Shown here one piece after another: positions 1-64,000 of a DNA stretch of 64,000 nucleotides. The stretch is from Chiloscyllium plagiosum. Taxonomy: Eukaryota. Each line of letters opens with the position of its first letter. Positions within the stretch are counted from its first letter, which is position 1. Under the pieces are notes generated by a model that saw only the letters and a program-made list of their open reading frames with translations, was not told the DNA's origin and made no database searches. A program made the translations under genes and the position numbers. The stretch spans positions 32,552,585 through 32,616,584 of the forward strand of contig NC_057730.1 in NCBI RefSeq assembly GCF_004010195.1, written 5' to 3'.

Positions 1-440
1 TGATGATCCCATCTTGGCTTCCTCCTGAGGTTGCCAGCATCACAAATAACAACCTTCAGCCAAATTGATTCACTCCATGTGATATCAACAATTGACAGAT
101 GACACTGGATACTGCAAATGCTATGAGCAGTGATAACATTGCAGAATTAGTACTGAAGATGTGTGCCTCAGCTGTATCCCTAGCCCAGCTTTTCCAGTCC
201 ACCTACAACAGTGGCATCTAGTTAGGAATGTGGGAAATTGCCCAGGTATGTCCTGCCCACAAAGCAGGACAAATACAACCTAACCATTTAATTACATAAT
301 CAGGCTATTAAAATTATGAAGGATTATTGTCAGTGATATGAAGCAGCACAAATCAAAGATTAACAGCTTACTGAATTCTGTTCGGTTAGGGCTACTCAGC
401 TTATGATCTCATTACAGCCTTGGCCTAAATCTGCACAAAA
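1..440 (+). mobile_element. Old degenerate LINE (RT region), 5' part; interrupted by the CR1 insertion at 441
   Basis: Similar to the LINE at 41930-42350 and continues in register at ~3446 after the CR1 insertion; no intact ORF. Confidence 0.6.
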
Positions 441-3400
441 TCCTGCAGGTTCCAGGATTTAGATGTTTCAGTAAGAACAGAGAAGATGGTAAACGAGGGG
501 GAGGTGTGGCATTGTTGGTCAAGGAAAGTATTGCAGTTGCAGAAAGGATGTTAGGGGACTCGTCAACTGAGGTAGTATGGGCTGAGGTTAGAAACAGGAA
601 AGGAGAGGTCACCCTGTTGGTTTTCCAGAGGCCTCCGAATAGTTCCAGAGATGTAGAGGAAAGGATAGCAAAGAGGATTCTCGATAGGAGTGAGAGAGAC
701 AGGGTAGTTGTCATTGGGGACTTCAACTTTCCAAATATTGATAGGGAACACTATAGTGCGAGTACTATAGATGGGTCAGTTTTTGTCCAGTGTGTGCAGG
801 AGGGCTTCCTGGCACAGTATGTAGACAGGCCAACAAGGGGAGAAGCCACATTAAATTTGGTACTGTGTAACGAGCCCAGCCAGGTGTTAGACTTGGTGAT
901 AGCGATCACAATTCTGTTATGTTTACTTTAGTGATAGAAAGGGATAGGTTTATACCACTGGGCAAGTGTTACAACTGGGGGAAAGGCAATTACGATGCAA
1001 TTAGCAAGATTTAGGAAGCATAGGATGGGGAAGGAAACTGCAGGGGATGGGCACATTAGAAATGTGGAGCTTATTCAAGGAAAAGCTCCTGATTGTCCTA
1101 GATAAGTATGTACCTGGTCAGGCAGGGAGGAAGCTGTAGAGCGCGGGAGCTGTGGTTTACGAAGGAAGTGGAATGTTTGGTCAAGAGGAAGAAGAAGGCT
1201 TATGTTAGGATGAGATGTGAAGGCTCAGTCAGGGCACTTGAAGATTACAAGGTAGCCAGGAAAGACCTAAAGAGAGAGCTCAGAAGAGCCAGGAGGAGAT
1301 ATGAGAAGTTGTTGGTGGATAGGATCAGGGTAAACCCTAAGGCTTTCTATAGGTATTTAAAGGATAAAAGAATGATGAGAGTAAGATTAGGGCCAATCAA
1401 GGATAGTAGTGGGAAGTTGTGTGTGGAGTCAGAGGAGATAGGGGAAGCACTAAATGAATATTTTTCAACAGTATTCACTCTAGAAAACAACAATGTTGGT
1501 GAGGAGAATACGGAGATACAGGCTACTAGACTAGGTGGGATTGAGGTTCACAAAAAAGAGGTATGAGAAATCCTGCAGAGTGTGAAAATAGGTAAGTCCC
1601 CTAGGCCGGATGGGATTTATCCTAGGATCCTCTGGGAAGCCAGGGAGAAGATTGCTAAGCCTTTGACATTGATCTTTAAATCGTCATTGTCTACAGGAAT
1701 AGTACCAGAAGACTGGAGGATAGCAAATGTGGTTCCCCTGTTCAAGAAGGGGAGTAGAGACAACTCTAGTAATTATAGACCAGTGAGCCTTACTTCAGTT
1801 GTTGGTAAAGTGTTGGAAAAGGTTATAAGAGATAGGATTTATAATCATCTAGAAGAGAATAATTTGATTAGGGATAGTCAGCACGGTTTTGTAAAGGGTA
1901 GGTCATGCCTCACAAACCTTATTGAGTTCTTTGAGAAGGTGACCAAACAGATACATGAGAGTAAACTGGTTGATGTGATGTATATGGATTTCAGCAAAGC
2001 GTTCGATAAGGTTCCCCACAGTAGGCTATTGTACAAAATGTGGAGGAATGGGATTGTGGGAGATATAGCAGTTTGGATCAGTAATTGGCTTGCTGAAAGA
2101 AGACAGAGGGTGGTGGTTGATGGGAAATGTTCATCCTGGAGTCCAGTTACTAGTGGGGTACCACAAGGATCGGTGTTGGGTCCACTGCTGTTCGTCATTT
2201 TTATAAACGACCGGGATGAGGGCNNNNNNNNNNNNNNNNNNNNNNNNNNNNNNNNNNNNNNNNNNNNNNNNNNNNNNNNNNNNNNNNNNNNNNNNNNNNN
2301 NNNNNNNNNNNNNNNNNNNNNNNNNNNNNNNNNNNNNNNNNNNNNNNNNNNNNNNNNNNNNNNNNNNNNNNNNNNNNNNNNNNNNNNNNNAAGTTTGTCC
2401 AGCAGGGTAAGATAAAAGGTAGGGAGGAGGGACTTGGGGGAGGGGCGTCGGAAATGTGATAGGTGGAAAGAGGTCAAGGTGAGGGTGATAGGTGAGACTG
2501 GGGTGGGGGCGGAGAGGTCGGGAAGAAGATTGCAGGTTAGGAAGGCGGTGCTGAATTTGATGGATTTGACTGAGACAAGGTGGGGGGAGGGGGAATGAGG
2601 AAACTGGTGAAATCCGAGTTCATCCCTTGTGGTTGGCGGGTTCCTAGGCGGAAGATGAGGCGCTCTTCCTCCAACCGTTGTTTTGTTGTGGTCTGGCGAT
2701 GGAGGAGTCCAAAGACCTGCATATCCTTGGTGGAGTGGGAGGGGGAATTGAAATGTTGAGCCACAGGGTGGTTGGGTTGGTTGGTCCGGGTGTCCCAGAG
2801 GTGTTCTCTGAACCGCTCCGCAAGTAGCGTTATTAAGAAGGCATACAGCGTTGTAGCTTTTATTAATAGAGGGATCGAGTTCCGGAACCATGAGGTTATG
2901 CTACAGCTGTACAAAACTCTGGTGCGGCTGCACTTGGAGTACTGTGTACAGTTCTGGTCACCACATTATAAGAAGGATGTGGAAGCTTTGGAAAGGGTGC
3001 AGAGGAGATTTACTAGGATGTTGCCTGGTATGGAGGGGAGGTCTTAAGAGGAAAGGCTGAGGGACTTGAGGCTGTTTTCGTTGGAGAGAAGAAGGTTAAG
3101 ATGCGACTTAATAGAGACATATAAGATAATCAGAGGGTTAGATAGGTGGACAGGAAGAGCCTTTTTCCAAGTATGATGACGACGAGCACGAGGGGGCAGA
3201 GCTTTAAATTGAGGGGTGATAGATATAGGACAGATGTCTGAGGTAGTTTCTTTACTCAGAGAGTAGTAAGGGTATGGAATGCTTTGCCTGCAACGGTAGT
3301 AGCTTCGCCATTTAAGTCATCATTGGACAAACATATGGACGTACATGGAATAGTGTAGGTTAGATGGGCTTCAGATTGGTATGACTGGTTGGCGCAACGT

Positions 3401-3445
3401 TGAGGGCCGAAGGGCCTGTACTGCGCTATAATGTTCTATGTTCTA
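441..3445 (+). mobile_element. CR1/HER1-type LINE, 5'-truncated (endonuclease + RT + 3' tail), few disablements
   Basis: ORFs 506-931 (VIGDFNFP endonuclease motif), 1108-1566, 1582-2223 ([32 protein letters not shown]) and 2825-3047 (LEYCVQFWSP); ends in (TTCTATG)-type repeat at ~3430-3445. N gap 2224-2390. Confidence 0.9.
2391..2824 (-). mobile_element. Penelope-like element 3' fragment (GIY-YIG endonuclease C-terminus + tail) nested in CR1
   Basis: Minus-strand ERFREHL...PVAQHFNSPSH...RLEEERLIFRLGTRQPQGMN, closely similar to the PLE at 11723-11940. Confidence 0.8.
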
Positions 3446-4250
3446 AAAGAGGTGAACATGAGGGGTGAATCAGAGTAATTGCCCTTGATATCAAAGCCAT
3501 ATTTGTACAGTTATAGCATCAAGCAGCCATTGCAAAATTGGAATTAAGGATAAAACTCAGCTGTTTTGTGTCATACCTAGCACAGAGGAAGGTAGTTGTG
3601 CTTGTCGGAGGTCAACCATCTTAGTCCCAGAAAATCATTGCAGGTGCTCCTCAGGATAGTGTCCTAGATCCAACCATTTCTATCTGCTTCAATGATCTTC
3701 CTTCCATACTATAGTTAGAAGTGAAGATCTTCACTATTAGTGTTCAGCACCATTTGCAACCTCTCATGTACTGAAGCAACTCATGCCCTTATTCAGCAAG
3801 GCCTGAAGAACAACCAAGCTTTGGCTGATAAATCATCCAAGACAAAGCAGTCCACATAATTGACATTGAATGGGGAGCCAATAACCTCTACTCCATTCAC
3901 CACTGACATATAGCAGCAACAGTGTATATATCATCTATAAGATGCACTTCAGTAAATTGCCAAGCTCCTTGACAGCAACTTCCAAACCCACCACCTCTAC
4001 TAAGGATAAGGCAGCAGATACTTGTGAAAGCCACCAGCTGCAAATTCTTCTCCAAGCCATGCATCATCCTGACCTAGAACCAACTCACCGTTCCTTCACT
4101 GTCATTGGATCAAGACAGCACTAACAGCACTGAGCATCTCCACTCCCCAAGGACTGCTGTAGTTCAAAAAGGCTTCTCACTATATTCACAAGGGAAATTT
4201 GGGATGGCCAACAAGCCAGCAACATCCACAATCCATGAACAAATAAAAAC
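3446..4250 (+). mobile_element. Old LINE, 3' part with tail
   Basis: Degenerate [17 protein letters not shown]-like RT segment at ~3640-3700; 3' tail shared with the copy at 43300-43510. Confidence 0.6.
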
Positions 4251-5075
4251 ATCTCATTAGCTATTTTTGATTAAAAGCTACTGACCTTATGTTATCAACA
4301 CTTCACTGACATCATATCCAGCACTACATATCAGGCGTTTGAATCCCAATTTCTTAATTATGAGTAAAGCAGCGGTATAGATTAAAAGAAAGAAAACAAA
4401 TCCTTCATCCTGGATTCCACTAAATCTTGGAATGTCTTGCCCATATGCCCAAATCTGAGAATAGACTTGCTCAGTGATATGAAAATTCCCAGAAGAAACT
4501 CAATCCCAATTAACACCATCCTTGAATTAATGGTCAGTCAACAAAAACAACTTAGTCTGTGTGCTGGTGTGTGTACACTTGAGTGAGGGAGTGACAGAGT
4601 CCATGTTGAGAATACATCAGTTTAAGTCATTAAAAAAACAATAGCAGCAAAAACAAATAATTACCAAGCAAAACTCCATCTGTCGGAGACTGAACAATCT
4701 CTTATCACCATGGACCACTGACAAATGATCAACAATAGACACCTGTTCAGTGGGTTAAAGACAAGTTGGTCTTTGTATTCAATTACTGAAATAAAAAATT
4801 GATTTCTTGAAACAGTAATAAAATCAGTTCAGGTCCAGACAACACATCTACCTTCTATATCTCCCAGGACTCTAACTCCTCCTTCATTCCAGTGTCTGTT
4901 CATAACCAATTAGTTCTGGGCCAAGGGGTGAATGTTCATGTCCCACCTGTCCTGGAGATGGGTCATAACATGTTCAGCGAGGCTGCATGTTTAAATAGCT
5001 ACTCCAACATCCCCTCCCCTAAAATAACCTTTATAGCCGAATTCCTCTAACATGCCTGGGTAGGCCCAAATCTCA

Positions 5076-5357
<282 letters not shown>

Positions 5358-6383
5358 TCAATAGGAAGCTAATATACAAATGATTTAGTCCCACATGCCA
5401 TGGGAATAGAGTGTAATCCAACTGCTTCTAAAAATCAACCAAAACAATATAACAGGACCCCTGTATCTCTGCATGCAGAAAATCAAAGCTTATCAGGCTC
5501 TTCCTCGATGACCAGTCACTCTTGTTCAGGAGATCTGAAGTTTAGAAGTTCTCAACATTGCCAGGAAGATGAACTTGATTCTGGGTCTGGAAGAAGTGGG
5601 TGTACTGGTCTAATATGAAACAACTACCTATTTATAAGTTTATAAGAAAGCAGCTTGCCAAAAGGCAGCTGTGTTTCTTCATTCTATTCGAGGGTGTTTC
5701 ACTATGCAGAGGTGCTAAGTGGAGAGAACACTTATTCAGCTGGACAATCCAACAAACTGAGCTTTAACAAATTTTCAGCTAAAAGATTCCAGGTTGACTG
5801 GTGCGTGTGCAGCTAGTTCACTACTGCCAGTGTTGGCTGGGGCAACAAATACGTAACCACATCTTCCTTGTACTCATCAGGGAGAAAAGAACTATCTGCA
5901 AACATTCCTCGTTCTGACCACTCGGTAAAGTTTCTTGCCGGAAAGTAAGAATGAAGGTGGACTTGACCAGTTCCTGTATTCCACATATTCCTCCTTCAGT
6001 CTGTCACCATGGCAGGGCACTTGGGAGGTGGGATTGTCCCACAGGGCTGGAGCTAAAGACCAGAGAAAGGACGTTGGTGAACAATGGAAATAGGGAATAA
6101 CGTTGTGCTGTCTCACCCATTTTGTAATCACCTTCTTAAATCCTTTGCATCTCAGTGCAGTAAAATCTCTGGTCCAGACAGTATTTTTAAAGCTTCAATG
6201 AACCCATTCAAAACAGAACAACATCTCTGAAGCAGATGGGACTTGAATCTGGATCTCCTGGCCCAGAGCTAGGGACACTGAAACCACACCACAAAATGCT
6301 AATTTCTAGATATGATTGATATATGAAACCTTTCCAGTCCTACGTTACAGTAATTTCCATGTCTGTACAATGCATTTGCCTCA

Positions 6384-6524
<141 letters not shown>

Positions 6525-7679
6525 TTATAATAAATTCTCTGGATGAAGTATTTCAATTTACAGGTTTTAAGTGATCAATAGATTTGAACTCAACATCCTT
6601 GTAAACTACTCCAGGGAGTTGCTGGTTTCTCTGTGGGCAAGTATACCACACACTGTTCAGGCATGGTACTGAGGCAGGCATACCAGACGATCCCAGATTT
6701 GTGCAATTACCTGATCGCTCCATTGCTACAATCAGTTTACTTAAATTCATTTCAATAAACCTGGGTCTACAGCAATACAAAACAAAACCTGTCAGAGGCA
6801 CTGACAGGTCTCCATGCACAAATATTGGGAGATACAATGGGGTACAAAATAGATTTATTAGATTAGTAATTATTATTAGATTAGTAACCCAGGGGCCTGT
6901 ACTAATGACCCAAAAAAAGGAATTCAAATTCAGTTAGTTAATTATATAAATCAACTATTAAAATAAAAGAATTATTAACAGTGATCATGATACTGGATTG
7001 ATGTGAAAATTCACTTGGTTCATTAATGTAATTCCAGACCTGCATTATTTCACCTATTCCAGATCCAGGAGTGTTGAAATTAATTACATTCCTTACAAAT
7101 CGACAGTAACTGGTCATTCTTGACTTTTCCCTGAAATAGCCTAGCCATCCCCTTACATCCTCTCAGGAAGCGAGTTCACCACCAATGAAGGATTGGAAAT
7201 AATGCTGGCCTTAAAAGTAACATGCATGTCTTGCATATGACTCGTTAAAAAAAAATGCATCTCTAACTAACACTGAGGGACATAAGGAAATATTAGGACA
7301 GGTAACAAAAAGCTTGGTCAGAGATAAAAAAATTAAGGAGTGCCTCAAAGTAGGTGAAAGAAGGGTAGAGTGTCGAAAGTTTCAGCTACCTAATTCAAGA
7401 ATCTGGGGCTGAGACACTGAATACACAGTATTCACTAATGGGCGAAAACTAGAGGCCAGAATTGAAAAAGAAGAGATGCTGGAGGAAATTGAAATCTTCA
7501 AAAAAAAAAAGCCAGTTACTGTAGATGGGAAGCAGGGAAGGTGGTGTCAGACCAGGAGCCAAATAGGTCAGCAAGATTACGGTAATAAGTGAGCAGACCC
7601 TGGTGCGTGTCATGATGGAGAAAGTTGTCCAAACATTTAAAAAGAGGCATTTGAATGTTCCTACATCCAGTCCACTTAC

Positions 7680-7748
7680 CTTGCCATTTAAGACAATGTT
7701 CTGGCTTCCACAAAGCACAGACTGCCTGCTCACCTTGTTGCCAGAGGC
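7680..7748 (-). CDS. DCTN5: DCTN5 exon 2
   Basis: [23 protein letters not shown]; canonical splice sites, 69 nt. Confidence 0.96.
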
Positions 7749-8049
7749 CTGTAGACATAAATCATATTTTTCAGATTAGTTCACATTGTCAGGAAAAATT
7801 ATAAATCAGTCAGTATTGTCATGACCATAGTTGCTAACAACAAATTACAGAGCGCTGATACAGCCATACAGACCAATGGCTGTCTGGACAGATATCCAGA
7901 GAATGTCACACCTAAAGATGAAAAGGGAATCTGAAAAATCATTCTGCAAAAAAGGGGAAAGAGCCAAAGCAAATCAGGCTGTACAGTAATCTCATGACAA
8001 AAAATAATGCAGGGCTGATAACAACCCTGCACAAGAAAAACCACCCTCT

Positions 8050-8420
8050 ATGTCATAGCGTCATACAGACATACAACACAGAAACAGACCCTTCAGTACA
8101 ACTCATCTGTGCCAACCAGATATCCTAACCTAATCTAGTCCCATTTGCCAGCACTTGATCCATATCTGTCTAAACCCTTTCTATTCACATACCCATCCAG
8201 ATACCTTTTAAATGCCGCAATTGTACCAGCCCCACGCACCACCCTCTGTGTGAAAAAGCTGCCCCTTAGGTCCCTTTTATATCTTTCCCCCCTCACCCTA
8301 AACCAATGCCCTCTGTTTCTCAACTCCTCCATCCCAGGGAAAAGACCTTGTCTATTTATCCTATCCATGTCCCTCATGATTTTATAAATTTCTTTAAGGT
8401 CACCCCTCAGCCTCCAACCC
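8050..8420 (-). mobile_element. CR1 LINE 3' end fragment
   Basis: Minus ORF 8135-8575 contains RLRGDLKEIYKIM...FFTQRVV (CR1 ORF2 C-terminus) followed by a CR1 tail. Confidence 0.8.
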
Positions 8421-10036
8421 TGTGGGTTATGTGACATTTGTGTATTACACAAGGACAGGAGGTGGTGTAGTGATAGTGTCAATAATTCTCGACCAAAAGC
8501 CCTGGGATCAAGTCTCACATGCTCCAGAAGTATATAATAACATCCCTGAACATATGGATCAGAATATATCCACACATGGACAGGGTTTAAAAGGCCAGTT
8601 TCAACTCTAATGTTTTGGAGTGTGCTGGCAGGATTGGAAGTTCCTGTGTATCCCAGCAGGCAAAGGTAATCCAGTGTACTAGCTAGAGTTCAAGCATTAA
8701 CATGCTATGAAGGTCACAAAGAACTATCTCCTAGTCATCCATGTTACAGATAAAAGAACTTTCTCACTCAGACAGCTACTAAGCTAGTAAGTCAGACAAA
8801 AGCCATCAGGTCAACAAAGTAATCTGTCTCATCAGTGGGTACAGGAGCTGAAATTGGCTGATTGGCCACTCAAGTCTGCTCTGGCATCCAACTCCACTTT
8901 CCCACCTTTACCCCATAACTTCTATTAGATTATAACCATCTGTCTATCTCAGCTTTGAACACACTTAATAACCCAGCCTAAAGTTCTCTCTGCAGTAAAG
9001 AAATTTATGATCACTGGAATAAAAAAAATCATTCTCTATACAGCCTCAATAGCAAGACATCATTCCTTAGATAAGGGGACTAAAACTTCACAGCATTCTA
9101 GGTGTTGTTTAACTATTACTCGATACAGTTTTAGTGAGACTTCCCTAAAGGCCAACCATCTATTTGCTTCTGTTGAACCTGCATTTTTAAAAAAAATTTA
9201 TGTATTTGGACACATAAATCCCTGTGCTACAGATTTCTGCAGTCCCTTTTTAAAAATATTCAGCTCTTCTATTGTTCCTGGCAAAGTGCATAACCTCATA
9301 TCATATTCCATCTGCTAAGATTCTGCCACACACTTCATCAGCATCCCTGTGAATACTTTGCATCATCCTCACTACTTGCCTTCCCACCTATTTCTGTGTC
9401 ATCTGCAAACTTGGCTATCATACAGTCACTTCCCTAATCCAAATCATTAATATGGATTGTAAGTAATTACAGACAGCACTGAACACTGTGGCACTTCACT
9501 GGTTACAGGGATCCAAAAATCCCCTTCTTGCTCCAAGTCTGGCTTCTATTAGTTAGCCAATCCTCTATCCATGCGAATATACTATCCCAACACCAACGGC
9601 TTATCATATTGAGTAGCTTAACGAAAGTTGCCTTAGTGAATACACATTAGCGCAACATCTACTTAAGCCTTTCCTAACTGTACACCCAGTAAACAAAGAA
9701 TGTGCATTAATAGAAAATGCCTCTTAACCTCGGGTCTTTGCAAAGCACTGTACAGCTATTGAAATCATTTTGAAGTCGCCACTATAAAGGTAGTAAATTC
9801 TGTAACCAATTACTACGAAGGAAAACTCCCCTTCGCCGAAGTAGCACCATGGGCTATGTTACATCAACCGAAACAAATAGATGGGGGTATCAGCTGAAGA
9901 TCTGATCCAAAAGGCAGCTCCTCCGGCAGTGGGGGAATCCTCCTCACCCATCTCTCATTCACCATCCCGAACTGATGTCGAATCCCCTTTTACTGAAAAC
10001 AGAACAAAAACACCCGCAACACCATGAGATCCTCAC

Positions 10037-10084
10037 CGTCTCGATGTACTCCGCCTTGTTATACAGAATCTCACACAGCTCCAT
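10037..10084 (-). CDS. DCTN5: DCTN5 exon 1 (start codon)
   Basis: ATG at 10084; MELCEILYNKAEYIET followed by a GTGAGG donor, 48 nt. Confidence 0.96.
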
Positions 10085-10616
10085 CCTCAGTTGTCGGGGC
10101 GACCGCTCCCCGCTTCACCCGGAAACACAATTCACACTTCCGGGGACAATCGACCCGAGGGAAAGATCAGAATGAAAATTAAAAAGTCCCCGCGTTTCTT
10201 TTAATTTCCCTTCGTTAAACTTGTATCTCCGAATAATGAGCAATATTTTTTCTAATGCCGCAGTTCAGAGATGTCGCATTTAGGTCGTAGAAGCGCCGGT
10301 ACCTTTAATGATTGATGTTGTCAATGACCAATAAGGTCTAAAAGTGTCGTCGCCGTTTCTCCAATCGGCGAGAGGGAAAGGCGGGACAAGTGAGGAGCCT
10401 GTGCTCTGACTGGTTGGAATTGGCGGGGTACTCGATAGTCCGTTAGTTACCTCCCTGCTCAACTCAGGGAGGTCTCCAGCATCTGCAGTCTTTACTTTCT
10501 CCATATCTCATCTCGTAACGAGTAAAGCGTCGGCCGGCGGCTTTTCTCCCTCCCTCAGCTTTACTAATACTCCGAGGAAGAGTTAATAACCGTTCACCCG
10601 GGAACGTCAATACACA
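10085..10616. promoter_or_regulatory. CpG-rich bidirectional promoter shared by DCTN5 and PALB2
   Basis: 532 bp between divergent ATGs; CpG-rich; CCAAT at 10328 and 10361, ATTGG at 10419, E2F-like GGCGGGA at 10380. Confidence 0.85.
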
Positions 10617-10664
10617 ATGGAACATAGCATGAAAAAAACCCTGAGCTGGGAAACCAGGGAACAG
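10617..10664 (+). CDS. PALB2: Partner and localizer of BRCA2, exon 1
   Basis: MEHSMKKTLSWETREQ|GT; 48 nt, like human coding exon 1. Confidence 0.88.
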
Positions 10665-10744
10665 GTAAAACAAAACCAACACCGTCAACTTCACAACAAC
10701 TTAACCACAGCAAAATAAACTCAATTTAAGCATTTCATTTACAG

Positions 10745-10804
10745 CTCAAAGAAAGGTTGGCCTTGCTGAAGAAAGAATACGCAAAAACTGTCCATAAGTT
10801 ACAG
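10745..10804 (+). CDS. PALB2: PALB2 exon 2 (BRCA1-binding coiled coil)
   Basis: LKERLALLKKEYAKTVHKLQ; AG/GT, 60 nt. Confidence 0.93.
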
Positions 10805-11017
10805 GTAAATGCCCCCTTCTCACAATAATACATTTATCCTTGAGACCAAACATATACGGTGTGGGTGCAGTATGTCTTGGGGGGGAGGGAACAGGTGGTT
10901 GTGGATCCCAAATTTCTACAAACTAATAACAATGCAATGATTCGTTAGTAATTCAAGTACTTTTTATGTCATACAACTTCAACGACTACAAAAGGTGAAT
11001 GTGATGGAGCATAGTTT

Positions 11018-12270
11018 GTTGGCTACGTAGAACAGTTGATCTTCCGTAATTACACCGGCACCACTCCCCACCTCTTCCTCCGCGACATTGATGACTGCGT
11101 TGGCACCACCTCGTACTCCCGCGAGGAGGTTGAGCAATTCATCAACTTCACCAACACATTCCACCCTGACCTTAAATTTACCTGGACCATCTCTGACACC
11201 TCCCTCCCCCTCCTGGACCTCTCCATCTCCATCAGTGACGACCGACTTGACACTGACATCTTCTACAAACCCACCGACTCCCACAGCTACCTGGATTACA
11301 CCTCTTCCCACCCTACCTCTTGCAAAAATGCCATCCCATATTCCCAATTCCTCCGCNNNNNNNNNNNNNNNNNNNNNNNNNNNNNNNNNNNNNNNNNNNN
11401 NNNNNNNNNNNNNNNNNNNNNNNNNNNNNNNNNNNNNNNNNNNNNNNNNNNNNNNNNNNNNNNNNNNNNNNNNNNNNNNNNNNNNNNNNNNNNNNNNNNN
11501 NNNNNNNNNNNNNNNNNNNNNNNNNNNNNNNNNNNNNNNNNNNNNNNNNNNNNNNNNNNNNNNNNNNNNNNNNNNNNNNNNNNNNNNNNNNNNNNNNNNN
11601 NNNNNNNNNNNNNNNNNNNNNNNNNNNNNNNNCATACTTTCCAAATTTTAAAGACTTATTTTGTTACGTCTGCCTTTGTTTTTCAACAGGAAAAAGAAAC
11701 CCATCATTTCCTGAAATGTACAACCACCAATCAACCAAACCGCCCGTGGCCCAACATTTCAACTCCTCCTCCCACTCTGCCGAGGATACGGAGGTCCTGG
11801 GCCTCCTTCACGGCCGCTCCCTCACCACCAGACGCCTAGAGGAAGAATGCCTCATCTTCCGCCTCGGAACACTTCAACCCCAGGGCATCAATGTGGACTT
11901 CAACAGTTTCCTCATTTCCCCTTCCCCCACCTCATCCTAATTTCAAACTTCTAGCTCCGCACTGTCCCCTTGACTTGTCCGACCTGCCTAGCTCCTTTTC
12001 CACCTATCCACTCCACCCTCTCCTCCCTGACCTATCACCTTCATCTCCTCCCCCACTCACCTATTGTACTCTATGCTACTTTCTCCCCACCCCCACCCTC
12101 CTTTAGCTTATCTCTCCACGCTTCAGACTCTCTGCCTTTATTCCTGATGAAGGGCTTTTGCCCGAAACGTCGATTTTGCTGCTCGTCGGATGCTGCCTGA
12201 ATTGCTGTGCTCTTCCAGCACCACTGATCCAGAATCTGGTTTCCAGCATCTGCAGTCATTGTTTTTACCT
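11018..12270 (+). mobile_element. Penelope-like element, 5'-truncated (RT C-terminal part, GIY-YIG end, hammerhead-bearing tail)
   Basis: FLRDIDDC RT motif, FYKPTDSHSYLDY, PVAQHFNS...IFRLGTLQPQGIN; flanked by direct repeat CATAGTTT (11010-11017 / 12271-12278). N gap 11357-11631. Confidence 0.88.
12140..12176 (+). ncRNA. Minimal type I hammerhead ribozyme motif (PLE tail)
   Basis: CTGATGA(12144)-A-GGGC TTTT GCCC-GAAA-C-GTC; intact core, stem II hairpin, palindromic ACGT stem III, predicted cut after C12171; stem I is weak. Confidence 0.7.
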
Positions 12271-12306
12271 CATAGTTTTCTTATAATCCAGTTTGGTGAA
12301 ATACAA

Positions 12307-12474
12307 GGCAGAAGTGGGTACTGCAGATACTGGAGATTAGAGTCGAGATTAGAGTGGTGCTGGAAAAGCACAGCAGGTCAGGAACCATCCGAGAAGCAGG
12401 AAAATCGAGGAATGGATTAATTGTTGATGAAGGACTTTTGCCCGAAACGTCGATTTTCCAGCACCACTCTAATC
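12307..12474. mobile_element. 168-bp non-coding PLE-tail insertion with inverted halves
   Basis: Antisense tail then sense tail with TTGATGA...CCCGAAACGTC; flanked by 14-bp direct repeat TTGGTGAAATACAA (12293-12306 / 12475-12488). Confidence 0.75.
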
Positions 12475-12640
12475 TTGGTGAAATACAAACCTATTGGTAT
12501 GACATGTACTTCTGTGTTAGAGACTGTAGGTTTAATCCTAACTATAGGATTGGAACCGATAATCAAGGCTTCCCTCTTGCTGAATTTATGTTAGCCAGTC
12601 TGATATTAAACTTATTTTTTCCTTGATTTTCTATCACTAG

Positions 12641-12740
12641 CGTGCGCAGAAAGCTGAACGGGTGCGAAATCATGTTAAAAGCACCATTACGCACCAGAAT
12701 CAATTGTTGGAAGAGCAGTCCATAACTCAGTTCGAGACTG
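12641..12740 (+). CDS. PALB2: PALB2 exon 3
   Basis: RAQKAERVRNHVKSTITHQNQLLEEQSITQFET; TAG acceptor, GTAGGT donor, phase 0 to 1. Confidence 0.9.
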
Positions 12741-13254
12741 GTAGGTTTTCAGCAAATGATTTAAACTTTAGAATGGATCACTTGACTTCTTCTCAGTCAT
12801 TATGGCCTCAGTTGTAGGGTTTCCAGTGGGAAATGGAATCTGTAAAGTGACAGGTTGGGCTATACTTGCATTCTATACAAGTTAACTTGCTCTCTGCTGT
12901 CACCAAGTGATTTGTAAATAACACTGGTAGGAGTCTTGTCTTGTGAAACAAAGCACCTTAGCATATCACTCAACCACTCCACTTGCATGCTGACTAGCAA
13001 TAGGAGAAGATGTGAACTCGATGGGCTAAACGTCCTCTTGCTGCACTGTAGGGATTCTGTGATTTCTCAAGCCTTTTTGCTTTTTGGTAAATTTAGAAAT
13101 GTTATGTCAGTCTTGTCAAAATATGTTTTGGCAATGCTTGTCTTTGTATTCAGATTGTGTATCTAGCTGCATCCTTCTCTTTTTTCCCCCTCCCACAACA
13201 AAAATAAATTCAGGACCTAATGTATTTCTTTAATCTCTTTTTGTTTTTATGAAG

Positions 13255-15051
13255 GTGAGGCCTCATCATTTTTGGATACAAATCAGTCAAGCTCCTCACA
13301 TCAGAGAAGTCAAGCCCCAGTAGAAGAAAGTAAAGAGAGAAAATCAGCAGTGACCTTTAATCTTGAACCGGAAATCATAGAAGTCATCAATAGCCCAAAT
13401 GTGGCTTTGACAAGTACATTTGAATTTGCTGAACAGCCTTCAGCAGAACCCTTCCCTTCCCCAGTTGTGGAAACGATTCCCATCACAAATATAAACAGTC
13501 AAGTACACAGTCGCCTAAAACTGAAAAAAAAGAGGTCATGTGAAGTACTGAGAAAGGAAGCAGCAAGTGAGCAGAATGAATCTCTGGCTGCTGATGGAAA
13601 ATCCTGTGATAAAGAAATAGAGGAACTGAATTCACCTGTTAACAAAGAGTCTGTAAGATCTTCCATCTTTAACAGAGGCAAAAATGTCTCTAAATCAGTA
13701 TGTGGAGGTGTAAAGGAGAATGTGGAGCATAGAATATTCCTTGGTTCTCCTGAAGGTGAAGAACATTTTGAATTATTAAAAAATGGAGTACAGGAGGTGA
13801 AAGGCAATTGTTTAACCTTACCTGTGAGCAGAACTATGAATGGCTCTGTTTACTGCAGTTCTGGTGATAAGTCTACAGTAGTGTCTACTTGTGAAAATAA
13901 AGCTTTCAGACCTAGGGACTTAAAGGTCCTAACTGAAGATGCCCAACAACAGCAAGCAAAGCAAAACTGCTCTGAGGATCTCACTGAAGCTTTGGAGAGC
14001 AATCTTGCAAATGAGTCAGTAATGTTAGATTCAGATTGTCTGCAGGCAAGTACTGCTGTAGCTGAAGTTTCAGAAGAGACCTCACTGAACTCCTGTACCC
14101 TTGTTGAGGGCCTTCTCTTCCCTGTTGAATACTATGTACGAACAACTCGACGCATGACCAGCTGTCAGCGACAAGTGGATCTGGATGCAGTGATTCACAG
14201 CCACTTGGGAAAGTGCAGAAATGGTGGTAAAGGAAGATATAAGAAATCTACACATGAACAGAGCAATCCTGTAAAAGGCTTCCCCAAGGCTGAGGGAGAG
14301 CTCAACAACACATTATTACTTTTTAACAGTCAGGAGGATGGTATTGCTGGATCTGATGCAGCTTCTTCACAGCAGGACTCAATATACCCCTTGAATATTG
14401 ATATTGATTCTCAGGATATTAAATCAAATCCAGAAAAAAGGAGAAACAGTAGTAGAGAAGAATCTATAAAATCCAAGCTCACAGATACTGAAGTGTTTAA
14501 AGATGAGTTTGTAGCATGGACTTTGAATAAACCCAGAATTCCTGATGTTCAATGTGCTATGTCTTCTAAAGTTCAAAGCAAGAAAGAGAGCAAGGAGAAA
14601 GCAAGTAGTTCTTGTCAACCAGTGTCCGATGCTAATGAATTGTGTGGAAGTGCTGCAAATAAGTTGGATGGTCGTGTTTTTTCAAATATTACTGACTTTA
14701 CTATGAAGAGTGCCAGTCTGTCTCAGAATGATTCTGACCATAATGTGGATTCACTACAGAACTCCGAAAGCCAGACCAGTGATATTTTAGTAGGGCCTTT
14801 CAAAGAGGATTCAATTGATCCATCATCAGAGGACACTGTATTGACTCTGTCAGAGCATCATTTAAACCTAAATAGTGATACTGACAGTCAGGAATTGATC
14901 CCAGAGACTCAGCAAGATTTGTTTTTTAGCACAGCAAGGAAGAAGAGTTTCAGAGGTACAAGGCAGTCTTTTCCATTGGGAATTGATTCAAAGACAGAAG
15001 AATCTTTGTGCCAAGTGTCTCAGCCCAAAAGGAGAGTGAGGCTGTCAAAAG
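13255..15051 (+). CDS. PALB2: PALB2 exon 4 (large exon, contains ChAM motif)
   Basis: 1797-nt open frame with SCTLVEGLLFPVEYYVRTTRRMTSCQRQVDLDAVIHSHL (chromatin association motif); AG/GTAAG, phase 1-1. Confidence 0.95.
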
Positions 15052-15899
15052 GTAAGCTCAAAGTAAACTTGCATTATTGAATTTTAAAATATTTGACTGC
15101 AGGTCTCCTGATTAATTGATATTACAGAGTGGATAATGCTTATTAGCTTTTATTTAGGAGAAGGAAAGAGCTTGCATTTCACGAGCACCTTTTCTACAAT
15201 CTTAGGAGGTCTTTAAGCTTTACAGCCAATAGATGTATTTTGTGACATTTAATACAGTAGTCACTATTGTAACGGTTGGAGATCTTGACCAGAGAAATTG
15301 CAGTGATCTTAAGTTGAGCAGATGGGAGTTGAAAGGGATTATGGCGTAATACAAAGGAGTTAAGCATGTCTATTATAGTTATTAATAAGCCCCTAAATTA
15401 CGAGTGTCTTGTGTGTACAACTTGATCTTTAAATAAAAACATTTTTTGCTTAGCCTTATCTTTAATCAAAAAAATAAAATCATGTGCTGACTTATTAAGA
15501 GCCATGACAGTTTGAAAGGTATATGGTTTTTACAACAGTGGGATGAAAATTTAAGTGATCAGATACCAGAAATATCCGCTGTTCGAAAATAGATAATTTA
15601 AGCACTGACCTCCATATTAGAGAGCAAGCTAATGGTAGAGGGATCCTGGTGTCCTTGTTCTATTTGCATCAAAGATGCCTTGCAAGTAGAATTAAATAAA
15701 AACTTAGGTGGTTAGCTCTGACTTGTATATTCAGACTGCCAATGTAATAATTTACTGAATTTCTATGCTTATGGAAGCCTCAGTGTGGTTAGATTGTGAT
15801 TGTGGGGCAGGCTTGGTGGACCAGTTGGCCTTATCCAGCCTGTCAATTTCCATATGCATTGCAATTGCTAATGTATTATGACTTCTGTGTGCCCAATAG

Positions 15900-16256
15900 G
15901 TAACTCTTATCGCAAAACACGTGCCAGCTCTAGGAAGTTCAACACAGGACTTGACGAAGGAACCCTGACGTGTTCAGAACCATTACTGCCTGTCAAAAAG
16001 CCTATCATCAAAAAGCTTTTTCACAGTCTGGAGGTCCAGGATTTTGACCTCCCTGATGAGGAATATGGTCAACTTAAAGAGAAGTTAAGAGCAGAGACAT
16101 TGAAGAAATCATCTCATCCTTTGCAGTACAATATGGTTAATGGTGCTGTGGGAACACAGGTGAAAACTGAGAATTGGGATATGGGAAAATGTGACAGCCC
16201 ACGTTCCCAGGACATCAGTCAAGCTGTAGAAAAACTTGAAGAACACCTGCTACAAA
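15900..16256 (+). CDS. PALB2: PALB2 exon 5 (MRG15-binding FxLP motif)
   Basis: VQDFDLPDEEYGQLK matches human DFQLPDEDFGPLK; acceptor AATAG, donor GTAAGA, phase 1-1. Confidence 0.88.
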
Positions 16257-16629
16257 GTAAGATGGCCCAGTCATTCCCACAAACAAGAGATCTCAGTATT
16301 CTTTAAAATACATCAGTTATGTTTTTTGTTAAATGCCCAATATTTATTCTCTCTGTTAAATTACTTTTTGTTATTAACTAATATATATTGACAGAGTTAG
16401 AAGTAATATTTCATAATGCAGATTTCTCTCCTTACTGTTAGTGCTATTTATAAATCACACCATTCTTGTACAAATCTTTATGTATGTATTAACTACAAAG
16501 TGTGTGCATATTGTGTGATAGTGGTAAAGATATTCTGTGTCAATGTGCAGGCTCAGCCACAGTTCTCCAATAACTGAGGATATGAGTGATCGCGACAGAC
16601 TGCAGGAAATTCCTTAAGATTAAACTCTT

Positions 16630-17910
16630 GGCATCTGACTTGAATGAAAGTAAATTTGAAATTTGGATAGGCTGGCCACCAATATCCACTACAAACCAAC
16701 TGACTCCCACAGTTACCTTGACTATACATCCTCGCGTCCTACTTCCTGTAAAGACTCTATTCCATTCTCCCATCTATTCTGATTATACCAATTTTGACAA
16801 GGGAGCCTCTGAAATGTCCACCTTCTTTCTCAACTGAGGATTTCTCAGCACCATAGTTGATGGCACTCAGCTGGGTCCAACCCATCTGCTGCACTTCACC
16901 CCTCAGCCCCTATCTTCCCTCCCATAACTACAATAGGGTCCACCTTGCCCTCACCCACCATTGCACCAGCATCCACATCCAGAGGATTATTGGCTGCCAT
17001 TTCCACCACAATGCCATGACATACACCACCACCACCAACAACCCACCCCCAGCCTTCTGCAAGGACCATTCCTTCTGGGACACCCTGGACCACTCCTCGT
17101 TCACCTCCCTCTACCACTCCCCCACACAGCCCCATGACAGCTTCACCTGTAACCACAGAAGGTGTAACATCTGCTTGTTTACTTCCTCTCTCCTCAGTAT
17201 CCAAGGGCTCAAATACACCTTCCAAGTGAAGTAGCACTTTCCCTGAACTTCAATCAATCTAGTCTACCATGCTCACCATGTGGTCTCCTGTATATTGGGG
17301 AAATGACGTATATACTGAGTGACTGCTTTGCAGAACATCTACATTCTGTCCACAAAAAAGACCCCGAGCTTCCAGTTGCCTCCCACTTCAACAAACTACC
17401 TTGTCCCTGGCCAACATCTCTGTCTCAGGCTTGCAGCCGTGCTCCAGTGAAGCTCAGCACGAACTGGAATATCAGCACATCATTTTCTGTTTGGGAACCC
17501 TACAGCTCTCTTGACTCGATGTTGAGTTCAACACTTGTAGGACTTGAGTCTCCTTCTCTCATGTCCTTACCCTGACCTCCACATACCAGGCCTTGTTATC
17601 ATGTTGTCTGCTATTACACACTACCCATTTTTAGCCACTATTGGTCCTCATTAGTAAGTATTCATTCTCCTAGGCTGATAGTTATCCACATCTTTGACAG
17701 TCCAACTGTTCTTCCGTCTTTGGGCTCTAAGTCTACCTATCATTTACTCCTTATCTTTCCTGTGCCCCCCCCACAACTTCTGCATTGAGCCAACTTTTTC
17801 CAAGCTACCAACATTGCTGAGAAAGGATCACTGGACTTGAAAAGTTAAGTCTGATTTCTGTCCACAGATGCTGATGACTTGATAAGCTTTTCCAGCAGTT
17901 TCAGTTTTTC
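16630..17910 (+). mobile_element. Degenerate Penelope-like element
   Basis: YKPTDSHSYLDY-like segment, YIGE (GIY-YIG) at ~17290, FAEHLHSV..PVASHFN; decayed hammerhead-like tail at ~17815-17850. Confidence 0.8.
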
Positions 17911-18081
17911 TTTTTTAAGTCTGTTTTGTCAGCTGTCAATGAACATTTAAATCAATGTTTAAATCAAGTAATTTCTCAGTCACTGATTATCATTACTTTT
18001 TCTCATTGCTCCATAATGCAGCATTACATTCAGTATGTTCTGCGTGTGTGTTTATACTCAAGATAAATGATAAATTTATTG

Positions 18082-18274
18082 ATGTGGAAATGCTGGTGTT
18101 GGGCCACGGTGGACAAAGTCGGAAATCACAGCACAACAGATTAAAATCACAAGCTTTCAAAGTGCTGCTCCTTTGTCAGGTGGATGGACCTTCCACCTGA
18201 TGAAGGAGCAACGCTCCAAAAGCTTGTGATTTTAAATAAACCTGTTGAACTATAACCTGGTGTCATGTGACTTC
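18082..18274. mobile_element. Palindromic PLE-tail mini-element with two decayed hammerhead motifs
   Basis: Inverted arms centred ~18188; CTGATGA at 18197 (GAAA mutated to AAAA); direct repeat TAAATTTATTG at 18071-18081 / 18275-18285. Confidence 0.75.
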
Positions 18275-18442
18275 TAAATTTATTGTTGTAATAAACCATT
18301 AAGTAGTAAGTATGATTCTCCTATTTTTGGTTGTTGCCATATATGTGTGTCATTTGATATCTGATACAGAAATATATCACTGTTTCTTCACTGACATTGG
18401 GCAAAATTTTGGAACTCTCTCCCCCCACTACTGTTGAGAGTA

Positions 18443-18663
18443 CAGAGGTCCCCCTGTACCCATGGGGGATACTTTTCCCAACCTGCCGTGGAACCCGAAG
18501 CCGCGGATAGGAGCGAACCCATTCATTTCAATGGGAAATCTACCTTCCCGGCAGCCTCCTTTTCCTTGGTTCCAGAAGGTTCCCTGTAGTATGTTCGGCC
18601 CGCAGGAAACTGCGGGTAACTGAAACTGCGGAAAACGATTCCGCAGATACGGGGGTTGCCCTG
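18443..18663. mobile_element. pogo/Tigger-like MITE
   Basis: TA-CAG...CTG-TA termini; imperfect TIRs CAGAGGTCCCCCTGTACCC vs revcomp CAGGGCAACCCCCGTATCT; CpG-rich interior. Confidence 0.75.
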
Positions 18664-18868
18664 TATCTTCATCTCAGTGGCTGTAGGAGGTCAGGAAAAT
18701 GCCTTATCACATCTTAGAGCATCTGAGGATAGACAATAAATGTTGACCTGGGGGACTTTAAATCTTGAACCTCCATTCTGCAAAATGGATCCTTGCTTCT
18801 GACACTCATGTTCTATAATGAATTTTTAGATAATATATACTAGTCATCCATTTTAAAACTAAATTTGA

Positions 18869-19135
18869 GGGTGGCATGCACAGCGCCAGGGACCTGGGTT
18901 CGATTCCTGTCTCGGGCGACTGTGGGGAGTTTGCACATTCTTCCCGTGTCTGCGTGGCTTTCCTCCGGGTTCTCTGATTTCCTCCCACAATCCAAAGATG
19001 TGAAGGTCAGGTGAATTGGCCATAGTGTTAGGTGCATCAGTCAGAGGTAAATAGGGTAGTGGAAAGGGTCTGTTTGGGTTACTCTTCGGAGGGTCGGTGT
19101 GGACTTGTTGTTTCTATACTGTAGAGAATCTAATC
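18869..19135 (+). mobile_element. HE1-type tRNA-derived SINE
   Basis: B box GGGTTCGATTCC, TGTGGGGAGTTTGCACATTCT core, CR1-like tail ending AATCTAATC; same family as 58200-58475. Confidence 0.85.
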
Positions 19136-19195
19136 ATCATAAGTTGATGCTGATCTTGTGCTGAACTTACTAATTTATGCATGTTTTTCACCTAG

Positions 19196-19692
19196 AGAAT
19201 TTTGACTGTAAGGAACTGAACAGGACTCCAGAAAAACCAGCATTAAATGATGTCGTTTGTCCTTATGGTCAGAAAACTCCAAAACCTACACCTAACCATA
19301 AATTATCTTCCAGTGTTCTGTTGTCAACACCTTCCTGTACTCCACAGTCAGGGCGGGTCCACCAGTGTGAACAAGGTGCAATTAGCCCTGTTTTTCCTTC
19401 GCTTGGTTTCACTCCTGCATTTAGTTCTCCAAGCCTTTCTCAAATCAGCTGTGGAAACCAGAACTCATCCCAAATTGGCACACTACCACATACATGTAAA
19501 GATGTTAAGAATAATAGCAACTGTGATGAAGACTTACAAACATCTGGTGAAGGAGAGGTGCCATTAACAAATGGAAAAGGCACTCCATCTGCAAGGGAAT
19601 ATTTAGAAAAGGAAGAACAACCTGCAGAGTGCTGCCATGTCAATCAGTCAGAGATGGTAAATGAGGATAATGCTGTGGAATTTATTGAAGAG
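19196..19692 (+). CDS. PALB2: PALB2 exon 6 (equivalent to the second half of human exon 5)
   Basis: Open frame with SPVFPSLGFTPAF (human SPAFPILGTTPAF-like); CCTAG acceptor phase 1, GTATGT donor phase 0; keeps the frame. Confidence 0.85.
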
Positions 19693-20307
19693 GTATGTTT
19701 TCTTTTAGTCTGCTGCTTAGTGTTATGGTGAGATCGTTGCCGTTAAGTGTTGTAGTGTAGCATACTGACTCTCTCATCTTGAGTGTTGTTGATAAGGCAA
19801 AACTGCAGAGGTAAAAAAACTATCTGACAAGGGCTAGATCAACTGTTGGACCACTCTACTGAGTCACCCTGCTACAATTTGCCTCCCCTCTGGTGAAAGG
19901 TGTGTGCTAGAGATGTAGAATTGAACGAATACCAGAGTACTTTTTCTTTTGTTTGGTACCTCAGATCTGTTCCTACTGCCGAGGACAGCAATTTCTACTA
20001 GTCATTCTGTGTTACCCACCCTCAACAAAAAAAAATGTGATTATTATTATGTTAAATCTTTTACTTTTATCAATAGTTTCCTAGCCCCCTTCAATGTTAT
20101 CCCAAATGGTTTGGGCCGGATACGGCATTAACAAAAAAAATGCAGTAACTTGGCAACTTTTACTTTACATTTACTTTTGAAATAGAGATGAGAGACTGCT
20201 GACTCACCTAAAGTCTGACAATTCTATACTATTGAATAGATTGTGTATAACAATTCTTTAATGGTGAAAGAGTTTTTTAACTAAATTTTGTGGGATTTTT
20301 TTAATAG

Positions 20308-20397
20308 GAGAATAATGATGCATTGACTCCTCCTCTTGGCAACCAGTTACAGCAAAAGCCAGAGAGGCAAACATTGCACCTAATTTCCAAGATACAG
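20308..20397 (+). CDS. PALB2: PALB2 exon 7 (start of WD40 domain)
   Basis: ...QTLHLISKIQ resembles human NLQLVSELK; TTAATAG / GTTAGT, 90 nt, phase 0-0. Confidence 0.8.
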
Positions 20398-21215
20398 GTT
20401 AGTAAACAGTAGCCAATGTCAGATTATAAATGATAATGTTTTCTTTACAAAGTGACTGAGATACCTATGAAACAACCTGATTTATAAACCCATTCAGAAT
20501 ATTGATCAGTTATATACCTGGATCTAGGAATGATGCCAGGAATTGCAGAAGTATTATGGTGCAGGAGGCCATTTGGTCCATTGTCTACACTGGCTCTTCA
20601 AATAAATATCATTACCTACTGCCAGTGATCCCAGTGCGTTTACATCCCTCCTGTAATGTGGCGCTCAGAACTGCACACAGTACTCCGGCTGAGATGTACC
20701 AGTTGTCTTTTAAAAGTTCAAAATCACTTCCTTTGTCTTGTACTCCATGCCCCTATTAATAAAACCCAGGATACTGTTTACTTAATTGCTCTTTCAGCCT
20801 GTTCTGCCACCTTCAGTGATCTGTACACATATACACCAAAGTTCCTTTACTCCTGCACCCCTTTTAGAATTGTAACCCCTATTTTATCTTCGAATGTTCT
20901 TCTTATCAAAATGAATCACTTTACACTTCTCCACAATGAACCCCATTCGCCACCAATCTGCCCACTCTACAAACTTGTCTACATCCTAGACAGTCCTACA
21001 CTGTCCTTCTCGTAGTTTACTGTACTTCCATGTTTCTCTATTTTGTTGAACAAAGTCCGAGGAAGTATCCATTGTAACAGGAGGAGGAACAATTGTTTTC
21101 TTTTTAAATAAGAAATGTGAACATTTGGTCCTTCAAAAAGGCAAATTTATACCTCCTTTAAGCAAGACCTAATGTAGATACAGAGGAACCTTGATTATCC
21201 AAATGACATGGGCGG

Positions 21216-21894
21216 TGTTATGAAAATGTGGATGTACTATACCTTTAAGAGAGTAAAAGCTAGCAATGACAGCACCAATGGGTTCTCAATAAAATACAAT
21301 GTAACATGTGCTCCAGCTACTGGGGTAGCTAGTTGCCTAGAAACAACAAAACAATTTGAATTTGACCAATCAGTTTAAATTATACCCCAAAAAACATACC
21401 GAATTCCAATCACGTTTGAATTGAGTATATTGACAATCTTAAAAGCCAATGACACAAACCGATACTTTGGGATATAAGAACGGGGAAAATTGAACAGCTG
21501 GGAGGAGAACTGCCACCAGAACTACAACTGTAGTCTGCTAGTCAGAACTCTGAGAGGTACCTGTCTAGAGAAGGAGTTTAGAGAAACCTCAACACTGACC
21601 TGGAGAGACAACCTACCGACGAAGATAAAGAGATTTAGCTGCTGGCTGGTTTTAAAATTTGAATTTTCCAGTAAATCCTAACTGGGAATTTTATCGGATT
21701 AGTATCATAGAAGGGATGGTAAAGAAAGGTTAGAGAAAGGAGGTGTAAAGAGTCGTGATTAATTATTCTCTGTTATACTTTAAGAAATAAAGTTGTTAAT
21801 TTTTACTTGAAAATTTGTAGATTACTGCACGGGATTAATCCTTTATGTGTTGCTGGTTTAAATTAAGCAGGCGGGTTTACCCCATGTCGTAATA
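21216..21894 (+). repeat. 5' LTR
   Basis: Starts TGTTATGA, ends GTCGTAATA; direct repeat of 26684-27379; followed by a degenerate PBS-like TGGGGTTCGGGTCC. Confidence 0.9.
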
Positions 21895-24800
21895 GATTTG
21901 GGGTTCGGGTCCTTGATTTGAACTGGTTTAGACAAATTTTAATAGATTTGGGGTTTGAAAAATCCTAGCAGATTTAACCACTTGCAGGTTAGTGTCCAAG
22001 ATCTTTAAACAAAATGTAGGTGAAGCAATTTGTTTAATTTCAGTGACTTGTGGCTGATTAGATTAAAAGTGAGAGAAGTGGCTCTTAAAATTGCTAAAGA
22101 GGTTCTGGGATTTGAAGATTATTCTCAAATTTGCCAAGAAAGTTTAGAAGGAAACAAAAAGGCCATACCTTTAGAATTAGCAAATAAGTTAGATTCTGGT
22201 TTAACCAAAGCTGAAATTGTGAGTGAGTTACACAAACACTTAGGTGTGTCAGAGAAACAGACAAGTGCAGTAGAGGTAGAAAAACTTAAATTACAATTGA
22301 GAAAAATGGAGTTAAAGATAAACAGAGAAAGAGAAAGTTTTTGGCTGAGCAAGAGGCAGAGAAGAAAGGGAAAGTGAAAGAGAACTTGAACTTGAGAGGT
22401 TTTAACTTAGTCAGCAAAGTCAAGTTAACAGGATGAAAATTAAACGAGAAGGTAGTGATATATATAAATATGTCAAAACGCTGCCACATTTTGATGAGAA
22501 ATATGTTGAAGCATTCTTTATTTCATTTGAAAAATTGGCTAGGCAGATGGAGTGGTCTGAGGATTTATGGGTAATGCTAGTTCAGACTAAACTGGTAGGC
22601 AGAACTAGTGAGGTATTTGCTGCACTGTCAGCTGAGGGGTCAAGACATTATGAAGAGGTTAAACAGACTATCTTAAGTGCTTATGAATTGTTACCAGAAG
22701 CATATAGACAGCGGTTCAGAAACCCAAAGAAGGAACCGGGTCAGACTTATGTTGAGTTTGAAAGAATTAAACCTAGTCATTTTGATCTATGGGTGCATGC
22801 TTTGAAAATAGATATGACATCTGAGGCTCTAAGAGAGATTATTTTGCTGGAGGAGTTTAAACACTCACTTCCAGAGATTGGAAAAATTCATGTGGAGCAA
22901 TAGAAAGTTCAGGAAGTGAGAAGGGCAACAGAATTGCAGATGAGTGCAGGTTGGTGCATAAGATAGCTTCCAGCCAGAATTTTGTCCTGTGAGGGATAGA
23001 AGTTGGGAGAAAGGGAGATCCTACACTACGAAACCAAGAGTAGAGAGCACTGGTAAGAATTTACCACAGGATAAAAAAGAAGCCCAAGAGAGTAGAAAGG
23101 AGGTGAAAGACCTCAGGTATTTCCACTGTAGTAAAGTGGGACACGTAAAGTCACAGTGCTGGTCGTTAAAGAAAGGCACTGTGGGAAAAGATGAGGTAAA
23201 AAAAGCGAAGCCAGTGGCATTAGTGAAGGTAGTAAAGGAAACTGCAAGAAGAGCCTATGAGCTGCAGGAGTGTGCACAGCCTAGGCAGGGGCTGGGTATG
23301 GAGTTAGTACCTGATCTTTACAAAGAATTTGCCACTGTGGGTAAAGTTTACTCAAAGAACAGGGGGAGAAGAACAAGAAGGTATAATTTTGAGATATACA
23401 GCATCTAAACAGTCGCTGAGAGTAAGAGATGAGTGAATATGCAGTCTTTCTGATCTGTTACCCAAGAGTGTGGTAATATGTGGGATAGATGGACAGAAAT
23501 TTAGCGTTCCCTTATGTAACATCAGTTTGGTGTGCCAACTCAAGGCTGTGGAAGTAGCAGTGGGAGTAATTGACAGAGTGTCAGTTCCAAGAATTCAGTT
23601 TATTCTTGGGAATGATTTGGCCGGATCCAAGGTGGGAGCGAAGCCCAAGGAAGACCAAAAAACTGAGGAGTTAAAACAGAAATATCCTGGTATTTTCCCA
23701 GACTGTGTAGTAACCAGATCCCAATATCATAAGTGACAACACAATGCAAAAAGTAAAGAGAAAGATAAAGGAGTTGAGGTTCAGTTAGCGGATAGCCTAT
23801 TTGACATAATAGTGCAGGAAAAACCTGAACAGGCAGAGGGTCAGACAGAAGTGTTTAGTCCTGGAAGGCTAAGAGACAGCAAGACAAGATGATAAAAGAT
23901 ATATATGTGAATGCGTACTCCGAAAAGGAGGCAGAGAATATTCCGAAGGGTTATTACTTGAAAGATAGAATCCTAAGGCAGAAATGGCAGGTTAGTACAG
24001 AGAAGAAATGGGCCGAAGTGCACCGAATTGTATCGTTGGTAGCATACAGACAGGAGGTGTTACGGGTAGCACATGAGCTATCTGTCGGAGGTCACCTAGG
24101 GGTACGAAAGACTCAAGCTAAGGTACAGAAACATTTTTATTGGCCTGGAATGCACAAGGATGTAATTAAGTTTTGAAGTAAGTGTCATACATGCCAAATG
24201 GTAGGTAAGCCACAGGCGGTAATAAAACCAGTACCTTTGTTGCCAATTCCCGCATTTTAAGAACCTTTCACGTGGGTTATAATTGACTGTGTAGGTCCCC
24301 TCCCGAGAACTAAAAGTGGGAACCAGTATTTGTTAACCATAATAGATGTGTCTACCAGATGTCCGGAGGCAATTCCACTTTGGAGTATCAAGGCAAAAAA
24401 GGTGGTAGAGGAGTTAGTAGCTTTCTTCACATGGTATGGGTTACCCAGAGAGATTCAGTCGGACCAAGGGTCAAATTTTACTGCTAGGCTGTTTCAGGAG
24501 GTTATGGATAGGTTAGGTATACAGCACTTTAAATCCAGTGCTTATCATCCTGAATCCCAGCGAGCTTTAGAAAGGTGGCGTCAGACCTTGAAGACCATGT
24601 TGAGAGCATACTGTCAGGATTTCCCAAATGATTGGGATAAAGGTGTCCCATTTGTATTGTTTTCCATTAGACATGCCCCAAATGAATCTACTCAGTATAC
24701 TCCTTTTGAGTTAATATTCGTGCATGAAGTGAGAGGCCCTTTGAAATTAAAGAAAAATTGACAAGACGAAAGTCTGAGATCTCACACTTAGATAATGTAT

Positions 24801-26683
24801 CGGCGGTGAGGGAGAGATTCAATAAAGTAGGTGAGTTAGCTAAACAGCACCTAAAGAGGACACAGTGTGGAATGAAGCAGGTGGCAAATAAAATCTCTGA
24901 AACTTGGACGTTGTCCCAAGGGGATAACATGTTAGTACTGTTACCAGTGATAGGAGATTCCTTCAAAGCCAGGTTTAGTGGTCCCTATTAAATTGAGAAA
25001 TTGTTGAGTCAGGTGAACTATTTAGTTAAGATGCCAGATAGAAAAAAATGGTATTGAGTATGTCACGTGAACATGTTGAAATCATATTATACATGAGAGA
25101 AAGAACTGGACAAACAGGTGTTACCGCCCTGCAGAATGAGGAGTCAAATTCAGATGATGTGGATTTTAATATGCCTTAAAATAGATTTAAAAATGAAGGA
25201 CTCCTTGCAGTGTGGGATACGTTAGTAAGCTATCTGTCTCAGGAGCACAGAACGCAGTTGAAAGATTTGTTACTGCAGTATAATGACATATGAAAGAATC
25301 AGATGGGGAGGACTAATGCTATTGTACAAGAAGTAGACAGGGAATACTGCTCAGATAAAACAACGCCCCTATTGGCTTAATCATTTCAAAGCCAGACAGG
25401 TTCAGATGGAGGTGGAGAACATGCTCGACGAAGACATCATCGAACCAAGCCAGACCAAGTGGAGTTCGCTGATCGTCTTAGTTCCCAAACCAGATGGTCG
25501 CAGCGATTCTGCGTGGTCAACGCCGTTACAAAATTGGACTCACATCCAATTCCTAGATTGGAGGACTGTATCGAGAAAGTGGGACAAGCCAGTTATGTCA
25601 CCAAATTGGACTTAATGTGTGGTTACTGGTAGGTACTTTTATCAGAGACAGCGAAATAAATTTCTGCGTTTGTAACCCCAAATGGGTCTATTAGTTTAAA
25701 GTGATGCCCTTTGGAATGAAGAATGCACCCGCCACATTGCAAAGACTCATGAACAGAGTTGTGGCTGGGTTAAGAAACTGTGCAGTCTATTTGGACGAAG
25801 TATTGATCTTTCGTAAGTCCTAGAATGATCACATGATACAGTTGGCAGAGTTCTTTGAACGACTACGAGAAGCAAAACTGGTGATAAATTTAAATAAAAC
25901 AGTTCTTGGGATGTAACATCGGTCGTGGAAGGTTGACCCCATGGAACGCAAAGACGAAGGCCATCGAGGAATTTCTATGACCAATCTTGAAGAAAGAGAT
26001 GCTTCGATTTTAGGACTCGGCGGATTCTATTGGAAGTTTGTTCCAAACTTCAGCAATGTAGTGGCACCGTTAACCGATTTGCTGAAGAAGAACATGAAGT
26101 TTCTGTGGACAGAACCATACCAGGAGGTATTCGACCATTTGAAATCAATTTTAGCTATACCAAACTTTTCAAAACCTTTTAAAGTCGCTATTGATGTTAG
26201 TGACATTGGAGTTGGAGCTGTACTCCTCTAGGAAGATGAGGATGGGATTGAACTGCCAGTTGGTTACTTTTCGAAGAAGATCAACATCCACCAGAGGAAA
26301 TGCTCAATGGTCGATAAATAACTATTGAGTTTGGTACTGGTCTTACAATATTTTAATGTGTGTGTCATGAACAAAGTATCGGAGACAGTTGTGTACACTG
26401 ACCACAATCCGCTTACATTCTTAGAACACTTTAAAGACAAGAAAATCGTACATGTTGGGGGTCGAAAGAATGTAATTGCAGATGCGTTATTGCGGATTTA
26501 ACTGAGAGTTTAGATGAGATTTGTCTTTATTTAATGTTTTATATATATAAGGTCTATGGGAAGAAATTAAGGTGAACTTATATTAAAGTTATCTATTGGT
26601 TAGGGTAATGTATATAAAAAGTAGCGGAAAAGGAATGAAGCCATCTTTTCATTATGATGGTTCATTTTTTTTAAGGGGGAAGG

Positions 26684-27379
26684 TGTTATGAAGATGTGGG
26701 TGTACGATACCTTTAAGAGAGTAAAAACAAGCAGTGACAGTGCCAAGTGTTCTCAATAAGATACAATGTAACATGTGCTCCAGCTACTGGGGTAGCTCGT
26801 TGCCTGGAAAAGATAAAACAACTCTAATTCGGCCAATCAGTTTAAATTATACTCCAAAATAAAAACGAATTCCAATCATATTTGAATTGAGTATATTGAC
26901 AAAAGCCACTGACAATCCGATTGTTGGGGTATAAGACTGGGGTAAATTGAACCCGGGGGGGAATCTACCATCACACCAACAGCTGTAGACTGCTCGTCAG
27001 AACTCTCTGAGAGATACCTGTCTAGAGAAGGAGTTTGCACAGAGAGAAACCTCAATACTAACCTGGAGAGACAATCTAGCAGTGAAGATAAAGAGAAGAT
27101 TCAGCCGCCGGCTGATTTTAAAATTTGAATTTTCCTGTAAATTTTAATTGAGAGTTTTATCGGACTAGTATTATCGAATGGAAGGTAAAGATAGGTTAGA
27201 GAAAGGAAGTGTAAATAGTTATGAGTTAATTATTCTCTTATACTTTAAGAAATAAAGTTGTTAATTTTTACTTTAAATCATTCTTGGCCTCTCGAATTTT
27301 CACAGATTACTGCACAGGATAAATCTTTTATGTGTTGCTAGTTTAAATTAAGCAGGAGGATTTACCCTGTGTCATAATA
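26684..27379 (+). repeat. 3' LTR
   Basis: Starts TGTTATGA immediately after the polypurine tract AAGGGGGAAGG, ends GTCATAATA. Confidence 0.9.
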
Positions 27380-27716
27380 GGCAGGGAATATTTTGTGTAG
27401 ATAATCAAATGCCAGATAATATAGTTTAGCCAAGCATCGTCACCTTGCGCTCTTGTTCGGATAATCCGAAATTTGGATAGTCGAATACCGGATAATCGAG
27501 GTTCCTCTGTGTAGAGGCTCGTTTGAAGAATGTGCACATCTGTCAGTGACCTCTATGATTTCACAATATGCGCAGGTTGGAAGAGGCTCATTATTGAGAA
27601 AATTTGTCCTGTGGAGCAGCCTTGATTGCTCTTGTGAAGTAGAGTTGCTCTTCAATAGCAATAGTTCTTTGTACTCATATTTGGAGTTTAAATAATTTTC
27701 TCACTTGTCTTTATAG

Positions 27717-27878
27717 AATCCATCAACCTCCTGTATTATTGACTTATGTACAGTATTCTGGATGGTGAAAGAGGCTAAAACATTATGCATTGCCTGTGCT
27801 TGTGAAACAGCAGTGTTCTTGTGGGCCCCACAGCAGCTAAACCAGTGGACTAATATCCATATGTGGGTCTTTGATAAA
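27717..27878 (+). CDS. PALB2: PALB2 exon 8 (WD40)
   Basis: NPSTSCIIDLCTVFW...CIACACETAVFLW...QWTNIHMWVFDK; 162 nt, like human exon 7. Confidence 0.95.
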
Positions 27879-28850
27879 GTAAGGATACCAGTTCTTCTTG
27901 TGCATTGCCTTAACTGATCTGACAATCTAGTATTCAGTGCTAAATAATTTATGTTGAACAGCGTTTGAATCATTACTTTAAATTCTGTCAGAATTTTTAA
28001 TGCCTTGTCAAAAATTGCAAAGTTTAAAGCCTTATTAATTTGTTTTCAAATATCTGCAAACATACATATGAAACCATTTAATAACAGTCTTCTACTTAGA
28101 ATGGGAAAAGATTGGAATGATGTGGTTAAAAACAGTGTTACAGTGCAATTGGTGCTACAGACTGAAACTTAACACTACTGTACCTATTGTCTCCTTGTTC
28201 TCCTCCCCTCATCCCAAAAGATCTTCTAGATTTGCCCTATATACCTGAAGTTCTCTCCCCTGAGGTTGGGAGAAGTCTTAATTCCATGTTCCCACCACAG
28301 GATCCTTAAGAAATGTTACACAATATATGTATGGATTTAAAAAAAAGAAAATTCTAACCTTAATTCACCAGACAGGATTAATATGGCAGGGGAGAGGAAT
28401 GTATTGCCTCCCCCTCATCTGAACCAGTGCCACTGAGTCAGCTGATAGATGACAGAAAAAAGCAGACCCGGGATCAGCTACTTTTGCCTTCTCAAGCACC
28501 TCGTCATCTTTTGTTTGTGAGAGGTTGGTAGGGATGTGCCCAGCAGAAGCCCAAATGTGATAAAGCGGCAATCAGGAATTTATCTGAGTCTTAAATCTAT
28601 TAAATGCTCCAATCTGGTTTTGCGTCACAAAAGTGGACAGCCTTTTCAGTTGGTTATGTTCAGTAGCCAGTTGACAACTGTTCGGCTTCATATACAGTTC
28701 ATATTGTGTTTTAGAGTCAAAGGTAATCAAAAAGTGTGCTAAAGCGAATGACTTGTTGTTATGATTAGTGACAATGAACAGGACCCTCCTATGTCTTTTA
28801 AAAAAATACTGATATTGCCTTGATGTGATTACACTTCCCCACTCTTGCAG

Positions 28851-28936
28851 GTTCCTATAATTGAACTCATCCCCATTCCAGATGCTGTGAACATCCTGTG
28901 TGTGGCCTTTGGAAATCTGGAGATAAGAGAAGTCAA
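28851..28936 (+). CDS. PALB2: PALB2 exon 9 (WD40)
   Basis: VPIIELIPIPDAVNILCVAFGNLEIREV; 86 nt. Confidence 0.95.
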
Positions 28937-30533
28937 GTAAGACAACAAAGCATATTGACAAAATCATGGAAAGAACTGATTGTTTACACTCTCAGTATTT
29001 TACAGAGAAGTGAGGGTTTGCACTACATTTAAAATTGTGGAGTAATTTTGTTTTCAGTATTAAGTGAGGTTACTGAGAGAGTCCTTCGCAGCCTCTCCTC
29101 TCACCCAGTGACCCTCAGGTTTAGCCACCACGAGTTGTCTCTCTCTAATGAGAAAGCAGCCCTAAGATGTTGTATGACAATGGTGACGTCACTTGAATTT
29201 TGTATCCTGACATGTTTTTTCCGAAGCTTGGTATTTTTGTGGTAATTAGACTTTCACGGACCAACTATTGTTATGACAAGGTGAGGAGAAACCCCTCCCT
29301 TCAGTCAGTTGCAACAAACTTTTTTTTTCTTTTTAGCATGCAAATACATCACATAAGATGTAATTATCTAGATCTAAATGAAGGAGCCAATTACAAGGTT
29401 TTCTTGAGTAAAAGAAAGAAGAACTTTATTATCGACTAACCCCAAGGAAAAAGTAATAAAATGTGACATTTCAACAAGCATATAAACATGAGCAATAAGT
29501 TTAAAAAACAGACTGTTACATACTGGGAGAACTAAAGTCATACAGTTTAAAAGCCCTCGGTATCTTTGAGGTGTTAGATTCTATTCCTGAGGCTATGATT
29601 GGTTAGTTATTGACCTGTTTCTGCATCAGTAACAGAATCTGTAAGTACTGTAGTTTTGAGTTCTCGGTGAATGGTTATTTCTCCAAGTTGCTTTTCCACC
29701 AGGTTCTGTTTTGCAATTTGATGAGAAAGAGTTAAAGTTGTAGCTGTTGTCACAAATGCATTTATCCTTCTTTCTGCCCTGCTGTTCAAAAACAGCTGTT
29801 GAAATGTAATTCAATGTGTATTTCAGAACCTAGCTCCATTGTCTTTCCAAATGGTTAACTGGATATGTTGGTTTTTCATCTCCCAATGTTTGAAATTATC
29901 ATGCACATTTGAATTAAATAGGAGATGTGAATTTCTTGAAGCTGATTCAGTTGCCTTGCCTGCTTTCACTGGCTTTTGTTGAAAATAGTAATTTCAGTGC
30001 ACTAGGTTTACTTATTGCACACAAGTCTCTTGAATAACTTTTCAATCTGTGGTCAAGTCATCCAGTGCAGCCATTTTAGTTCCATATTTTGTACTTTTTA
30101 AAAACCACTTTAATCTAAGAACTATTAGATACAATTAGCAATTAGCAATAGGAAGTTAAATTCATTGATCCATATTTACTATTTTGGTAACAATATTTTC
30201 ATAAAAATAATCAGTTGTGCAGTTTATTTTAGTTGGAATTGACTCTCACCCTTCCTTATATTATTCTTTGCACTACCAGTGTGTAGTGCATTGGAAAAGT
30301 GGGAAGTGGACTTAAATACTGCTAAGGTGTGAAACCAGAACAGAGGCTAGATATTTCTACATAATGGGGCAAGAATACAGATTTAGACCTTAAGACTGGA
30401 GTATAGGGGAGGTGGTGGCATAGTGGTAATGTACATGGAATAGTAATCTAGAGTCAGAGGTGAATGTTCATTGAATCCCACCATGACACAGGGGAAAATT
30501 TGATTAAAAAGAAAATCTAGGATTAAACATTGA

Positions 30534-31606
30534 CATAGAACATAGAAAAATACAGCGCAGTACAGGCCCTTTGGCCCCCGATGTTGCGCCGATCCAAGCC
30601 CACCTAACCTACACTAGCCCACTATCCTCCATATGCCTATCCAATGCCCGTTTAAATGCCCATAAAGGGGGGATCCAAGATAGCGGCGACCCAGTAAGAC
30701 TGAGTCTATAGTGCTCCTCCCAAGACTTGGGCACAGTGGGTCACCTACCCCCTACCAAGCTCACCAAATCATTTATAAATCATTTATAATAGTTTAGTAA
30801 CTCAATTAGTTGTGTAATATTATATTTAAACAACTTTATCCTAAGTTAAAATGACTAAAGGGAAAGGAGCCCGAGGCTCTCAGCAAGCAGGAACCCCTCC
30901 CCCACACTCTACAGCTGCAGCAGAGGCGTCCACAGCCGCCCCGGGAGACTTACCAACAGTAGCAAGTCTTGCAGAAATGCTTTCCAAGCTTGACTCGAAG
31001 ATCGATGCCTTTATCGTCAAATCCAGAAATCGTTGGGAGTCGCTCTCGGCCGCGCTGCAGAAGCACGACCGTGAAATTGAAGAAATTCAAAGCCGAGTCG
31101 GAGGGGCGGAGCTAAAGGCCGCGACCTCGGAGACAACCGCTCAATCGGCCGTGGATCAAGTCCGGACTCTCGAGCAGCGAGTCCGGACCTTGGAAAATCA
31201 TATTGACAACCTCGATAATCGAGGTCGNNNNNNNNNNNNNNNNNNNNNNNNNNNNNNNNNNCTAGTGACTGCACTCCAAGATGAACCTTTGCCATCAACT
31301 ACTATCCTCTGTCTTCTTCCAGCCAGCCAACTCCTAATCCAAACCTCCAACTCACCCTCAATGCCATACCTCCGTATTTTTTGCAGTAGTCTACCATGGG
31401 GAACCTTATCAAATGCCTTACTAAAATCCATATACACCACATCTACCGCTTTACCCTCGTCTACCTCCTTAGTCACCTTCTCAAAGAATTCAATAAGGTT
31501 TGTGAGGCATGACCTGCCCTTCACAAAACCATGCTGACTATCCTTGATCACATTATTCCTATCCAGATGTTCATAAATCCTATCCCTTACAATTCTCTTT
31601 AAGACC
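30534..31606 (-). mobile_element. CR1 LINE fragment (tail 30534-30667, RT 31262-31606)
   Basis: Reverse-strand TTCTATG tail repeats; minus [18 protein letters not shown]...[14 protein letters not shown]. Confidence 0.85.
30667..31227 (+). mobile_element. L1-clade LINE 5' end: 5'UTR + ORF1 N-terminus, runs into an N gap
   Basis: GGGGGGATCCAAGATAGCGGCG start; ORF from 30851 is a heptad coiled coil ending LENHIDNLDNRG (L1 ORF1p LENRSRR-like); CpGs retained. Confidence 0.75.
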
Positions 31607-32212
31607 TAATGACAACAATGAAACCATTGTTATATAAAAAGTCTATCTGTTTCACTCATGTCCTTTAGGGAAGGAAATCTGTCATCTAGCCTAAAGATGA
31701 GTCAAACCCACAGAAATGTGTTGACTCTGAAATGCCTTCTGAAATGTCCAAGCAAGATACTCAGTTGAAGTGCAGTCAGGGGCAACCATCAAATGCAGGC
31801 CTTGCTGGTGACACCCACATCCCTTCCATTGTGATGAATTTTATTAGTGTATTAAAAACTTCTTTTGAATAGAAAATTACTTTGCTTTTGCTTAAAATAC
31901 TGTGCTTCAAGCACTAAAAAGTTTTATTGTGTATCTAATCTGTGCTTGTACCTGCCATTGGTTACTTTTAATGCATGGGGTGCTTTGCTTGTACGTAAAA
32001 TGAATTGCACCAGATTTGTTTTTAATATTGTTTTGAAAAGTGGTGAACTATTCTATTCCCAGCACAGATCACCTTTCACATTTCATCAAATGCTTTTTGT
32101 GTATATAATCAACAAAAAAATTTTACCCAGAATATTAACTACAATTCTCATCATAGGCCAATTGGAAATGCAACCCAGCTGATTAATTTTTTTTCTATTG
32201 GCCTTTTTTAAG

Positions 32213-32371
32213 AGTATTGCACTCTGTTGAGAGAAACTGCTTGGAACACACCCTGCTGCAGACAGGAGATATAAATGCATTGCTTGGGCTGCCTGGAAGG
32301 AGGCTGGTCTGCTCTTGTGGCACACTTCAAAGTCAGTACATAGAATTGAACATCCTATCCAAAGAAGGAAG
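32213..32371 (+). CDS. PALB2: PALB2 exon 10 (WD40)
   Basis: LLQTGDINALLGLPGRRLVCSCGTLQSQYIELNILSKEG; phase 2-2. Confidence 0.93.
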
Positions 32372-33657
32372 GTCAGATTCATTAGTGTTTTTTCTCTGTG
32401 TTACTTGTTGGTTTGCTTTGCCTTGAGCTAAAAGAGGTACGCCATAATTTAAATGTTTATTTTGTGGGGATAAATAGGAGTCCTATTATTAATTAAAGCC
32501 CCAGCTATATGCATACCCCAGACTGAATCTTTACTCATTATTTTCCTTCAACTTTTTTGACTTCGCACTCAGGTCAATGCTAAAGGCAGATAGTAAATAA
32601 CATTTCATTACAACACCAAGTAATAGCAAGAATTGACACCTACTAGTTCTGGTCCCTGTAAAGTTGATCAGTTTGTTTTTTGGGGAATATGATTCAACAG
32701 ATTCAATAAAACCCTTCGTGGACAAAGTGAGCATCTACCTCGAATGTGCTTCAAAGTCAAACCTTTAAATAAGCGAAGATAATTGAGATGTGAAGAAAAC
32801 CATTGTGAAATTTTGAAATTTATTTTTAAAGGATAAGCTGCTGAAAAACATTATAAAACTAAACCTGTTAGATTTTATGCAGTAATATGTAAAAGACTCC
32901 AGGATGGTAAAACCCGGGTTGATAGAATTACTGCCAATATTTTTTATTTAAATCTGTGACACCAAATTATTTCTCTGAGCAAAAGATCTCAATTATTTAT
33001 TCAGTCCCAGATTTTTGTTTCCTTGACTGAAATGAGAAGTATTACTCCAAATCCTCCAAATACAAAATAATTCCAGCATAGTAAAGCGAAATAGGATGGA
33101 TACAAAAACAAATCTTTCTCTTTTTGTGACAAAAGTATAATTTCATAGCAAGGCAATTGTGAAAATTGTAGTAAGCAAAAAATCTAGATTTGAATTTCTA
33201 CATAGAAATGTTTTCAACCCTTTACAATGTAGTTTAGCTTGTCAGCAATTAGCTGGAGATGTGACTGGAAAAGTTGTAAATTTTATTCCAGTCTAGTTAT
33301 AATATTTTTTAGACCTTACCAACTGTGATAAAATGAACTTTAACTATGCATTTCTTATACTCCATAGTAGAATGTTGTCACAAAACTTAATACTTGTTCA
33401 AAGACAAGTGATTCCAGTCTGATAATATAGACGTAAGTAATACAATCAAGCAAGATCCAGGAGACCACAGTTCCCTTGACTAATTACATCGTAACTCCTT
33501 TCCCAAACCCAATATTGGTTAAAGCCCATGAAGAGAGCCCGAGCTGCTGAATATTGTCTTTATAGAGCAAAGAGATAATGTAAGGGGAGGAGAAAAAAAT
33601 GTCACTTGAGTTAATAGCAGTTTTGTGATTTTTTTTTGCCTGAATTTTTGTGGTTAG

Positions 33658-33774
33658 GCGTGAACGATGTATGCAATTGGTTCCACCCAATGAGATGGTA
33701 CTAGCTTTCAGTGAAGTCAAAGGGGAGGCAGAAGCTTTGATTGGATCGACAATAATGAGCAATATTGTCATTTG
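33658..33774 (+). CDS. PALB2: PALB2 exon 11 (WD40)
   Basis: [33 protein letters not shown]; 117 nt. Confidence 0.95.
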
Positions 33775-34280
33775 GTAAGTACATGCTTCATTTAACTGGA
33801 TTAGAGAGTAGATGTACAAGTCATTTGTGAATTCATTCATTCATTTATCCATTTTTAGCCATGTCCAGTCTGACTGTTTCCTGTGACTAATTTGAACAAA
33901 GAGGCTGAAATTATTAATAAAAAATCTTGAAGTAATAAAAATGTTTAAAAAATGGTTCTTAATCCACTGTTGTTAAAGGATCTTGCTGTGCAAATAAAAT
34001 TTGCTACATATAATATACCAATATACTTAAAATGAATAAAATGTTTTCGATGCTACTTAGACATTTCGGACAGAAGTGGTAATTATCAACACAAAAGCAT
34101 TCTTTAAACTACTGAAAGTGTTTTAATCTAAGCCTTGTCACAGCCCCTCCTGCTGAACTCCTGTCCTTACTTTCTCTCTGCTTTGCCTCATTGTTCTAAT
34201 GATTCCGACATGAAACTATTCAGAGACTGTTGGTCAGGAGGGAAACTCTGTTCAGATTAACTTTTATTTATCTCTCTTAG

Positions 34281-34368
34281 GAACTTAAAGACTGGACATC
34301 TTCTGAAGAAAATCCATTTAAGTGAAAGCTACCCGGGCACTGTCTGCCAGAAGGCCTATTCAGAGTCT
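34281..34368 (+). CDS. PALB2: PALB2 exon 12 (WD40)
   Basis: NLKTGHLLKKIHLSESYPGTVCQKAYSES; 88 nt. Confidence 0.95.
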
Positions 34369-35572
34369 GTAAGGAGCAATATTTTTTATCTTTATTACTG
34401 CAAAAAGTGGTCCCAGGCTACTAATTTGTGCAGTTCAGAAAATGTTCGCTACACTAATAACAGAAATGATTGAATTGCCTTATAAGGAAAGCTTTCACAG
34501 GCAAGCTATTGTCTGCTGGAGTTTAGAAGTGTAAGTGGTGACTGGATTGAAATATAAAACCCTGAGGTTCTTGACAGAGTGCATGTGAAGAGGATGTTTC
34601 CTCCTGTGGGAGATTCCAGAGATGAGAATAATTATTTCAAAATAAGAAAATCTTTGTCACTCTCTTCCCCAAAAGATAGTAGAAGCAGAATGTTTGAATA
34701 TTTTTAAGCTACAGACCAATAGCTTTTTGATAAACAAAAGGGTCTAAGATTATAGGGATAGCTGGGAATATGGAGTAATCAAATCAACTATAATCTTATT
34801 GAATGGCAAATTAGGCTCAAGGAGCTGAGTGATTTATTTTGCTCCCATCTTATGCATTAATATCCTTAAAGGCATCCTTACCTGTCTGACCTACATGTGG
34901 CTTCAGAACAATTCCTGTTGACTTAATCTGCCCTTTATGCAAAAATACTGGCACAGCCAACAAAACCCACATCCCATGAGAAAATGGATAAATAAATAAA
35001 TACAGCAAAAGTGGACTGTTTGCTTTGAATAAACTGCATATGGCCGTACACCTATGGTGCAGTCTTCATAACCTTGGATGAATAACAATTATTTATTTAC
35101 ACTCTCTTTGCAATGTTGGTAAATGAGAACTTTACGAGGTCTGGACCAGTTGACTGGCCAACCATTTGATTAAATAACTTACAGCAATTACTCAAAATTC
35201 ACAACAGGACCCAATGCATCAGTGAGAGTTTAAAAGGCAAGTTAATTTTTGCATATCAATCCTCTAACAAATGTGAGGTTTGAACAGGGTTGATAGCTGA
35301 AATGTATTTTCCGTACTGTACAAATGCTGACTTTTATGGATATATTTTTAGAATCTGTAGTCTGTTTATCTTTGCAGCTGCATTTCTGTCCAAATTAAAT
35401 AATAAAGGCTACTGCTTTGAGTCTTACTGGAAAATGGCAGAATGCAGAAAATACAGAATGTAATCTACAGAGCAGTGATTTACCTACAATTAAGCAGGGG
35501 CTGTAACTGCAATTGAACAGAATTATGATTGCAGCTTCCAAAGCAGCAGTAAAAACTTGCAAAATAAAAATT

Positions 35573-36535
35573 TACAATGGATGAGTGGACACCGAACAAC
35601 AATCGCCAAACAGGGTGTTCCCTCGCAGTCAGGGAACACTTCAGCGGTCAAGGACATTCGGCTTTGGATCTTCAGGTGACTGACCTCCAAGGCAGACTTT
35701 GGGATGTGCAACAACGCAGAGTCGCCAAGCAGAGGCTGATAGCCAAATCCGGTACCCATGAAGAAGGCCTCAACTGGGTTCTTGGGTTCATGTCACAAGA
35801 CAGGTGACTCCACTACACCATACATATACACTCTTACACACGATCACAATCACGCAGACCCTCTCTCATACACGTGCTATCTCTCAGATACACACTGCCA
35901 CACTCAACATTCACGCACAGGCATATACTCCATCTCACGCACACACAAACACTTACCCCCCCCCCCCCCCCCCTCCACCCACACACACACACACTATCTC
36001 ACAGGTACACGCATGCATACACACACAAATCTTTGGGATGAATTTGTATTTGCTGATTTTTATTTGCGGATACATTCTATTTTGTTCAAAAAGCACACAA
36101 TCTGTAGACAGTCAGTCCATGTGACATTTTATAAATACCTACTTTGGAAGTAGAACCAGTCTGACTCAAGGTTGGAATATAGACAGACTAACCCCACACC
36201 TTTAATGCATTGTCTTGAGCTGAGATGTCACCTTTTTTAAACCTTAAGTTATTTCATGAATGTGACTTCTGGGATTTACAAAGTAATGAATCGAAACCTG
36301 CAACTCATTCTAAGTGATTAAAGACATAATTGCAATCTAGATTTGTTCAATACATCACACAGCTGTATGATACTTTGATCTTTTACTATACACTCTGTGT
36401 CGTATGATCCTGTCCCAGACGAAGGAGCAGCACTCCGAAAGCTTGTACTTCCAAATAAACCTGTTGGACTATAACCTGGGTGATTTTTAACTTTGTCCAC
36501 TCCAGTCCAACACTGGCACCTCTATCCACCTCCAT
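35573..36535 (+). mobile_element. Penelope-like 3' fragment with CA-rich tract and decayed hammerhead tail
   Basis: SLAVREHFSGQGHS...QRLIAKSGTHEEGLN (GIY-YIG C-terminus); CAGACGA-AGGAGCAGCACTCC-GAAAGCTT at ~36416-36445; near-perfect 13-bp flanking repeat 35560-35572 / 36536-36548. Confidence 0.8.
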
Positions 36536-36597
36536 CAAAGTAAAAATTGATAGTCCTTTTCAAATTAAAATATTTAATAATTAATTTTGTGTTTTAG

Positions 36598-36755
36598 GGC
36601 ATATTGTTTGTACTCTTCAGTCATCGGTATGTTGGCAATTGTGATGGATCTGGTGGAAATAGAGTCTGTGCTTTAAGAATGGTTGGTGTCAATCCTATGA
36701 ATGGTAAAAGTAGACCTGTCATGTCCTATATGCTTCCACTGGAATGCCACGGAAG
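36598..36755 (+). CDS. PALB2: PALB2 exon 13 (WD40)
   Basis: GILFVLFSH...LRMVGVNPMNGKSRPVMSYMLPLECHG; phase 0 to 2. Confidence 0.93.
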
Positions 36756-37648
36756 GTAAGATGCATTCTATATTGCATATAAATCAATGTCCTGCTTTGG
36801 GAAAGTCCCACTCAGTCCTCAGTGTTATGGGCCTCGACAGACTCAAAGTTCTCTGGTTCATTCCCCTGTTTGTTAAACTAGCAGGTCGCAACAGGGGGGA
36901 TTTCATTAGAATGCTTTCATCGTAAACATATGCTAATCCAGCTGTTCTGAAAAGGTTTCTGTTTAAGTGCTGTCCTCCTCAATTTGGTGCACAATTAAAC
37001 AAGTAAGCCTTCCAAGAAAACTAACTCTTGTCAATTCTGTGAATCTGAGTTGTACAGTTAGGCTATCTATATGAGATCTATGGATCCAGAATTAAGTAAA
37101 GTGAGAATCTGGTTCTGTGTCATATCAACCATCATCGTGGGCTTCCATTTTATAATCACATTCTTTGTGACTTTTTTAAAGTATCATTAAGCACAATCCC
37201 CAATTCTACTATCTGAAGCAGCAGAATTACTGGATAAACGAATGAGATCTTTATCTATCCAGCAATACAAAGCTCTAAAATAGATGACAGAAACAAATGA
37301 GACTTCAGTTGCTGACTGAAATCCCACTGTATTGCATTTGGAATGAAGCAGTACAAGAGATCGCTGTAATGACCATCCATTGGAAGAATCTAATTGACCT
37401 TCCTGATTTTGCAGTCAACTTAACTTTACACTCCTTTGAATTTGAAGGAAATTAAAATTGGGCACAGGTGTAAAGCAAGTTCCTGATCCAATCCATTTGA
37501 TCCCCTGCTGGGTATGTTAGTTTAAAATGACTCTTCCAAAATATGCTGCAATGTTTTATTTACTTAGCTCACTAACGGTAGCAGTGATAAAATAGCTATT
37601 TTTCTCTCATGTTTTTTTTCCTTTTAAATGTATTTATTTCTGGAACAG

Positions 37649-37880
37649 GTACCTTGTCGGAGGTGTGAAAGACCAGTCCATCGCAGCAATTGTAACCCCT
37701 GGAACCCTGATTCTTTGGGATGTACTTTCTGGCCACATCGCGACCATTCTACACCATGGCCCCAATGCATACTGGTCACTTTTCCACTGGGCAGAAGCCA
37801 ATTCCTGCCTCCTGGCCAGAAAGAATGACCAAACTGTATATATCTATAAATATGTGGGAACTGGAATGGATGAAGTATGA
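37649..37880 (+). CDS. PALB2: PALB2 last exon (WD40 C-terminus, stop)
   Basis: YLVGGVKDQSIAAIVTPGTLILWDVLSG...WSLFHWAEANSCLLARKNDQTVYIYKYVGTGMDEV*; summed exons 3951 nt = 1316 aa + stop. Confidence 0.95.
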
Positions 37881-37979
37881 TGGTATTACTGCATCAAGAC
37901 TGACGCAAGAAATGCGGCTTCTGCACCTATTTATTTATTTGAAATCTTTTACCTAATCAGTTGAATGAAAGCACCAAAT

Positions 37980-37985
37980 AATAAA
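37980..37985 (+). terminator. Candidate PALB2 polyadenylation signal
   Basis: AATAAA 100 nt after the stop, with a GT-rich tract downstream. Confidence 0.5.
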
Positions 37986-40825
37986 TTTTTAGGACAAAAC
38001 ATTGCAGTGGGAAGAAGACTACTTTTGTTTGCTGTGTACTATGTAAAGTTGTATTACAATTTAGATTGATGTACTGAACTGTTGTATAGTGTCTGTTATT
38101 GCTGTCAGGGAAAGCCAGGTTTGAAATCAGGACTGGCCAATTTCAGCAAAATGTTCGGAGGATACTTAGCGTACGATATAGAAAATCCCCTTTAGGTGAG
38201 TAATAGACACCACTTTTCTTTCCAAATGTACTGTCTGGGTAATTTGAGATAAGTATTGTGAACTTCCTGTGTCATAATTTTACATTGAAGGGGTCATTCT
38301 TACTCAGTTTCACAAATGGTTTTTCTTTGTTGACAGAGTTCAGTCCTGAAAATATCAGATGGAAACATCTGCATTATCTTAATGTGTTAAAAACCATTGT
38401 AGTTAATTTGGGATTTACAGCTTGAAATGAGTAAGAGGATATCGCCATATATTTTGTTTTGATCATTTGAGTGTAAAAATGTGAGTAAGAACAGCAGTAT
38501 CATCACAGCTGTTTACTAATAATGAAAGATAGATGACCAATCAATTCTGTGTTCCAGCTCACAAGCTGTCTTCATTCACGTGGCCAGCCTCCTTCAATTG
38601 TGCAGCTGTCTATGAACAGGTATTGTTGATCTGGGCAAAGTTTTATATTGGCAGTATCATTGCAAGGGACATCATTTAATATTGTCCCAAGAAATAGTGA
38701 GTAGAGTGGCTAGAAAACATCCTTGCTTCCTATCAGTATTAGAAAGTTAATTATCACCAGTCACAATTTACTAGTAGAGCAGCATTTGTCAAGGCATCAA
38801 GAACTCTAGCTCGCCTGATCAAATATGAACTGTCCACAGAACAATCAATATGAATATAAGAACAGATAGAAATATTACATGCGAGAATATAAGCAAGTAC
38901 TTACCAGCCTAAAAAACTAGATATGAAGAATATTGTTGACAAGACTGACAATTCAAACAAGTTGGAAATATGTTGTGGATAGTTTGGTATTTTCAAGCAG
39001 TTTGCATTTATTGACAATTGTCATAACATCTGTAGTGATGTATGATTGGACAATTCCATTTGCAGTCCCCTGAATTAATACTTTAAGAGGGTGGATGGAG
39101 AGGTACCAGCTTTTGCTCAGGCAGTGGCTGTTGGAAGAATGATAAAAGAAGAATCTGGGGCCATTCCCCGCTGCTGGTTGTAACAGTCAGAGCTAAGTTA
39201 GTTGTAGATTCAAGTCCACTGCAGAAACCTGAGCTCAGAAATCTGTGCCAATACTTGAGGGCTCTACAGAAGGAATGTTGACTTTTGCATGAGGTTTGAA
39301 ACCAAGAACCTAAATATTTTATTATGCAGAAATAAAAGATCCAAGATTTGATCTATTAGAAGTTTTTGATTGGGAGTGAGACCCAGCATCGAGAGAATGA
39401 CAAAATGAAAAATGTAAAAGCACTACTTATAAAGAATAATAAAGAGGAATTATAATTAAAGCTAATGATATTGTACATATTGCAACCCTCTTCTTTGAAA
39501 CAAAAAGTAAATTGTAAACACTAGAAACTTAAATTCTAGAAATATAGAGTCTATGACTACCTAAAACAAATGCTTTGTATTCATCTTCAGTCCTTATGTT
39601 TTGAAAATGCTTTTTAAAAAATATTAAAATCAAGTTCATTGTGTAACTAAGATTACCTGAATACATATGAGATCATTCTCTGATTTCCTTCACTCCTGTA
39701 TGATATGCTTCCATACCTGATAACCATTATACATTGTATCGTGATGCAGGATAAAATAAGTCTGTTGGTGTTTTCAAAATATTATGAGTTTGTGCTTACG
39801 ATGATATATTTGTGAGGCACAAATGTGACTTATGTTGAAGATTTTTTCTTTGGGAACAGTGATTTGTTGGTATTTAAGAGATAACTATAATGAGGACTTG
39901 GGCAAAGGGATGACTTGCTACAAATTACACTTGCCTACCTCTTCAAAACTTGCAGCATAGCTTGTTTGAATGTTTTTTCTGTACTGAAGAATAGGAAATA
40001 ACATTTTTTTAAAGTTTAGAATTGGAACAAGAACATTTATTTAATGCCACTGCCAAATAGTACCAAGCAATTTCACAAAATTTGACATTGACCGACATTA
40101 AATATTAAAGCTGGTGAGGAAAGCTTTAAAGACTGTTTTATTGTAGAAAAGAGGCAGGGTTGTTCATAAAGGGGAATTCCAGATCTTAGTGCTTCAACAA
40201 CAGAAGGTTTAGCCACCAGTGGAATGATTAAAATTTGGGAGGCAATATAGCCCACAATTAGCGGAATGTAGAGATCTTGAAGGAATAAGCCCAATGCTAG
40301 GTTATTAGAACTTTTTTGTGATATGTAAAATAGGTAGGATACGGATATGAAGTATGATTTATATTTGTAGGTGGATCACATCTTATGATATCAAAATGTC
40401 TTAAGTGCTTTTCATTAGGCCTCCCCAAATCAAAAGGAATTAATGGTAATTTCAAGGGACTAATAATTCACAGACCTATCTTTGCCAGGTCTGACCTACA
40501 TGTGGCTATATATTCAGTGATGTGGTGGACTCCACTCTAGTGATGCATTCACTTGTACCAACCACTAGAAATTTAAAAAGGAATGAAACTAGATGCAGCA
40601 AGACATTGATTAAAGCAGGAAAGACAACAGCAAACACAGCTCTCCCAGATGTTGGTAAAGGGAGATTTTGGAGTGTCAGTGGGGCTGTCTCACAGGCTAA
40701 TCAGGCAGCAGCCTGACATAGTCATACTCATGGAATCATACTGTACACACAATGTCCCAGACAACCATCACAAGTCTATGCCATCAACAGCTCAAAACCA
40801 GCAGAGGTGGCAGCACAGTGCTACA

Positions 40826-41609
40826 TTGTGTAATCATTAAAAACACAGAAATAGAGAACACACACCGGATCATCAACGCCACACTCACAGGAATCCGATT
40901 CACTAGAGAGGAAGAAAAGGACAACCAGCTCCCTTTCCTAGATGTGATGGTACAGAGAACACCGAACGGAGAATTCACCACAAAGGTATACAGGAAAGCC
41001 ACACACACAGACCAAGTCCTAAACTACGAAAGCAACCACCCCAACACAAAAGAAATTGCATCAAGACACTATTCAAAAGGGCCACAACACACTGCAGTAC
41101 ACCAGAACTGCAAAAAGAGGAAGACGAACCCCTATACAATGTATTCGCCAAAAATGGATACCCGCGCACTTTCATCAACAGATACCTAAGGGAAAGACAA
41201 CGGAATGAGGACATGCCGCAACCCAAAGGACTAGCCACACTACCATACATCAAAAACATTTCTGAACNNNNNNNNNNNNNNNNNNNNNNNNNNNNNNNNN
41301 NNNNNNNNNNNNNNNNNNNNNNNNNNNNNNNNNNNNNNNNNNNNNNNNNNNNNNGCCAGGGAATTCCTAGAGGCATGGCACTCATCCACAGATTCAATCA
41401 ATAAGCACATTGACCTGGATCCAATATACCGACCACTGCAGCGGACAGCTGGAACTGACAACCGGAAGCGGCAGATTCAAACCACTACAAATGCTGGAGG
41501 AAAGATCACAGAAGCGCTTCACAGGAGGCTCCCAAGTACTGAGGATGTCACCTAGACGGGACGAAACGTCTGTAACACAAATTCCCAGCTCAGCGAACAG
41601 AACCACAAG
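40826..41609 (+). mobile_element. Penelope-like (Poseidon-type) fragment
   Basis: GIRFTREEEKDNQLPFLDVMV...VYRKATHTDQVLNYESNHP, ATLPYIKNISE, REFLEAWHS; flanked by AGTGCTACA/AGCGCTACA. N gap 41268-41354. Confidence 0.85.
41536..41573 (+). ncRNA. Minimal hammerhead ribozyme motif
   Basis: GTA-CTGAGGA-T-GTC...GAC-GAAA-C-GTC-TGT; intact core, GUC triplet. Confidence 0.65.
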
Positions 41610-44600
41610 AGCGCTACACAGCCAGGAGGGAGCAGTTGTAGTAATCAGTGTTGACCCGGAATCAATGAAGCCACGTGGTATCAGGTCAGACACAGACAAG
41701 GGGAAATCTGCTAATTACCATGAACCACACAATCCCACATGCTCCCCCCACATCAGCTCGTTAATCATTACGACTATGATGGAGTACTGCCACATCCAGT
41801 TGTGAATGGTAACAGGCAATTAACTAACTGGAAGAGGAAGCTCCACAACACCTTCATTCTCAAAAGCAGGGGAGCTCAGAACATCAGTGCAACAAAAAAG
41901 GCTGAAGCATTTTGCCATAATCTTCAGCATGTGCCAAGTGGATGATCCATGTTGGCCTCTTCCAGAGGTCTCCATCGTCAAAGATGCCTATCTTCTGCAA
42001 ATGATATTAAGAAATGGCTGGAGACACTAAATACTGCAAAGGCTAACAGCATTTTTGCAAAGTATTGCAGATACGATCCTGAACTTAGCACACTCCTAAC
42101 CAAGCTGTTTCAGTACGGTAACTACACTGACATCTACCTGACAATGTGGAATTTTACCCAGGTATGTCCATACACAAAAATCCAACCTGGATAACTACTG
42201 TCCCATTGGTCTGCTCTTGATCATTAATAAGATGATGGAAGGTGTTATCAATAGTGCTATCAAACAGCCCTTGCTTAACAATAATTTGCTAACTGACACT
42301 CCGAGCCACTCAGCTCCTGACCTCATTCTTACCTTGGTCAAAACAGCTGAATTCAAGAGATGAAGTGACAGTGATTACCCAAGGCCACATTTTACCAAGT
42401 AGGGCATCTCGGAGTTCTAGCAAAATGGGAGTCACAGAATCAGGAGTGGTGGAGGTGGTTGGGTGAGTCCCCTCTGGTTGGAATCAAACCTGGCACAATG
42501 AAAGATGGTTGGAGTTATTGGAGGTTAGTCGTTTCACTCCATGATATCTCTGCAGGAGTCCATCAGGGTAGTGTCAGTGGCTCAGTTGTCTTTAGCTACT
42601 TCATCAATGACCTTCCCTCCATCTCAAAGTCAAAAATGGTGATATTGGGCTAATAGCACAATGTTCAGCATGATTCTTGGTTCTTCAAATACTGAAATAG
42701 ACATTGTCTAAATGAAGCAAGACCTAGACAATATCAAGGTTTTGACTGACAAGTGACAACATTCATGCCACATAAATGCCAGGGACTGGCCATTTCCACA
42801 AAAAATAATCTAACCATTGCCCCTTAACATTCAATGCATCATCATTACTGAATTCCTCATGACCAGCATCCTAAGGTTACCATTGATCAGAAACTGAATT
42901 GGACTAGCCATATAAATAAATGGCTACAAGACCGTATTAGAAGCTAGGAATCCTGCAGCATATAACTTACCTCCTGATTCCCCAATATAGAATTTTGTGA
43001 TCACCATCTACAAGGCACAAGTCAAGAGTGTAATGGTAAACTCCCAACTGCCTAGATGCGCTCCAACAACACTCAAGAAATTTGATAGCATCTAGGAAAA
43101 CACAGCTCACTAATTGGTACCACGTACACACCATTCATTCCCTCCACCACTGATGATTTAGTTGCAGTAGGATGTAGTGTCTACAAGATACATCGCAAAA
43201 ATTCACCAAGGATCCTTAAGTTGTACTGTTTGAACTCATGACCACAATCATATAGAAGGACAAGGGAAAAATGCATGGGAACACCAACACCCAGCAGTTA
43301 CATTCCAAACCACTCACTGTCCTAACTTAGAAATATATTGCTGTTTCTTCAATATTTGAAGGATCAAAATCCTGCAATTCCCTCCATGAAGGTATTGTGC
43401 ATCGACCTAAACCAACTGGACTGTTGTGGTTCAAGAAGGCAACTCTCCACCACACTTCTCAAAAGGAATGGGCAATAAATGCTGTCCCAGCCAGTGGCAC
43501 AACCCATGACTGCGGTAATTTATTTTTTGTGAGAGCAAAGTAATGGTTGAAAATTTCTCTAGTTTTTTTATGGTGTTGCTTGAAGGAAGAATGTTGGCAA
43601 TAGAATACTGTGAAAACACTTTGAACTTTGAATAGTTTAATTAAATCAAGCAGGTTGAACTCTAGTTGTCTATTCAACTTTTCCTCAGACTACAAAGGCC
43701 AAGGACCATCTACTTTGCCTTGTGAAAGAAAAACTTACTTTTACATAATTAAAACAATGATCAATTGTTAATCAAAATGATTGTTCTCTCAATTAGTCCA
43801 CAGCAAATTCATATAATTCATGAGGAAGAAAAATTCTTATTGGTCAAGATCTTTGGCAACTGTATTTCAAAGCTACCTGTTCCTTCAGAATATGACACTC
43901 ACTGCATGTCTTTTCTCAAAAGTACTTCATATCAAAGTAGTCCCTGTAATCAAATCCTGTTATAGTATTCTTTCTTACCATTCTTTCTTACTATTATGGG
44001 TGGTTTATGGTCAACAATACAAGGTTGGTAACTAACTCTTAAATAAAATAAAGAACACTTTTTGATGGGGGATTTATTGTGCTGATGTGATTGTGAAATT
44101 AGGTGGGGGGGACGCTTGAAAAAAACAGTAGATCTTGCAAATGATGCATTTAGCCCAACTTGTCTCCTATACCGTAGAACATTGCTCCAGTATGACCAAT
44201 ATATTCATTTTCAAGTATTACTTTTTTAAACTGATTTTTCCTCCATGGAGTGTTGGTATAAAAGCAAGGGGGTGTTATGTTAACAAGCGGTGGTACCAGT
44301 GCTTCTTAAACTATATTGATATTATACATTGTATAAATAAGAAAACTTGGACTTTAATTAGTAAAGAGTTATTATTTTCTATACTTCGGTAATTCCAGTC
44401 AAGGTAACTTACCATTGGTCAAAGAGTTGGTGACAAGGTGACCAATTCTGGGTGAAAAGCTCTTTACCATGCGAGGATTATTGATGGGACTTAGGAATAG
44501 ACTGGAGGAAAGGGTGTTCTCAAGATGATGCGAGCAGAGACTGTTACTGCAAGTACAGAACGCAGGCCAAAATGAGTCTCAGAAGGCTTGACCTGGGATG

Positions 44601-44883
44601 CCAGGTAGAAAGGAAAATTATGGGACAGTCCTGGACAATTCCTAGTTGGTGAAGGGCCCTCTCATTCAGCTTCTAACCCAGGCTGCTCTATAAAATGATG
44701 GTTGTACATGTTTCCTGTTGTATATTGCCCCCTATAAAGATGGTGGTGCACTGTAGCTTCCTGATGCACTTTACCCCCTAAAAAAAAGTGTTGGATGCAT
44801 ATGCTTTCTGCTGCTTCTCTGGATGCTCCAAACCACTTCCATCTCGTGGCCAATGGCAGGATTGCTGTTGAGCAAAAAGTTTA

Positions 44884-45089
44884 AAGTTAAAAATCGCACA
44901 GCACCAGATTATAGTCCAACAGATTTATTTGGAAGCACTAGCTTTCAGAGCGCTGCTCCTTCATCACAACCACCTGATGAAGGAACAGCGCTCCGAAAGC
45001 TAGTGCTTCCAAATAAACCTGTTGGACTATAACCTGGTGTTGTGATTTTTAACTTTGTACACCCCAGTCCAACGCCAGCACCTCCAAAT
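44884..45089. mobile_element. Palindromic hammerhead-bearing mini-element
   Basis: 44883-44966 is the reverse complement of ~44975-45057; 11-bp direct repeat CAAAAAGTTTA at 44873-44883 / 45090-45100. Confidence 0.85.
44971..45005 (+). ncRNA. Minimal hammerhead ribozyme motif
   Basis: CAC-CTGATGA-A-GGAAC AGC GCTCC-GAAA-GC-TA-GTG: stem I CAC/GTG, palindromic AGCT stem III, CUA triplet. Confidence 0.7.
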
Positions 45090-45889
45090 CAAAAAGTTTA
45101 TAAAATCCTTGGAAGAAACAAAAAGTAGGATATCTAATAACTTTTCATCAAAGAGGAATGTTGAGGTCAGAACAAAGTATTTGTTGTCTATTCCTAATTC
45201 TTCTTCAACTGAGTGGATGCTGAGAAAATTCAGGGTACTTTTAGAGTAATCCACATTGCTTTGCTTCTAGAATCACATGTAGACCAGAATCGATAAGAAT
45301 GGTAGATTTGCTTGTCTAAAGGACATCCATGAATCATAATTTTTTTAACTACAATCAACGGTAGTTTCACGGCACCGTTACTGAGACTAGCTTTCAATTC
45401 CTGATTGTATTAACTTGAACCCCTGTCCCCAGAACATTAGGCTGGGTTTCTATATTACTACCTTACCCATCTTTATCATTGAAGAAGAGCTTTTCATTAT
45501 AAACCAGAGTGTCACCCTGTAGATCTTCCCAAATGCAAGCAAGACAAGCAATCAACTAAGTTAAAATTAAAATCTGGAGTATCTATTTTGATCAACCTTA
45601 GCCAGAGGTTCTGGCTCAGACATAGGGACCCTTGGAGTCTGGAGTATCATGACCCATGCCTCCCCAGTGCAGTAACCTGGGTTGCACTACTATCTCCACA
45701 AAGGTAGGTAAGTTCCATAGTAGCTGCTGGATTGTGTGGTGCCGGAAAAACACAGCAGGTCAGGCAACATAAATAGTTGAAGAACTCAAAAAATCCGGGA
45801 TAAGCCTTCAGTACTGGATGTGGGTGGAAGGGCAGCAGCACATAAAGGTGGGTGAGGGGGGCGGGGAAGCCAGCTGAGGGGAATAGGTG

Positions 45890-46031
45890 AAGACTGCACA
45901 CCCTCCCTGGACAGCGCCACCTATGGCGGAAGGTGTAGAGCTCTGGGGCGGGTCAGGCCGGGCCGCGCATGGGTGTTGTTGCCCTTGTCACAGCCGCCGC
46001 GGTGCACGTTGGACACACAGTCCTTTCCAAG
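45890..46031 (+). promoter_or_regulatory. NDUFAB1 CpG-island promoter/5'UTR
   Basis: CpG-rich; GC box GGGGCGGG ~45945, CGGAAG ETS-like site, YY1-like AAGATGGCG overlapping the ATG. Confidence 0.75.
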
Positions 46032-46196
46032 ATGGCGCTGCGTGTCCTCTCTCGATGCGTCCGACGGTGGCCGCAACCTTGGAGCAGGTCAAGGGTAGGC
46101 CCGAGCGCCGGGGCCCAGCCTCTCGCTGGAACCGGCAGTAGCTACTCTCAACACGTTTGCAGCAGGCGGGCTGTTGGCGAGGCGCCCCGGGCTCAG
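46032..46196 (+). CDS. NDUFAB1: Mitochondrial acyl carrier protein, exon 1 (transit peptide)
   Basis: MALRVLSRCVRRW... Arg/Ser/Ala-rich presequence, CAG|GTAATT donor, in frame with exon 2. Confidence 0.88.
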
Positions 46197-46864
46197 GTAA
46201 TTTGGAGTTTGGTGATTAGGCCGGACCCTGACTCCGAGAGGACACTGAGGCAGCGGGTGTAGCATAATCCCAAGTGCCAGCTGCGTCGGAGGAGATTGCG
46301 CTAAAAATCCTTCATCATTCGATGAAATTTGATTTCAGATAGAAAGTGCGGAATACAATGCTATAACTCCCAAATCGATTGGTGGAGTTTAGAGTTTTAG
46401 CCTTCGGGGAAAGTGCACTTGGGTTCCTCAGTATTCTTAATTGTCAGGGTCAAATCTTCAAACTGGGTAAGAAGATTTAAAATCAATGCATTTATTAAAA
46501 ACTTCAGGACGTTTTGTAGTAACAAAAGTAGGAGCAGAATTGGCCATACGACTCCTCAAGCCTGCTCGATTATTCTGTTAAAACCGTGACTGAGCCTCTA
46601 CATAGACTACACTTTCCTTGCTGATTCCCCAGATTTGTTGAATTGCTTAATTTTAAAATGCCGTTCATCTGTATCTGGAAAGTACTTAGGAGTATTTTCA
46701 GGACTCTGGGGTAGGTAATTTTAAATTTCACAATCCTCTGAGTGAAGAACTTTCTCATCTTTTAATCTGAAATTAAGTTTTCTGCCCTATTACCCCACAT
46801 GTTCCATAACACATTTGAAGTGAAGTCTGCGATGTGGGGAAAGCGGGAACTAAATTATGTGTAG

Positions 46865-47585
46865 TTAAAAATCACCCAACACCAGGTTGTAGTCCAACAG
46901 GTCGGTTTGGAAGTATAAGCTTTCAGAGCACTGTTTCTTCAGCAAGTAGCAAGTTGGGCAGGATCATAGGACACAGAACTTTTAGTAAAAAAATCAAATT
47001 ATCCTACAACAGATGCAAATAATTGAACAAAGCTAGATGGCTGTTAAGTCTTTAATCACTTAGAATGGGGATGCAGATTTTGCGTGATTAATTTGTAAAT
47101 CCCAGAATTACTTTCAAGTCCCTGTCCAGAGATTACTTAAGGATTTATAACAACAAAGTGACATCTCAACTCAGACAGCACATTAAAGGTGTGAGGTTAA
47201 GGTTAAACACACAATCAGTCCATGTGACATTTTATAAATTCCTACTTTGAAAATAGGCTCAGTCTGACTCAAGGTTGGGGTTCAAACAGACTTGAACCTC
47301 ACACCTTTAATGCGTTGTCTGAGCTGTCACTTTTTAAATAAAACCTTAAGTTATCTCAGGGCTGTAACTTGAAAGCAGTTCTAGGATTTACATATTAATG
47401 AATCGAAACCTACATTCCCATTCTAAGTGATTAAAGACTTAACAGCAATTTAGATTTGTTCAATACTTTGTGTCAGTTTTATGACACTTTGATCTTTTAC
47501 TATAAGTTCTGTGTCCAATGATCCTGCCCCACGAGCTACCTGACGAAGGAGCAATGCTCTGAAAATTGTACTTCCAAATAAACCT
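46865..47585. mobile_element. ~720-bp inverted-repeat PLE-tail element in NDUFAB1 intron 1
   Basis: ~46900-47200 is the imperfect reverse complement of ~47293-47585; decayed hammerhead CTGACGA at 47540. Confidence 0.75.
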
Positions 47586-49104
47586 TCTCCCATCTTCTTA
47601 CCCCAACCCTGTCAAACTAGACCGTGTCATCACTTGGACTGCTACCACAAACAATCCATTGTCAGCCACTAATAGTTCCCATTAGCGGCTGTTGATTCTC
47701 TCAGGATGACCTTTACCCATTCCTTTGTCTTGAGTCGAAAAGTGTGACACTGGAAAAGGCACAGCAGGTCAGGCAGCATCCGAGGAACAGGAGAACATAA
47801 GCTCTTCATCAGGAATTTGGAGGAGGGAAGGGGGCTGACAGATACATAGAGATGTGGGGCTGGGAGTGGAAGGTAGGTGGGATGCTGATAGGTGGGTGCA
47901 GGTGGGAAGTGATTTGTGATCGGTCGGTGGGGAGGAAGATGGGCAATCTGCTTAACTGGTTTTCCCTGCATTTGGGCTCGATCTCGACCTATCGTTTACT
48001 CTTCTTCCCCCAACCCCAGTCCCCCACCAGCTTATAGGCCAACCTTCTTCCAAATGCATTAAATTCCAAAGAAAGGTCACTGGACCTGAAATATTCAGTC
48101 TGCTTTCTCTCCTTAGAAGCTACCAGGTTTGCTAAATTTTTCCTGCAATTTCAGATTTCCAGCTTCTGCAGTTATTTGGGTTTTTTTTGTTATCCCTCAT
48201 CAATTGCTTAAGCTGTGGCTCTCGCCCAATAAATCGGTAACATTATAAGTGTCCATTTGCCATGTTCCTCCTGCAAAAAGGGGAAGTTACATGGAGGAGA
48301 AAGCTGGAGGAGCAGCAGTCCTGGTAATCTAAGGGCCATGTTAGCGGTGCCAGCAAGGTAGACAGCATCTGGCTCCTGGGCCCATCCACTCCAGATCAGC
48401 TGTTTCCTCCCTTCTTTCCTTCCTCTCTTTGGCATATTTCTTTATCTTCTTCGTCCTGTCAGCAGTGGAGAAGGTGACATTATGGAGGAGGGTGGCTGGA
48501 GCACCACTCTCGGTGAGGTGGCAGCCTGTCCTGGCAGCGGAGCCATGTTTGTAGTATTCCCAGAGCAGTGGACTCCAGCTGTTGTCAAGGCGATGGCAGC
48601 TACAGACCCAGGGGCTCCTGGTTGCGGGGCAAGTGTGGGTCCAGCACGAGATCAAGCATTGGTGGCCTTTTGGCGATGTGGGCTCAGCGACGAAGAGATG
48701 GTGCCTTGAGTGGCAACGCTGCCATTGGTGGGTCCAATGAAGGCAGTGGAGGGGTGGCAGCTCAGGTGTCGTATGTCAGCTAGCTCAGGACTCATGCCAC
48801 AGGTGGCAAAGCGGAGATAGACTCTGCTATATCTTTTTATTCTTAAACTATTCAAAATAGTGCCAGATTGTGGCGACAATTGAAGTTTAGCATTGTATTT
48901 TACTGTGTTGTTCATTGTAGGCTACAAGTGACAGTAAATCATCATTCATTCATTCATTCATTTCTGAAGGATTATCTCAGAAAATCCTGTGGTCAGGGCC
49001 CACTAAATTGTTTTCTCAGACTTTTCCTCTGCCCATAACAGCTTTTTTTTTTATCTGTAAATTGTGTTGGGGAAGTTGTATAAGGAAGTTAGAGTTTGAA
49101 CTAG

Positions 49105-49690
49105 TAGATGTTATTAAGTCGTACAGCACAGAAGCAAACCCTACAGACCATGCCGATTGTAATCACAAACTAAACTATTCCCACCTGCCTGTGCATATCC
49201 CTTATCCCTCCAAATCTTTCTTCTTCTTGTACTTATCAAGTACCTTTTAAATGGTATAAGTGTACTCATGTCCGACACTTCCTCTGGAAGTTCATCCCAG
49301 ATACAAACCATCCTCAGTGTGGAAAAAGTTGCCTCTTATGTCTTTTTCAAATCTTTCTTCTCTCACCTTAAATATATGCCCCCTAGTCTTGAAATCCACC
49401 CACCATAGGGAAAGACACATGTCATTCATCTTACCTATATCTCATGATTTTAAAAAACCTCTAAGGTCACCTCTACGGGCCCCTACACTCCATTGGAAAA
49501 AAATCCTAGCCTGTGCAGCCTCTTCCCAATAACTCAAACATTCTGTTCTTGGCAACATCCTGGTAAATATTTTCTGAACACTCCAACTTGATAATATCCC
49601 TCCTGCAGCAGCGTGACCAGAACTAGACACACTCCTCCAGAAGAGGCCTCAACATGACTTCCCAATTCCTATATTCTAAAGGTCTGAGCA
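49105..49690 (-). mobile_element. CR1 LINE 3' fragment
   Basis: Minus strand VQKIFTRMLP...RRGDL plus tail. Confidence 0.75.
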
Positions 49691-49925
49691 GTAAAGTTAG
49701 TTCATAATTGCTTATTTGTAGTTGGAATCTATTTGTAATAAAACAGTGATTCTTAAATTCAGAAACCTGGTCTATGTTTACCATCAAGTGCTTTGGGGAA
49801 TTTTGTGTGTTTCTATTAAATCTTTAACTTTTATGACAACTCTAACAAGACTTGATTGAGCTACCCCAACGAGGCATAACACTACTGTATGTCAAAGCAA
49901 TGGTGTTTTTGTTTGCCAGCATTAA

Positions 49926-50126
<201 letters not shown>

Positions 50127-51189
50127 TGACCTTTTATTGAATTTCTGAAATAAAAATGAGATCACTCTGAGAAAATGTGACCTCTTTGAAATGAAATTGC
50201 CGACACTTTCTTCGTTTACATTTTTAAAAAAAAGAGCAGCAAACTGCTTAAAATGTAAAACAGGTGAGGTGATGAGACGCAGACCCGGTTGCAGAGACTG
50301 AAGCAGAAGCGAGCAGCAGGACCACGAAAAATTACAATGTAGCCCTGAACTATCAGGCCAGTGTCAACAGCCACCTTTAGATGTTTCATTGTATACAGTT
50401 TGTGCAACATGATACGTTTCAAATTTGGTTATAGGTGTCATCTTTCTTATCTCAGGGCAAAGAGGAGTAACATATCAATACTGTGGGAATATTCTTGCAG
50501 TTTGGTATTTGTATTTTGCCTCCAGAGTAATCGGAGGTAATTTCCTCTAAGCTTTTATTACTGCTCTGACCCATTGTTTTACTAACATTAAAACACAACG
50601 ACGTTTACAAATATAAATATGTAAAACCTTCCTGGCGTACCATCATGTCAGTTTGACAGTCCTTTTAGCTAATCTCAGCTTCTTCGTGAATATTCTAATA
50701 AATCCTCAGGTTTCCTTGAAGACCAAGAATGCAGGAAGTTCTGGATAACATTCAGGCATGAGCTGAGGATTGGAAAATAATATTCTCACTTCACAAGAGC
50801 CGGCAGCGATCACTTTAAACTAGAAAGAATCTAACCGTGTCCCATTGACATTCATCCAGGCAAGTGGGAAATATTCTATCAAAGGCCTGACTTTGGACTT
50901 TGGAGGGGTTGTAGGATAGTTATGAGGTGAGTTAGTTGCTGTTGAATAATGAGCTTCCTTCCAGCTCTTTTGAAGCCAAAATGTTTATGTGGCTGATCCA
51001 TTGAGTTTCTGCTGCACACAGCCCTTAGAATGAGTTACAGGCTTAACAAATTGCTGAGCTATTTCAGAAGGTTCACACAGCTGTTAATGTGTGTACTGTC
51101 TGGTCAGGCAGTGAGAAGAACGAATTTTATCAGCACATCTACCAGGTAGCAAAGGGACAGTTGTAACAAATGTGGTCTCTGTCTTTTGA

Positions 51190-51477
<288 letters not shown>

Positions 51478-52170
51478 TAATGTGTCAATATATCTTGTTG
51501 TTTAATCCAACCACCTCAGAATCTTTGTATATTAAACTGTTCTTTTGATTCACTGAATCTTCTGTCTCCTTTGACTGAAGATGCTTGATTTGTAAGCAGG
51601 TGTCTATTCCACAGTCATTGATGTCCTCTTGCAAATCAAGTAGCTAATTGTCCATTGTGAGCCCTGACACATTCAGCCTATTCAATCCTATGGGCTTCAG
51701 ACTGTCTAGTCTTATATGAGAACTCTACCAAAGATTGCATCGCATTCAGCTCCATTTTCAGATCCTTGTTTGATGAAATAGTTTTAGCCTACATGCAATA
51801 ACATCTGGTTAACATTCAGACTTAACTTGCAGGTGCTAAGTAACATTTGAGCCACATAAATACCAGCCAGTAAATGACTATCTCCAGCAAGAGTATACTG
51901 AACCACTTCCCCTTAACAAGAACAACATTGTCAGTGATTCTACCAGCACATACATCTTTGGAGAACAACACTGGGTAGTAGTTCTTGACAGTTGTGTCAC
52001 TGCAGGATAGTTGTGAGATCTCGATTAGAGGTGATTCAATCTGGTGATAAGTTATTCCGTATGGGAAGGTTGTTGAAAGGCTTTAAAAGGCTTGCTGTGT
52101 GCCCAATGTGGGAACGTGAAGAGTGTTAATATGTACATTAGCCATGTTGCTTGTCTTTAGGAGTCATTGA

Positions 52171-52284
<114 letters not shown>

Positions 52285-53021
52285 TTTTTTTTCCTGGAGA
52301 CGAAAAGAGGGTAAGAGTTTGTTAGATGAGTTCTTAAAAGGGAAAGCAAAGTGTGCATTTTCTAACTTGTGCTTTGTCACAAGTACATGCTCTCTGACAG
52401 GTGAAGGAGGATTGACTGGGACTGTTCTCCCACAGATAAAGCTCATGCACCAAATCATATTGTTGAGTCATGTGTCTGAGGAATATTGTTTGCATTAATA
52501 TTTGAGTGGTGGAGGAATTGGTGCTTTGAAATTTCTTGGGGCTTCAATTAGTCCTCAGGATAGAGGTTGGAACATACACATCCCAACCACGAAAAAGGAG
52601 CTTGATCTCTGAATCATTCAGCACACTGGCACCACAATTGGCCCTTTAGTTATGGTATGGACAGGTGTTGGGATGACAGTAATAAATCACCTACACACTT
52701 CTCTCAGTTCATCACTGATGATGAAATAAAAAGTTTCCCTTATCTCCCTCAGCAAGGAGACTAGTACATCTTGAGAGACTTGACTGGATCCCATTGCCTT
52801 TTCCAAACCAGAACCCCCAAACCTTTGCAGTCTAAAGGACTGTCCCCTCTTTAGAGATCAGCTAAATTCAACATAACCTAAAGTTCAAACCTAGCATTGA
52901 AAGAAGGTTACTTTACCCTATTAAATACTGACTTCATAGTTGATCCGTGATTTCCAGAAATGTTTTGGAAATGTTTTTAAAAAACTAAATTAAATTCTAA
53001 AACCTGTTTTTGGCTTTGCAG

Positions 53022-53195
53022 GTACTTGCTGCTGGGAGCTTACTCAATGTGTGAGGGATCACAAGCACTTCTTGATGCATAAGTGCTGGTCTATGGTTTT
53101 TGTTGTCTGATTATGTTTGTTCTGCCAGTGATATTTCAAGTTCTTGAACACTTGATTTCAGGAATTAATAAATTACTCTTGAACCTGGATCTGTG
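53022..53195 (+). other. NDUFAB1: Putative non-coding 3'UTR exon of NDUFAB1
   Basis: Donor GG|GTAAGA at 52310/52311, acceptor TTTTTGGCTTTGCAG ending 53021, AATAAA at 53167-53172. Confidence 0.65.
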
Positions 53196-54336
53196 TGCGC
53201 GCTGTTTATTCACCTGATACTCTACCTCTACACGAATTCTAGACTGATGAGCTTCAGTGGATGGATATTTTTGTTCCTTGTTATGAACTGGAGTCCACTC
53301 AGCTCTTTTGAGTCCATTCCACCATCCAATGACAGTGTGACTCATCCCTGTCCTAACTCCATTTACCAGCTTTGGCTGGTGAAAGTCTGATCTTGGATTT
53401 TAAAAATGGTTAATTCAGCTAGCATTCATGTTTATTAATTGAGGTGTGATCTGCCATCTTTTGCTGGAGACAGTTCTGTATTTTAATCACTGAATGAAAA
53501 AGTGTTTCTGAACTTCTTTCCTAAATAGTTTGGCTCTTGTCACCCACTAAAAGATGGATTTTTCTGTTTAGCTGCTTAATCATTTCCTTTAAAAGTTATG
53601 TAAAAATTTCCACCCAATCACCCTCCGCCTTCCATATTCCAGGGAAAAGAAGTTGCTTCTGTTGCTTTGTACTGGTAAAAGTTGCACTGGTAGCAGGTAA
53701 CATCCTGATCATCCATGATTTAGGTGAATGGCAGAACAGGCTTGAGGAACTGAATTGACTTGGTTTTTCCTGTTCCTTAGATGTCGCTGGTCTGTATCAA
53801 AACAGCTGGTAGAGGCAAGTTGAAACTCTAGCTTAATTTCAGTCTGTTTGATATTTTTCTTAGACAAATGAGTTTAAATTTGATTTCACTGCTGTACTGT
53901 TATGTTCCTGGTATAAGGTGAATATTAATTATTGGGCTATTTACATTCATTTTGTCAATTAGGTGATAGAGCTGTGCAACACATTGTATTTATGTAGCGC
54001 CTTTTAATGTAGTTTAAATAGTCCCAAAGTGCTTCACATAAACATTGATCAAATAAAAATTGGCACTGAGTCATTGAAGGAGGCATTGGTATAGATCTAA
54101 TTAAAATAGAATCAAATAGGATGAGTAATACCGACATTCAACCCAACTAGTCCATGTCAGTATTTGTGCTCTGCTCAAGTTTCCATTCATGTTTTTATCT
54201 CCTCTAAATGGATCATCATAATCCTCTATTCCCTTCTCTATCATATGCTTGTTTTATTTCCCCTTAAATGCATAAATGTGATTGCTTTAACCATTCTCCA
54301 TGGTAATAAATTCCGTATTCTTACAGCTTTGGGTAA

Positions 54337-54725
54337 TCCATGCAAGATTCTGTAAATCTGTTTTTTAAATTAGAATCAGTCTGACAGTCTCGCAAAGGGC
54401 ACCTCACACTTTCAGTGCATTATCCGGACCAACGTGACACCAATTGTTAAAATTCACTTGAGAATGTAACTTTTTTTAAAAAGTTGTGTGATTTACATAA
54501 GAAAGAACTGAAACCAACACGTTCATTTTAAAAGATGAGAGACTTAACAAACAATCCAGGTCTTTTTCAATATATAATTTCAGTTACATCACACTGTAAA
54601 CTTTTGTTATAAATTCTGTGTCTTATGATCTTCTACTCCGCACCACCTGAAGAAGGAGCAGCATTCCGAAAGCTAGTGCTTCCAGATAAACCTGTTGGAC
54701 TATAACCTTATGGTGTGTGATTTTT
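54337..54725 (+). mobile_element. PLE tail fragment with hammerhead
   Basis: Same tail as 58060-58730; approximate 12-bp flanking repeat AGCTTTGGGTAA / AGCTCTAGGTAA. Confidence 0.75.
54644..54678 (+). ncRNA. Minimal hammerhead ribozyme motif
   Basis: CAC-CTGAAGA-A-GGAG CAGCA TTCC-GAAA-GC-TA-GTG; core intact. Confidence 0.7.
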
Positions 54726-56559
54726 AGCTCTAGGTAAAGTTCCTTCTGAATCCCTTGTTGGATTTCTTGGTGACAGCCTTATAGTGATGGTTTCTGGTCA
54801 TGCCCTTCCCATTTCTACATAATCTCCAACCAATCTATCATTGTTTTAAAGACCCATATTAAATTTGCCTTTGGCCTTTTCTCAAGACAGAGACCAGGCT
54901 GTCAATTCTTTCCTGATGTACAATCCCCATGTTTTTGGTATAACTCTTGTAAATCTCTGCAAACTCCTAGAGCCTCTTAATTCTGTTGTGTTTTATTTTG
55001 TACCTTTTTCAAATTCCTCTTCTTTTGTGTGATATGGAGATCAGAACTAGGTTCCGTTCCGAGTTTGGCTTTGGGACATTAAAGATCTGGTGTCCCTAGT
55101 CCAGCCTCCCTTAACTATGATTTGGAGGTGCTGGTGTTGGACGAGGGTGTACAACGTTAAAAATCACACAACTCCAGGTTATTGTCCAACAGGTTTACAG
55201 TATTAGGAAGCACTAGCTTTCGGAGCTCCTTCATCTAGTGGTTGTGAAGTATAAGATCGTAAGACAGAATTTACAGTGTGATGTAACTGAAATGATATAT
55301 TGAAAAAGACCTGAATTGTTTAAGTCTCTCATCTTTTTAGAATGAACGTGTCAGTTTCAGTTTTTTCATACGTAAATCCCAGAACATTTAAGATGTGAGC
55401 TGCCCTGTGTGAGACTGTCTGTGCCCCAATGTTCAGACTGATTCTAATTTAAAAAATGGATTTACAGAATCTTGCATGGATTCATGCAGTTCTTTGAGCA
55501 AAGTAAAATGTAATTCTGCAAGTACAAATTCAGCCCACAAACTTGTGTATGTGTGCATGTGGGTGAGTGTCTGTGAGTGTGTGTGTGAGAGTGTAAAGGG
55601 GTACAAGTCTTTGAGAGAGTGTATGTGTGAGGGAGGGTCTACATGAGTAAGTGAGGACTGCAGATGCTGGAGATCAGAACTGCTGTGCTTTTCCAGCAAC
55701 ACATTTTCAGGGTCTACGTGAGTGAATGGGTCTGTAGGAGTGTGTGTGTGTGTGTGTATAGTGCAATGGGGTCACCTGTAGTGACATGAACCCAAGGTCC
55801 CAGTTGAGGTCATCCCTATGGGTACCAAACTTAGCTATCAGCCTCTGCTCGGCCACTTTTCGTTGTTGCCTGTCCTGAAGTCCGCCTTAGAGGACAGTCA
55901 CCCGTAGGTCCAAGGTCAAATGTCCTGGACTGCTGAAGTGTTCTCCAACTGGGAGGGAACACTCCTGTCTGTTGATGTTGTAAGGTATCCGTTCATCCGT
56001 TGGCGTAGCCTCTGCTCGGTCTCTCCAATGTACCATGCCTTGGCATCCTCGTCTGCAGCGTATGAGACAACATTGGCTGAGTTGCGCGAGTACCTGTCAT
56101 GTGCATGGTGGGAGATGTCCGTACGCATAATGGTGGTATGCATGTTGATACTGATATCTTGCAGCATCCACCATGATGTCAGTTTTGTTTGCTAATGCTA
56201 ATGTATGGTGTTAGCCTGAAAGCTGGGCAGTTTGCTACGAGCAATGATCTGTTTGAGGTTTGCTGGTTGGTTAAAGGTGAGAAGTGGAGGTGTAGGGAAG
56301 GTCTTGGCAAGGTGCTCACCCTCATTGATAATGTGTTGCAGGCTGCGAAGAACGTGGCATAGTTTTTTGGCTCCTGAGAACTACTGGACAATGAAGGGTA
56401 CCCTGTCAGTTGCAGCTTGTGTCTGTCTCCTGAGGAGGTCATTATGGTTTCTCGCTGTGGCACGTTGAAACTGGCGGTCAATGAGCATCGTACCCAGTTC
56501 TTGATGAGAGCATCCTTGAGTACTTCCAGGTGTCCGTCACGTTCCTCCTCATCTGAAGT

Positions 56560-57570
56560 GAATTCAATTTATTGTCGTGTACCGAGACATAGTCTTGTGA
56601 GCAATACAGGCAGATCACATAGTTAAGTAGCATGGATGAGTAAATAATTGGTAAACAGCGGCAAAAACACAGGTATAGGTGAATGTTAAGAGTTTGAGTC
56701 CATTCGGTATTCTAACAACAGTAGGGTAGAAACGGCTATGAAACTAGCTGGTGTGTGTTCAGGCTTCTGCACCTTTTCCCTGATGTGAGAGGTTGTAGAA
56801 AAACATTGCCCGGGTGGGATAGATCTTTGAGAATGCTGGAGTCCTTTCCTTTACAGTGGGTCTGGTAGATGGATTCTATAGATGGGAGGTTGCCTTTGTG
56901 ATTGTCTGGGCTGAGTTCACCACTCTTTGTAACTGTCTTCAATCTTGAATGGTACAGTTGCCATACCAGGTAGTGATGCGTCCAGACAGAATGCTCTCGT
57001 TGGCTCACCTATAAAAGTTGGCTGGGGTATTCGCCATCATGCCAAATTTCCTCAGTTGCTTGAGGAAGAAGAGACATTTTTGGGCCTTTGTAACCAGCAT
57101 GTCCAAATGAAGAGTCTAAGAAAGCTTGTTACTGATGACCACTCCCAGGAGCTTGACACTCTCCATTCGTTCCATCTCTGTACTGTTAATGTGTAGGGGG
57201 GGGCATGAGTAACATCCCGCTGAAAGTCAATAATGGGTTCCTTGGTTTTGGTGGCATTGAGAGTTAGGTTGTTCTCAGTGCACCATTTTTTCAGGTCTTC
57301 CACCTCCTGTCTGTAGTCTGTTTCATTGCCATCTGAGATTCGACTGACTGTGGTGGTGTCATCAGTGAACTTGTAAATGGCATTAGTCTGGTATTTGGTG
57401 ATGCAGTCATGGGTATGCAGTGAGTACAGTAGGGGCTGAGTACTGGGGGGCTTCAGTGTTGGGTGTTGGTGAGGATGAAATATTGTCTCCAATCTTCACT
57501 GATAGTTTCCTGATCCACAGGCCACAAAGGATCCAGTTGCAGAGAGTGGGGCTTAGTCCAAGATCACTAA
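56560..57570 (-). mobile_element. Rex1/Babar-like LINE 3' fragment nested in the PLE
   Basis: LGLSPTLCNWIL, HDC...KFTDDTT...ETDYRQEV..L..WCTENNLTLNATKTKE..IDF. Confidence 0.75.
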
Positions 57571-58199
57571 GTTTAGAATAGATCCTGTGTATGCATAGGA
57601 CTTGTCCATAGGGGATGGCTGTTTTAATATGGTTCAAGTGGAAGCTGTAGAAGTGTAGCATCGTGGGGTTATCCGTGGGATTGTGGCAACAATGCAAAAT
57701 GGCAAAGTAGAGGCTGATAGCCAAGTTCGGTACCCATGGGGATGGCCTCAACTGGGACCTTGGGTTCATGTCACACTACAGGTGACCCCATTGCACTATA
57801 CACACACACACACAGATGGACACAGACACGTGGACACTCCTACAAACATGCACACTCTCCTACTGATCCATACATTCATGCAGTCTCTCATGCTCACATG
57901 TGCACCACTCACAGATTTATACCCTTTTACACACACACATACACACTCTCTCACAGACACTCCTAAATCCTGCCCCTGCCCCCAACCCACCCACCCACAC
58001 AAGTTTTGTGGGCTGAATTTGTACTTGCAGAATTACATTTTACATAGCTCAAAAACTGCATGAATCCATGTAAGATTCTGTAAATCCATTTTGTAGATTA
58101 AAATCAGGCTGACCATTATGGCACAGACAGTCTGACACAGGGCACCTCACATCTTCAAAGCATTATCTGGGCCGACATGACACCAATTGTTAAAGTTTT

Positions 58200-58475
58200 G
58201 GGTGGCACAGTGGCTCAGTGGTTAGCACTACTGCCTCACAGCACTAGGGACCCGGGTTCGATTCCAGCCTCTGGCGACTGTCTGCGTGGAGTTTGCACAT
58301 TCTCCCTGTGTCTGTGTGGGTGCAGGTCAGGTGAATTGGCTATGCTAAATTGCCCATAGTGTTAGGTGTATTAGTAGGGAGTTGGGGAATGGGTCTACGT
58401 GGGTTACTCTGCGGAGGGTCGGTGTGGACTTGTTGGTCCGAAGAGCCTGTTTCTGCACTCTTAGGGAATCTAATC
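58200..58475 (+). mobile_element. HE1-type tRNA-derived SINE
   Basis: A box TGGCTCAGTGG, B box GGTTCGATTCC, tail ending GGGAATCTAATCT. Confidence 0.88.
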
Positions 58476-58652
58476 TTGAGAATGTAACTTTTAAATGTTC
58501 TGCAATTTACATGAAAGAACTGAAAACAACATGTTCATTCTAAAAGATGAGAGACTTAACAAACAATCCAGGTCTTTTTCAATATATAATTTCAGTTACA
58601 TCACGCTAAGAATTTATAGCAAAAGTTGTCTTATGATCTTTTACTCCACAAC

Positions 58653-58687
58653 CACCTGATGAAGGAGCAGCGTTCTGAAAGCTAGTG
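58653..58687 (+). ncRNA. Minimal hammerhead ribozyme motif
   Basis: CAC-CTGATGA-A-GGAGC AGC GTTCT-GAAA-GC-TA-GTG; stem II retained through G-U wobbles. Confidence 0.65.
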
Positions 58688-59319
58688 CTTCCAAATAAAC
58701 CTGTTGGACTATAACCTGGTGTTGTGATTTTTTTTTTCCGCCCTTAACTGCTCAGTATAGATGTTTGAAAGTGATCTTTGGAGAATACCAATAGCACAAT
58801 CAATCTCAGGAAGAGCAAGCAAAATGAGCTAGAAATACAGCTGTAACTTGTAATCAGGAATGGTTTATGCTGTGAGCTTAATTAGAAAGTGATGTGCAGC
58901 CGACGTGCGCCTGTCCGCAGAGGGCAGTGAGTCGGACTTTTATCTTGAGTTCAGTATGAGGCGTGCCTTCGAGTTCCTGAAAAACTTGGAGGGCGCTTGA
59001 GGAAAGGAAATGTCTCCGAATTCCTTTTCGCCGCCTTATGGCGTATTTTCGAATAAATATACAGCACTTCACGGCACGCTAAATCCCTCGAATAGGCAAT
59101 CAATTATCCGTATATGTTCCTTTTTAAATAAAACCTATAGTGGGACCAACTGGACAGCTTTCAGTTAGTACAGGGACGATAAGCCCAACCTTTAAGGATG
59201 TTTCCTCTAGACTTGTTTTTTTTCTCTCGCCTCCCACCTCTATCTCTGCCAGCACACTGTCTTTTCCTGCTCTCGTTTCCTTCCCCTCTTGGTCTGCGTT
59301 CTCTTTCTTGTGCAGTTTT

Positions 59320-59579
59320 CTCCCCAATCAGTCCTTTTTCCTCCCCACAACCCTCCTCCCCCAGCTTGGTCATGCGGACCTCTCCTCTGACCACTCACAG
59401 ACGGAAATCCTTTCAGGCTGCCTCCCAAGCACAAGCGCTGAGATATCGGCAGCGCCGAGCCATCTTCCTGCCGCTCTGACCCTCGCTTCAATAAATGCAG
59501 CTCCCAGTCCGGCCACCGCTAGCTCCGCTCTCCCGGAATCTCGGCTTCTTGCGCTCCAGTCACGGGATAGCACCGGACC
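59320..59579 (+). promoter_or_regulatory. Promoter/5'UTR of the CUB-domain gene
   Basis: CCAATCA at ~59324, TATA-like AATAAAT at ~59490, CpG-rich 5'UTR, GGACCATG start context. Confidence 0.55.
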
Positions 59580-59631
59580 ATGTTGGCCCGGGCGGTCTGG
59601 CTGCTGCTGATGCTGCTTCTCACCAGCTCAG
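59580..59631 (+). CDS. Exon 1 (signal peptide) of a secreted or membrane CUB-domain protein
   Basis: MLARAVWLLLMLLLTSS(G), CAG|GTAACC phase-1 donor compatible with the exon at 63209. Confidence 0.8.
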
Positions 59632-59964
59632 GTAACCCCAGCACTCACTCGCTCCGACACCGTTATACAGCCGTTGATTTAGGAAAAAGGGAAGTCTGCT
59701 TTATATCGCATTAGTTTGCAATGTATTTATTGTATCAAATTCTATTCTGCTACATTGCAGTGTATTGCAATTCATGCATTTTGCGTTTGTGGGTGGGAGG
59801 AGGGGGATCGTATTAACCCTACAAATCATAGTACTTAGAAATTGCTGGTCCCCTGTGTTGTGTGAGAGGGAGGAGAGTTCTAACACTAACTGTAACAGGG
59901 CTTTCTAACACTGACCACGTGTGTAACGGGGTTTTCTGCCTTGACCTGTGTGTAATAGGACAAT

Positions 59965-61355
59965 TGTACTGCCGAATACGGACGACACAATCCTGTCTAA
60001 GGTCATCGCCAACCTGGTCAGGTCTGATCTGGGATCGGTGAGTCACCCTGATCAAACTTGTCCTATACCAGGCGGGATGATGTCTGAGAACCTCATGGAT
60101 ACAATTGCCTTGGTGCATGACGGGGTTAAGGGGGGCAGCCTTGGACAGGATATAGCACATTTACCAGTGGGACTAACTGTCCAAAATTGGCTCTGAGGAG
60201 AGAATCCGACTGCTCTACAGTAACACACATACAGGAGTTCTGATGAAGGGTCACCAGACCCGAAAGTTAATTCTGATTTCTCTTTACAGATGCTGCCAGA
60301 TCTGCTGAGCTTTTCCAGCAGCTCCTGTTTTTGTTTCTTATTTATAGCACGCGGGGTTCTTTTGGTTTTTGGTTGCTCTACGCCAACATTGTTAGTGCAG
60401 TCTCAATCTATGGCTGGGAATCAGAAAGTCTCCTGATCACTCCTGACTCAGGGAGGGCTGCCCATTCTCTCCTGCCTTATTTTTGTGTTGTACAGAGCTT
60501 TTTGCTGAGTCCATCAGGAAGGATGCGAGCCTGAAAGGGATGATTATTCCAGGCAGCGGAGGCCTGTTGGTCAAAGCCTCCCTGTACGTGGATAATGTCA
60601 CTGCTTTCTGCTCGGATCTGCTGTCAGTGCACAGACTTGTGAGCATCTATGATCAGTTTGAACTGGCTTGGGAGCCAAGGTAAATTGAAGCCATATTGTT
60701 TGGGAACTGAGCTGACTGAGCCTTTATCCCCTTCACCGTCGGGGCAGATTACCTGGGAATATGGTTCAGAGGGACTGGGGTATGACTGAAAATCTTGGGA
60801 GGAGTGTATCACCAAGGTGAGAAGCGGCTGGGGGTGGAGGGCGGGGAGACTGTCACACATCTCCTCCTGGAATGTGCCTTTGCTAAGGAAGTCTGGAGAG
60901 AGATGCAGTGGATTTTGTCAAGCAGCTCTGTAACACAGGATACTGTGCTGTACGGTCTGTTGCCCAAGATGCACACTGACACAAACATTGACTGTGCTTG
61001 GAGAACCATCAACTTAGTGAAAAATGCTCTTTGGTCTGCCCGAAACTTGTTGGTCTTCCAGAACAGGAATTGACCCTGACCAAATGTTGCAGACTGGCAC
61101 GTTCTAAGGTATAGGACTATGTGCTGTGAGATGCATTAAAGTGTGGGGGCAGCTGCTGCCAAGGTTCAGTGGGGAAAGCCCACTGTCTGAGGTCTTTTTG
61201 CTGAAGTTAAATGGCACTTCAGTTATTGGACCTTCCCAGTGCCTCACATGCAGGTAAATGTAGTCTGGTTCAAGTAAGGGATGTCTTTGGTTTGTGTGGA
61301 TAGAGTCAAACTCCAATGTTTGTTTGTTTCCTTGATATGCTACCGTACGGAACGG
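59965..61355 (+). mobile_element. Tx1/L1-clade LINE, internally deleted
   Basis: ILSKVIANL...HPDQTC.IPG, ASLYVDNV (YADD-like), ETVTHLLLECAFAKEVW (C-terminal zinc finger). Confidence 0.75.
60219..60373 (+). mobile_element. 155-bp hammerhead-bearing PLE tail insertion
   Basis: AGTT-CTGATGA-A-GGGTC ACCA GACCC-GAAA-GTT-AATT at 60236-60272; direct repeat TGCTCTAC at 60211-60218 / 60374-60381. Confidence 0.75.
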
Positions 61356-61775
61356 AACTGTTTGTGACTGTGTCTGAAGAAGTGTGCATAACAGGGCCCT
61401 CAGCCTGGAACTCTGTGCTCGCAGTGGGGCCTTCTGTCTAGCGGTGTGTATGTAATGGATTTCTATCTTGCACTGACTATTATTAACAGGCCTGACTGTC
61501 ATGCACTGATTATGTCTACATAACAGGGTTAACTGTTGAGCACTGACTGTGTATGTGACAGGTCTGAATATTCCAGCTCTTTCTGTCCTGACACAGATTA
61601 AATTGTGGGTATGTTTAGTACAAGATAGAGAATGTATATAAAAGGTGATAACAGGTCTTAGTGGAGTATTTCATAGATGAGTAGGAGAGTTGTCTTTTAT
61701 GTCCTGGGTTGATATATTTAATCTTTGAGCAATGTCACTAAAACGGATCATCTGACCATTATCAAATTGTTCTTG

Positions 61776-62157
61776 ATTTGGAGATGCCAGTATTGGACTG
61801 GGGTGTACAAAATTAAAAATCACACAACACCAGGTTATAGTCCAACAGGTTTAATTAGAAGCACACTAGCTTTCAGAGCATCGCTCCTTCATCAGGTGGT
61901 AGTGGAGGGCTCAATCCTAACACACAGAATTTAAAGCAAAAATTTACAGTGTGATGTAACTGAAAAATTGATTGTTAAGCCTTTCATCTGTTAGAATATA
62001 ATGACAGTTTCACTTATTTCATGTGTAAATCACAAAAACTTTTTTAAAAAAAGTTGCATTCTCAGGTTAGCTGTTAACAATGGTGGTAGCTAGACAATGT
62101 GTTGAAGGTTTTAGCCCCCTGTGTTCTCTGTCTATGCCATGATGTTTAGATTAATTT
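61776..62157 (-). mobile_element. PLE tail insertion
   Basis: Same tail family as 44884-45089; 14-bp direct repeat TCAAATTGTTCTTG at 61762-61775 / 62158-62171. Confidence 0.8.
61864..61898 (-). ncRNA. Minimal hammerhead ribozyme motif (minus strand)
   Basis: Reverse complement CAC-CTGATGA-A-GGAGC GAT GCTCT-GAAA-GC-TA-GTG. Confidence 0.68.
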
Positions 62158-62504
62158 TCAAATTGTTCTTGTTTGAAATCTAGGAGTGTGCAAATTGGCT
62201 GCCCCTTCACAACATGACTGCATTTCAAAGGCATTCCATTAGCCTGCACTGATGTTGTGAAAGGTCTTATGGAAGTAACAGACTGTATTCTTTCTTTGTG
62301 CCCAGGGGTTAGATGCTTTGTTTTGTAGAGCCTCTGATCCTCTCAGACTAGGACCGTGGCTCAGTGGTAGATGAAGTATAAAAGGGCAGATGGTGGATGA
62401 ATGGTAACATGGCAAGAGCTGATGCCTATGGGAAGTGATAATAGGAGAAATTCGTAAATAAAGACATAAGAACTTGTACCATTATAGCACTTTTAACATG
62501 GCAG

Positions 62505-62840
62505 AAGATAGTTGCACAATGGTGATATCACTTGACTAGTAATCTAGGGGCTCAGGGTTCACACCTGACCATGATTGAGTTTTGAATTCGATGAACAAAA
62601 TTTGGAATTGAAAGCTAGTCAGTAAGTATAAAATTGTTATCGATGAGTGTCATAAAAATCCAGATGATTCATTAATACTCTTTGGGGAAGGAAATCTACC
62701 TATTTTGACCACATGAATGACTAACTCATCACTGCCTTGAAAATGATCCAACAAACCACTCCGTTCAAGGACAATCAGGGATGAACAACAAATGTTGGCC
62801 TTGCCAGTGACACAAACACACATTACATGAAGGAATTAAT
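62505..62840 (+). mobile_element. tRNA-derived SINE with old-LINE tail
   Basis: Same body (GGGGAAGGAAATCTACC) and tail (AAATGTTGGCCTTGCCAGTGAC) as the split SINE at 30410-31830. Confidence 0.6.
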
Positions 62841-63208
62841 TAACTTTGTAAGTGTACCAGGCATATGACTGGAGCATTAGCAAACAAAACTGACATTGGA
62901 CTAAATGGAGACATAGTGGGATAGATTTCCAACAGCTTGGTCTAAGAAGTAGGATTTAGCTTGTTGAGAAAAGGAAGAGAAAGAGGCCAAGAAGTTTGGG
63001 GAGGAGATTGTAGGGCTCAGGACCTTGATTGACCACCAGTGGTTAAACTCAAGGATGCTCAAGAGGAGAAATGCTAGTATCTCAGAGGCCTGTAGGGCTG
63101 GAGGAGGTTACAGTTACAGTGAGGTCCTCAAGGTCCTGAATTTTATTGATCAAGAATTCAAACATCTGAACTAAGACAAGTTACTAATCAGGAGCCTATG
63201 TCCTACAG

Positions 63209-63589
63209 GATTTCTGCCCGCTTCAATGCGGCCAGATTGTGGTGGTGTTCTGCTGCCCACTGTCACCTATAATACCCTGCGGTATGCCCTGCTGATGACT
63301 AACTCTGTCAATGGAACCAAGTGCTCCTGGATTCTGCAAGCAGCCTCGACAGAGACTCTTGAGTTAGAGGTTATCTCCTACCAGACTGTGTCCTGGACAG
63401 ATGCCAGCTGCACCTCGACATACCTGGCCATCAAACTGGGACCAACACAGAAGGAAAGGCGGTTCTGTGACCCATTCCAGAGTATTCCTGAAGTTGGCAG
63501 AAAGCTGTTGTTCCGAGGAAAAGGGACGGCTGTCGTTACCTTACAATCAGCCTATGGCATGAAACAAGGATTTGCTCTTCGGTACTCAG
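63209..63589 (+). CDS. Exon 2: one CUB domain; the gene continues beyond the window
   Basis: DCGGVL...KCSWILQA...LEL...CTSTYLAI...RRFC...GFALRYS; phase 1-1 exon of 381 nt with TACAG / GTGAGT boundaries. Confidence 0.88.
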
Positions 63590-63829
63590 GTGAGTTATGA
63601 TACATTATAAACCACATTTAGAAATGTTTACAGCCTTCTACATGGAATAGAGGCTTGGTCAGCTGAGTTGGCTAAAAGACTGATGTGTTATGTGGAGCGG
63701 TTCAATTCCTGTACCTACTGAAATCACTGTGAAGGCCCCGTTCTCTCAGCCTTGCCTGTTGCCTGAGTGCGGTGACCCTCAAGTTAAGCTCACCATCAGA
63801 TATCTCAGAGAGCAGCCTGTGTACTGAAG

Positions 63830-64000
63830 GATTATAGAGTCATACAGCATGGAAACAGACCCTTCAGTCCATGCCGACCATAATCCCAAATTAAACTAGT
63901 CTCATGTTCCTGCGCTTGGCCCATATCCCTCCAAATTTTCTTATTCATGTACATGTCTAAATGTCTTTTAAACATTGTAACTGTACCTGCATCCACCACA
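63830..64000 (-). mobile_element. CR1 3' tail
   Basis: ATAGAGTCATACAGCATGGAAACAGACCCTTC..., same as 8050-8200 and 49105-49260. Confidence 0.7.

Follow-up and report, generated by a model that had tools for sequence, protein, structure and literature searches.

We consider it probable that the minimal type I hammerhead ribozymes of the bamboo shark Chiloscyllium plagiosum lie in the terminal repeats of Penelope-like elements (PLEs), and that most Neptune-type copies of these elements are stubs made from capped, uncut sense RNA. The kind of motif has been known in PLEs since 2014 and is not new; the insertion junctions and the copy number are what is added here. The window, the whole stretch of DNA that was analysed, comprises 64 kb, and a sequence-only reading had proposed a dense population of hammerheads within it.

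Hammerhead inventory of the window

The window was searched with a family-blind descriptor demanding intact CUGANGA and GAAA, a stem II of at least 3 bp, a loopless palindromic stem III, UH and a stem I of at least 2 bp. It matched at six intact motifs, 12144, 41539, 44974, 54647, 58656 and 61895(-), and nowhere in 100 dinucleotide shuffles of the window. The identification as PLE minimal type I hammerheads was upheld, with the CUGANGA, GAAA and NUH core and stems I and II intact in these six and in 85 motifs of a larger sample, against near zero in shuffles. An Rfam scan of the window gave no hammerhead family at E<=10, hence none at the gathering threshold. Each of the 14 sites listed earlier is a copy of the family to which it had been assigned, but an intact minimal hammerhead is kept in only 6 of them; as a dense population of hammerheads the claim was overstated, most copies being decayed or truncated.

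The GGGC/GCCC type with GUC had been placed at 12144 and 12424; the former is intact, while the latter carries C3>U and a stem II mismatch. The GUC/GAC stem II with GUC at 41539 is intact by the descriptor, as proposed. The GGGUC/GACCC site with GUU at 60240 is a family C copy, but C15.2 is absent (GAAA-GUU), so its palindrome is broken; intact members of this family have GAAACGUU, present in 427 exact copies. The decayed GGGUC sites at about 17818 and 48066 are likewise family copies, with the core lost in both. For GGAGC, either CUA or CUU had been named: CUA closes all four intact copies, whereas CUU occurs in the window in decayed copies only; the motif at 44974 has a stem II mismatch that leaves 3 bp and still passes the descriptor. 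Five copies had been overlooked, at 12306-12408(-, without core), 18184(-), 44967(-), 46942(-) and 47812(-, with a 13-nt deletion). Four stem II types are present, but the GGGC and GGGUC types share a downstream tail and the four are therefore not four independent lineages. Mapping of host PALB2 placed only 5 of the 14 listed sites, among them 1 of the 6 intact motifs, in its introns and the remainder beyond its last exon; the proposed load inside host introns was overstated. The features of the window are as follows.

10617..37877 (+): host PALB2 coding exons (context)
11015..11937 (+): family A (Neptune-type) PLE remnant with RT palm/thumb, an assembly gap and the endonuclease C-terminal end, from ORFs and the gap-free relative L179
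12140..12176 (+): family A hammerhead, intact by the descriptor, in a PALB2 intron, with C3 at 12144, GGGC/GCCC and an ACGU palindrome; the cut is predicted after C 12171, and family A copies begin most often at the A of 12140, likely the transcription start
12172..12271 (+): family A tail, whose 3' end falls preferentially at either of two sites separated by about 35 nt
12293..12488 (both strands): family A head-to-head unit, coreless minus copy 12306-12408 and decayed plus copy 12417-12457 (C3>U), with a 14-bp direct repeat on both flanks
16672..17917 (+): family C (Neptune-type) remnant in which both the GIY-YIG and the hammerhead (at about 17817) are decayed
18071..18281 (both strands): family B decayed stubs, head-to-head, cores near 18184(-) and 18197(+)
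35615..36522 (+): family B long decayed copy, hammerhead 36416 with U4>A
40722..41608 (+): family D (Poseidon-type) remnant whose hammerhead is intact (C3 at 41539, GUC/GAC, cut predicted after 41570); A9, the extra U and G10.1 overlap an AUG at 41545-41547
44883..45091 (both strands): family B head-to-head pair; the minus copy starts at U4 (44966), the plus copy 9 nt before C3 (44974), with core intact, AGCU palindrome and predicted cut after A 45002
46865..47585 (both strands): family B head-to-head pair, longer and decayed, 46942(-) and 47540(+)
47753..47906 (-): family A copy, 13-nt deletion through stem II and GAAACGUC
48064..48158 (+): family C copy, heavily decayed
54347..54729 (+): family B copy, intact core at 54647
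55098..55962 (-): family B copy with a decayed hammerhead (about 55235-55237) and, upstream of it, a decayed GIY-YIG; forms an inverted pair with the 58656 copy
57685..58732 (+): family B copy, intact core at 58656
60236..60345 (+): family C stub, hammerhead 60240 without C15.2
61771..62080 (-): family B copy, intact core at 61895

Element families and motif anatomy

The repeats are pLTR/tail ends of PLEs. Of their four families one is Poseidon-type and three are Neptune-type, two of the latter being related. The hammerhead lies about 1.0-1.1 kb downstream of the RT motif in 16 of the 27 RT loci with that motif. For family A the Neptune order of RT, CX2-5CxxC linker and C-terminal GIY-YIG is found in L179, which has RT, a C-x4-C-xx-C linker, GIY-YIG and then the hammerhead; a decayed linker and YIG motif were recognised by eye in family C at 16.9-17.5 kb and in family B at 55.7-56.2 kb. 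The family D locus L223 has GIY-YIG without the linker, and in 6 of 6 loci of this family the AUG at the start of stem II opens a frame of at least 25 codons. Pfam searches of 12 fragments gave no PLE domain and two sub-threshold matches. Traits of EN+ PLEs are present, namely an optional 30-40 bp tail, an inverted partner and a target duplication. Twelve long-frame candidates for intact full-length elements proved to be assembly gaps (runs of N), and a search for pLTR-ORF-pLTR arrangements found decayed tail-to-ORF junctions only. The first AUG after the cut site was not adopted as the family A ORF start, being in frame in one subfamily and out of frame in another.

Between 9 and 10.1 the 85 intact motifs of the sample carry an extra nucleotide that the descriptor did not demand (A in 70, U in 13, none in 2), and G10.1, also not demanded, is found in 83 of the 85, the 10.1-11.1 pair being G-C in 68, G-U in 15 and A-U in 2. 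The 15.2-16.2 palindrome, without loop III, is ACGU in 62 and AGCU in 23 of 128 relaxed matches, with CpG-decay forms in 25 more. The proposed covariation-like support was confirmed: from family to family stems I, II and III covary around an unchanging core. At least seven stem II types share this core, in which N7 alone is free, and selection for cleavage is therefore likely in active lineages. Within individual copies core positions are no better conserved than stem positions, and CpG loss amounts to 12-23%; the dispersed copies decay neutrally and are likely inert passengers.

Genome-wide load

Four hammerhead patterns have at least 116,504 exact matches in the genome, and a 1.163 Mb sample contained 85 intact motifs, or one per 13.7 kb, against 0-2 in shuffles. 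Extrapolated from samples, the genome holds about 250,000 motifs that look intact and about 800,000 remnants, which bears out the predicted very large load. The predicted spacing of one motif per 4-5 kb applies once remnants are included (260 tails in about 1.09 Mb, or one per 4.2 kb), but not to intact motifs. The top counts given by Cervera and de la Pena (2014) in the parts of PMC4209133 used here are 9,000 (X. tropicalis) and 4,000 (coelacanth); the largest of these stands against at least 116,504 exact matches here, with descriptors that differ, and the copy number exceeds the published counts compared more than ten-fold. This is the largest self-cleaving-ribozyme load that we could find reported, although Lunse et al. 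(2017) may contain shark examples or counts.

Insertion junctions

The 5' ends, overlooked in the earlier reading, are the most informative feature of these repeats. Most Neptune-type copies are stubs of 95-135 nt whose 5' ends pile up 4 bases before the core in family A and about 8 before it in family B. Among 181 family A 5' ends, 62 fall at -9 to 0, 11 at +25 to +31 and 24 over -197 to -30; among 54 of family B, 22 fall at -10 to 0 and 1 at +26 to +32. In the independent run X15, depth rose about six-fold at 12138-12165 and 371 contigs left the stretch before 12140. Cleavage in vivo might have left 5' ends massed at the cut site; such a pile-up was looked for in family A and B copies and was absent. 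The cut-site boundary gave 305 matches, against 198 at +31 and 52 at +26, and about 61 of 100 among the matches listed were deletions, fold-backs or insertions. The Poseidon-type families show no such 5' pile-up, 22 of 25 copies extending further. A splice acceptor was excluded as the cause of the boundary by the heterogeneous upstream flanks.

Tallied by hand from the first 100 matches listed, a G precedes A(-4) in family A in 67 of 100 among those matches (controls 22 at +1 and 18 at -6; Fisher p 2e-10), and precedes the family B boundary in 74 of 100 among the matches listed. An inverted arm could account for about one quarter of these G's, leaving about 43 G of 65. In solo copies with a target duplication, G stands at 8 of 10 flush junctions, against 1 of 11 controls, and 5 more carry an untemplated G. 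In 8 of these 13 G-bearing junctions the G is also present in the target, so there it reads as cap-guided microhomology and is not seen as untemplated. Most of the family B junctions had been selected because they carry G, and a target duplication is present in only 3 of 15. An extra 5' G is a known signature of a copied mRNA cap, and the pile-up falls on what we take to be an initiator-like CA/TA. We infer that the G is a copied cap and the pile-up a Pol II start, and together they make it likely that the templates of the Neptune stubs were sense, capped and uncleaved RNA. No earlier report of a cap-like G in PLEs was found in our literature search. No transcript 5' end was seen in RNA run X20, in which the two strands were about equally represented and molecules had no common start or end. 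The tail 3' ends are bimodal, with two preferred sites, and about half of the short copies stand head-to-head with an antisense partner and fold into a long hairpin.

Proposed mechanism and alternatives

Reverse transcription would start at an internal tail site and, after about 95-135 nt, reach the 5' end of the uncut sense RNA, which is likely capped; in head-to-head pairs both target nicks may be primed and the two cDNAs joined by microhomology. Cleavage, 32-37 nt downstream of the cap, would remove the cap from the element RNA, and a cut in read-through RNA would detach the downstream tail start sites, so that cleaved RNA would rarely serve as a template. On this basis the ribozyme may be a slow, protein-assisted off-switch, a role that we propose only tentatively. 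Folding predictions favoured no hammerhead in monomers (z -0.2 to -1.2), and in the dimer the predicted double hammerhead, at -13.3 kcal/mol, lay far above the best fold at -24.6. Because copies record successful templates only, cleavage of other molecules is compatible with the junctions. Frangieh et al. (2024), in the parts of PMC11167929 considered here, describe an internal RT start, priming on both strands and a cleavage that is protein-assisted and dispensable.

The model of Cervera and de la Pena, in which the ribozyme cuts tandem precursors into unit-length or circular main templates and the stubs are 5' truncations or circle-derived, accords with the constancy of the core across stem II types, and copying from a circle would likewise regenerate the complete motif in the cDNA. 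The model is nevertheless improbable here: an abrupt stop 4-8 nt upstream of the core, accompanied by an extra G, is expected neither from random truncation nor from a circle, and with a linear cleaved template the stop should fall at the cut site, where it is not seen. Equally hard to favour is a 5' boundary that reflects nicking by an endonuclease or template switching induced by structure, the G being untemplated or target-favoured. The Anolis enzyme, as far as described in the cited parts of PMC11167929, prefers ATT, which is the family A boundary, and many G's match the target; yet the family B boundary has the same G without ATT, control boundaries have 18-25% G, control target duplications end in G in only 1 of 11, and the stop lies beyond all hammerhead helices.

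Somewhat less remote, though still unlikely, is that the stubs propagate themselves as a non-autonomous, SINE- or retrozyme-like family, transcribed from an internal promoter and copied anew from other stubs. It is compatible with the cap signature, with the ratio of stubs to long copies of about 4 to 1 (148/181) and with a small subfamily having 0 of 4 long copies, but the main subfamilies do hold long copies (13/49 and 9/24) and the copies in the window are dispersed, not tandem. We give very little credence to the dispersed motifs being host intronic ribozymes that shape shark pre-mRNA processing: the number of intact-looking motifs and the motif-containing reads in a poly(A) run would suit it, but the core decays like the stems, with the CpG loss noted above, RNA depth is flat across the cut site, dimer partners lie about 28 kb apart per strand, and many copies are paired with an antisense arm. 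Copying of capped, uncut sense RNA remains the preferred reading.

Comparison with known systems

The metazoan PLE hammerheads described in the consulted parts of PMC4209133 share with ours the core, the extra base before stem II, G10.1-C11.1, the palindromic 15.2-16.2, mostly solo copies, opposite-strand pairs and several families per genome; those parts include no shark and no analysis of 5' ends, and the shark stems I and II are shorter than those they give for Schistosoma. The account of Anolis Poseidon PAc in PMC11167929 (Frangieh et al. 2024), in its portions compared here, resembles ours in two RT start sites that define the tail and in an uncleaved RNA substrate, and resembles family D in the AUG at the start of stem II; it concerns the Poseidon clade in vitro, whereas our evidence is genomic junctions of Neptune-type families, in which the ORF starts downstream of the hammerhead, unlike in PAc. 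EN+ PLEs, in the relevant parts of PMC3846280 and PMC8557442 (Craig 2021), likewise have pLTRs, an inverted 5'-truncated partner, a 30-40 bp tail, target duplication and the Neptune linker. In the part of PMC3846280 cited here, Arkhipova (2013) preferred a self-priming mechanism with an antisense template while allowing for a sense one, whereas the cap-like G points to the latter. Untemplated G at 5' ends is described for full-length L1/SVA insertions in the cited part of PMC3287187, while our literature search found no report of it in PLEs. Non-LTR retrozymes, as presented in the consulted portion of Li et al. (bioRxiv 10.64898/2026.07.22.740005), are also PLE-derived and non-coding with a type I hammerhead, and include one chondrichthyan, but they form tandem arrays of hammerhead units; the copies in the window are dispersed solo or inverted stubs.

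Significance

The junctions bear on the strand of the template, sense or antisense (PMC3846280), and on the hammerhead's job (PMC8557442, PMC11167929), as these are posed in the parts of those papers cited here. They provide a base-exact, testable start site, and indicate template ends that are not set by cleavage in these Neptune-type families. We advance with due reserve the fuller proposal that Neptune transcription starts at the first base of stem I, that the ribozyme would be a capped leader and self-decapping off-switch and not a template maker, and that tens of thousands of insertions may keep the copied cap. If this is true, PLEs would copy sense, capped, uncut RNA in vivo, and the hammerhead would be their off-switch.

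Hammerhead motifs in the window

A sequence-only reading had placed hammerhead motifs at 14 coordinates, and a repeat copy of family A, B, C or D was found at each of them. The families are named by stem II: A (GGGC/GCCC), B (GGAGC/GCUCC) and C (GGGUC/GACCC) are Neptune-type, and D (GUC/GAC) is Poseidon-type. Six of the 14 sites (12144, 41539, 44974, 54647, 58656 and 61895(-)) pass a family-blind descriptor, which had no match in 100 shuffles of the window; the rest have a damaged core or stem, and the hammerhead at 60240 lacks C15.2. Five additional copies had been overlooked, four of them inverted partners. The four stem II types stand as proposed, but not as four fully distinct families, A and C having a common tail. 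No Rfam hammerhead model matched the window motifs. Another family A-like GIY-YIG remnant lies at 2533-2965(-), with no hammerhead detected downstream.

The large exon at 13.2-15.1 kb matches a C. plagiosum-labelled PALB2 protein without a difference across the searched part, and PALB2 exons were mapped across 10617-37877. The expectation that much of the motif load lies inside host introns held in part, with mapped PALB2 introns holding 5 of the 14 sites, among them a single member of the intact six; the other nine lie past the last mapped PALB2 exon. Other features were as follows.

Other features in the window
21282-27380, Gypsy-like LTR retroelement, decayed, within a PALB2 intron (labels by eye); direct repeats ~5.47 kb apart with 83-87% identity, gag- and integrase-like frames broken
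407-2415 and 31198-31605, CR1/L2-like LINE fragments with endonuclease and RT pieces, by eye
63175-63597, plus strand, CUB-domain match, weak at E 0.022; may be an exon belonging to a different gene

Genome-wide load and hammerhead structure

The hammerhead motif, its pLTR location and the abundance of solo copies were already known (PMC4209133), and an expansion of Penelope-like elements (PLEs) in whale shark introns had been noted previously. The very large load predicted for this lineage was borne out by 116,504 exact-pattern matches in the 3.556-Gb genome (A 87,506, B 16,627, C 427, D 11,944), with no match genome-wide to any of the reversed control patterns. A genome sample of 120 10-kb stretches (1,163,427 called bases), drawn from contigs C1-C40 at round coordinates, gave 128 relaxed descriptor matches versus 7-13 in five shuffles; 85 of the 128 have a loopless palindrome, versus 0-2 in the shuffles. 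Extrapolation gives ~250,000 (200,000-310,000) intact-looking motifs, and the 260 copies detected by tail anchors correspond to ~820,000 remnants. The biggest per-genome counts seen in Cervera 2014 (PMC4209133), obtained with a different descriptor, are 9,000 and 4,000. The sample also holds another Poseidon-like family that the window lacks, with a stem II of 6-7 bp of GUUACC type, as well as minor stem II types GAGUC/GACUC and GGGU/ACCC (loci L041, L050, L055, L080, L096 and L099 between them).

The extra A or U and G10.1, features outside the demands of the relaxed scan, are each present in 83 of the 85 intact-looking matches. Stem III of these matches is ACGU or AGCU, likewise outside the scan's demands, and 25 more relaxed matches are CpG-decay forms. 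The covariation-like support claimed earlier was confirmed by a fixed core amid at least seven stem II types, with 15.2-16.2 switched from C-G to G-C and stem I pairs (2-4 bp) that differ. Judged by its deduced structure, the motif is a hammerhead. Across 100 family A motif-spanning copies, subfamilies differ within the core at the free N7 alone (loop II varies too), a pattern that points to selection in active lineages. Post-insertion decay is similar in core and stem columns (3-11%, CpG 12-23%), as if individual copies evolved neutrally. In folding predictions monomers adopt no hammerhead fold, and the double hammerhead is less stable than the best dimer fold by ~11 kcal/mol, consistent with the low activity published for the minimal hammerheads of PLEs.

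Element identity

A first look across the genome gave 49,774 candidates for the RT fragment at 11015. An RT motif is present in 27 of 30 fetched loci, with a family A hammerhead ~1.0-1.1 kb downstream in 16 of the 27, and one gap-free locus (L179) reads RT, linker, GIY-YIG, then hammerhead. Linker and YIG motifs of families B and C are decayed, by eye. Family D resembles Poseidon of Anolis, as described in PMC11167929, in that its AUG lies within the hammerhead. All families tested have two 3' ends ~35 nt apart, as in a PLE tail; among short copies, 75 of 148 in family A and 24 of 41 in family B have an inverted partner no more than 300 nt away, and insertion units are flanked by target duplications of ~9-16 bp. 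On these features of sequence and arrangement, the hammerhead repeats belong to Penelope-like elements. No full-length element was recovered from the gapped assembly. The long family A tail ends in a splice-acceptor-like pyrimidine run plus AG (window 12255-12271 and further genomic loci), and the long family B tail terminates at AUG.

5' ends and the extra G

Positions are given relative to C3 of the core. Among 181 family A starts, 62 lie at -9..0 with a peak at -4/-3, 11 near the predicted cut site (+25..+31), and 24 in the 168-base interval -197 to -30. Family B (n=54) has 22 starts at -10..0 and one near the cut site; 22 of 25 D/E copies extend further upstream. The same family A edge appears in an independent run, in which 371 contigs depart from the window sequence just before 12140 (-4). 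Genome-wide there is no cut-site peak of 5' ends (305 matches, against 198 and 52 at positions nearby), and ~61% of cut-site matches are deletions, fold-backs or insertions. A recurrent family A class lacks the entire hammerhead interior (~24 of 100 listed genome rows); its junction, between GA of CUGA and GA after the cut site, is likely a microhomology jump mirroring stem I. RNA run X20 (1,459 placed reads, both strands represented) showed no pile-up of starts or ends and level depth across the cut, and element transcripts were neither shown nor excluded by it.

In one A subfamily, 8,358 copies genome-wide have a non-element base directly before A(-4). By hand tally of 100 listed matches this base is G in 67, A in 24 and T in 9 (genome G 21%), versus G in 22/100 and 18/100 at control boundaries +1 and -6 (p ~2e-10). 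When rows explainable by an inverted arm are removed, ~43 G in 65 remain. Family B has 2,216 boundary matches, with G in 74 of 100 listed, many arm-templated, and in ~39 of 51 otherwise. The 55 family A loci at -4 include 24 with an inverted partner, 12 without duplication and 18 distinct solo copies with target duplication. In eight of these 18 the flush junction falls on a target G (often GAT), five carry an untemplated G, one has a G from element duplication and four have none; a flush join at G was seen in 1 of 11 control solo copies. At the -6 boundary, ~45 of 100 listed rows are near-perfect palindromic junctions with both copies starting at -4, separated by one base, which may be read either as the cap G of one or as the templated C of the other. 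In L1 and SVA, an extra 5'-junction G has been ascribed to cap copying (PMC3287187).

Proposed mechanism

Pol II transcription would start at the stem I edge, and the family 5' boundary falls on an initiator-like sequence. The element protein would nick the target and initiate at a tail site, activities shown in vitro for the Poseidon protein of Anolis (PMC11167929). A tail used near the RNA 5' end would lead to run-off at the cap once 95-135 nt had been copied, the extra cDNA C either pairing with a target G or remaining untemplated, and priming at both nicks would give head-to-head pairs. Because it retained the whole hammerhead, the template would have been uncut; we infer that it was the sense strand, and a sense template was left as a possibility in Arkhipova 2013 (PMC3846280).

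The role of the ribozyme is the weakest step of this scheme. A protein-assisted decapping off-switch would fit its position and the Anolis data, and we give it somewhat less than an even chance; the ribozyme may process other RNA molecules into circles.

The head-to-head pairs at 44883-45091, 18071-18281 and 46865-47585 form long near-perfect hairpins in predicted folding (-138, -85 and -346 kcal/mol). Inverted Alus are a source of double-stranded RNA in primates, and head-to-head hairpins at such density would be a large source of it here.

Follow-up and report, generated by a model that had tools for sequence, protein, structure and literature searches.

Insertions of PLE retroelements typically carry an inverted, 5′-truncated copy beside their 5′ end and a tail of 30-40 bp at one end, as described by Craig et al. 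(2021, PMC8557442), and their target-site duplications measure 8-10 bp (Arkhipova et al. 2013, PMC3846280). Pairs of minimal hammerhead motifs situated 100-700 bp apart on opposite strands have been regarded as probable truncated PLEs by Cervera and de la Pena (2014, PMC4209133), whose results and discussion do not name sharks. On AT-rich DNA, the purified protein of an anole PLE, a predicted dimer, nicks both strands and extends each of them (PMC11167929); in vitro, reverse transcription by this system starts from two sites bounding the tail and uses uncleaved RNA as the template (PMC11167929). Non-LTR retrozymes are also PLE-related, short and non-coding, and carry a type I hammerhead motif (PMC7229834; bioRxiv 10.64898/2026.07.22.740005).

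Here, we compare these systems with a small insert at 44873-45100 of a 64,000-nt stretch of the Chiloscyllium plagiosum genome (contig NC_057730.1, positions 32,552,585 to 32,616,584), hereafter the window. In common with endonuclease-positive (EN+) PLE insertions, the insert shows a head-to-head inversion, a tail at one end and a short duplication, and its parent encodes an RT with GIY-YIG at the C-terminus, but the insert is extreme in size, its arms comprising only the last 83-127 nt of the element, and is ORF-less and MITE-looking. MITEs are likewise short and non-coding, with inverted arms and a flanking duplication. In contrast to MITEs, the ends of the insert are asymmetric owing to the tail, its arms are retroelement 3′ ends, and its copies lack a common length or centre. 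With the minimal hammerheads of metazoan PLEs (PMC4209133), it shares the core bases, an extra base between positions 9 and 10.1, the G10.1-C11.1 pair, palindromic positions 15.2-16.2 and a short helix I; relative to the motif pairs reported there, its own pair is closer (~10 nt between the 5′ edges of the cores) and one copy is truncated at C3. The resemblance to Poseidon of Anolis carolinensis (PAc) extends to ends ~35 nt apart, an AT-rich target and a template uncut by the ribozyme, although the PLE of the insert probably belongs to another clade and the PAc paper leaves the formation of the inversion unshown (Frangieh et al. 2024, PMC11167929). Retrozymes are direct tandems with a hammerhead in each unit and form circular RNAs (PMC7229834), whereas the insert is inverted with one surviving motif.

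Anatomy of the insert

The insert is composed of the following features, in window coordinates.

44873..44883 (+): 11-bp target-site duplication, left copy, whose final base is common with the short end of the element
44884..44966 (-): left arm, an inverted 5′-truncated copy of the PLE 3′ end, starting at hammerhead U4
44965..44966 (unstranded): 2-bp microhomology at the head-to-head arm junction
44965..45055 (+): right arm, a second copy of this PLE 3′ end, 5′-truncated to a point 9 nt upstream of hammerhead C3
44971..45005 (+): minimal type I hammerhead motif, assigned from register alignment, read variants and the features in PMC4209133
45056..45091 (+): PLE 'tail', 34-36 nt, on the right arm only, its last 2 nt overlapping the right duplication copy
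45090..45100 (+): right copy of the target-site duplication

A flanking 11-bp duplication had been claimed in a preliminary description of this DNA, and the exact 11-mer is indeed present at 44873-44883 and 45090-45100, with 206 bp between the two copies, and at no other site in the whole window (2 matches against 0.13 expected). Anchored matches of at least 11 bp were found in none of 20,000 random flank pairs at the insert's spacing, and of at least 9 bp in four of them. As two bases at the start of the right copy and one at the end of the left copy also match the PLE family's own ends, the true duplication is 8-11 bp. The two inverted arms lie back to back, as had also been described, at 44884-44966 (83 nt) and 44975-45055 (81 nt), and differ by five substitutions and one 2-nt indel, i.e. 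at six places in ~82 nt. Folded as RNA, the insert forms a hairpin of -121.6 kcal/mol (z = -20.7), a stability reached by none of 200 shuffles. The element had been called palindromic, and this holds for the arms, which pair over ~81 bp, but not from end to end, for 34-36 nt (45056-45089/91) stay unpaired; rather than inverted repeats at both termini, the right end of the insert thus consists of these unpaired nucleotides. The extension, absent from the preliminary description, is the diagnostic part of the insert, the PLE 'tail'. The centre is itself an imperfect palindrome with an 8-nt loop.

The left arm ends at the family's short end without a tail, has lost C3 and helix I, and matches the PLE family as far as 44966. 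Raw reads filed under the same species label (X19) reach the right arm from common parental upstream sequence with an exact entry point at 44965 (6,818 reads), and leave it at 45091 into diverse sequence (6,925 reads, agreement 0.38); this entry and exit identify the right arm as the last 127 nt of a longer element. Since both arms are reduced to the last 83-127 nt of a PLE, no ORF is left in the insert.

The parental PLE family

The right arm, used as a query, gave 11 matches in the window at E < 1e-6, itself included. An alignment of the window copies shows that family members end at either a short end or a long end ~35 nt beyond it. The short end is used by the left arm of the insert, the right arm of the 18k unit and the left arm of the 46k unit, and about that place by the 54k and 58k copies; the long end is used by the right arm of the insert, the left arm of the 18k unit and the 55k and 61k copies, and nearly so by the 36k copy. 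The 55k copy has the same 3′ end and extends upstream into frames that align to residues 584-878 of the 881-aa protein P0009 (E 2e-34 and 2e-19), which has an RVT_1 domain, a cysteine-rich linker and a GIY-YIG-like C-terminus, the GIY-YIG assignment being indicated by Atlas and by the relative P0001, below the Pfam cut-off. Three of the four protein relatives looked up are shark-named. Judged from these alignments, the parent is an endonuclease-positive PLE with an RT followed by a GIY-YIG domain. Counting against the PLE link, Pfam identified a PLE domain in none of the nine PLE-remnant frames scanned, and a homolog search with the endonuclease remnant returned no match; across 11 frames, Pfam gave only RVT_1 and a weak RNase_H_2 match on a LINE fragment. 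The linkers of P0009, P0007 and P0002 contain a C-x4-C-x2-C motif, which fits Neptune or Nematis (PMC8557442), and from this linker motif the parent is probably of the Neptune type.

Several further features of the family were recorded. The first ~150 residues of P0007 (XP_067831053.1), a shark cytochrome P450 gene model, are the linker and endonuclease of this PLE family, probably an annotation artefact and possibly an exonisation. At 45040, most family reads have an additional TG not present in the right arm, 4,679 reads have an extra GT just past the predicted cut site (45002), and 145 reads step back by 37 nt (45044 to 45008). The read consensus beyond the tail would complete an ATG at the long end (45091), at an agreement of only 0.38, and this ATG may be the ORF start in tandem copies.

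Other inverted units in the window

In addition to the insert, four inverted units were delineated.

18071..18285 (unstranded): sister unit of the insert's family, with an 11-bp duplication (18071-81/18275-85), a tail on the minus arm and a different centre
46863..47585 (unstranded): sister unit of another subfamily, with arms of ~340 and ~375 nt, centre near 47200-47210, right end lost
55108..58749 (unstranded): long sister unit, 3.6 kb with later insertions, with a 9-bp duplication (55108-16/58741-49) and centre near 57680
12293..12488 (unstranded): same architecture in a different repeat family, with a 14-bp duplication and a 40-nt one-sided extension

The window thus contains four inverted units of the insert's family and one of another family, with arms from ~80 nt to 2.5 kb and centres that differ in all five. 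Unit sizes within the insert's family are 0.21 kb (the insert), 0.19 kb (18k), at least 0.72 kb (46k) and 3.6 kb (55108-58749). The architecture of the insert had been said to recur at 18082, 12307 and 46865; 18082-18274 and 12307-12474 are real inverted units, but none of the three copies the insert's own unit. The 46k unit has hammerheads at its outer ends and no flanking duplication was found around it, and in the 12k unit a hammerhead core is present on one arm only. The unit at 55108-58749, which is new relative to the preliminary description, lies ~11 kb from the insert; its minus arm is tailed and holds remnants of the RT thumb, linker and GIY-YIG, its plus arm is tailless, and its sequence is broken first by a LINE fragment (~56560-57560) and further on by a SINE-like insert (~58200-58475). 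Remnants of other PLE families are located at 11015-12270, 40722-41560 and 60240 and carry hammerhead motifs of their own (12144, 41539 and 60240).

Four of the 11 window arms start within ~12 nt of C3, which is beyond what random truncation alone would give and counts against the insert being simply a truncated copy, though these four arms represent just two insertions, one of them picked for that trait. A tentative explanation, likelier than a propagating family, is that cDNA synthesis preferentially ends at the 5′ edge of the hammerhead, through an RNA start or an RT stop, so that mini-palindromes are made repeatedly. The identity between the two arms of the insert is 93%, and that of an arm to other copies is up to 96%. 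Over the 52 columns of the core region, identities do not pair arms with their partners, and the sharing of a template by the two arms is therefore backed at the subfamily level only.

Origin of the insert

The features of an EN+ PLE insertion found here are an RT and GIY-YIG parent, an inverted truncated copy, a one-sided tail, a short duplication and a minimal hammerhead motif. It is likely that the insert is a single old and dead PLE insertion, extremely 5′-truncated, whose mirror half was made during integration, and the palindrome is probably a by-product of integration rather than a replicating unit. An extremely 5′-truncated PLE with the inverted pLTR had been one of the two origins first put forward, and the one-sided tail, the duplication, the link to an RT and GIY-YIG ORF and the differing centres of all five units support it. 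In the proposed mechanism, the GIY-YIG endonuclease would nick both strands of an AT-rich site, 8-11 bp apart, and each free 3′ end would then prime reverse transcription on uncut element RNA. One priming, at the outer start site, would yield the tailed arm, and the other, ~35 nt further in, the tailless arm. Both cDNAs would halt at the hammerhead 5′ edge, the two short products would join head to head via the 2-bp microhomology at 44965-66, and gap filling would create the target-site duplication. We infer that two primings built the two arms and that they were joined in this manner. At both the insert and the 18k unit, the target is matched by the final 2 nt of the tail, and these two cases suggest short primer-template pairing.

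A variant of the same PLE origin places the inversion elsewhere, either in fold-back self-priming of a single cDNA or in a longer inverted unit that was repaired or partly deleted afterwards. Arkhipova et al. (2013, PMC3846280) explained palindromic PLE junctions by self-priming, and the 2-bp microhomology would also fit a subsequent deletion spanning the centre of such a longer unit. However, fold-back copying of one cDNA would not in itself end the second arm precisely where the family's inner start site lies, as is observed at the insert and, at roughly that position, in the 18k, 46k, 54k and 58k arms, and the centre with its 8-nt loop is only an imperfect palindrome. This variant is considered unlikely.

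Copy number and recurrence of the centre

Genome-wide, the arm is present in ~62,000-94,000 copies at 88% likeness or above (peak depth in the X19 reads ~40,000), assuming a genome of 3-4.5 Gb. Among the 50,957 raw reads placed on the insert (X19), 723 fitted along their whole length, a count that also includes reads placed in pieces, and the 88% threshold passes a 150-nt read with a wholly different 8-10-nt centre. With all 723 counted as crossing the centre, the ceiling on arm copies that have the insert's geometry is ~4.6%, or ~2,900-4,300 loci. Several contigs traverse the centre ungapped at ~89% identity, one of them a 1,394-nt contig from the same organism at another locus. A near-identical geometry therefore recurs at other loci, which counts against a one-off event; the recurrence would fit breakpoints clustered at the hammerhead edge and, equally, a small family. 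Amongst the joints listed (15 of 713), the best-supported one across the centre has 19 raw reads. The window holds no second exact copy of the insert's centre, and exact scans of metagenome and viral contigs for the centre and an arm motif gave no hits, a result that is uninformative for a vertebrate repeat.

These counts bear on the proposal that the ~206-bp palindrome is a non-autonomous family copied whole by the PLE machinery, in effect a retro-'MITE'. Such a family would account for the near-identical arm spacing at other loci, both in the ungapped contigs and within the ceiling just given, and PLE ends are able to mobilise unrelated sequence in trans (PMC3846280). Against this, the centre is single in the window and differs in all five units, the 6,818 reads that enter the right arm do so from parental upstream sequence, and the 723 reads are a mere ceiling under a threshold that tolerates a different centre. 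The RNA of the unit, an ~80-bp duplex, would presumably also be a poor template, and the design has arisen in two or more subfamilies as well as in a second family. We regard copying of the whole palindrome as improbable, and it is just as doubtful that the up to ~3,000-4,000 loci include a clade with a common centre and shared private substitutions. A literature search that reached a minority of subscription papers returned nothing on mini-palindromes in sharks or on palindromic PLE derivatives that propagate.

The hammerhead motifs

A complete hammerhead had been assigned to the plus arm, of which the core stands, but the motif is of the minimal dimer type: its helix I is 3 bp long, its helix II has an A-C mismatch, and a monomeric helix III is absent in this register. 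Helix I pairs 44971-73 with 45003-05, the core at 44974-80 is intact, G12 is at 44995 and the predicted cut falls after 45002. An extra base precedes helix II, which contains G10.1-C11.1 and a single A-C mismatch, the A at 44985 being a G in ~90% of family reads; a palindromic AGCU would form helix III only as a dimer. On the minus arm, said to carry a near-complete hammerhead with C3 lost, the loss of C3 is confirmed but near-completeness is not, as position 3 is a G and helix I is gone: this arm begins at U4 and the joint provides the G. In the anole PLE element, a C3G change abolished cleavage (PMC11167929).

In the predicted fold of the whole insert RNA, the arms form the ~80-bp duplex, 10 of the 11 core bases examined are paired and helix I has a probability of 0.000, and forcing the hammerhead fold costs ~44 kcal/mol, as computed for a neighbouring register. 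As helix I reaches a predicted probability of just 0.0002 even in the isolated plus arm, folding energies are a poor guide to the activity of the monomer; in vitro, single minimal hammerheads did not cleave (PMC4209133). A 3-bp helix I is present in 7 of the 11 window arms, in an arm table whose 47k row is shifted by a 1-nt deletion and whose 46k row is poorly aligned. Searched against the window, Rfam gave zero matches at gathering scores and no hammerhead model by E-value either. Generic microRNA and other hairpin models, which appeared by E-value below the cut-offs, were rejected as hairpin artefacts, and a first hammerhead register (3-bp helix III, 4-nt loop) was dropped in favour of the minimal register because it yielded no helix I. 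One hammerhead motif survives in the insert and, on these predictions, is probably silent. The start of each arm lies 28-37 nt before the predicted cut, consistent with a template RNA that the ribozyme had not cleaved.

The same features weigh on a derivation from a true animal (non-LTR) retrozyme, in which a circular RNA processed by the hammerhead would have been reinserted. A type I hammerhead motif within a short non-coding repeat is what this origin would leave, and the preprint bioRxiv 10.64898/2026.07.22.740005 reports cartilaginous-fish retrozymes and a derivation of retrozymes from PLEs. Yet the copies in the insert are head to head on opposite strands, with one of them dead, whereas retrozymes are head-to-tail tandems (PMC7229834); the ends of the insert lie away from the cut site, and neither the helix I probability in the whole RNA nor the cost of the hammerhead fold in the neighbouring register favours processing. 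A retrozyme origin is very unlikely. The broader suggestion that the element represents a retrozyme-like or MITE-like family is likewise improbable, given the lack of tandem direct hammerheads, ends off the cleavage site, a buried ribozyme and the want of a second such centre in the window.

Age and genomic position

Starting in the unique left flank, single-copy contigs extend into the element in organism A (33 nt, X2), organism B (23 nt, X5) and organism C (61 nt, X7); those that start in the right flank extend into it over 26-30 nt. Under a 31-letter bridging rule, only A and C pass, on the left, and B is suggestive at both ends; the insertion is thus present in organism C and probably in organism B. 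No empty-site joint is seen among the joints listed (15 of 713), and the related species sampled carry the insertion, from which it follows that the insertion predates the splits of these species, whose flanks differ by ~3-7%. Together with the six differences between the arms and the identities of 93% against 96%, its presence in C and probably in B marks the insertion as old and not recently spreading. Contigs from another sample and two other organisms enter the element from both unique flanks, and along with the arm differences and the exact flanking duplication leave next to no credence for a chimeric foldback in the assembly, even if inverted PLE structures are difficult to assemble (PMC8557442) and none of the contigs listed spans the whole stretch.

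The insert is located between the final PALB2 WD40 exon (~37.9 kb) and an acyl-carrier exon (~51.4 kb). Five frames of the PALB2-like gene at 13221-37880 (+) match PALB2_WD40 (27717-37877), and a PDB search with a PALB2-like exon gave no match. The large frames at 13221, 15872 and 19174, which have no database match, are probably earlier PALB2 exons, judging by a motif. Downstream, a PP-binding match lies in 51190-51477 (+), and a GC-rich frame resembling a mitochondrial presequence starts at ~46,030 (45900-46260, +), presumably exon 1 of NDUFAB1, the mitochondrial acyl carrier protein, given the gene order. The insert would then probably lie ~0.9 kb upstream of NDUFAB1 exon 1, and the 46k unit ~0.6 kb downstream of it. 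The domain scan for neighbouring genes covered the plus strand outside the element, with 86 of the 116 frames of at least 48 aa and 3 others. Elsewhere in the window, a decayed LTR retrotransposon, Gypsy-like by eye, occupies 21200-27400, with broken gag- and integrase-like frames and LTR-like direct repeats ~5.47 kb apart at 83-88% identity, and a frame at 63175-63600 (-) is CUB-like by eye.

Significance for PLE integration

Most likely, the insert follows a pattern already described for PLEs and is a neatly preserved instance of it, not a new self-spreading element. As a single locus it has little weight, being one among tens of thousands of PLE ends in the genome. For annotators, PLE stumps of this kind can be mistaken for MITEs or microRNA hairpins. 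A family with a shared centre, if one existed, would add a new type to the non-autonomous retroelements. Insertions as small as the present one, taken as a class, cleanly document PLE integration, a process that is still poorly understood: twin priming from the two known RT start sites would be expected to leave arms with two fixed ends, a short duplication and a centre that is new in every case.
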